A DNA stretch of 20,463 bases, from IMG/VR virus record IMGVR_UViG_3300010232_000025; one strand, 5' to 3'. Below the pieces are notes generated by a model that was not told the origin of the DNA, searched no databases, and was given only the letters and a program-made list of their open reading frames with translations. The translations under genes were made by a program, and so were the position numbers. The stretch is from a virus. Positions within the stretch are counted from its first letter, which is position 1. Each line of letters begins with the position of its first letter. This document shows positions 1-20,463 of this stretch, piece after piece.

Positions 1-79
1 CGGGTGGGGGCGAACGATTAGGTGAGGATTACGGGCGTTCGAGGGGGTCGTTCGACGGGCTGGACGAATGGCGACGGAG

Positions 80-163
80 TGGGCGGGGCGGGATTTGAAC
101 CCGCGGTTCCCTACGGAAAGAGGTCTTAAGCCTCCCGCGTTTTCCGGGCTTTGCTACCCGCCC
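80..163 (-). tRNA. trnL: tRNA-Leu, anticodon UAA (class II, no encoded CCA)
   Basis: Minus strand GGGCGGG-TA-GCAAAGCCCGGAAAACGC-G-GGAGG-CTTAAGA-CCTCT-TTCCGTAGGGAA-CC-GCGGG-TTCAAAT-CCCGC-CCCGCCC-A. Shows a 7-bp acceptor stem, anticodon TAA at 128-126, a long variable arm, a TTCAAAT T-loop and discriminator A. The D-stem is weak (A12.C23 mismatch). Confidence 0.95.
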
Positions 164-182
164 TCGAAAAGGAACGTGTGAC

Positions 183-444
183 TTGTCGGGCGTACCGTCG
201 CCGCGGGGGTTCCGCGGGACGTTACCCGCCCCTCGTTCACGGGTCGGGGCCTTCGAGTCCGGTCCGGGGCGTCGCCGCCTGTTCGCTACTAACCCTCGCG
301 GGCTTTCCACTCGGACCGGTTTAGGGCGCGGTCCCCGTCGCCTGTGGGTGGGGCTGTTCCCTATGCGTGTCGCCCACTCTCGCCCGTGGGAACCATGAGG
401 TCCACAAGCCGGGCCTAAGCGGGTCCGAGGGACGCATGGGACAG
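183..444 (-). ncRNA. Candidate structured non-coding RNA upstream of, and probably co-transcribed with, tRNA-Leu
   Basis: No acidic ORF. Multiple helices: 432-444 pairs with 354-368; hairpins at 373-390, 313-334 (GGACCG/CGGTCC), 291-304 (AGCCC-GCGA-GGGTT, GNRA loop) and 201-217; 228-232 pairs with 266-270. The promoter motif at 468-487 predicts a start near 443. Confidence 0.45.
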
Positions 445-467
445 GCTACCGGTCGGGCGGGTGTGGT

Positions 468-494
468 AAAAAGGTCCGGGACGCTAACCGGTTC
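468..494 (-). promoter_or_regulatory. Viral promoter-family copy (GTTAGCGTCCCGGACCTTTTT)
   Basis: 27-bp near-identical copy (1 mismatch) of 13511-13537, which lies about 25 nt before a leaderless ATG. Same register as the TTAGCCYCCGRTAACTTTWT family. Confidence 0.7.
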
Positions 495-790
495 TACAGG
501 TCGGGGACCTGAACGGGCCGCTGGACCGCCTCGCGGACGACGGTCGGGATATGGGTCACGTCGAACCACTCCTCTCCCTCGCCGCCGACCTCCTCGACGG
601 TCGAGAGGTCCACAGCGGTAAGCGCCTCGCCCCTGTGGGTCGTCTCGTCCTCCGGGAGGGCTGAACTCGGACGGAGACGCATGCGGAACGTTTCGCCCGC
701 CGCTTCGTAGTAGACGGAGAGAGTTGAGATCCCGTCCGCCTCGCCGCGAACCTGTAGGACCGCCGCGGAGTCCTTAGCGGTTGAGGACAT
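494..790 (-). CDS. Hypothetical protein (98 aa)
   Basis: Acidic ORF with halophile-type codon usage; its ATG abuts the TAA of the upstream ORF. Confidence 0.8.
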   Translation of the reverse strand: MSSTAKDSAAVLQVRGEADGISTLSVYYEAAGETFRMRLRPSSALPEDETTHRGEALTAVDLSTVEEVGGEGEEWFDVTHIPTVVREAVQRPVQVPDL

Positions 791-1183
791 TTACGCGCCC
801 TCCTCGTCGTCGTCGTTCTCGCGGATGTTCTGACGCGCCTCGTCCGCCTCGTCGGAGTTGAGGTAGCCCTCCTCCTCCGCCCGGTTGATAGTTTCGAGGT
901 TCGCCTGTGCGTGTCCGGAGAGGTCCGTCGTCTCGCCGTCGCGGAGGGAGGCGGGTTCCGGGTTCCACTCGTCCTCGTCGTCCGCGTCGTCCTCCTCCTC
1001 GTCGCCGCCGTCGGGCCACAGGTCCGGGGGCGTTCCCGTGTCGCCGGGTCCAGCCCATACGCGGACCGCGGGTTCGTTCTGTTCGCGGTTGAGTTCCCGC
1101 TGTCGTTCACTCTCCGCCGCGAGGCGTTCCCCGCGGAGGCGTTCCTGTTCCTCGTCGTCGCGGTCGTCGGTGTTCTGTCGCAT
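791..1183 (-). CDS. Highly acidic hypothetical protein (130 aa)
   Basis: Asp/Glu-rich ORF starting directly after conserved leader copy 1. Confidence 0.8.
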   Translation of the reverse strand: MRQNTDDRDDEEQERLRGERLAAESERQRELNREQNEPAVRVWAGPGDTGTPPDLWPDGGDEEEDDADDEDEWNPEPASLRDGETTDLSGHAQANLETINRAEEEGYLNSDEADEARQNIRENDDDEEGA

Positions 1184-1271
1184 AGCGTGGGTGGATATCG
1201 GGATCCTCCTACAGTCCCGCCCGCCCGGACGACCGTCGTCCGACCGGGTTACGGGCTACGGGAGGGTCGGG
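1184..1271 (-). repeat. Conserved structured leader element, copy 1
   Basis: Minus strand CCCGACCCTCCCGTAGCCCGTAACCCGGTCGGACGACGGTCGTCCGGGCGGGCGGGACTGTAGGAGGATCCCGATATCCACCCACGCT-ATG. Closely similar to 2871-2954 and partly to 4180-4250. Confidence 0.9.
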
Positions 1272-1724
1272 CTACTCCGTCCGGGCGGAGTCCTGAAAGA
1301 GGACTGTCCCCTCGTTGAAATTGACCTCCGCGACCTCGAACCCGTAGCGGTCCGCGACCTCGAACACTCGTCCGGAGAGGCGTCCGTTCTCGAACTCCGG
1401 GGAGAGGATAGCGCCCGTGTCCCCGACCTTAACGACCTTCGGGGTTCCGATTTGTTCAGCGTCGCGGACGGACGCGACGAACTCCCGGACCCGCGAGGAA
1501 ATGGATAGGACCTCCGCCCACTCTCCGAGAGGGTCGAGGTAGTCCAGCGTGTAGGACTGTTCCTCTCGCGCCCCGTCGAACGCGAGGGTGAGGACCGTCT
1601 CCCCGTCCACGTCCTCCGTCTCAACGACCTCGCCCACTCGACCCGCGAACGAGGCGTCCGCGTCCGAGACGTAGTAGTGGTCCGCGACCTGTTCCGCGTT
1701 CATGGCGTCGGTGTTCTGTGCCAT
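1272..1724 (-). CDS. Hypothetical protein (150 aa)
   Basis: Acidic ORF; leaderless ATG 25 nt after a promoter-family motif. Confidence 0.85.
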   Translation of the reverse strand: MAQNTDAMNAEQVADHYYVSDADASFAGRVGEVVETEDVDGETVLTLAFDGAREEQSYTLDYLDPLGEWAEVLSISSRVREFVASVRDAEQIGTPKVVKVGDTGAILSPEFENGRLSGRVFEVADRYGFEVAEVNFNEGTVLFQDSARTE

Positions 1725-1745
1725 ACTCTATTATTGTCGTGGGGG

Positions 1746-1798
1746 ATAATAAAAGTATCGGGGGCTAACGGAGAATAGTCCAGAAAGAACGCCCGGGA
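1746..1798 (-). promoter_or_regulatory. Terminator-promoter junction; promoter-family copy (20-mer at 1749-1768)
   Basis: Minus strand TTCTTTCTGGACTATTCTCCG-TTAGCCCCCGATACTTTTAT, immediately after the previous TAA. Confidence 0.8.
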
Positions 1799-2080
1799 TT
1801 AGTCCCGGTCGTCCGGCATGTCCAGCCCGTAGCGTTCCGCCTCGGAGGGCGTCGGGTCCTCTTTCACGTCGTCCCACGTCCGCGAGGGTTCCTGTTTTCG
1901 TTCCGCGAGGTCCAGCGCGTTGAGTTCGGACTCCGGACAGTCGTCGGCGTGGTCCTCCTCCGCCTCCTCGCCCTCGGACGGGATTAGGTGTCCGCATGCT
2001 GGACACTCCGGCGGATCCGGGGCGTTCCACGGGGCGTTAGGGTCGCCCGCGGAGGTCCCCGGCGGGTAGTTCCCGCCCAT
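1799..2080 (-). CDS. Small CPxCG Zn-finger protein (93 aa)
   Basis: Start re-called at ATG 2080 (MGGNYPPG...), coupled to the stop at 2082. Contains CPACG...H...C and an N-terminal YPPG...DPNAPWN segment. Confidence 0.75.
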   Translation of the reverse strand: MGGNYPPGTSAGDPNAPWNAPDPPECPACGHLIPSEGEEAEEDHADDCPESELNALDLAERKQEPSRTWDDVKEDPTPSEAERYGLDMPDDRD

Positions 2081-2081
2081 G

Positions 2082-2870
2082 CTACCACTCCGGACCCTCG
2101 TCCGGGAGGAGATCCCGCGGGACTCCGACGTAGTGTTTCTCCGCGACGCGAGGCGGGTCCCGGTCACTCCCGACCGTCTCCCCCGCGAGGACCGCGACTC
2201 CGTAGCGGGACAGAACGTCCGCGTAGGGCGTCCGGGGGCGTTCGAGAGTGTGGTCCCACGGGTTCGAGTCCGTGAAAATGACCTCGACGTTCGGAGGGTT
2301 CTGTTCGCCTCGACGGGCTGGACCGTAGCGCCCCTCGTCGTATAGGTTTAGGTCCCGGACGCCTCCGAGGGCGCGGAGGTCGTCGTAGACCTCAACAGCG
2401 CGTTCCCGCGCCTCCTCCCACGACATGACTCCTCCGCTGTAGTCGTCGAGGACGAGATCTATAGCGGACGCGACCTCCGTCGTCTCAACGAGAGGGTAGC
2501 CCGCGTTCTCCCGGTCGCGGAGGAACCGGGCGAGGCGACGCATAGCCGCCCCCGGGTTCGTCGCCCCGTCCTCGTCGGTCGCGTCGAGGACGTTCCCCGG
2601 GATTAGGGCGTGTTCCCGCTGTCCTTCTCCCTCGAACTCCTCGTCCGACGGATCGAACGAAAGGTCTACCACGTCCTCCGTGGGGTAGAACGTCGCCCCA
2701 CACAGGGAACAGGTCGCGGAGTCGAACGTCTCCATGTCCTCCGCGGAGAGGGGGTCCGTCTCGCGGTTCACGTCCGGACCACAGTCCAGACAGAACAGCG
2801 GGGCGGTATTCCCCTCAACTACCGCGGAGTAGCCTATTGGTTCGTCGTTTGTGTCGTCGTTTCCTGTCAT
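2082..2870 (-). CDS. Hypothetical protein with N-terminal Zn finger (262 aa)
   Basis: CLDCG...CSLCG motif; acidic; begins after leader copy 2. Confidence 0.85.
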   Translation of the reverse strand: MTGNDDTNDEPIGYSAVVEGNTAPLFCLDCGPDVNRETDPLSAEDMETFDSATCSLCGATFYPTEDVVDLSFDPSDEEFEGEGQREHALIPGNVLDATDEDGATNPGAAMRRLARFLRDRENAGYPLVETTEVASAIDLVLDDYSGGVMSWEEARERAVEVYDDLRALGGVRDLNLYDEGRYGPARRGEQNPPNVEVIFTDSNPWDHTLERPRTPYADVLSRYGVAVLAGETVGSDRDPPRVAEKHYVGVPRDLLPDEGPEW

Positions 2871-2954
2871 AGTCGGGTTGATATCGGGACCCTCCTACGT
2901 CCCGCCCCGACGGACGACCGTCGTCCGACGAGGTTACGGGCGTGGGAGGGTCGC
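2871..2954 (-). repeat. Conserved structured leader element, copy 2
   Basis: Minus strand GCGACCCTCCCACGCCCGTAACCTCGTCGGACGACGGTCGTCCGTCGGGGCGGGACGTAGGAGGGTCCCGATATCAACCCGACT-ATG. Confidence 0.9.
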
Positions 2955-3662
2955 CTACTTCTTGTAGAACGACCACTTACTCGTTCGTTCACACTCGAAC
3001 CCGTAGGAGTCGGACAGGTTCTCGAACAGGAACTCCTCGAACGCCTCCCGAACCTGTAGGTCCAGCGCGGACGCGACGGAGACGGTCACTCCGAGGTCGG
3101 TCCCGAGACAGCCCGTCCCGCTGTGGTCCTCGTCTTTGAACGCGAACGACTCCGCGTTCAGCGTCCCGACGAGGGGATCCTCCTCTAACGCCTCCGCGAC
3201 GACCCGGGCGACGTGGGACGCCATGTTCGAGGAGAGGTCCCCCTCAACGGTCCAGCGGTCCGAGGGTTCGACGACCGTCGCCCGCTGGACGGACAGAACC
3301 TCGTAGCCGCTGTTATCCTCGTCGTCCTCGTCCGGGTAGTTATTGACGAGTCCGCCCGTGTGACTGTCCGCGTCGAGGACGAGGGTCGCCCGGAGACGCG
3401 GGAGGTCGCGGTAGTCGTCGGTCCGTTCGTTCCACACTCTCGACGCTTTTAGCCCGGGGAACATGCCCTCCGCCTCCTCGTCGGGGCGGTCGAGGCGTTC
3501 GAGGTCCGCCGCGTCCTCGTCGGTCCACTCTCCCTCTATCTCGTAGCGGGCGTTCCCGTAGTTCGAGAGTTCGAGTTCCACCACGTCGCCCGCGGACAGG
3601 TCCGAGGCGTCGAGGGGCTGTTCGTCGTCCGCGTCGTCGGTCGGAGTCATGTTTCGACTCAT
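2955..3662 (-). CDS. Hypothetical protein (235 aa)
   Basis: Acidic ORF; leaderless ATG 26 nt after a promoter-family motif. Confidence 0.85.
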   Translation of the reverse strand: MSRNMTPTDDADDEQPLDASDLSAGDVVELELSNYGNARYEIEGEWTDEDAADLERLDRPDEEAEGMFPGLKASRVWNERTDDYRDLPRLRATLVLDADSHTGGLVNNYPDEDDEDNSGYEVLSVQRATVVEPSDRWTVEGDLSSNMASHVARVVAEALEEDPLVGTLNAESFAFKDEDHSGTGCLGTDLGVTVSVASALDLQVREAFEEFLFENLSDSYGFECERTSKWSFYKK

Positions 3663-3685
3663 ACCCTACAATACAGCGCGGCGGG

Positions 3686-3735
3686 TTATAAAGTTACCGG
3701 AGGCTAATAGACAGTAGCCCGAAAGAATAGCCGGG
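3686..3735 (-). promoter_or_regulatory. Terminator-promoter junction; promoter-family copy (20-mer at 3688-3707)
   Basis: Minus strand GGCTATTCTTTCGGGCTACTGTCTA-TTAGCCTCCGGTAACTTTAT. Confidence 0.8.
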
Positions 3736-3744
3736 GGTCGCGTG

Positions 3745-4179
3745 TTACTCCTCGCCGGTCACGTTCCGGTAGCGCCCGGACGCGAGGCGACGGGCGAACT
3801 CGTTACCCGAGATCTCTATGTGCGGGCTGTCCTCGTTCGCGGGGAACTCCGGTTCCTCGAACTCAACCTCTAAAGCGTCCATGGGTCGAGAGTGGTCGAG
3901 GTCGGGGTTTGACCGGAACGAGAACCACCGCGCCGTTCTGAACGTGATAGTCTCGCCCCTGTGTTCGTCGTAGAACTCCATACCCTCGTAGACGTGGACC
4001 TGAACCGCGGGCGGGTCCAGCGTCTCTCCGTCGGAGACGGAGGAGACGGACATGGTAGTTCCGGACGTGTCCTCCGGAGTAGGCCACTCGTCGGGCTGTT
4101 CGTCCTCCGGGATTTGTCCGAGTTCGAGGGCGATATGCGTACTAATCGCGGTCGTCGCGTAGGGTTCGTTTCGTCTCAT
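3745..4179 (-). CDS. Hypothetical protein (144 aa)
   Basis: Start re-called at ATG 4179 (MRRNEPY...), directly after leader copy 3. The GTG extension to 4254 in the track runs through the leader. Confidence 0.8.
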   Translation of the reverse strand: MRRNEPYATTAISTHIALELGQIPEDEQPDEWPTPEDTSGTTMSVSSVSDGETLDPPAVQVHVYEGMEFYDEHRGETITFRTARWFSFRSNPDLDHSRPMDALEVEFEEPEFPANEDSPHIEISGNEFARRLASGRYRNVTGEE

Positions 4180-4250
4180 AGCGTGGGTTTGGTATCGGGA
4201 CCTCCTACGTCCCGCCTCGCCTTGTCCAGCCGCGGACGCGACGAGGCTAC
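4180..4250 (-). repeat. Conserved structured leader element, copy 3 (5' UTR, lacks the upstream anti-GGAGG strand)
   Basis: Minus strand GTAGCCTCGTCGCGTCCGCGGCTGGACAAGGCGAGGCGGGACGTAGGAGGTCCCGATACCAAACCCACGCT-ATG. Begins at the start site predicted from the promoter at 4276-4295. Confidence 0.8.
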
Positions 4251-4270
4251 ACACTACAGTAGGGCCTACG

Positions 4271-4324
4271 GGTATAAAAAGTTATCGGGGGCTAATGGGC
4301 GACAGTCCAGAAAGATAGCCCGGG
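4271..4324 (-). promoter_or_regulatory. Terminator-promoter junction; promoter-family copy (20-mer at 4276-4295)
   Basis: Minus strand CCCGGGCTATCTTTCTGGACTGTCGCCCA-TTAGCCCCCGATAACTTTTT, immediately after a TAA. Confidence 0.8.
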
Positions 4325-5374
4325 TTAGTAGTCGTTGAGGTTGATTTGTTCTCCGCTGTCCGGTTTCGACGGTTCAACGAGGTAGCGGTCGTCCGGGTCC
4401 GGGTGAGTTACCCGACCGTTCGAGGTCACGTCCTTACAGTCCTCACACAGCATTTCTTGAGTCTCCGGCATGGTTTTAGCCCGGAGTTCGGGGCTGGACA
4501 TTTTCCCGTGTCCTAACCATGAGTAATCCTGTTCTCGACCCCGGGCGAGGGCGTCGAGTTCAGGAATAGCCTCTAACGTCTCCGCGAGATCCGGGCGGAG
4601 TTCTCGAAGGACGACGAGGCGGAGACGGGCGTCGTTGTTCTCCTCGCGGTAGGTGTTCACTCGTTCCCATGCGTCCGGATAGTCCTCTTTCAGGTAGCCA
4701 TGAACGCGCCCGCGGTAAACCTGAACCTCCCACTCGTTCCGTTTGAGACGCTGGACGTGTTCGACTATCCACCGGGGCGGATCCGCGTCCTCGCCGTCGT
4801 AATGGCGTAGATCTAACTCGAACTCCCGGAGTCCGTAGGCCATACAGTAACACTCTCCCGACCTGTCTACCTGTTCGACGACGGGCGAGGCGGGGAGGTC
4901 ATGTTCTACGAGAAAGTCCTGAACGTCCTCGTCGCGGAACCCCTCTATTGGGGCCTTCCATATCCCGAACTCCCGTTCCTGAAAGTCTACGACCCGCCCC
5001 ATGCGGGCGTCCGACTCATGTCTCCGGACCCCGGTATAGAGGTATGGCTTTCCGTCGTACTTACGACAGAACCGCTTAATTGGGTGTTCTTTCAGATACC
5101 GGTAATACCATGAGTGTTTACTCGGGCCGGGGAACCCGTACTTTTTCGCGTACCACCAGAACGATTTGCGCGGGCGGAGTTTAACGAGATACCACCCGTA
5201 TTTCTGTGCGACCGCCTCGACGAATCTCTCGTTTAGAGGGATACCTGTCCCGGTGTCTACGTGAACCACCGTGTCCGCGTTCTCGTCTATCTCCATGGTT
5301 TTGAACGTTGAGACGAGACTATCGTAGCCGCCGGAGAACAGCGCCGCGCCTTGTGATTTTGCGTGTCTTGTCAT
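4325..5374 (-). CDS. PAPS-reductase-family (PP-loop, adenine nucleotide alpha-hydrolase) protein (349 aa)
   Basis: Motifs FSGGYDS, VHVDTG, FPGP, YTGVRRHESDAR and RSGECYC. Start re-called at ATG 5374, 4 nt after the MTase stop. Confidence 0.85.
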   Translation of the reverse strand: MTRHAKSQGAALFSGGYDSLVSTFKTMEIDENADTVVHVDTGTGIPLNERFVEAVAQKYGWYLVKLRPRKSFWWYAKKYGFPGPSKHSWYYRYLKEHPIKRFCRKYDGKPYLYTGVRRHESDARMGRVVDFQEREFGIWKAPIEGFRDEDVQDFLVEHDLPASPVVEQVDRSGECYCMAYGLREFELDLRHYDGEDADPPRWIVEHVQRLKRNEWEVQVYRGRVHGYLKEDYPDAWERVNTYREENNDARLRLVVLRELRPDLAETLEAIPELDALARGREQDYSWLGHGKMSSPELRAKTMPETQEMLCEDCKDVTSNGRVTHPDPDDRYLVEPSKPDSGEQINLNDY

Positions 5375-5378
5375 TTTG

Positions 5379-5951
5379 TTATCCGAAACTGTCGAGGGCG
5401 ACCTGTCGCGTCTCCTCAACTATCGCCTCCGAGTTCAGTAGCATACCCGACCGCTTTAGGAGGTGTCCGAGGAGGTCGTCCGGGACCCCCCCCCCGAACA
5501 GATAGAGGACCGTACAAAACGGGGCGGAGTCGTCCGAGTCCCCGAACTTTAGCCGTGAGTCGTGTAGGTAAACGTAGGACGCCCGCGGAACGAACTTGTG
5601 AAACCGGTCGGAGGACGTGTCCACGGAGAGGAGAAGGGCGACGAACTCAACCGCCTCGCGGGTGGACTCTTTCCACGCTTTCTCCGTCCACTCGTCTTTT
5701 TCCGAGTAGGGCGGGTTACACCATACACGTCCATGCCACGGTTCGGACAGCCCGTCCTCTCCGCGTTCGAGGGCGAACGTCTCCTCCGCTATCGGGCTGG
5801 ACTCCGCGCCCGCCGCCGGGTCGAGGTCGAACCCGTCCACCGCCTCCATGATAGGACGGAGAAAGTGGGGAGGGGTCGCCCACTCGTCCGTTCCTCCGCC
5901 CTCAACATGGATCCCGCTTTCAACGACTCTCGAACCCGTCCCTTTTTCCAT
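5379..5951 (-). CDS. Phage Dam-family DNA N6-adenine methyltransferase (190 aa)
   Basis: DEWATP, FDLDPAA (SAM-binding region), VWCNPPYS (catalytic NPPY) and RLKF motifs typical of the small phage Dam family. Confidence 0.9.
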   Translation of the reverse strand: MEKGTGSRVVESGIHVEGGGTDEWATPPHFLRPIMEAVDGFDLDPAAGAESSPIAEETFALERGEDGLSEPWHGRVWCNPPYSEKDEWTEKAWKESTREAVEFVALLLSVDTSSDRFHKFVPRASYVYLHDSRLKFGDSDDSAPFCTVLYLFGGGVPDDLLGHLLKRSGMLLNSEAIVEETRQVALDSFG

Positions 5952-5952
5952 G

Positions 5953-6765
5953 CTATTCGTTCTCGTCGTCGGTCCCCGGTAGCGTGGACTGTTCGTCGTC
6001 CTCGTCCTCCTCGAACCCCGCGTAGGGTAGGACCTCCGTCCGGACCCACGTTAGGAATTGTCCGGTCGTTAGGTCGTTCGGGTCCCACACCTCGACGTAG
6101 CCGGACCGCGCCATGTTCACTTTGTAGGGGAACCCGGACCCGGACCCGTCCTCGTAGATATACTCTCCCGCGAGTTGGTTCAGCCGGTCATGCCGAACCG
6201 CCGCGTCGAGGAGGCTGGACAGGTCCTCGTCCTCTAACACGTCGTCGCCCCATGCGGTGAGTTTCCCCGCGTCGAACGAGGAGGTCGGGCCGCCGGAGGT
6301 CGTCGGCGTGAACGTGTCCTCCCGGTCGAGGTAGAACGACCCGAGGTTCAGGTCCGCCGCCCGGATCCGTCCGGTGTTCTGCCGGGCGACCATGCCGAAC
6401 GCGAACGCGCCCGACGACGAGGAGACGAGGACAAACCCGGAGTGGGAACCGTTCGCCGCCGCCTCAACGACGACGAACCGGGTGTAGTCCTGAACGACGT
6501 TCCCGACGGTCGTCCTCTCGCGGATCTGTCCGTCCTCAACCTCGTAGGACTCGTCCTCAACGGTTCGTTCTCGTAGCGCCTCGCCTACGTAGTAGTCGGT
6601 CCCACCGCCAAACGTCCGCTGTTCCTGAACGTTCAGCGCCGCCGTAAGTTCGTCCACGCCGGGGGCGTCCGTTGTGCGACGGTGGACCGTACTTTCGACG
6701 CCCGTTATCCCGTCCGCCGCCCCTAACGAGGACGGTTCCGGAACCCCAAGAACGCCGCGTTTCAT
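5953..6765 (-). CDS. Hypothetical protein (270 aa)
   Basis: Acidic ORF coupled to both neighbours (ATGA overlap at 6762-6765). Confidence 0.85.
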   Translation of the reverse strand: MKRGVLGVPEPSSLGAADGITGVESTVHRRTTDAPGVDELTAALNVQEQRTFGGGTDYYVGEALRERTVEDESYEVEDGQIRERTTVGNVVQDYTRFVVVEAAANGSHSGFVLVSSSSGAFAFGMVARQNTGRIRAADLNLGSFYLDREDTFTPTTSGGPTSSFDAGKLTAWGDDVLEDEDLSSLLDAAVRHDRLNQLAGEYIYEDGSGSGFPYKVNMARSGYVEVWDPNDLTTGQFLTWVRTEVLPYAGFEEDEDDEQSTLPGTDDENE

Positions 6766-7085
6766 GCGTCGCCCCCCGTGAACTTGTGTAGGCGGGAGGC
6801 TTTCGCTATCCAGCGGACCGGTTCCTCCGTCTCAACGGTCGCCATGTCGGTGTAGTCCCGGACGCCCTCGTAGTCCACGGGCGCGGGCTGGACCTCAACG
6901 GACGCCCCGTCCGGGGACGCCTCAACCGTGATTTTCCACTCCCCGTCGTAGGAGATCCCGACGACGACGCCGTTCGAGAGGACGAGGAGGGTGTCCTCGT
7001 TATAGTTCGCGTAGAACTCCTCCCGGACAGCGCCCTCAACCTCTATCAGGTCGTCGGACTGTCCGTAGATCCTCGTTTCCGGCAT
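6762..7085 (-). CDS. Conserved phage-type hypothetical protein (107 aa)
   Basis: IYGQSDDLIEVEG...EEF motif recalled from phage hypothetical proteins; coupled ORF. Confidence 0.85.
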   Translation of the reverse strand: MPETRIYGQSDDLIEVEGAVREEFYANYNEDTLLVLSNGVVVGISYDGEWKITVEASPDGASVEVQPAPVDYEGVRDYTDMATVETEEPVRWIAKASRLHKFTGGDA

Positions 7086-7087
7086 GG

Positions 7088-7423
7088 CTACAGGTCCTCC
7101 TCACCCTCGCCTACGGTGAGGTCGTCGAGGTCCACCTCCTCCGCCGGGTCCTCCGCGTCTACGAGGGGTTCCGTGAACGTCTCGACCTCTTTCCGAAACA
7201 GGTTCAGAACCTCGCGGATAGAACTCTCCGTTGAGACGCTACTGTGTTGGTTCAGGATGGACGTAACGAGGGAGTCGTAGATCTCGTCCTCGTCCGCGAG
7301 GACCTGAACGCCCTCCGCGAGACGCTGGTAGGCCAGCATTTTCCGGAACCCGCGGGTGTTCAGGATCGCCTCTATCTGTTCGTCGGTGAGGTCGTCCGTG
7401 GACAGCCGGTCGAGGTCGTCCAT
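7088..7423 (-). CDS. Hypothetical protein (111 aa)
   Basis: Acidic ORF in a coupled operon. Confidence 0.8.
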   Translation of the reverse strand: MDDLDRLSTDDLTDEQIEAILNTRGFRKMLAYQRLAEGVQVLADEDEIYDSLVTSILNQHSSVSTESSIREVLNLFRKEVETFTEPLVDAEDPAEEVDLDDLTVGEGEEDL

Positions 7424-7424
7424 G

Positions 7425-8303
7425 TTAGACCTCCTCCTCGTAGCCCGCGTTCTCTATAGCCGCGTCCGCCATGTTGGACCCGACGACCTCAACGAGAAGT
7501 TCCCGGAACTTTTCGAGGGACAGGTCCTCAACCGCCGCCTGTGGGTTCTGTCCCCACAGTTGGGAGAGGAGGGTCGAAAGGACGCGGACTTTCCCCGTGT
7601 TCGCCTCGCCCGGGACGTTCGTCCGTAGGAACTCAACACTCGAACTCCCGACCATGGACGCCTCCTCCGCCGGGTAGCGCGTGAGGCGGGACTCCGGCAT
7701 GGGATAGGCGGTAATGTTCGTGTCTACGGACGTGAGAGAGTCCTTTACGTAGACGACCGCGAACACAGCGTCCGCGTCCCGGAACCGCGTAACGACGTTC
7801 CCCGCGTAGTCGTCCAGCGCGGGGGCGTCCGGGAACGCCTCGTAGTAGTCCGGGACGGACTCCGCGAGAACGTCCACTACGTAGACCTTCGCGCCGGGCT
7901 TTGCCCTGTCGAACGCGAGGTCTTTCACACCTACGCGAGGGTCGAGGGACAGCGGGTTCGCCTCGTCCAGCGGGCGGAGGTCGTCTACCTCGCCCTCAAC
8001 CTCGGAGAGTCGAGTCTCGACCTCGTTTAGGTCGCCCTGAACATCTAACAGGTCCCGCGCCTGTTCGAGGGCGTCCTCCGGACCGTCTACGTCGCCGTGG
8101 GTCACTACCTCGTCCCACGTCTCCGGGTCCGTTACGTCGAGGTTATTCCCGCGGATCTCAACGGTTCCCTCCGGAAACTCCGTCTCGTCCTCGTCTACGG
8201 CGTATGTCTGTCCTCTATACTCCTCTTGTTCGGTCGGATCCTCGTCGGAGTCGGGGCTGTCCCCGTGGTCCTCAAAGTCTCCGAGTTCGTCGTTCTCGGA
8301 CAT
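7425..8303 (-). CDS. Hypothetical protein with a coiled-coil segment (292 aa)
   Basis: Acidic; heptad segment LNEVETRLSEVEGEVDDL; first gene after the promoter copy at 8334-8353. Confidence 0.85.
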   Translation of the reverse strand: MSENDELGDFEDHGDSPDSDEDPTEQEEYRGQTYAVDEDETEFPEGTVEIRGNNLDVTDPETWDEVVTHGDVDGPEDALEQARDLLDVQGDLNEVETRLSEVEGEVDDLRPLDEANPLSLDPRVGVKDLAFDRAKPGAKVYVVDVLAESVPDYYEAFPDAPALDDYAGNVVTRFRDADAVFAVVYVKDSLTSVDTNITAYPMPESRLTRYPAEEASMVGSSSVEFLRTNVPGEANTGKVRVLSTLLSQLWGQNPQAAVEDLSLEKFRELLVEVVGSNMADAAIENAGYEEEV

Positions 8304-8329
8304 GCTACGCCCCCATGTTCTCTATGGAC

Positions 8330-8384
8330 TATTATAAAACTACCTCTAACTACCGCGTGTTAGTCCAGAAAAGTAGCGGGGGCC
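8330..8384 (-). promoter_or_regulatory. Terminator-promoter junction; divergent promoter-family copy
   Basis: Minus strand CCCCCGCTACTTTTCTGGACTAACACGCG-GTAGTTAGAGGTAGTTTTATAAT. The TTTCTGGACT box has the same spacing to the TATA as in the other copies. Confidence 0.7.
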
Positions 8385-8621
8385 TTACTCGTCCGCGACC
8401 CGGTGTAGTTTCGCGGGTCCGACCTGTCGCGTTACCGCTATCCGGTCCTCCTCGCGGAGTTCCTGAACGAGTTTCCGGGCGCGACCGTGAGGGATATTCA
8501 GCGCCTCCGCGACCTCACGGGTTCCCGTGTCCTCGAACTCCGACTCCCGGATAGCCGCGACCGCCTCGCGTTTCTCCGCCTCCCGTTGAACCTCGTTCGG
8601 GTCCGTCGTAACCCCACTCAT
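8385..8621 (-). CDS. Winged helix-turn-helix DNA-binding protein (78 aa)
   Basis: GTREVAEALNIPHGRARKLVQELREEDRI followed by a beta-wing. Confidence 0.8.
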   Translation of the reverse strand: MSGVTTDPNEVQREAEKREAVAAIRESEFEDTGTREVAEALNIPHGRARKLVQELREEDRIAVTRQVGPAKLHRVADE

Positions 8622-9178
8622 GGCTTACCGTTCTCGACGCGCCGCCAGCCGCGGACGCCGTTCTCTTGAATATCTCGGAAAAGTGGGTTCACCTCGTCGG
8701 GGGACCCGAGGACATGGCGGAGGCGACTTTCCACGTCCCCGGGCGTCCCGGGCTGTTCGTCCGGTTCGACGAGGCGGAGGAGGGCTTTCCCCTGTCCATA
8801 GGTGAGGTGGTAGTCCGCGAGGAGGAGGGCGTCGTCGTAGGCGGTCGAGGATCCGTCTCCCTCTCCGAGGGCGGGGTCCCCGTTGAGACGGTTTAGTGTG
8901 AGGAACAGCGTCTCCGTCCGGGCGTCCGTCGGGTCCACGTCGTCCGTGTCCTCCTCCGGGTCGGACGGGTAGGCGACCTCGACGGGCGTCCGTTCGCCCA
9001 TGGAAAGGCGGACGTTCCCACCCATGCCGTCCTCCTCCGTCGAGACTCCGACGACAGCCGCCGGGCGGGAGTCGTTCCGTTCCGCTTTGATTTTCTGGAT
9101 AGCCTCGTTCTGTGCCTCCTCGTCCATGTCGGCGTTCCGGATCCGACTAATCAGGTTCTTAGCGGTGTCTCCGTCCAT
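8618..9178 (-). CDS. Hypothetical protein (186 aa)
   Basis: Start re-called at ATG 9178 (MDGDTAK...), 2 nt after the PCNA stop; acidic. Confidence 0.8.
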   Translation of the reverse strand: MDGDTAKNLISRIRNADMDEEAQNEAIQKIKAERNDSRPAAVVGVSTEEDGMGGNVRLSMGERTPVEVAYPSDPEEDTDDVDPTDARTETLFLTLNRLNGDPALGEGDGSSTAYDDALLLADYHLTYGQGKALLRLVEPDEQPGTPGDVESRLRHVLGSPDEVNPLFRDIQENGVRGWRRVENGKP

Positions 9179-9180
9179 GG

Positions 9181-10416
9181 TTACTCCTCGTCCTCGCCGT
9201 CGTTTCGAGAGTCGTATAGTTCGCGGGCGTCCTCCGTGTCGTGTTCCGAACACAGCGGGTAGCCGTCGTCCATGGCGTCCTCGGAGACGGGGTTCGGACA
9301 GTCCGCCGCGGAACAGCCGCCCTCGTCGTCCGTGTCGCCGTCCGCGTCGGAGTCCGCCCCGTCCGTCGCGTTCTCCGCCGCGCCGCCCTCACGGGCGTCC
9401 TCGTCCGTCTCGTCGTCCTCGTAGCGGTCGCCCCACGTCGGAGAGTCCAGCCGCGTAACGCCGTCGGAGTCGTCGGACTGGATACGAGGCGCTAACATGA
9501 ACTCTCCGGAGATCCCCCACCGGGATTCATGGAACTCCATTTTTATCGGGAACTCGTCCCCGAGGCGGAGGGTCACGTCGTCGAACCCCGCCCGAACAAG
9601 GGCGTCCGCCATGTCTTTCAGGTAGTCGAGACTGAACAGGGAGGCGTCGTCCGCGTTCGCCCCGGAGTCCCCGGAGAGGACCTTTTCCTGTGTGCGGAAC
9701 TCGTCCTCCGCCCGGACGAACTTCTCTTTCGAGGACTTACCCGCGGGCTTTCTCTCCCCGCGTTCCATGGCGTACATGGAGAGGTAGCCCTGTGGTCCGC
9801 CGGAGAGGGACCCGTTCCCCACCTCCTCGACGACCGGGCCGAGACGACAGTAGTCGAACGTCTTTTTTATCTCTCGGAGGGCGTCCCGGTATTGGGTCGC
9901 GTCCACCTCGCCCGTCCACGGGAGGGAGAGGTTCGGGAGGTCGGGTTCCTGCCGGATAGAGTCCGGGTCTATGGACATGAACGAACCCGTCCGCGTCATG
10001 CGGTCGTCGGGTTCGACCCGGACGTAGATCCGCCGTCCGACCTGTTCAATCAGAACCGCGTCCCCGGGGTTCTCGTCGGAGTTCCCACCCTTCCGGGCGT
10101 AGCCCGTGGTCGTTTCGAGGCGGTTGAGGTCCAGCCCGACGACGTGGGACTCCGGGACCTCGTAGGCGTCGAACGCCGCCGCGGGAACATGGAGGTCTAC
10201 CATGCCGACGTTCGCGGGGTCCACCGCCCGGACCCGCGCCTCCGCGTCGTCCGCGCCTCCCGCCTCGAACCGGAACTTACACTCGTCTACGAGAACGTCG
10301 AGAACGTTCGTTATTGATTTGAGGAGGTCCCCGCCCGTCCGGACGTGGACCGCCATCGGTTCCTGTTCGTCGTCCTGTGCCTGTTCCGTGTCGTCCGCGT
10401 TTGCTGTCTGACTCAT
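9181..10416 (-). CDS. pcn: DNA polymerase sliding clamp PCNA with an acidic, Cys/His-containing C-terminal extension (411 aa)
   Basis: LVDECK, AVDPANVGMVDL, IDPDSIRQEPDLP, SLFSLDYLKDM, LGDEFP and MLAPRIQSD match haloarchaeal PCNA motifs. Start re-called at ATG 10416 (ATGA overlap with the upstream stop). Confidence 0.93.
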   Translation of the reverse strand: MSQTANADDTEQAQDDEQEPMAVHVRTGGDLLKSITNVLDVLVDECKFRFEAGGADDAEARVRAVDPANVGMVDLHVPAAAFDAYEVPESHVVGLDLNRLETTTGYARKGGNSDENPGDAVLIEQVGRRIYVRVEPDDRMTRTGSFMSIDPDSIRQEPDLPNLSLPWTGEVDATQYRDALREIKKTFDYCRLGPVVEEVGNGSLSGGPQGYLSMYAMERGERKPAGKSSKEKFVRAEDEFRTQEKVLSGDSGANADDASLFSLDYLKDMADALVRAGFDDVTLRLGDEFPIKMEFHESRWGISGEFMLAPRIQSDDSDGVTRLDSPTWGDRYEDDETDEDAREGGAAENATDGADSDADGDTDDEGGCSAADCPNPVSEDAMDDGYPLCSEHDTEDARELYDSRNDGEDEE

Positions 10417-10631
10417 ACGTGTAGTGTCGTCGGTTTTAGTCGGTCGTCGTTCGGGTCCGGGCGGTAGACCTCGCCGCGTTTGAGGAGTTCGTCTACCGCG
10501 TTCTCCGCCGCCTCGCGGGAGACGCCGTTCCGGACCGCCTGTTCTATTACGTCGTCCGTCGGGACGCCGCGTCCCTCGTCCTCGTCGTAGTGGTCCCGGA
10601 CTATCTCCGAGACGGTCGTCCATGAGGTCAT
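10413..10631 (-). CDS. Stand-alone winged-helix protein resembling the MCM C-terminal WH domain (72 aa)
   Basis: GVPTDDVIEQAVRNGVSREAAENAVDELLKRGEVYRP pattern; coupled on both sides. Confidence 0.75.
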   Translation of the reverse strand: MTSWTTVSEIVRDHYDEDEGRGVPTDDVIEQAVRNGVSREAAENAVDELLKRGEVYRPDPNDDRLKPTTLHV

Positions 10632-11917
10632 AGTAGCCCCATGTCGTCGAGGAGGGCGCGAACGAGGGCGTCACCCGAGGGCTGTCCGCCCGGGTGGACG
10701 GACTCCTCGGACGCCCGTTTCTGTAGGGCGTTGTAGGACTCTCGCCGGAGGTTAGACTCGACGACAGCCGCGTTTATGCGGGTGAAATTGTCCCACCCAC
10801 AGCCGGGACAGAACGTTACCGTGTCGCCGTCCTCCGTCTCCTCCGTGTCGGTCCCGGTTCCACACTCCGGACACTCGTCCGGGCGCGGGATCTCAACGAA
10901 CTCAACGTCCGCGAACTTGTCGGGCTGGACGACCGTCTCGTTCTCCGCGAACTCTCGAATCTCGTCCTCCGCCGCGTCCAGTTGGTCGCGGATCTCGTCC
11001 TCGTCGAGGTTCGACTCCTCCGGGACCTGTTCCACGTCGCGCCCGGGTTTGTCCGAGGCTTGAACACTCACAGGTTCGCTTTCGGCGTCGCCGTTTCCGA
11101 ACCCCTCGTCGTCGTTTAGCGTCGTCGCCCGGGACCCGTCGGCGTGGATTTGGTCCCCGATATGAACGAGGTCCATGTCCTCGCGTCCCGCCGCCTGTTC
11201 CTGTGCCCACGCCGGGAACCGTCCTTTCTCGTCCTCCGTGTAAACCGTTCTATGGAGGTAGACGTAGCCGATAATCCCGGGTTTCCGTTCCTCGGACTCC
11301 TCGTAGTAGACCGCGTTCGGGTGGACGAGGAACAGCCGGGTCCGCCCGGGTTCGACCCGGGGCGGTTCTTGTGACTCCGAGACGGGGATAGCCTTCGAGA
11401 GTCCCTGTTCACGGACCTCCTCAACGAACCCCTCCGGAGTGTCGTAGTAGGACTTTCCCACTAACATGAACAGGTCCCGCGTTTGGAATTGGGGGACCTC
11501 GCCCGCGTGTTCGAGTCCGTGGGCGTCGCCGGTCGTCCGGGAGATATGCCGCCATATCTCCCCGGTCGGGTCCGTTGAGAACCCGCCCTCGGACGAGATC
11601 CCGTCCAGAACGCCGCGGAGTTCGCTTGTTTCCTCGTCGCCTACGTCGTCCTCAACGCCGGAGGGACGAATCCACTCCCCGACTGTCCCCGGAACGTTAT
11701 CGGGGCCGGTAACGGCTAACTCAAACTCAACGCCGGGGAAATACTCGTAGCCCCGGAACTTACTCCGTTCGAGGTAGGGAACCGCCGGGTCGAACTCAAC
11801 GAACGGGGGGAGAGTTCCGTCTCCGGACCGGGGCGGACTCCGTAGGTATGCTTTGCTGTGTTTGAGGAACCCACAGCCGCGTTCCTCGTTTCGTACTGTC
11901 TCGCGTTCCTTTGTCAT
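10628..11917 (-). CDS. Multidomain hypothetical protein: ERGCG-type phage domain, acidic linker, Zn ribbon, C-terminal HeH/Rho-N-like helix pair (429 aa)
   Basis: ERGCGFLK...VGKSYY...LFLVHP...PGIIG; CPECG...CPGCG; YNALQKRAS...GDALVRAL. SD-like GGAGG 11 nt upstream. Confidence 0.85.
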   Translation of the reverse strand: MTKERETVRNEERGCGFLKHSKAYLRSPPRSGDGTLPPFVEFDPAVPYLERSKFRGYEYFPGVEFELAVTGPDNVPGTVGEWIRPSGVEDDVGDEETSELRGVLDGISSEGGFSTDPTGEIWRHISRTTGDAHGLEHAGEVPQFQTRDLFMLVGKSYYDTPEGFVEEVREQGLSKAIPVSESQEPPRVEPGRTRLFLVHPNAVYYEESEERKPGIIGYVYLHRTVYTEDEKGRFPAWAQEQAAGREDMDLVHIGDQIHADGSRATTLNDDEGFGNGDAESEPVSVQASDKPGRDVEQVPEESNLDEDEIRDQLDAAEDEIREFAENETVVQPDKFADVEFVEIPRPDECPECGTGTDTEETEDGDTVTFCPGCGWDNFTRINAAVVESNLRRESYNALQKRASEESVHPGGQPSGDALVRALLDDMGLL

Positions 11918-11967
11918 AGCGCGTAGTCCTCCGTGTTACCGCCTGTCCGCCGCCCTCGGAGGGGCGA

Positions 11968-12040
11968 ACGGATAGGGCGTCTATCCGTTTTGTATGTGAC
12001 TGATATAAAGTTACCGGAGATTAATGGAGAGTAGCCAAAC
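11968..12040 (-). promoter_or_regulatory. Promoter-family copy (20-mer at 12005-12024) with an 8-bp inverted repeat over the predicted start site
   Basis: Minus strand TTAATCTCCGGTAACTTTAT. ACGGATAG-GGCGT-CTATCCGT at 11968-11988 spans the predicted start near 11979. Confidence 0.75.
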
Positions 12041-12053
12041 CGCTTAAGCGGGT
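12035..12053 (-). terminator. Possible terminator hairpin
   Basis: Perfect palindrome CCGCTTAAGCGG (12040-12051) followed by TTT on the minus strand, just after a small ORF. Confidence 0.35.
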
Positions 12054-12066
12054 CCTACCGTGGGGG

Positions 12067-12192
12067 CTACCGCATGTCCGGGTCGGGGTCGAACCGCTTT
12101 ACCTCCGTCCAGCCGCGGTCGTGAATCTCGACGACTATCTCCTCGCCCTCTCGCCGCTTACGAACCGGGAACGCATATCTGGACCCGAACAT
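12067..12192 (-). CDS. Small hypothetical protein (41 aa), not in the ORF track
   Basis: MFGSRYAFPVRKRREGEEIVVEIHDRGWTEVKRFDPDPDMR*; GGAG 4 nt upstream; fills an otherwise empty gap. Confidence 0.55.
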   Translation of the reverse strand: MFGSRYAFPVRKRREGEEIVVEIHDRGWTEVKRFDPDPDMR

Positions 12193-12228
12193 AGGACTCC
12201 GTGAGAACGAGTAACACTTAGGCGTAGG

Positions 12229-12783
12229 CTACGGGTCGAGAGGAGAGTCCGGGATCTCCTCCGCCGCGCCCGCGAACACACAGCGCCCATGAACGAGTCC
12301 GCCGCCTAAGCCCTCGGACTGTGCGACGCCCCCGATAGGGTTCGTCGGGTAGATAGCGTCCCCGCACTCCTCACACTCCGGGAGGTTGAGGAGGTCGTCC
12401 AGCGTCTCGTAGTAGTCCGCGTCCCGGGCGTCCGGGTCCAGCGTCCGCGCCCCCGCGTCCGTCTCCGGGAGGTCCCGCGGATCCGCGAGATACCATGTAG
12501 TGTCCCGGTCCCACCGAACTCCGACCCGAGGTTCCGCCCGTCGGAACAGGGAGGCGTAGCGGAGTAGCGCCTCAACCTCCGCCTCCGTGAGGTAGCGGTT
12601 TTTCGACGTGTCGTGTCGCTTTACCTCTATCGCCCACTCGTAGCCGCCGTCCGAAACGTGTAGGTCCGGGAGGTCGAACCCCGGCGCGGACCCACTCCCC
12701 GCCGCCCGGACGACCGCGAACCCCTCGTCGTTCAGCCGGTCGCGGAGTTCGCGTTCCCCACGGTCGCCCTTACTGTTCCCCAT
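12229..12783 (-). CDS. hjc: Hjc-type Holliday junction resolvase (PD-(D/E)xK) with C-terminal Zn finger (184 aa)
   Basis: KGDRGERELRDRL..GFAVVRAAGSG...LPDL...AIEVK. Start re-called at ATG 12783. Tail CEECG...HGRC. Confidence 0.9.
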   Translation of the reverse strand: MGNSKGDRGERELRDRLNDEGFAVVRAAGSGSAPGFDLPDLHVSDGGYEWAIEVKRHDTSKNRYLTEAEVEALLRYASLFRRAEPRVGVRWDRDTTWYLADPRDLPETDAGARTLDPDARDADYYETLDDLLNLPECEECGDAIYPTNPIGGVAQSEGLGGGLVHGRCVFAGAAEEIPDSPLDP

Positions 12784-13180
12784 GGTCCTCCTCGTCCAGC
12801 GCGTCGGAGATCTCCCGGGCTGTCTCAACCGGAGACGTATCGTAGACCTCCGGGGAGTCGTAGTTCTCGCGTTCCTCTCGCGTAGGCGGACGTTCATGGA
12901 CGACGACCGTCGTCGGGTCCTCAACGACGAGGGCGAGGTCCGCCTCGCCTAACGCCTCGTCCTCCGTCGGAGAGATCCACGACATGAACGCGGACCCGTA
13001 GACGAACTCCGAGTAGCGCCGCGCCTGTTCGAGACGCTGGACCGCTGTCTCGTTTACCTCCGCGTCCTCAACGACGACCGCCCGGACCGGGAGGCTAACG
13101 CCGCCCGGAACCTCCTCGTCGTTGAGGTCGTCGAGGAACCCGGACAGGAACTCGTCGAGGATAGGGTTCGGACCGTCCAT
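12770..13180 (-). CDS. Hypothetical protein (136 aa)
   Basis: Acidic ORF; its ATG abuts the upstream TAG. Confidence 0.8.
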   Translation of the reverse strand: MDGPNPILDEFLSGFLDDLNDEEVPGGVSLPVRAVVVEDAEVNETAVQRLEQARRYSEFVYGSAFMSWISPTEDEALGEADLALVVEDPTTVVVHERPPTREERENYDSPEVYDTSPVETAREISDALDEEDHGEQ

Positions 13181-13483
13181 CTAAATCAGCCCCTTTCTCG
13201 CGTAGACCTGTGCGAGGAGGAGGGCGAATACGATACACCCGCCTCCGAGGACCGCGAGGGTCGGATAGAGTCCGAGGACGGACAGCGCCCACAGCGCGAC
13301 GCCCGCGACGACGAGGACGACGCCGCCGAACAGGAACGCCGCGAGGGACAGCCCCGCGAGGGTCCCCGCGCCCACTCCGAGGGAGAACCCGGTTAGCATA
13401 TCGCCGGTCGCGGACTCTCCGTCCGCGGGGATCTCCGCGTCGGGGTTCGCCTTTCGTTCTACCTGTTCGTCGTTCGAGGACAT
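13181..13483 (-). CDS. Small membrane protein (100 aa)
   Basis: Long hydrophobic stretch compatible with 2-3 TM helices; leaderless ATG after the promoter at 13511-13530. Confidence 0.8.
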   Translation of the reverse strand: MSSNDEQVERKANPDAEIPADGESATGDMLTGFSLGVGAGTLAGLSLAAFLFGGVVLVVAGVALWALSVLGLYPTLAVLGGGCIVFALLLAQVYARKGLI

Positions 13484-13510
13484 TAGGAGAGGACTACTAA
13501 CCGCCGGGAG

Positions 13511-13537
13511 AAAAAGGTCCGGGACGCTAACGGGTTC
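13511..13537 (-). promoter_or_regulatory. Viral promoter-family copy, near-identical to 468-494
   Basis: AAAAAGGTCCGGGACGCTAAC(G/C)GGTTC occurs twice; the predicted start near 13486 matches ATG 13483. Confidence 0.75.
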
Positions 13538-13540
13538 CGG

Positions 13541-14584
13541 TTAGTCCAGCGCGGACCGGTCTATCTCAACCGCCTCGCGGAGGTCCGTCCGCGCCTCCCG
13601 GACCCGCTGTTCGACCTCGCCTTTCGAGTCCTCGTCCACGTAGCGCCGGATAGAGTCCTCTATCATGTCCTCAAACTCGTCCCGGTGGTATTCTTTCAGC
13701 GCGTTGAGTTCGACGTTCGTATCTCGCCCGCCGGAGACGTTCGACATGAACCGGTCCCGGAGTTTCCGGTCCTTATCGGTCGAGGACGGGGTAGGGTTCT
13801 CCGGGAGGTCGTATTTCTTGATATGTTCGAGGTTCAGCGCCTCCCTCTCGAACATGAGGTCCGCGGGACCGTCGCCGTATTGAATCGGACTGTTCGAGGG
13901 CCATACGTCGAAAAAGTCCGGGTCATTCGAGTCCACTTTCTCCCGAAAGTCCAGCCCGTAGTAGCCCATGGACGCCTGAACCGCTACGGGCGCGTGGAAC
14001 CCGGAGGGGTTGAAGTCCCCGTAATAGAGGATCCGGACTCGTTTCCCGTCGTTCAGTTTCCCGATTAGCCGCTGTGTCGCCCGGAAAATCTTAGAGTGGG
14101 ACCAGTCCCCGCGGGTCGCCTCTAAGCGGACGTTCCACCGGTCACAAATCGAGCGGAACAGGGACGCAAGAGACGCTTTCTCTAACCAAACCTCAACATA
14201 CGTTTCCTGTTCCTTCCAAAAATCCTCCCGGTAAGCGTTCCATATCCCCTCAACCTGTCGGGACAGGAACTCCTCCGGATCCGCGTAGCCGTCGAACGGG
14301 GTCGTCGCCGCCCGCCTCGACGTGTCTACGATTTGGTTCGGATGAATGAACCCCGCCTCGCGCCCCCGCTTTACCGCCGTTTTCACGGTCCGGTAGTCGT
14401 AGTCCTGTCCCCGCGCCTCTAATGCGTAGTAGATATCACGGGCTGTTCTGTCCTCGCCGTCGGAGAGGAGGTCCTGAATACGGAGGACGAGTTCCGTGTA
14501 TTTACTCCGCGGGTTCCACGTTCCGCCCGCGTCGGGGAACACGACAGGGATCTCCCCGCCGGGCGTCTCAACTGTCTGAACCAT
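13541..14584 (-). CDS. Topoisomerase VI-A/Spo11-like protein (WHD plus TOPRIM; Mini-A type) (347 aa)
   Basis: TARDIYY (catalytic Tyr region), YVEVWLEKASL, TRGDWS and ILYYGDFNPSG. Confidence 0.8.
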   Translation of the reverse strand: MVQTVETPGGEIPVVFPDAGGTWNPRSKYTELVLRIQDLLSDGEDRTARDIYYALEARGQDYDYRTVKTAVKRGREAGFIHPNQIVDTSRRAATTPFDGYADPEEFLSRQVEGIWNAYREDFWKEQETYVEVWLEKASLASLFRSICDRWNVRLEATRGDWSHSKIFRATQRLIGKLNDGKRVRILYYGDFNPSGFHAPVAVQASMGYYGLDFREKVDSNDPDFFDVWPSNSPIQYGDGPADLMFEREALNLEHIKKYDLPENPTPSSTDKDRKLRDRFMSNVSGGRDTNVELNALKEYHRDEFEDMIEDSIRRYVDEDSKGEVEQRVREARTDLREAVEIDRSALD

Positions 14585-14608
14585 ACCCTACCGTGTGCGT
14601 GAGGGGTT

Positions 14609-14628
14609 GAAAAACCCCCGGAGACTAA
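14609..14628 (-). promoter_or_regulatory. Promoter-family copy
   Basis: Minus strand TTAGTCTCCGGGGGTTTTTC, 25 nt before leaderless ATG 14584. The TAGGGT-ATG context is shared with 3662. Confidence 0.7.
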
Positions 14629-14645
14629 TAGCGTAAGAATATCGG

Positions 14646-14963
14646 CTATGCGGGCGAGGCGTCCACAGTCCCGACCGCCTCCCGGAGGCTGTTGAGTTCG
14701 TCCGAGTTGTAGGGCCGGGCGTTCGTCCCGTCGCCCGGGTCGTAGTCGAACCCCGCCTCCTCCGCGACCGTTCGGTAGAACCACCGCTTTAGCGGGGCGT
14801 CGTCCCCGTAGACCCCCTCAACGGAGACGGACCGGTCGTCGTTCGGCGTTCCGAGGTAGCGGAGGGTAGCGTTCAAGTGGTCCTTTCTGAACGCCCCGGA
14901 GGGCGCGGAGAACCCGACCGCCGCCGCGACCTCCGCCCGTTTCTCGTTGTTCGTCTCCGCCAT
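14646..14963 (-). CDS. Hypothetical protein (105 aa)
   Basis: Start re-called at ATG 14963 (MAETNNEK...), 2 nt after the TFB-like stop. Confidence 0.75.
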   Translation of the reverse strand: MAETNNEKRAEVAAAVGFSAPSGAFRKDHLNATLRYLGTPNDDRSVSVEGVYGDDAPLKRWFYRTVAEEAGFDYDPGDGTNARPYNSDELNSLREAVGTVDASPA

Positions 14964-14965
14964 GC

Positions 14966-15859
14966 CTACCGGTCCGTGTTCTCGCGGATAGCCTTTACGC
15001 GACGGTTCACGGTTACTTTGTGGACGCCGATAGCCGCCGCCGCGTCGCCCTGTGAGAGGTCCATGCGGTTCTCGTCCGCGGCTATCCAGTAGACGCCCGC
15101 GGCTATCGGTTCCGCGGACTTTCCGCGGGTCCACGCCTGTCCCGCGACCTCGGAGGCGAGGTCCAGCGCGTCCGACTCGACGACGCCGGGGAACACTACC
15201 TCCGCGTGGATCTCCTCGACCGCCTCGCGGAGTTCGTCCTCCGCGTTCTCCGCGGTGAGTTTCCCGGAGTCGTCCGTGTCCGCGTCCCGGAGGGAGAGAA
15301 CCTGTTTGTAGGCTTTCCGGATAGAGGTCCGGGAGACGCCGAACGCCTCAAAGTCCGCCTGTGTGAGGGTGTCGCCCGTGAGTTGGGCGGACGCATAGAG
15401 GACGAGGGACGCCGCGACCGCGTGGGTCCGGTTCGTGAACAGTCCCGCCTCCGTCCCCTCGCGGAGGAGTTCGCGGGCTGTCTCAACCGACTCGTTCGAG
15501 GCGTTGAGTTCGCGTCCGAACCGCTGGACGAACGCCTCTATCATGTCGTAGACCTCCTCCTCGTCCGCGGGTAGCGGGTTGATATCCAGCGCCTCAACGA
15601 CGCGCCGAAACTCCCGGGAGACAGCCGTCTCGGAGACGCCCGCCGCCTCCGCGACCTCGCCCGCGGTCACGGGTTCGCGTTCGTCTCTCGCCGCCGCGTA
15701 GACGACCGCAGGGTAGGTCCTCGCGTCCGCCGGGATTTGGTAGTCCTCGTTTTCGAGGCGTTCGAGGATCATTTCCGCGTAGTTCCCGACCCGTTCAGGT
15801 AGCCCGACAGCCCGGGCTATCTCAACGGGATCCTTCCGTCGTTCCGAGAGTGTGGACAT
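14966..15859 (-). CDS. tfb: TFB/TFIIB-like protein with three cyclin-fold repeats and no Zn ribbon (297 aa)
   Basis: Three repeats: PAVVYAAAR..EPVTAGEVAEAAGVSETAVSREFRRV; AASLVLYASA..TLTQADFEAFGVSRTSIRKAYKQV; GKSAEPIAAGVYWIAA..LSQGDAAAAIGVHKVTVNRRVKAI. No CxxC at the N-terminus. Confidence 0.85.
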   Translation of the reverse strand: MSTLSERRKDPVEIARAVGLPERVGNYAEMILERLENEDYQIPADARTYPAVVYAAARDEREPVTAGEVAEAAGVSETAVSREFRRVVEALDINPLPADEEEVYDMIEAFVQRFGRELNASNESVETARELLREGTEAGLFTNRTHAVAASLVLYASAQLTGDTLTQADFEAFGVSRTSIRKAYKQVLSLRDADTDDSGKLTAENAEDELREAVEEIHAEVVFPGVVESDALDLASEVAGQAWTRGKSAEPIAAGVYWIAADENRMDLSQGDAAAAIGVHKVTVNRRVKAIRENTDR

Positions 15860-15979
15860 TTGTGTTCTGTTGGAAACTATGGGTTGGGGCGGGTTTAATA
15901 GTACCGGTCGAAACGCTACTTAGCCCTCCGATAACATTATGATGGATAGGTTCCTCTATCGGAGTGAGAGGTTTAGACC
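15860..15979. promoter_or_regulatory. Divergent promoter region
   Basis: Minus strand TATTAAA ahead of the TFB-like gene. Plus strand TTAGCCCTCCGATAACATTAT (15920-15940, promoter family) and a GATAG-N6-CTATC repeat (15945-15960). Confidence 0.65.
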
Positions 15980-16465
15980 ATGCCTACGCTGGACGACTAC
16001 GCCGACGGAGAAAAGCCCGAACCGGTCGGAATACCGGTCGTTCGGAAAGTGAACGCTGTCCATAACCCACACTTTACGAAAGAGAAAATCGGCTACACCT
16101 GTCGAATCCTGAACCGTGACTCCGACGAGGAGGAGGAGAAAGAGGGCGTCCGCGGCTACTACTCGTCGAGGAAAACGGACCCTAATTTGTTCCGAAAATT
16201 CGACTCCTACCCTATCACCCTGAAAGCCCTCGCCCGCGCCCAATACGAGGGCGTCGAGAGAGTCGTTATCCTCGAAAAGGACGTAGACAGCGGGGAGACG
16301 AACGTCTACGAGTTCATGTTAGAACAGTATCTCGACGCGCCTACGTTCGAGTGGGAACGGACGGAGGACGGGGAGACGTTCGTAGATACACAAGCCTGTG
16401 CCTCCCGGTCGGACGCCCTCCATGTGTTCGAGGGGGTGGATAAACCCGACTTACGTCCGGAATAG
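15980..16465 (+). CDS. Hypothetical protein (161 aa)
   Basis: Plus-strand ORF with halophile-type codon usage; promoter and GAGG upstream. Confidence 0.85.
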   Translation: MPTLDDYADGEKPEPVGIPVVRKVNAVHNPHFTKEKIGYTCRILNRDSDEEEEKEGVRGYYSSRKTDPNLFRKFDSYPITLKALARAQYEGVERVVILEKDVDSGETNVYEFMLEQYLDAPTFEWERTEDGETFVDTQACASRSDALHVFEGVDKPDLRPE

Positions 16466-16480
16466 CCACTAACTACGAGT

Positions 16481-16548
16481 AGTGTCGTCGGTAACTTTTT
16501 ATCCACCCGTCTCTACGTCCGAGACTGTCCGTAGGAGGACCCGAAAGC
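16481..16548 (+). promoter_or_regulatory. Promoter-family copy and short leader hairpin GTCC-GTAGGA-GGAC
   Basis: CGGTAACTTTTTAT at 16489-16502; predicted start near 16526; hairpin at 16527-16540 contains GGAGG 10 nt before the ATG. Confidence 0.65.
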
Positions 16549-17094
16549 ATGGAGGAGACAGCCGACTCTATACGAGACGAGGGACCGACAGCATACCATG
16601 AAACGGATTTTCACGATAGCCCCGGGGACCGCGTGTCCCGCCATGAGGACCGCCCGGACGAGGAGGCGTTCGAGGTTGCCGGGAGATCTCAACCCGACCC
16701 GCGAAACCATGAAACGGATTTTCATGATAGCCACGGGGGAGGGTCCCGCCGCCGTGAGACTGTCCAGATAGACGGGGACAAGTGGGCGGTAGATACCGTC
16801 GTTGAGGTCGAAACACTCCGACGACGCTATTCGAGACGGTTCCGGATCCTCATGGAGGCGATAGGTGAACCGACGAGGCGGGCTGTTATCGCGTGTCTCG
16901 TAGCCCGTCGAGGCGGAACGACCTACGACGACCTCGCGGAGTGGACGAGTAAGACGAAACGGACCGTAAAGAACCACGTCCACGCCCTCGACGACGAGGA
17001 CGTTCTACAGATTGAGAACGGACGCCCCGCCGCTATCTCGTTCAGGAACGACGACCTCCGCCTCCTCGCCTCGGACGTTCTCTCGTTCCTCTAA
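16549..17094 (+). CDS. ArsR-like winged-HTH regulator with a repeat-containing N-terminal extension (181 aa; true start uncertain)
   Basis: C-terminal EAIGEPTRRAVIACL...TTYDDLAEWTSKTKRTVKNHVHALDDEDVL. The N-terminus has HETDFHDS twice. Confidence 0.8.
   Translation: MEETADSIRDEGPTAYHETDFHDSPGDRVSRHEDRPDEEAFEVAGRSQPDPRNHETDFHDSHGGGSRRRETVQIDGDKWAVDTVVEVETLRRRYSRRFRILMEAIGEPTRRAVIACLVARRGGTTYDDLAEWTSKTKRTVKNHVHALDDEDVLQIENGRPAAISFRNDDLRLLASDVLSFL
16595..16732. repeat. Two 27-bp direct repeats, each an inverted repeat (CATGAAA-CGGAT-TTTCAYG)
   Basis: ACCATGAAACGGATTTTCA(C/T)GATAGCC at 16595-16621 and 16706-16732. Confidence 0.9.
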
Positions 17095-17163
17095 ACCGCG
17101 CCTGTTCTTTTTGAAAATACACTTTCACTCCGCGGTAGTTGTTCCCGTCCAGCCGACAGCATA

Positions 17164-17282
17164 GAGGGGGTCGCCCCGGGCGACCCCCTCGCCGGGGCGA
17201 CTCCGCGGCTATGGAGTCGCCCCGGGCGTCTCCTCCCTCCGGGAGATACGCCCTTTAGGGCGACTCGCGCCGCGTCGTCGCC
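17164..17282. repeat. Cluster of strong inverted repeats built on GGGCGAC/GTCGCCC
   Basis: 13-bp perfect IR at 17164-17190; 13-bp IR with 8-nt loop at 17192-17225; CGCCCT-TT-AGGGCG at 17249-17262. Lies between convergent transcription units, after an AT-rich T-tract near 17105-17125. Confidence 0.85.
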
Positions 17283-17400
17283 TACGGTGCTAACGGCATA
17301 CGGGTCCGGTTTTGCGTGAACACTCTTAATACTATCGACTCCTAACGGGTGGTAGCGTCCACTCTCCCGACGGGCTGGACGGGATCTCCTCCGACAAAGA

Positions 17401-17817
17401 CTACAAGAACAGCGGGTAGGTCGTCCACGACAAAACAGAGAAAACGACGTAAACGACGAGAAAATACCACGGTTCCCGTCCGACCGTCCGCGCCGCTATG
17501 TTCTCCGAGACTCGGGAGACGACCGCGAATACCGCGAATAGAACTCCGCCGCCCGGGACCTCCGGGACGGACTCCGGAGGGATCCGGCGGACCCCGAACG
17601 CTGTTACGACAAACACAGCGGTAAAGAACGCCGTCCAGCCCTCGAACCCCATACGGAGGGCTGGACCGACGAATAGTCCGAGGAGTCCGAGTTCCATAGC
17701 GTGAAACTCCCAATACGTGAGGTCGAGGAGAACCGCTTTGAGAAACCCGGGCGTCCACCTGGGAAGGTCCGCCTCGTCGAACACGTAGTCCGAAGCGGAG
17801 AGGCTGTCCCGAGACAT
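17401..17817 (-). CDS. Multi-pass membrane protein (138 aa)
   Basis: Several hydrophobic segments; LTYWEFHA and REPWYF motifs; last gene of the late unit. Confidence 0.85.
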   Translation of the reverse strand: MSRDSLSASDYVFDEADLPRWTPGFLKAVLLDLTYWEFHAMELGLLGLFVGPALRMGFEGWTAFFTAVFVVTAFGVRRIPPESVPEVPGGGVLFAVFAVVSRVSENIAARTVGREPWYFLVVYVVFSVLSWTTYPLFL

Positions 17818-18239
17818 TAGTCGTCCGTCCGCCCTCCGCCGCGAGGACCGCCGTTTCCGCCGTCCCGGAACAGCGGTCCGTCGTCGTCCAGCGCCTCCTC
17901 GTCCAGCCCATCCACGTTTCCCGCTATCATACGGAGATAGGCGGAGGTTTGTCGGTTATGCCGTTTCTGTGTTCGAGAGAGGTCCTGAACGTCCTCGCGG
18001 ACCTCTCCGACCTGTTCCTCAACGTGGGACAGCCGGTCGTCCGTCTCCTCCATTATTCCCTCTCGACCTACGAGGTCGTCGCCTCGCGGGTTCTTTCCGG
18101 TGAGGGATTGAACGACGGGGAACACTATCTCTCGAAACCATTTCTCATGTCGGTACAGCCACGTTCCGATAGCGCCCGCCGCGACGAGAGTGATAGTGAG
18201 GAGAACCTGAACCGGTCCGATAGTTAAACCCGCGGGCAT
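17817..18239 (-). CDS. N-terminally anchored membrane protein with coiled coil (140 aa)
   Basis: One TM helix (VQVLLTITLVAAGAIGTWLY) followed by heptads LSHVEEQVGEVREDVQDL; 1-nt overlap with the next gene. Confidence 0.85.
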   Translation of the reverse strand: MPAGLTIGPVQVLLTITLVAAGAIGTWLYRHEKWFREIVFPVVQSLTGKNPRGDDLVGREGIMEETDDRLSHVEEQVGEVREDVQDLSRTQKRHNRQTSAYLRMIAGNVDGLDEEALDDDGPLFRDGGNGGPRGGGRTDD

Positions 18240-18293
18240 GTGTTAGTAGTTGGGAGGTAGGTGAGGGCTAATAAGGTTCGTTACGGGAGACTC
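18240..18293 (-). promoter_or_regulatory. Possible internal promoter for the membrane-protein pair
   Basis: Minus strand CGAA-CCTTATTA (BRE/TATA-like) 29 nt before ATG 18239; does not match the early promoter family. Confidence 0.4.
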
Positions 18294-19097
18294 TTATACG
18301 CCGCCTAATCCATAGACTGGAGTTTTCGGGACGGGTTCGGACTTTATGATAGACAGGTCTGAGGCGTTATGAACGTAGATTTTGTCGTCGCTGGAGTCGA
18401 GAGAGTAGACCCGTTCGGAGTTTCCGCCCGCCCCGACGACCCGGGCGTATGGGACCTCTTGTCCGTTCAGCGTCGCGTTTACGGGGTCGCCGTTTTCATC
18501 CTCCTCGTCGGTCCAATAGCCAAAGTGAACCGTGTCCTTGAACCCGCCTATCCCGCCGGGCTGTGTGGGATATTCGTATGCCGTCTCCGATGTCACGCTA
18601 AACGTGTCGGGGTCGAGGGTCCAGCGCCTCCCGGAAAGATCCCCGTCCGTCATATTCTCTTTCGTCGAACTCGTGTCCGTTACCGCATAGAGGTTATTAG
18701 TGTCTCCTCCAACCTCGGACAGTCGTTCGTCGTCAGGAACAGGAACACTTCCGGAGTCAAGGAAAGTAAAGTCGTCGTAGTCGTATTTCAAGATCCGGTC
18801 GTTATCGTCGTCCCCAACCCATACGACATTACTATCTCCTCCTATTCCGTGGGCGTCGAACCCTACGGATTTGGTCCTGATTATAGACATATCAGAGTAG
18901 TTGAGTTCGTGAAACTCACCGCGAGAGGAATATAGGACGACCCGTCCCGGGCCGAGTCCTCGACCGGAGATAAATACGAACTCGGATCGGTCGCCGTCGC
19001 TAACAAGTTCGCGCTGTTCGTGGGTGAAGTTGTTCTCAACGACGTTCCCCACGTCCACGGGTTCTCCCTGTTCAAACACAAAGTCACTATCAACCAT
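18294..19097 (-). CDS. Beta-propeller-like repeat protein, probably virion-associated (267 aa)
   Basis: Recurring blade motif: GIGGDSNVVWV, EVGGDTNNLYA, GIGGFKDTVHF, GAGGNSERVYS and terminal GLGGV. Confidence 0.75.
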   Translation of the reverse strand: MVDSDFVFEQGEPVDVGNVVENNFTHEQRELVSDGDRSEFVFISGRGLGPGRVVLYSSRGEFHELNYSDMSIIRTKSVGFDAHGIGGDSNVVWVGDDDNDRILKYDYDDFTFLDSGSVPVPDDERLSEVGGDTNNLYAVTDTSSTKENMTDGDLSGRRWTLDPDTFSVTSETAYEYPTQPGGIGGFKDTVHFGYWTDEEDENGDPVNATLNGQEVPYARVVGAGGNSERVYSLDSSDDKIYVHNASDLSIIKSEPVPKTPVYGLGGV

Positions 19098-19098
19098 G

Positions 19099-20211
19099 CT
19101 ATCCCTTCAATTCGACCCGGTTCACGGTCGGGGTCGCCGCCGGAGAGGACGTATCTAAACGAATTTTTACTCGAAAGTCTGTGTGTGTGTCCGTCCACGA
19201 CAGCGCGTAGGAGGTCGAACCGTCGAGGGTTTGAGATACTGTCTCCTCCGAGGCGGTCCCGGGACTCCCGATAACGTCGAGTATGATAGTCTCGCCGTTC
19301 AGCGTGTAGTTGAGGTTCTGTAAATCGGGCTGTCCGGGGGCGGACAGGGACTTAGTAGCGGTCGTTAGGTGACTCTCCGACCCTATCACGTCATAGAGGG
19401 TTTGGATCTCCGAGGAGGACAAAACTCTCGAATAGAACCGTAACTCCTCTATCAACCCTTCAAATTCCTCCGACCCGTCCGGTCGAATGCCGACCCTCCG
19501 TGGGGAGTCTACGAGATTTGAGGCTAACGCACTATCCGAGTCGGTCCCATCTTGTGACCCGTCTATGTAGACTATACCGGTATCTCCGTCCCTGACGCCT
19601 ACGATTAAATGCCAATTGTTATCGTCTACGGTCCCGGAACTATCCGCCGCTATGGTGTTTAGGTTCGTGTCGCGGATTCGGACGCGAACGCCGCCTAATG
19701 TCCGGGTGCCCCCGAACTGGCCATCGTGGATTCGGAGTTTTACCTGTGGATAACTTCCGTCGTAAATGTCCGTTATCGCCCCGCCCGCGCCGGAGGCGAC
19801 TTTTACCCATGCCGCCATGGTAAAATCTCCGTCCGCTACGTCGTCGTTCGTAATTTCCGCGTAGTCGTCGGTCCCGTCGTAGTCGTATGCGGAGGTCCCC
19901 GCGACCGCGGACTGATTGATAGCGGGACCGTTCACGGACATGTCCTCCGTTCCGCCAAAGTCGTAGGCTGTGGCCCCGCTGTCCTCGTCGAACGGGTAAT
20001 AATGGAGGAGATTCGTGTTGAGAAAGGGCGCGTCCGCGGAGTAGCCGATTTTTACTATAGAGGCGTCGTCATGGTCCGTATTTGCTACGGACTCATGGAC
20101 GACGCCATTCTCGTCTACCGCGTTATCCCAGTCTGTAACGGTGTCCCACGTTATTGTAGTGGTCGCCGTGAACGTTGCGGTCCCGATATCACCGATAGAG
20201 GTCAGCGCCAT
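19099..20211 (-). CDS. LamG/concanavalin A-like domain protein, putative tail adhesin (370 aa)
   Basis: LLHYYPFDE..G.TAYD, YDGTDDY, FTMAAWVK, NWHLIVGVRDG..VYIDG, FEGLIEELRFYSRVLSSSEIQTLY. Confidence 0.9.
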   Translation of the reverse strand: MALTSIGDIGTATFTATTTITWDTVTDWDNAVDENGVVHESVANTDHDDASIVKIGYSADAPFLNTNLLHYYPFDEDSGATAYDFGGTEDMSVNGPAINQSAVAGTSAYDYDGTDDYAEITNDDVADGDFTMAAWVKVASGAGGAITDIYDGSYPQVKLRIHDGQFGGTRTLGGVRVRIRDTNLNTIAADSSGTVDDNNWHLIVGVRDGDTGIVYIDGSQDGTDSDSALASNLVDSPRRVGIRPDGSEEFEGLIEELRFYSRVLSSSEIQTLYDVIGSESHLTTATKSLSAPGQPDLQNLNYTLNGETIILDVIGSPGTASEETVSQTLDGSTSYALSWTDTHTDFRVKIRLDTSSPAATPTVNRVELKG

Positions 20212-20214
20212 TGC

Positions 20215-20463
20215 TTAGACTCTCTCGCCTGTGATTTTAGACATAATGTTCTGTGTGCTACCGGTCGAATTGTCCGCAAGGACTGCGACCGTTTGCCGCG
20301 AACCGGTCCCGTTCGTCCATGAGGCGAGAGGGTCCCCGATACTGTTTGAGGGGTCGCCGTCCCATATCGTAGACCCGTCGCCGGAATAAATCGTTAGCCG
20401 CTGTGTGAACGACCCGGTGTTATCCAGCGTAGCGATTATCAAGTTTAAATCCGTGGGCGCGGG
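20215..20463 (-). CDS. Partial (3' end) Thr/Ser/Gly-rich putative tail protein
   Basis: The frame stays open to the window edge (...PAPTDLNLIIATLDN...); beta-strand-rich composition; coupled to the LamG gene. Confidence 0.7.
   Translation of the reverse strand, partial: PAPTDLNLIIATLDNTGSFTQRLTIYSGDGSTIWDGDPSNSIGDPLASWTNGTGSRQTVAVLADNSTGSTQNIMSKITGERV

Follow-up and report, generated by a model that had tools for sequence, protein, structure and literature searches.

The bldA gene of Streptomyces encodes a tRNA-Leu(UAA) in a high-GC genome in which TTA codons are rare. Phage tRNAs can replace host tRNAs that have been cleaved by anticodon nucleases. Phage tRNAs are also said, in work of Bailly-Bechet et al. 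2007, to bridge differences in codon usage between virus and host. HGTV-1 carries 34 tRNAs, including Leu tRNAs for CTC, CTA, TTA and TTG (PMC13532342). In Hardycor1, AGCT, CTAG and TGCA are absent, as are 22 palindromic 6-mers, and CAGC, CATC and CCAG are strongly reduced (PMC7911831).

Here, we analyzed the IMG/VR record IMGVR_UViG_3300010232_000025, a stretch of 20,463 nt (20.5 kb; hereafter the window) which holds the early and replication genes' region of a tailed virus of haloarchaea. We consider it reasonably probable that a purge of short words dictates where TTA is placed in this DNA and that a dispensable tRNA-Leu(UAA) tops up the decoding of UUA. As an earlier note on this DNA had said, the virus carries a tRNA gene that matches TTA. 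ARAGORN assigned Leu(taa) at 79-163 (-), and Rfam RF00005 matched the gene with 51 bits (gathering score, 29) over model positions 1-71, showing that it is full-length and not truncated. The gene and its flanks, the latter shared with three relatives (R52, L126 and G003), are as follows.

79..163, minus strand: tRNA-Leu with anticodon UAA, found by ARAGORN and Rfam RF00005
164..200, minus strand: conserved viral flank directly upstream of the tRNA (...GGTACGCCCGACAAGTCACACGTTCC), then TTTTCGAG; aligns to the tRNA-less R52, L126 and G003
6..65, minus strand: conserved viral flank directly downstream of the tRNA (GTCCAGCCCGTCGAACG...CCTAATCGTTCGCCCCC); 92% identity to R52 and 84% to L126

The tRNA is of class II, with a long variable arm (...CCGTAGGG...), discriminator A and no encoded CCA. 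All five viral copies compared share, without variation, the variable-loop AG and discriminator A, both identity elements of the haloarchaeal LeuRS. No clear promoter was found in the region directly upstream, and a conserved non-coding element precedes the gene. The tRNA lies 79 bases from the window end, and many haloviruses integrate at tRNA genes (PMC7230728, PMC7911831); in place of a working viral gene, the sequence could thus be an attP site for integration or a host tRNA where a provirus ends. However, the tRNA is full-length, and both of its flanks are conserved in continuous viral sequence of R52 and L126; the conservation of the 6..65 flank places the tRNA within the virus genome and not at a host junction. 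Furthermore, a Pfam scan of the 20 larger window proteins turned up no integrase, and G002 and G010, both complete genomes, have the tRNA at an internal position adjoining replication genes. An attachment site or host tRNA is therefore extremely unlikely.

The word content of the window was compared with 200 synonymous-codon shuffles in which the proteins and the codon usage were kept. GAGC/GCTC occurred once versus 214±10 expected, CTGC/GCAG 4 times versus 87, and CTTC/GAAG 23 times versus 162, while GAAGA, AGCT and CTAG had 0 copies versus 57, 33 and 22 expected, respectively. Dozens of 5- and 6-mers stood at 0 versus at least 10 expected. CTCGAG and TGCA, like CTAG and AGCT, had 0 copies in the 20.5 kb, with about 21 copies of CTCGAG expected under a Markov model. 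Most 6-base palindromes and several type-IIS-like words were also purged. The depletion was strand-symmetric, each word and its reverse complement being near zero in all three reading frames. The palindromes that would block CTN codons (CTCGAG, CTAG and AGCT) are indeed absent, but the emphasis of the earlier note on palindromes was too narrow, since it is mainly a non-palindromic word, GCTC/GAGC, that bars CTC. Many of the avoided words match known enzyme sites, as in the Hardycor1 paper; the 4-mer GAGC, however, is not to our knowledge the target of any enzyme. By analogy with the halovirus literature on motif avoidance, we infer that host nucleases drove the purge. The purge of both strands and every frame limits the choice of Leu codon at each site.

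Codons were counted in the 30 CDS of the window (6021 codons), whose genes are almost all encoded on the minus strand. Leu was encoded by CTC (261), CTG (91), CTA (45), TTA (26), CTT (16) and TTG (8). Leu-Glu was written only as CTC GAA (15), TTA GAG (7) and TTA GAA (1), and CTC GAG, expected about 10 times, did not occur (P(0)=2e-6). Glu-Leu was written as GAA CTC (20), GAG TTA (3; 4816, 11719, 19443), GAA CTT (3), GAA CTA (1) and GAA TTG (1), with 0 GAG CTN pairs versus about 19 expected. These gaps follow from the avoided words. CTC was never found after a G-ending codon (0/78), where it would make GCTC, or before GAG, where it would make CTCGAG; no CTN followed GAG, since this would make GAGC/AGCT; and CTA never preceded G (0/45), since this would make CTAG. 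CTG was never found before C, and before G it occurred almost only as CTG GAC. Between G-ending and G-starting codons, Leu was only CTG (20) or TTA (14). The earlier note had listed seven TTA GAG sites, an absence of CTC GAG and CTA GAG, and a Glu-Leu spelling that avoids AGCT. The counts bear out all three, and the seven sites, which read CTCTAA on the plus strand and TTA GAG on the minus strand, are without exception in-frame Leu-Glu. The 26 TTA codons of the window are as follows.

3186..3188, minus strand: TTA in GCG TTA GAG (Ala-Leu-Glu); CTC would make GCGCTC/CTCGAG, and CTA would make CTAG
3871..3873, minus strand: TTA in GCT TTA GAG; all four CTN blocked (GCTCT, CTAG)
4514..4516, minus strand: TTA in TGG TTA GGA
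4574..4576, minus strand: TTA in ACG TTA GAG
4814..4816, minus strand: TTA in GAG TTA GAT (Glu-Leu); any CTN would make AGCT/GAGC
6235..6237, minus strand: TTA in GTG TTA GAG; all four CTN blocked
6724..6726, minus strand: TTA in TCG TTA GGG
8046..8048, minus strand: TTA in CTG TTA GAT
9493..9495, minus strand: TTA in ATG TTA GCG
11462..11464, minus strand: TTA in ATG TTA GTG
11717..11719, minus strand: TTA in GAG TTA GCC; TTA is the only codon allowed
12307..12309, minus strand: TTA in GGC TTA GGC
12950..12952, minus strand: TTA in GCG TTA GGC
14123..14125, minus strand: TTA in CGC TTA GAG; CTC would make CTCGAG, CTG CCTGGA, and CTA CTAG
14183..14185, minus strand: TTA in TGG TTA GAG
14420..14422, minus strand: TTA in GCA TTA GAG
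16319..16321, plus strand: TTA in ATG TTA GAA
16451..16453, plus strand: TTA in GAC TTA CGT; not forced (CTC and CTA allowed; CTA here in R52)
18225..18227, minus strand: TTA in GGT TTA ACT; weakly forced
18306..18308, minus strand: TTA in GGA TTA GGC
19156..19158, minus strand: TTA in CGT TTA GAT
19321..19323, minus strand: TTA in GAT TTA CAG; not forced
19441..19443, minus strand: TTA in GAG TTA CGG
19525..19527, minus strand: TTA in GCG TTA GCC
19606..19608, minus strand: TTA in CAT TTA ATC; any CTN would make GCATC
19696..19698, minus strand: TTA in ACA TTA GGC

With CTC barred after G-ending codons and CTA barred before G, TTA stood before a G-starting codon in 21 of the 26 cases (p=4e-6), and 14 of the 26 were flanked by a G-ending and a G-starting codon (p=7e-11). 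CTC was blocked at 21 and CTA at 23 of the 26 sites. The proposal that TTA appears where a CTN codon would form an avoided site thus stood, but its restriction to sites before Glu was too narrow, as any G-starting codon will do. When Leu codons were shuffled among Leu sites, at least 7 TTA-GAG pairs arose in 0 of 20,000 shuffles (p<5e-5), and the same shuffle gave p=0.0004 for GAG-TTA; the enrichment predicted at both junctions was found. Rare TTA is a fallback codon, used mostly between G-ending and G-starting codons, and it always replaces CTA before G. What counts against forced TTA is that CTT or TTG is permissible at about 70% of the TTA sites. Codon resampling under hard constraints roughly doubled TTA, and when started from Hardycor1 codon usage it reproduced the observed Leu codon table of the window; a roughly two-fold increase is all that the hard constraints explain.

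R52 is a complete 52.2-kb genome closely related and syntenic to the window, with a PCNA 84% identical. Neither ARAGORN nor Rfam found a tRNA in the complete R52 genome, which has a hairpin at the exact tRNA site; a hairpin and then a T-run occupy this spot in close relatives. In L126 and G003, the tRNA is missing at the exact syntenic site. R52 follows the same Leu codon rules and has 3.3 TTA per 1000 codons, with G next to 48 of its 50 TTA on the 3' side; the TTA frequencies of L126 and G003 are 2.4 and 5.4 per 1000 codons. Where a window TTA aligned to a Leu codon of R52 (11 sites), R52 also has TTA in eight cases, indicating that TTA sites are held in place. At aligned sites, TTA occurred 18 times in the window versus 11 times in R52 (discordant sites, 10 versus 3), a difference that is not significant (p=0.09). 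The same recoding in relatives without the tRNA, an outcome that the earlier note had named as refuting its proposal, indicates that the recoding exists independent of the tRNA, which is an optional addition. The comparison suggests that tRNA-Leu(UAA) is a dispensable accessory, gained or lost recently; in our favored reading, it would benefit the viruses that carry it.

A bldA-like timing switch, in which translation of a subset of genes with TTA waits for the virus-made tRNA, would have the same ingredients: a host of high GC, UUA as a rare codon and a tRNA-Leu(UAA) dedicated to it. However, the TTA counts of individual genes followed their Leu content in the window, G002, G009 and G010 (chi-square p=0.11-0.92), an evenness that a cause at the DNA level would produce. 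The position of TTA is set by neighboring bases and not by gene class, and the same TTA sites persist in the tRNA-less relatives. The switch is therefore disfavored, and we consider it very unlikely. Chance or plain mutation bias, such as C-to-T at CTAG without selection on words or codons, would have in its favor that CTA-to-TTA is a single transition and that other CTAG-free viruses show an excess of TTA before G (47 of 63 in HFTV1). On the other hand, 20- to 200-fold depletions on both strands and in all frames are beyond mutation bias alone, Hardycor1, which lacks CTAG but keeps GCTC, shows no TTA-before-G excess (13/28), and relatives have TTA sites in common. Chance or mutation bias is disfavored by the shuffle and permutation tests, and we rank it as the least probable reading of all.

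Across haloviruses, we compared six high-GC carriers of tRNA-Leu(UAA) (the window, G001, G002, G009, G010 and G012) with 16 non-carrier records. TTA ranged from 4.2 to 11.8 per 1000 codons in carriers and from 0.5 to 7.7 in non-carriers (Mann-Whitney p=2.5e-4); among records with at least 57.5% GC, the two ranges did not overlap (non-carriers, 0.5-3.3). The window has 4.2 TTA per 1000 codons versus 1.5 in a 20-kb sample of the Halorubrum luteum chromosome. In our favored reading, the purge would have raised UUA use several-fold above that of ordinary high-GC haloviruses and of this haloarchaeal sample, and the tRNA would top up the decoding of UUA, perhaps also of UUG. A link between the tRNA and TTA demand, as the earlier note proposed, was thus seen at the family level but not within the clade of the window, where R52, L126 and G003 have similar TTA without the tRNA. 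The carriers represent no more than about three lineages, and the independent events behind the correlation are therefore few. Also against the link, HFTV1 has 7.7 TTA per 1000 codons without a Leu tRNA, HRTV-25 has 4.4 without tRNA-Leu(UAA), and no tRNA was found within the 38 kb examined of G015 (5.9).

A further explanation is that motif avoidance dictates TTA and the tRNA is unrelated to it, being either a neutral passenger that comes and goes or a counter to host systems by which tRNA-Leu(UAA) is cleaved or depleted. Viruses that are very closely related and obey the same codon rules differ in whether they have the tRNA, a patchiness typical of accessory or counter-defence genes, and the tRNA-less relatives evidently thrive at 3.3 TTA per 1000 codons. 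The 17-base anticodon arm common to the window and G001 had no haloarchaeal match among about 185,000 species genomes, indicating that the tRNA was not copied recently from a host. However, all high-GC contigs of IMG/VR in which this type of tRNA was found (G001, G002, G009, G010 and G012) are motif-purged and TTA-rich, the accompanying Gln(UUG) and Glu(UUC) tRNAs fit exactly the codons forced in those genomes, tRNA-Lys(UUU) is absent where AAG stays usable, and no tRNA-targeting system is known for the host. We consider an unrelated tRNA possible but doubtful.

The favored reading, in which the tRNA helps to decode TTA forced by the purge, also fits the wider family. Lineages that have lost CTC/GAG and CTG/CAG altogether use other codons for Leu, Gln and Glu and carry tRNA-Leu(UAA) together with tRNA-Gln(UUG), once also with tRNA-Glu(UUC). 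Relatives purged of these trinucleotides carry tRNA-Gln(UUG), with CAA/CAG counts of 233/55 in G002, 187/12 in G009 and 189/33 in G012. G009, which carries all three tRNAs, has only 2 CTC, 3 CTG, 7 GAG and 12 CAG among 11,760 codons; it keeps AAG and carries no tRNA-Lys. The viral tRNAs form at least three sequence lineages. On the other hand, several GAA-dominated viruses have no tRNA-Glu.

Like Hardycor1, the window lacks the same three tetramers and many 6-base palindromes and avoids non-palindromic words too, and in both the purge is read as escape from host nucleases. Unlike Hardycor1, which has 658 copies of GAGC/GCTC, the window is almost without this word, and some of its relatives purge whole trinucleotides. 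The motif-avoidance papers on haloviruses (Hardycor1, PMC7911831) draw no link to codon choice or tRNA genes, and the HGTV-1 paper (PMC13532342) does not mention restriction at all. As with bldA, a single dedicated tRNA-Leu(UAA) accompanies high GC and a rare UUA codon, but TTA in the window is even over all genes, is set by neighboring bases and gives no sign of gene-specific regulation. Like tRNAs that counter anticodon nucleases, the viral tRNA is accessory and patchy, with an anticodon arm unlike those of host genomes, but the tRNA set here fits forced codons and not known nuclease targets. As with codon-compensating viral tRNAs, the anticodon fits a codon that appears to be used above the level of typical high-GC haloarchaea, and carriage correlates with codon use at the family level. 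Unlike the compensation of the HGTV-1 type, however, the codon excess of the window can be traced site by site to word avoidance and not to lower GC or a preference for A/T-ending codons; the codon families that are blocked have their match in a single tRNA or in sets of two or three; and, unlike in the known cases, a close relative shows the tRNA to be dispensable. Codon compensation by viral tRNAs is itself already known, and the new part is motif avoidance as its proposed driver.

The window is the replication/early region of an undescribed tailed halovirus. Its GC content was 62% overall with high third-position GC, nearly all of its genes were on the minus strand, and the encoded proteins were acidic. 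Several of these proteins matched haloarchaeal viruses in tblastn searches (HCIV-1, 56%; HHTV-1 and HRTV-25, 35-40%), and a near-identity search with the whole window found no match among 50,697 phage records. Exact look-ups of two window proteins found neither on record, and a search of IMG/VR with the 347-aa topoisomerase-like protein returned no confirmed relative. Sequence past window position 1 was deduced from relatives. The features used here were as follows:

79-163, minus strand: full-length tRNA-Leu(UAA), 51 bits on the Rfam tRNA model
5379-5951, minus strand: Dam-family methyltransferase (Pfam)
Elsewhere in the window: PAPS-reductase-like protein, laminin-G-type protein, TFB-like protein and Hjc resolvase (Pfam)
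Elsewhere in the window: PCNA (weak Pfam match, under Pfam's threshold)

CTAG, AGCT and TGCA were entirely missing from the window, as were the majority of 6-base palindromes. Compared with 200 synonymous-codon shuffles of the window, GAGC/GCTC occurred once where about 214 copies were expected, CTGC/GCAG 4 times (87 expected), CTTC/GAAG 23 times (162), CATC/GATG 12 times (85), and GAAGA/TCTTC not at all (57). Since the depletion was present on both strands and in all three frames, it acts at the level of DNA rather than of codons. GAGC/GCTC also had zero copies in R52 (a complete relative of 52 kb), in HHTV-1 (49 kb; L004) and in the wider-family record G001 (16.6 kb; L025); there were 658 copies in Hardycor1, 356 in HCIV-1 and 388 in a haloarchaeal chromosome sample. 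We know of no enzyme with the 4-base site GAGC. GATC was retained in the window (46 copies), alongside the Dam-family methyltransferase gene, and was absent from G001, G002 and G010. This contrast suggests self-methylation in the window lineage and avoidance in the other three. L128, a near-identical relative whose PCNA is 98% identical to that of the window, has an HNH-endonuclease-like gene and no listed PAPS-reductase match beside Dam. Between its 273-aa gene and the module's tail end, one gene seems to have been exchanged for another. These differences suggest cassette swapping within the module.

Leu codons were counted in 30 hand-checked coding sequences of the window (6021 codons), with CTC used 261 times, CTG 91, CTA 45, TTA 26, CTT 16 and TTG 8. 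The word gaps imposed strict rules on these codons. CTC never stood behind a G-ending codon (0/78), CTA never stood ahead of a G-starting codon (0/45), and CTG was never followed by C and, when before G, was CTG GAC in 21 of 23 cases. Leu flanked by G-ending and G-starting codons was written as CTG (20) or TTA (14) and nothing else. As a result, TTA was mostly followed by G (21/26; p=4e-6), and 14 TTA codons were in the G-to-G context (p=7e-11). An absent word would arise from CTC at 21 and from CTA at 23 of the 26 TTA sites; this count is partly circular because the forbidden words are defined by their own absence, a problem from which the neighbouring-base tests are free.

The earlier note had described Leu-Glu as TTA GAG or CTC GAA, and its TTA GAG sites were confirmed: each is CTCTAA on the plus strand, and every one is in frame. 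Leu-Glu was restricted to CTC GAA (15), TTA GAG (7) and TTA GAA (1), with no CTC GAG where about 10 were expected. When Leu codons were permuted among Leu sites, 7 TTA-GAG pairs were reached in 0 of 20,000 trials, and the same permutation gave p=0.0004 for GAG-TTA. Glu-Leu was indeed mostly GAA CTC (20) or GAG TTA (3), the two forms proposed, with GAA CTT (3), GAA CTA (1) and GAA TTG (1) in addition; GAG CTN was absent (about 19 expected). The idea that TTA appears where alternatives would create avoided sites thus stood, while palindromes as the chief cause and Glu as the sole neighbour did not: the main blocker of CTC was the non-palindromic GCTC/GAGC, and the TTA rule extended to all G-starting neighbours. 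Avoidance of CTAG alone was rejected as the cause of TTA before G, as Hardycor1 also lacks CTAG and has no such excess; the excess requires GCTC- and CTGC-type blocks besides CTAG. Codon resampling under hard constraints only about doubled TTA, and resampling with Hardycor1-like base usage gave back the observed Leu table. Hard constraints account for only part of TTA use in the window.

Other codon families of the window were also distorted in a way unusual for a 62%-GC halovirus (Cys, TGT 32 vs TGC 2; Ile, ATA 53 > ATT 22; Lys, AAA 87 > AAG 58; Val, GTT 123), accompanying depletion of AAG/CTT, CAA/TTG and GCA/TGC (the last 91 vs 290). Archaeal decoding of ATA requires a specially modified tRNA-Ile; no tRNA-Ile of this type is carried by the window.

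The earlier note linked this recoding to carriage of the tRNA and took the same TTA use in related viruses without the tRNA as refuting that link. Among the closer relatives found by protein search, R52 (52.2 kb, circularly closing) was covered by walking along contigs. It is syntenic with the window, its PCNA is 84% identical, and ARAGORN and Rfam found no tRNA in it. R52 nevertheless had zero CTAG, AGCT, TGCA and GAGC/GCTC, followed the same Leu rules, and had a TTA frequency of 3.3 per 1000 codons, with G following in 48 of 50 cases. HFTV1 (GC 54%) has no Leu tRNA, yet its TTA frequency was 7.7 per 1000 codons, and 47 of the 63 TTA codons preceded G. The recoding is thus independent of the tRNA, the outcome that the note itself had named as refuting its link. 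At aligned codons TTA occurred 18 times in the window and 11 times in R52, with 8 in common, and the discordant sites (10 vs 3) were in the predicted direction without reaching significance (p=0.09).

Both tRNA flanks were conserved in R52 and in the near relative L126, which places the tRNA inside the virus genome and excludes its being an attP site or marking a host junction. At the tRNA position both relatives have a hairpin of about 50 bases followed by a T-run, and a third near relative, G003, has no tRNA at the corresponding position. The hairpin, CCCGTCCCG...CGGGACGGG then CCCTTTTCGA, is at L123:20322-20384 (a contig of R52) and L126:15133-15189, aligned to window 66-172. Hairpin and CCCTTTTCGA look like a terminator, and tRNA and hairpin are a clean replacement of one another between conserved flanks. 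Directly upstream of the site, a roughly 330-base non-coding element (window 170-500, minus strand) was 71-82% identical in R52, L126 and G003, with or without the tRNA. Its consensus fold has 81 pairs, 12 with compensatory changes among four sequences, making it a candidate structured RNA. A sensitive search with the tRNA found no match in the 50,697 phage records; its 17-base anticodon arm gave only bacterial and methanogen chance matches in a species genome collection, with no haloarchaeal genome, and its 3' half matched a single unrelated 45%-GC contig in metagenomes.

Further relatives were gathered by tRNA pattern, by a common 429-aa protein and by PCNA, and whole records were Rfam-checked for tRNAs. 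In its intron mode ARAGORN also called tRNAs whose introns spanned several hundred bases; these were disregarded because none was confirmed by Rfam where checked. tRNA-Leu(UAA) was found in six high-GC records (the window, G001, G002, G009, G010 and G012). TTA per 1000 codons was 4.2-11.8 in these carriers and 0.5-7.7 in 16 non-carriers (Mann-Whitney p=2.5e-4), in a comparison where no more than about three lineages contribute carriers, several records are fragments, and gene calls in relatives are heuristic. At GC >=57.5% the two ranges separate.

In the following wider-family records, whole trinucleotides were purged in every frame:

G009 (L038-L040): CTC/GAG and CTG/CAG almost gone; about 17 GAG/CTC in its 35 kb of coding sequence
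G008 (L046-L048): CTC/GAG almost gone
G010 (L041-L043): CTC/GAG almost gone
G002 (L022-L024): CTC/GAG strongly depleted, CTG/CAG depleted
G012 (L105-L107): CTC/GAG strongly depleted, CTG/CAG depleted

Usual restriction sites are much longer than three bases, and the trinucleotide avoidance may reflect evasion of CRISPR PAMs or an unknown defence. That a non-palindromic 4-mer is almost entirely gone, and in relatives even whole trinucleotides, points to undescribed specificities among haloarchaeal defences. Host nucleases were argued to drive the purge in Hardycor1 and PH1 (PMC7911831, PMC3622292), and by analogy we infer that they would drive it in these haloviruses.

The purged words and the tRNAs carried went together. 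HHTV-1-like relatives, in which CTC/GAG is purged and CTG/CAG retained, write Leu as CTG and have no tRNA. With both pairs purged, G002, G009 and G012 write Leu as CTA/CTT/TTA/TTG, use CAA for Gln and GAA for Glu, and carry tRNA-Leu(UAA) and tRNA-Gln(UUG); G009 also carries tRNA-Glu(UUC). Among 11,760 codons of G009 there were 2 CTC, 3 CTG, 7 GAG and 12 CAG; AAG was retained for Lys, and there was no tRNA-Lys. Blocked codon families and carried tRNA sets therefore agree at the family level, and the viral Leu tRNAs form at least three sequence lineages. The tRNA-Gln(UUG) of G002, a complete genome, is at L023:15600-15716 on the minus strand (117 bases), with a 32-base intron placed by ARAGORN, splicing of which would require the host splicing endonuclease.

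The reading that best fits these results is that the tRNA is an optional helper gained in a setting where UUA demand had already risen: word avoidance would raise the demand, and tRNA-Leu(UAA) would then be acquired. The tRNA probably improves UUA decoding, and it is not essential. On the other hand, its role may be in counter-defence, or it may be neutral. The even distribution of TTA among the genes makes a bldA-like switch with TTA gating unlikely. Extending the helper reading, we tentatively propose, at somewhat less than even chances, that in one halovirus family defence evasion deleted 3-4-base words (CTC/GAG, CTG/CAG, GAGC/GCTC) in all frames and so rewrote the Leu/Gln/Glu codon table, and that the hardest-hit lineages repeatedly gained the U34 tRNAs Leu(UAA), Gln(UUG) and Glu(UUC) for the leftover codons, the window being the mildest case, at the stage of gain or loss. 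If this is true, DNA-level immunity pressure is a direct cause of viral gain of translation parts.

The chief interest lies in the family-wide pattern and the natural with/without pairs. As natural controls, the family offers both nearly identical genomes that have or lack the tRNA and relatives in which the number of matching tRNAs is one, two or three; the idea is therefore directly testable. The purpose of viral tRNA genes is debated, with codon bridging, replacement of degraded host tRNAs and decoys all proposed. Halovirus motif avoidance and codon bridging by viral tRNAs have each been published already, and our literature search found no paper joining the two. Joined, they offer a concrete upstream cause for virus-host codon mismatch, readable site by site, in which short-word avoidance strips host-preferred codons at predictable positions.

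Follow-up and report, generated by a model that had tools for sequence, protein, structure and literature searches.

A probable independent gene for a compact structured RNA, facultatively followed by tRNA-Leu, in an uncultured lineage of haloarchaeal tailed viruses

What occupies the space between a small protein gene and a tRNA-Leu gene in a virus genome when neither strand of that space appears to encode a protein? The locus lies in a stretch of viral DNA of 20,463 nt, which is referred to here as the window. Its GC content is ~63%, nearly all of its genes are on the minus strand and their products are acidic. The minus-strand genes include those for a TFB-like factor, a PAPS-reductase-like protein and a PCNA-like protein, and this gene profile is that of a haloarchaeal tailed virus. 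The closest cultured relative is remote: as the PAPS reductase is only 39% identical to that of Halorubrum tailed virus 29, no cultured relative is at hand. An initial annotation had proposed that the space holds a structured RNA with a promoter of its own. The comparative analysis described below suggests that positions 167-444 on the minus strand are probably an independent gene for a structured non-coding RNA of ~275 nt, with action in trans as part of the best explanation. To our knowledge, the published literature on structured non-coding RNAs of archaeal viruses is close to empty, and searches on halovirus structured RNAs yielded nothing bearing on this one.

The order of elements along the minus strand is simple. 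The stop codon of the upstream open reading frame (494-496) is followed by the promoter box (487..468), by ~275 nt without a credible open reading frame, by TTTT (170..167), by CGA and then by the tRNA. The features of the locus are as follows:

494-790, minus strand: open reading frame of 98 aa, the upstream neighbour of the RNA
468-487, minus strand: archaeal-type viral promoter, TTAGCGTCCCGGACC with a T-rich TATA-like box at 468-472
440-444, minus strand: predicted transcription start (~442), given the distance that members of the promoter family keep from leaderless start codons
167-187, minus strand: 3' tail with a conserved ACACG and the T-run TTTT (167-170), a probable terminator
79-163, minus strand: tRNA-Leu(UAA), identified with ARAGORN and with Rfam (51 bits); it lies 3 nt past the T-run and looks like a facultative passenger

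Homologues were reached in two ways: independently of the RNA sequence, through the family of the upstream 98-aa protein, and through a DNA pattern made from the most conserved block of the RNA. The search went by way of the protein because the RNA sequence matched nothing in the phage collection (blastn 'distant', window 1-2900 against 50,697 phage records). Relatives of the protein led to contigs L002-L007 and L135-L140, and the DNA pattern added L008/L011, L009/L010 and L012. Other approaches gave nothing more. A tblastn search with the 98-aa neighbour found no match, protein-guided scans of IMG/VR with the open reading frames at 1272-1724 and 2082-2870 found nothing, a DNA-pattern scan of 185,579 species genomes was without a match, and further DNA patterns in IMG/VR returned just the same two contigs again. 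Altogether there are nine distinct RNA sequences including that of the window, from metagenomic and viral contigs, and they fall into three clades. Clade A comprises the window, L002 (99% identical), L003, L006 and L007; clade B comprises L004, L008 (identical to L009 and L012) and L136, a low-coverage contig; and clade C is L139 alone. Their sources include JGI 3300031732 (L002), 3300005939 and 3300025698 (L008/L009), SRR21412984 (L003) and ERZ27266009 (L139). The homologues are 277-313 nt long and all belong to an uncultured haloarchaeal tailed-virus lineage. The RNA is better conserved at the nucleotide level than the adjacent open reading frame in seven of seven pairwise comparisons, for example 84% versus 72% for L006 and 77% versus 67% for L008. 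A covariance model of the RNA, R1, gives 124-150 bits for the copies of clades A and B; that of clade C is recognized, at 28.6 bits, only with filters off.

The same model was run over 5 + 151 + 151 genomes of Halobacteria, about 307 in all, and gave no credible copy. One genome (G201) produced a match of 28.6 bits. This match lacks the P3 domain described below and lies in what reads like an ordinary gene-dense stretch, as judged by eye and not by an ORF call, and for these two reasons it was treated as a false positive. The RNA was thus not found in the Halobacteria genomes searched. On the viral side it is syntenic, with one copy per virus contig. This bears on the idea, for which the lead came from PMC10544981, that the RNA might be an omega-RNA of IS200/IS605 elements or a haloarchaeal transposon RNA of the PATE type. 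As no credible copies were found in the host genomes searched, both that idea and the reading as a host RNA were rejected.

The promoter proposed in the initial annotation is borne out by its family. The 20-mer at 487..468 is letter-for-letter the same as that at 13530..13511, and the family has at least seven copies in the window, with aligned members at 1749-1768, 3688-3707, 4276-4295, 12005-12024 and 14609-14628. Four of the copies stand before leaderless genes and end 24-27 nt ahead of the ATG. From this spacing the start of the RNA is predicted at ~442 ± 2, which falls on the first pairs of the long helix described below and agrees with the position near 443 suggested earlier. The promoter of the RNA sits 25 nt upstream of this start. 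It is kept in all three clades at an equal distance from the first helix, and even in clade C the distance from the TATA box to the base of that helix is as in the window. A T-run is found at the 3' end of every homologue, as YCCYUUUUCG in clades A and B (with a GC hairpin before it in clade B) and as GGGCUUUUCU in clade C. By analogy with established archaeal termination, TTTT at 167-170 is probably an oligo-T terminator, and with four residues it is likely to be leaky. Taken together, these signals predict the start, the end and the existence of a discrete transcript of ~275 nt.

The minimum free energy (MFE) fold and the alignment of homologues divide the RNA into four pairing elements, which are listed from the 5' end:

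354-444, minus strand: P1, an irregular 5' hairpin of 91 nt made of five stacked helices (MFE fold, RNAalifold and pair counts)
320-353, minus strand: linker L1, with the probable 5' strand of the long-range helix P2 (CGGGGACC, 331-338)
259-319, minus strand: P3 domain, a three-way junction
312-319 with 259-266, minus strand: closing helix of P3, CCGGUCCG/CGGACCGG
285-310, minus strand: P3a arm, a loop-E-like internal loop (GAA opposite AGUA) and the hairpin 292-303
268-279, minus strand: P3b arm, GGCG-GNRA-CGCC
230-258, minus strand: variable segment D3, with the probable 3' strand of P2 (GGCCCCG, 245-251)
188-229, minus strand: P4 hairpin, CGGGU/GCCCG, an internal loop of AA opposite GUAY, CGUC/GACG and a variable tip

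Folding energy by itself is marginal. The MFE of the RNA has z = -1.96 relative to shuffled sequences, with 8 of 200 shuffles equally good, and the wider stretch has z = -1.42. The case for a structure beyond chance is comparative rather than thermodynamic, and it is clearest in P1. The long helix of 432-444 with 354-368, noticed in the initial annotation, is present in the MFE fold and forms the base of this hairpin. Across seven sequences, double changes occur at 11 pairs of P1 and 96% of cells are paired, whereas sliding the 3' partners by 1-3 columns as a control leaves 0-2 double changes and 31-45% of cells paired. With eight sequences, a compensatory change is seen in 12 of 26 pairs. G-U pairs also reveal the strand. 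At six pair positions most or all of the sequences have G-U (seven of seven at five positions, five of seven at the sixth). Read from the plus strand these would be A-C, which assigns the structure to the transcript of the minus strand.

The P3 domain is the same in clades A and B save for single-base differences, such as G307, which is A in most relatives, and one change in the closing helix in each of L003 and L136. Clade C differs more: its closing helix, CCCGGGCG/CGCCCGGG, carries three compensatory changes, its P3a hairpin is one pair shorter on both sides and it has no P3b. Two strands of the domain, CGAGUGAAAAGCC and GGUUAGUAGCG, are invariant with clade C included. The additional hairpins of the initial annotation are seen in the MFE fold, and that at 268-279 (P3b) varies in its loop yet remains GNRA (GCGA, GAGA and GUAA). 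The hairpin described earlier as GNRA-capped at 291-304 also exists, as GCCC-GCGA-GGGU at 292-303 in P3a, but elsewhere its loop is not kept as GNRA, being GACGA in clade B and CCGA in clade C. In P4, the inner helix changes from CGUC/GACG in the window to UGUC/GACA in L006 and L007, a C:G to U:A exchange, and to CGCG/CGCG in L139, where the tip is enlarged into two hairpins. Its segments GGGUAAYG and GUAYGCCC are invariant, with the exception of GCCA for GCCC in the low-coverage contig L136. Because P3 and the outer part of P4 are invariant in clades A and B, the evidence for their pairing comes from the single divergent sequence L139 and from energy.

The long-range helix P2 is a probable element, which would join 331-338 to 245-251 and so enclose P3. 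The sequence of D3 varies by clade while its complementarity to L1 is kept. The pairing goes from CGGGG/CCCCG in clade A to CCGGG/CCCGG in clade B, and in L006 and L007 GUCC and GGAC have been inserted together. P2 appears in the MFE of six of the eight sequences. Compared with shuffles, the duplex stands out in L006 and L007 (1/300 in each) and is borderline in L004 (12/300), and in five of the eight sequences it is not significant (at least 34 of 300 shuffles as good). An alternative reading of D3 is that it forms a local hairpin.

The pattern of change across these elements is informative. What is frozen in all three clades is a pair of internal loops with their flanking base pairs, while the helices drift and compensate and the terminal loops and arms change or vanish. 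In P3a (285-291 with 304-310), GUGAAAAG lies opposite UAGUAGC and is invariant; in P4, a related arrangement of AA opposite GUAY is likewise invariant. Each is a pattern match only, but the two loops, with a GUA strand opposite an AA strand, look like the core of a loop E or S-turn motif. Loop E and S-turn motifs are classic sites of protein docking or tertiary contact, as in loop E of 5S rRNA and the sarcin-ricin loop.

How is the RNA related to the tRNA behind it? The tRNA is facultative and internal to the virus, and where present it is always just behind the RNA. It is found in this position in three of the nine homologues, belonging to two clades: the window, L002 and L136. The 2,732-nt contig L002 ends inside the tRNA, the first ~55 nt of which are present despite a miss by ARAGORN, and L136 has the 5' part of a very similar tRNA 10 nt past the T-run, at the contig end. 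The RNA is kept without a tRNA in five or six of the nine (L003, L004, L006, L007, L008 and L139), and ARAGORN found none in L003, L004, L006 or L007. Alignment of the flanks shows the tRNA of the window and L002 to be an extra block between the T-run and the downstream flank (window 1-78), which is homologous in relatives that lack the tRNA. Since the RNA persists in those relatives, it is probably an independent gene, and not a mere leader of a tRNA precursor, a candidate role that was rejected on these grounds. The earlier description of a structured RNA upstream of tRNA-Leu therefore stands as regards the promoter, the non-coding nature and the start at the base of a helix, and needs amending as regards the tRNA, the link with which is facultative. 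As no T-rich TATA-like box was seen by eye ~25-30 nt upstream of the tRNA, its expression is most likely through read-through of the T4 run from the promoter of the RNA.

The remaining surroundings offer fewer clues. No Pfam family was found for the 98-aa neighbour. Its AlphaFold model is a small beta-sheet with a pLDDT of 80, and the model had no match in the PDB at E <= 0.001. The protein family also occurs without the RNA, in L001, L005, L135 and L138, and in L001 the place of the RNA is taken by other small genes. The protein was considered as an RNA-binding partner and not retained as such; with no family, no fold match and its occurrence without the RNA, there is support neither way. Directly downstream of the RNA, at about 10-60 of the window, lie three conserved CGAACG boxes, two of them in direct and one in inverted orientation, which are shared by L003, L006 and L007 and take the form CGAAAACG in L139. 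Elsewhere in the window, the intercistronic leaders at 1184-1271, 2871-2954 and 4180-4250 have a common GUAGGAGG..CCCGAUA box, with no relation to the ~275-nt RNA.

Comparison with described RNA families places the RNA in none of them. Rfam, searched at gathering score and at E <= 10 with the window, L008, L139 and nine loci, returned the tRNA and chance-level matches (P36, partial raiA, CcsR1 and msiK), and the covariance models of GOLLD, ROOL, raiA and OLE gave no match beyond the partial raiA one. The best result for the RNA itself in the Rfam scan recommended in the initial annotation is a 15-bit fragment. The comparison with GOLLD and ROOL made there holds as an analogy only. Like these, the RNA is a large structured RNA of viruses with conserved junctions and GNRA-capped arms, but GOLLD and ROOL are bacterial RNAs of ~600-800 nt from viruses and proviruses, often beside tRNAs, whereas the present RNA is archaeal-viral, has 275-313 nt (half to a third of that size) and an architecture of its own. 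The context is viral here too, with a tRNA adjacent in just the three homologues given above. One cryo-EM report describes GOLLD and ROOL as nanocages (bioRxiv 10.1101/2024.12.08.627333). A further comparison can be made within phages. Species 1 and 2 of T4, the 'band C/D' RNAs, are stable RNAs of the phage tRNA region. They too are virus-encoded non-coding RNAs beside a tRNA gene, and in both cases the RNA is probably freed from a common precursor by tRNA-processing enzymes. The differences are that the T4 RNAs come from another domain of life and have no sequence relation to the present RNA, which is about twice their size, has its own promoter and persists in genomes without a tRNA. In kind, then, the RNA resembles the unexplained stable RNAs in or near phage tRNA clusters, and it is a member of none of those families.

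Some alternative explanations concern the nature of the element itself. That it is a small protein-coding gene, either the 38-aa frame at 321-437 or a frame on the plus strand, is scarcely credible. Open frames of 38-93 codons do exist on both strands, but as the initial annotation had seen, none is acidic; all are strongly basic (net charge +2 to +17) and not conserved, in contrast to the acidic real proteins of the virus. Clade B has lost the start codon of the 38-aa frame, the ATG at 437, with ACG in its place in L004 and L008 and GTG in L136. Among homologues the frames go out of register through indels of 1-4 nt, and substitutions track base-pairing rather than codons. A circularly permuted or degenerate RNase P RNA is a practically negligible prospect. 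The RNA is in the size class of archaeal RNase P RNA (RF00373), it adjoins an RNase P substrate, GAGUGGAAAGCCCG loosely resembles CR-I and the GA-rich invariant strand GAGUGAAAAGCCC is faintly like it. In the window, AAAG-C-CCG (299-306) can pair with CGGCUU (406-411) around a one-base bulge, a P4-like pairing that the initial annotation had raised as speculation without endorsing RNase P. The pairing is not conserved and shows no covariation: the second strand is CGGCUU, CGGUUC, CCGUUC, CGGUUU or CUAC against an AAGCCCG that stays the same in all homologues, and because one strand varies without compensation opposite an invariant partner the RNase P reading was rejected. AAGCCC instead pairs locally, in a hairpin that changes length on both sides together in clade C. 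There is no P4 helix of the RNase P kind and no CR-V element (ACAGAA...GGCUUA); CR-I is GAGGAAAGUCC, and the CR-I and CR-V of host RNase P RNAs are quite unlike this RNA. RNase P models (RF00373, type T and the bacterial ones) found nothing at E <= 10 on the unpermuted sequences of window 160-450, L008 and L139, while RF00373 as a positive control gave 147.6-150.3 bits on Haloferax and Halobacterium genomes. It is most improbable that the element serves replication or packaging, as a transcript that primes or activates an origin, as a pRNA-like packaging RNA or as a DNA site. The CGAACG boxes could be a protein-binding site or an origin, and the region ends a block with PCNA-like, TFB-like and DNA-modification genes. 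Those boxes are not part of the RNA, however, neither an AT-rich unwinding element nor a turn of the cumulative GC skew was found within the window, and the compensatory changes and one-strand G-U pairs point to RNA structure and not to a site in duplex DNA. We also know of packaging RNAs only from phi29-like phages, which counts against the packaging reading.

Other alternatives accept the RNA and differ over how it acts. It could work in cis, as a 5' leader or processing platform for the tRNA-Leu, as the 3' UTR of the upstream operon or as a leader or attenuator controlling read-through. No T-run separates the upstream stop codon from the RNA, so that operon transcripts may enter it, and the tRNA, 3 nt beyond a T-run that is probably leaky, appears to have no promoter of its own. 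Against this, the RNA is kept where there is no tRNA at all and has its own conserved promoter in all clades, and L008 and L139 have one or two other open reading frames between the RNA and the upstream family gene. The downstream gene in L003, L006, L007 and L139 has a promoter-like box of its own 150-250 nt past the T-run; for this reason, and as there is no Rfam riboswitch match, the specific notion of a riboswitch or attenuating leader was rejected, and a cis-acting role in general is quite improbable. The main rival, itself improbable, is that the RNA functions without a protein, as a ribozyme, as an RNA that binds a ligand or as one of the self-assembling ornate kind, like raiA, ROOL and GOLLD, with the invariant loops making tertiary contacts; this rival ranks above the readings as a cis-acting, replication-linked, RNase P or coding element. 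RNAs with tertiary structure typically combine, as here, highly invariant junctions and internal loops with GNRA-capped arms and a fold of several domains, and L1 contains self-complementary stretches in clade B (GACCCGGGUC) and clade C (GGUCCCGCGGGACC). There is also the weak partial match to raiA (RF03072), over model positions 99-173 and the P3 domain (15.4 bits, E 0.08), in which a closing helix, a hairpin and then a purine-rich junction with UAGUA are alike. This weak local match is far under the gathering score of 101.3 bits and absent from the clade B and clade C copies, and one raiA helix is incompatible with the conserved hairpin of P3 whose loop varies but stays GNRA. As far as we know, raiA is an RNA of Bacillota and Actinomycetota, not of archaea or viruses. 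Furthermore, clade C does without one of the GNRA arms, in the other arm the loop is not conserved as GNRA, no known self-cleaving core was seen, and there is no Rfam ribozyme match.

The reading that we prefer is a protein-binding RNA acting in trans, and it is preferred because the internal loops are frozen while the helices drift. Transcription would begin at ~442 and mostly stop at the T4 run. Where the tRNA-Leu is present, read-through would give a precursor of RNA and tRNA, and a cut by RNase P at the 5' end of the tRNA would then free both, making the tRNA a passenger on the promoter of the RNA and not the reason for the RNA. The RNA itself would be a compact folded molecule acting in trans during infection. 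A protein of the host or the virus may dock at the loops of P3a (GAA opposite AGUA) and P4 (AA opposite GUAY), with the RNA as its scaffold or decoy, and the variable helices may serve as spacers only. As the 98-aa neighbour has neither a Pfam family nor a fold match that would mark it as a partner, the mechanism is a guess; a trans-acting folded RNA with protein-docking loops, working as scaffold or decoy, is our best one, and we hold it tentatively, with rather less than even confidence. A bolder proposal, and an unlikely one, is that archaeal viruses have a new class of compact tertiary-structured RNAs of their own, of which this RNA would be the first member, either a decoy for a host factor or a machine made of RNA only.

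Were the bolder proposal true, the targets of a decoy might be, for example, a defence nuclease or a tRNA- or ribosome-binding protein that recognizes S-turn loops, and a machine of RNA only would be a ribozyme or a self-assembling particle. In either case archaeal viruses would have an equivalent of GOLLD and ROOL, the unexplained RNAs of phages. Whatever the RNA does, the locus shows that a viral tRNA gene can join or leave an existing RNA transcription unit. At 275 nt the RNA is short enough for synthesis and probing to be feasible, the three clades provide covariation, and the two invariant internal loops are obvious targets for mutation or pull-down. A partner or an activity, if found, would offer a way into many similar unexplained viral RNAs.

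The surroundings of the RNA, and the corresponding places in related contigs (L-numbers), contain the following features, with unprefixed coordinates referring to the window.

494-790, minus strand, upstream of the RNA: gene of a 98-aa protein and its family (A5)
L005 611-1174, L135 600-1023 and L138 1311-1822: gene-free gaps at the position of the RNA
L010 499-591, minus strand: second, partial look-alike of the RNA's P4 hairpin
13511-13530 (promoter) and 13181-13483 (gene), minus strand: twin of the RNA's promoter 20-mer with a leaderless gene
1184-1271, 2871-2954 and 4180-4250, minus strand: intercistronic leaders
1-78 (boxes at about 10-60), L003 3640-3720 and L139 1290-1345: CGAACG box set, immediately 3' of the RNA/tRNA unit
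79-163 and L136 2206-2237: tRNA-Leu behind the RNA
L003 5017-5475 and L006 5560-6012: gene with a precomputed Pfam match to Acb5 (PF26761)

The 98-aa protein is predicted to fold as a five-stranded sheet with one helix, and its family, which has no match in Pfam or the PDB, carries an invariant C-terminal motif, P.VVR....PVQ.P. In some viruses the family forms the C-terminal domain of proteins that are far longer: 417 aa in L008, and from 364 to 656 aa in P0011 and P0018. Contigs that have a relative of the 98-aa gene and lack the RNA show a gene-free gap of 425-565 nt in the same place. The gaps contain promoter-like T-runs, and GGCGCTTTTCACGTCCG is common to L005 and L135; the slot may be occupied there by other, unrelated RNAs. 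The P4 look-alike, which scores 24.9 bits with the covariance model of the RNA (R1), reads CGAGUAAUGUCC...GGACG and is missing the P3 domain. It lies on the same 39-kb contig as L009 and may be either a duplicate that has decayed or a module put to a second use.

The promoter 20-mer of the RNA has a single exact twin, which drives a leaderless gene whose 100-aa product has a long hydrophobic, membrane-like stretch, and the two units may belong to a common temporal class. The intercistronic leaders are unrelated to the RNA (167-444). Common to them are a long variable hairpin and, after it, the box GUAGGAGG(N)(U)CCCGAUA(U/C)C, which contains a Shine-Dalgarno-like GGAGG and precedes the ATG by about 15-20 nt.

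The CGAACG set, two direct boxes and one inverted with C-rich spacers between them, is conserved in L003, L006 and L007, takes the form CGAAAACG in L139 and is followed by the next promoter. It may be a protein-binding site, either an operator or origin-like.

Members of two different clades have a tRNA-Leu behind the RNA and their close relatives lack it, so the tRNA gene has been gained or lost repeatedly, precisely at the RNA/tRNA junction. In the tRNA-less relatives L003 and L006, the gene matching Acb5 is among those that lie downstream of the RNA, and the neighbourhood may therefore be a home of anti-defence genes.

Follow-up and report, generated by a model that had tools for sequence, protein, structure and literature searches.

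A covarying intercistronic hairpin enclosing an AGGAGG motif at gene junctions of haloarchaeal tailed viruses

The 20,463-nt stretch of viral DNA analyzed here (the window) contains three copies of a structured element in a region where all genes lie on the minus strand. The features are given below; the masking strand is the pyrimidine strand just past an upstream stop codon that pairs with a GGAGG-containing strand.

1271 to 1184, minus strand: copy 1, between the stop TAG (1274-1272) and the ATG (1183-1181)
1272..1724, minus strand: upstream cistron of copy 1, a leaderless 150-aa gene with its promoter at about 1750; its stop is 3 nt before the masking strand
1202..1268, minus strand: long hairpin of copy 1 (sequence, MFE fold, and two covariance model searches, 77 and 72 bits)
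1181..1201, minus strand: unpaired C/A-rich tail of copy 1 and the ATG of a 130-aa gene (791-1183) (sequence, fold, accessibility model)
2954 to 2871, minus strand: copy 2, between the stop TAG (2957-2955) and the ATG (2870-2868)
2955..3662, minus strand: upstream cistron of copy 2, a leaderless 235-aa gene with its promoter at about 3690; its stop is 2 nt before the masking strand
2886..2955, minus strand: long hairpin of copy 2 (MFE fold; two covariance model searches, 81 and 97 bits)
2868..2885, minus strand: unpaired tail of copy 2 and the ATG of a 262-aa gene (2082-2870) (sequence, fold)
4250 to 4180, minus strand: copy 3, ahead of the ATG 4179-4177
4177..4250, minus strand: copy 3 as a truncated element predicted to serve as a 5′ UTR (sequence, fold, covariance model, accessibility model)
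4271..4324, minus strand: promoter cassette before copy 3, with a T-rich putative terminator, a conserved upstream block, and a TATA box at 4280-4273 (repeat families D12/D13, sequence)

All three copies share the layout described in the original prediction: GTA(A/G)CC, a variable hairpin (hairpin 1), C, GGGAC, GTAGGAGG, TCCC, GATA, ACCC, (A/G)CT, and ATG. The core pattern GTAGGAGGN{0,2}TCCCGATA occurs three times in the window against 0.00 expected from 100 shuffles, and a covariance model run on the window matched exactly copies 1, 2, and 3 at 63-81 bits, the next match scoring 11 bits. In the MFE fold of copy 1, the outer strand GACCCUCC (1268-1261) is paired with GGAGGAUC, and GCCCG with CGGGA; the UAA bulge lies within GUAACC (1252-1247), the cap hairpin, which is variable, occupies 1248-1220, and GUAGGAGG lies at 1212-1205. 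Copy 2 folds at −51.1 kcal/mol (z −3.78), with equally good folding in 0 of 200 shuffles; there all 8 nt of GACCCUCC (2952-2945) are paired with GGAGGGUC, the cap hairpin lies at 2933-2905, and GGGAC (2903-2899) is followed by GUAGGAGG (2898-2891). Copy 3 has its cap hairpin at 4247-4214, hairpin 2 (GGGAC/GUCCC) at 4213-4197, GUAGGAGG at 4208-4201, and a tail reaching the ATG (4179-4177) of a 144-aa gene; it has no masking strand and begins with GUAGCC at the predicted transcript start. The anti-strand GACCCTCC had been placed 3-4 nt past the upstream stop, which is right for copy 1 (1268-1261, 3 nt) but not for copy 2 (2952-2945, 2 nt). Its reported complementarity, 8/8 to GGAGGGTC in copy 2 and 7/8 to GGAGGATC in copy 1 (one A·C mismatch), was reproduced, and the distance from GGAGG to ATG, given earlier as 20-21 nt, measures 21, 20, and 21 nt in copies 1, 2, and 3.

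Copies were drawn from the window, IMG/VR contigs, and metagenome/Logan contigs, and relatives were fetched with 13 homologues of the 235-aa gene (2955..3662). This yielded 25 distinct copies in about 12 related contigs of uncultured haloarchaeal tailed viruses, mostly from halite and other hypersaline metagenomes; no copy was found in the sequenced prokaryote genomes searched. All copies terminate exactly at an ATG used as a start by independent gene calls, and all are oriented as the genes and carry the conserved unpaired tail. At least seven different upstream genes precede the element, and the gene behind it varies between otherwise syntenic genomes, being 195, 198, 263, 129, or 110 aa long after the gene-D homologue. 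Hairpin 1 occurs in at least 13 different sequences, all of which pair, and its variants are common to copies within one genome, which indicates gene conversion. Searching Rfam returned no family, only spurious miRNA and mraW matches (20-32 bits against gathering thresholds of 50-90), and literature searches gave nothing matching either, in agreement with the claim that the element has no described counterpart.

The MFE structure of the intergenic copies is a single long imperfect hairpin of ∼27 bp over about 70-85 nt, extending from the upstream stop to ∼18 nt before the next AUG. Within it the post-stop strand is paired with CGGGAC..GGAGGGUC, followed by the UAA bulge and by hairpin 1 as the cap. 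The two-hairpin layout proposed earlier thus exists in the sequence but not as separate hairpins in these folds, where the anti-strand is paired with the GGAGG strand; this masking helix appears in almost all unconstrained MFE folds of the intergenic copies, the clear exception being L047. Pairing in the long hairpin reaches 84.9% of cells, compared with 36-54% when the partner strand is slid. Double-sided changes were counted in 16 of 29 pairs, with both the cap and the outer helix covarying, and the covariation score of 0.315 (0.140 in shuffled alignments) was matched by 0 of 500 shuffles, the alignment behind these counts having itself been fitted to the structure. For the outer (masking) helix alone, double changes occur in 8 of 17 pairs, a value reached by 3 of 500 shuffles. 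In an alignment-free test, cognate 5′ and 3′ strands gave −24.35 kcal/mol against −22.0 ± 0.45 kcal/mol for permuted partners (0 of 20000). Compensatory changes keep the masking pairs in L077 (GGUCCUCC:GGAGGACC), L085 (CCCUCG:CGAGGG), and L019 (GACCUC:GAGGUC), which bears out the suggested pairing of the post-stop strand with the GGAGG strand; that hairpin 1 pairs despite sequence change is borne out in turn by its variants and by covariation of the cap. The broader claim of a conserved, covarying structure ahead of start codons is supported by the 25 copies and by the shuffle and alignment-free tests together.

Hairpin 2 had been cast as the alternative fold of a switch, a role that the alignment does not support: GGGAC/GUCCC shows zero covariation, its seven variant cells all disrupt pairing, and the hairpin is weakened in 5 of 22 copies. 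At the DNA level, GGGAC/GTCCC is a perfect 5-N8-5 inverted repeat. The conserved 3′ strand, GGCGGGAC-GUAGGAGGGUCCC, is nearly invariant and contains AGGAGG, in contrast to the freely drifting hairpin 1. The antisense strand folds as stably as the sense strand, and G·U pairs (38) are not much commoner than A·C (28); because both strands fold alike and the wobble asymmetry is slight, the sense-RNA reading rests on position and orientation. Two known bulged motifs were considered and rejected. The 3-nt UAA bulge, 4 bp, and 1-nt A of GGGAC form a 3-4-1 arrangement, not the 3-4-3 of the bulge-helix-bulge cut by the archaeal splicing endonuclease, and the tandem sheared G·A pairs that a Kink-turn needs after its 3-nt bulge are replaced by C-G and C-G. 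We regard the element as a well-supported new RNA structure and a candidate RNA family absent from Rfam.

AGGAGG is present in 23 of the 25 copies (AGGAGGU in copy 3) and is complementary over at least 6 nt to a 16S 3′ end of the GGAGGUGA type, a motif taken from the literature that may not be the host's (PMC3986360). Its spacing to the AUG is 16-22 nt in full copies, 10 nt occurring only in the short variant L028, and the full copies thus fall outside the 5 ± 2 nt at which functional internal SD motifs lie from the start in Haloferax volcanii (PMC3986360). SD motifs in haloarchaeal 5′ UTRs gave no initiation boost in that species (PMC3986360). The masking strand, or the base of the hairpin, begins 0-6 nt past the upstream stop in 19 of 21 intergenic copies; in L047, L085, L097, and L118, the last two being later finds, the stop lies 10-17 nt ahead of the masking strand. 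Modeling gave the GGAGG 5-mer an unpaired probability of 0.07 in free RNA; blocking 10-13 nt downstream of the stop raised this only to ∼0.4, and for the transcript of copy 3 the value was 0.75. The start codon and the preceding 12 nt are unpaired (mean P = 0.93 over the family), the AUG is open in both modeled states, and the C/A-rich 16-20 nt ahead of it are predicted to be single stranded. Since the AUG is unmasked, the hairpin need not block initiation. In L085, GGAGG has changed to CGAGG together with a compensating change in the mask, suggesting that pairing was kept rather than SD identity.

Copy 3 follows a promoter, as had been stated, with its TATA box at 4280-4273; judged from the register of the two promoters of leaderless genes, at 1750 and 3690 (repeat families D12/D13), transcription is predicted to begin with the G of GTAGCC, at about 4251/4250. 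The accompanying argument, that copy 3 has no anti-strand because it has no upstream gene, proved circular when the lost segment was recognized by comparison with L074. In this close relative, whose homologue of the 150-aa gene (1272..1724) is 61% identical, a 135-aa gene is driven by the same promoter cassette, and a complete element, anti-strand included, comes after it. Copy 3 is therefore the product of a recent deletion from GTAGCC to GTAACC that removed the 135-aa gene, and because of this origin its missing masking strand is no evidence of design. Neighboring junctions in the same operons (B-C, 790/791; E-F, 2080-2084) have abutting stop/start pairs, so the 82-90 nt spacer has been kept against general genome compaction. 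No AT-rich TATA/BRE block was found in the element, positions −30 to −21 before the ATG reading GUAGGAGG(A/G) in copies 1-3, and the promoter cassettes of the window are a separate repeat, distinct from the hairpin element. Those cassettes (about 1750, 3690, 4278, and 12010), and not the hairpin, correspond to the intergenic repeats of halovirus HF2 (PMC8707807), which likewise recur between genes of a haloarchaeal tailed virus but are AT-rich and promoter bearing, whereas the hairpin element is G+C-rich and lacks a TATA-like motif. A fourth leader in the same viruses (11917-11980 in the window) has a 5′ hairpin, and its GGAGG, which is unmasked, lies 9-12 nt from a start of similar sequence (...ACGCGCUAUG), suggesting that GGAGG serves as a ribosome site in these viruses.

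With somewhat less than even confidence, we favor the reading that the element is a leader with a masked ribosome-binding site, which ribosomes completing the upstream gene would open. It would act in cis as an mRNA leader in a small clade of haloarchaeal tailed viruses, placed between two cistrons of one transcript, in which the hairpin would hold the AGGAGG site unavailable until a ribosome at the upstream stop occupied or unwound the 5′ strand and freed it. Once released, the 3′ strand could form the small GGGAC/GUCCC hairpin, whose loop contains GUAGGAG. Use of the next AUG would thus follow upstream translation, an "RNA-unfolding" translational coupling over ∼85 nt, and the truncated copy 3 would be an unmasked, constitutively open form. 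Coupling of this kind is established at spacings of +52 to +62 nt in bacteria and phages (reviewed in PMC12548453), in elements such as the f1 gene VII-IX hairpin, E. coli rpmI-rplT (+52 nt), and MS2 coat-lysis/replicase. Like them, the halovirus element is a stable intercistronic structure that may sequester the downstream ribosome-binding region, has one strand within reach of ribosomes finishing the upstream gene, and has a spacing too long for termination-reinitiation. It differs in being archaeal viral, in masking only an SD-like AGGAGG 16-22 nt from an open AUG, and in the position of its 5′ strand, just past the stop and not within the upstream ORF. In Haloferax, coupling has so far been demonstrated only as termination-reinitiation, and this disappears at ≥22 nt (PMC10666635). 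We consider it doubtful, though worth stating, that the element is the first archaeal case of long-range (∼85 nt) ribosome-unfolding coupling, or alternatively uses a shunt-like transfer of the terminating ribosome across the hairpin to a landing tail; under both versions the distant AGGAGG would capture the post-termination ribosome and would not be a classical SD.

The main alternative, though an unlikely one, is that the element serves RNA processing and/or stability between cistrons, as do the sites cut by RNase III between T7 early genes. T7 RNase III sites are internal-loop hairpins that resemble one another and lie immediately ahead of the next ribosome site, and cutting there can unmask that site and leave protective stem-loops. 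In the haloviruses, a host or viral endonuclease would cut, for example, at the UAA bulge or across from the single bulged A in GGGAC, and the product mRNA would start with GUAACC, be protected at its 5′ end by the stem-loop of hairpin 1, and have its AGGAGG unmasked, possibly as a distant stabilizer akin to STAB-SD. With its UAA and single-A bulges, the ∼27-bp fold has the long double-stranded form, broken by an internal loop, of an RNase III-type site, and the repetition of such a hairpin (>25 bp, with UAA, 4 bp, and a single A on the opposite strand conserved) between viral early-type cistrons resembles the several internal-loop hairpins of the T7 early transcript. The primary transcript of copy 3, predicted to start at GUAGCC, is the RNA that such a cut would yield, and the deletion evidently left a viable variant; the fourth leader is built alike, with a 5′-terminal hairpin and then GGAGG. 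An AUG that is never masked, an AGGAGG too distant for a normal SD, and a 3′ strand conserved far beyond pairing needs, as for a recognized site, also accord with processing. Yet to our knowledge haloarchaea have no canonical RNase III, the bulge pattern is not the one cut by the splicing endonuclease, and processing leaves unexplained why the mask is complementary to an anti-16S sequence and why the hairpin base hugs the stop codon. The T7 sites, for their part, have no sequence relation to the element and pair no anti-SD strand with an SD, and halovirus cleavage is hypothetical. STAB-SD, the 5′ mRNA stabilizer of Bacillus thuringiensis cryIIIA, shares an SD-like GGAGG too distant for initiation near the 5′ end of a (processed) mRNA; it is bacterial, unstructured, and unmasked, whereas the halovirus AGGAGG is masked and its stabilizing role hypothetical.

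It is distinctly improbable that the element is a binding site for a viral or host protein, whether an RNA translational operator (compare the MS2 coat-protein hairpin and ribosomal-protein autoregulation) or a DNA operator or roadblock at GGGAC-N8-GTCCC. Near invariance of ∼25 nt (GGCGGGAC..GUAGGAGGGUCCCGA) from copy to copy and genome to genome, against a drifting hairpin 1, a 5-N8-5 repeat that never covaries, as is typical of palindromes read by proteins, and several virus-encoded HTH proteins (TFB-like, 14966-15859) would suit it, but the invariance is also expected of a strand that must satisfy two alternative pairings plus rRNA, a DNA operator explains neither the compensatory changes in the outer helix and hairpin 1 nor the fixed register to the ATG, and the material examined held no co-varying or co-occurring candidate binder. 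We give little credence to a DNA-level feature with no mRNA role, such as a module junction, a recombination hotspot-type sequence, or a hairpin of a ssDNA replication intermediate, acting in shuffling or priming. The varying gene behind the element in syntenic genomes, the within-genome sharing of hairpin-1 variants, the copy 3 deletion that ends inside the element, and the equal stability of both strands point that way; against it stand the uniform orientation with the genes, the precise end at the start codon, the conserved unpaired tail, and the conserved strand being an anti-16S motif. Recombination between repeats follows from repetition, and the compensatory maintenance of pairing is left unexplained. 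Plain duplication of a functionless sequence, the fallback named in the original prediction, could account for the window's three copies taken by themselves but is barely credible for 25 copies in about 12 genomes with at least 13 pairing hairpin-1 sequences and double compensatory changes in the outer helix.

As far as we know, the mapping of cis-regulatory RNA structures is poor in archaea and has hardly begun in archaeal viruses, and haloarchaeal mRNAs are mostly leaderless. Here, a covarying hairpin that masks an anti-16S motif sits exactly at the nonoverlapped gene junctions of a viral clade, a defined and compact object for asking whether RNA-unfolding coupling, distant SD contacts, or processing at double-stranded sites operates on viral polycistronic RNA in haloarchaea. 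If the coupling or shunt reading is true, haloarchaeal ribosomes would be able to exploit SD contacts and mRNA structure in a manner not seen in host genes, and the element would provide a portable intercistronic expression module for haloarchaea.

Three copies of a hairpin element of about 70 nt, c1, c2 and c3, end at minus-strand ATGs at 1183, 2870 and 4179. The leaders are present as the original prediction described: a 16-nt core occurs three times in the window where none would be expected, and a covariance model trained on six copies matched only these three there (63–81 bits; the next match scored 11 bits). The predicted anti-strand GACCCTCC starts 2–3 nt past the upstream stop and is complementary to the GGAGG strand at 8/8 and 7/8 positions, and a separation of 20–21 nt between GGAGG and the ATG was likewise confirmed.

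The window derives from an uncultured tailed virus of haloarchaea, and its minus strand carries nearly all genes. The best GenBank relatives of its PAPS-reductase-family protein are from Halorubrum tailed virus 29 and Haloferax tailed virus 1 (30–39% identity), and other products include a Dam methylase, an Hjc resolvase, and TFB-like, PCNA-like and topoisomerase-like proteins; the large terminase is encoded on related contigs. At the nucleotide level, we detected no match between the window and GenBank phages in near or distant search modes, and Pfam and PHROG searches gave no function for the genes flanking the element. DNA-type metagenome runs from halite, rock and brine share short exact words with the element region, and no RNA run was among those listed. 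The stretch at 183–444, upstream of tRNA-Leu(UAA), is G+C-rich and without a convincing ORF. Promoter cassettes at ~1750, 3690, 4278 and 12010, each with a T-rich stretch (TTCTTTCNGG) that may serve as a terminator, then a conserved block (..TTAGCCCCCGATAAC..) and then a TATA box, mark off transcription units, and from their positions the element region comprises three:

79–163, minus strand: tRNA-Leu(UAA), end of the gene block
1746–1797, 3686–3736, 4271–4324 and 12004–12036, minus strand: promoter cassettes, repeat families D12/D13
Unit, minus strand: promoter, gene A (1272–1724), element, gene B (791–1183), gene C
Unit, minus strand: promoter, gene D (2955–3662), element, gene E (2082–2870), gene F
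Unit, minus strand: promoter, element, gene G (3745–4179)
Within 788–793, minus strand: B–C junction, TAA with ATG immediately after
Within 2078–2084, minus strand: E–F junction, TAG, 1 nt, ATG

Leaderless ATGs at 1724 and 3662 lie 21–23 nt past the ends of the cassettes at 1750 and 3690. It is these cassettes, not the hairpin element, that are the counterpart of the promoter-bearing intergenic repeats of HF2. B–C and E–F are abutting stop/start pairs of the classic termination–reinitiation type, in the same operons as the long structured spacers; the element spacers, at 82–90 nt, are the exception among otherwise compact operons. Gene F is 1799–2080, not the longer GTG ORF of the ORF listing.

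Pattern scans located homologous copies in five contigs, four of them from IMG/VR and one from a metagenome. When 185,579 prokaryote genomes were scanned for the pattern, 12 matches came up, all bacterial and all due to chance, and the element was thus not seen in sequenced haloarchaeal genomes. IMG/VR scans anchored on the proteins of genes C and D gave no contigs beyond those already known. Starting from 13 homologues of the gene D protein, we reached additional contigs in ENA, JGI and Logan assemblies. On this contig set, the covariance model gave 31 strong matches, 23 of them distinct, and scans without the GGAGG requirement raised the number by two, the divergent copies L097 and L118 (L-numbers denote related uncultured virus contigs or copies). 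The closest relatives, L074, L075 and L077, have three copies apiece at the same three gene junctions, and L080 and L081 have two in the stretches examined. In all relatives, the ATG at which the element ends is also the start chosen by the gene call of the source itself, and the genes downstream vary from genome to genome. We found no matching Rfam family and no paper describing the element.

Copies inside one genome often have a hairpin-1 variant in common: copies b and c of L077 both carry GGUCCAGCGG(G/C)GACC, for example, and copies a and c of L075 both carry GGACCGCGGU(C/U)GUCC. The variants of L074, L075 and L077 are not common to positional orthologues. This distribution points to recombination and gene conversion at the element, with conversion taking place between copies.

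Unconstrained folds of the intergenic copies gave one long hairpin instead of the two separate hairpins originally proposed. At its base, in almost all intergenic copies, with L047 the clear exception, the post-stop strand or mask (GACCCUCC or variants) pairs with GGAGGGUC; above this, GCCCG pairs with CGGGA/C, followed by a conserved UAA bulge (within the predicted GUAACC) and then by hairpin 1, which is the tip of the long hairpin. We realigned 22 copies to this model (alignment A7), so that the alignment is fitted to the structure. Standard pairs occupy 84.9% of its cells, versus 36–54% with the partner column slid by 1–3, and both sides change in 16 of 29 pairs; the covariation score of 0.315 was reached by none of 500 shuffles (0.140 ± 0.013). 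Hairpin 1 keeps its pairing despite sequence change, as had been claimed: 8 of its 12 pairs covary, and it occurs in at least 13 sequence variants. For the outer helix by itself, 8 of 17 pairs covary, a count reached by 3 of 500 shuffles. Because A7 was fitted to the model, an alignment-free test was added: a copy's own 5′ and 3′ strands pair with a mean of −24.35 kcal/mol versus −22.0 ± 0.45 kcal/mol with other copies' partners, and none of 20,000 permutations matched the cognate energy. The clearest individual compensations are GGUCCUCC with GGAGGACC in L077 copy c (two changes per side), CCCUCG with CGAGGG in L085, and GACCUC with GAGGUC in L019, where a one-base shortening is matched on both strands.

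Hairpin 2 (GGGAC/GUCCC), by contrast, has zero covariation, and all seven variant cells disrupt it. RNAalifold on the 3′ part alone gave −6.4 kcal/mol with a slight covariation penalty. Where the mask is missing, as it is from copy 3, hairpin 2 is still what thermodynamics favors for the 3′ strand, but no evolutionary signal points to its importance. A GGGU:ACCC helix, possible in most copies, absent in L012 and L077c, and different from the consensus fold of the 3′ part, might conceivably bring GGAG near the AUG. A helix between GUAG and the start-region CUAU, seen in constrained folds, was rejected, as it is broken in both natural variants, L083 and L085.

In 19 of the 21 intergenic copies, the hairpin base begins 0–6 nt past the stop, and the upstream genes concerned include at least seven that are unrelated; the gap is 10–17 nt in L047, L085, L097 and L118. 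The hairpin's 3′ side stops 16–20 nt ahead of the AUG, and the C/A-rich tail and AUG have a modeled mean unpaired probability of 0.93. For the GGAGG 5-mer, the modeled probability is 0.07 in free RNA, ~0.4 with 10–13 post-stop nt blocked, and 0.75 in the copy 3 transcript. Several variants and a second leader were found:

L047:7100–7136, minus strand: extra small hairpin between stop and mask, divergent copy
L097:13345–13379, minus strand: extra small hairpin between stop and mask, divergent copy
L028:1501–1559 (IMG/VR 3300025698_000016), minus strand: short variant, intergenic, directly after a stop
Window 11915–11980, minus strand: second, different leader, before a 429-aa gene
L074:1174–1289, L075:2603–2718, L077:1843–1958 and L081:1891–2006: homologues of the second leader

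The 3′ arm of the extra hairpin in L047 overlaps the mask (GCGGAGA/UCUCCGC), and hairpin 2 consequently stays formed in the MFE fold; the extra hairpins of L047 and L097 could reflect an arrangement with three states, or simply drift. In the L028 variant, GUAACU is followed by a short, weak hairpin and GGGCGGGAACGUAGGAGGAACCCG, and the distance from GGAGG to the ATG is only 10 nt; the mask and most of hairpin 1 are missing. In the second leader, the 5′-terminal hairpin covaries, its sequence differing between genomes yet still pairing, and an unmasked GGAGG lies 9–12 nt from the AUG, with a tail (...ACGCGCUAUG) similar to that of the element.

Copy 3 was correctly described as having no upstream gene and no anti-strand, but the correlation between the two is a by-product of one deletion event. 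Gene G is 98.6% identical between the window and L074. L074 has the same promoter cassette, with ...GTGTAGCC at its end; a 135-aa gene starts there with its ATG, and after it come a complete element with masking strand (GGUUCCCUCC) and gene G. The 135-aa gene precedes the element in L074, L075 and L077 (L074:6100–6680 versus window 4177–4330), and we detected no homologue in the window, where GTAGCC continues straight into hairpin 1. Copy 3 therefore derives from a deletion with its junction between GTAGCC at the promoter end and GTAACC of the element, in which upstream gene and mask were lost together. The virus persists with this truncated copy, which is adequate as a 5′ UTR.

The element is shown to be a hairpin, conserved and covarying, in which an anti-16S motif is buried and whose register to the start codon is fixed; that its copies are duplications without function is barely conceivable. 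Wobble pairs and sense-versus-antisense energies are indecisive as to the folding strand, which we read as sense RNA because of its orientation and register to the ATG, and a DNA-level role would be surprising. We infer its mode of action. Translational coupling through RNA unfolding is quite possible and is ranked first, because the mask abuts the stop codon and is specifically complementary to the SD-like motif, and because the element stands in for the overlapped junctions otherwise used for coupling. Any coupling here would belong to the unfolding class, of which f1, MS2 and rpmI-rplT are known examples (PMC12548453); Haloferax termination–reinitiation is unable to span such a distance (PMC10666635). 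Coupling is weakened as an explanation by how far GGAGG lies from the AUG, by the AUG being open, and by the report that SD motifs in Haloferax 5′ UTRs lack function (PMC3986360).

The main rival to coupling, a processing or stability site that would resemble the T7 RNase III sites, is rather unlikely; in its favor, the primary 5′ end predicted for copy 3 coincides with the conserved bulge, the end expected from such a cut. More doubtful still is a protein operator. Recoding or readthrough was rejected, the UAA of GUAACC sharing the frame of the upstream stop only in copies with 20 nt between that stop and GUAACC, as were translational bypass (no matching take-off/landing codon pair), an internal promoter (AT-rich motif missing at promoter distance) and an intrinsic terminator (no U-run past the hairpin).

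An intercistronic hairpin masking a ribosome-binding motif is a known kind of element; what is new is its setting, in archaeal viruses, and its geometry, a distant SD-like motif with an open AUG.
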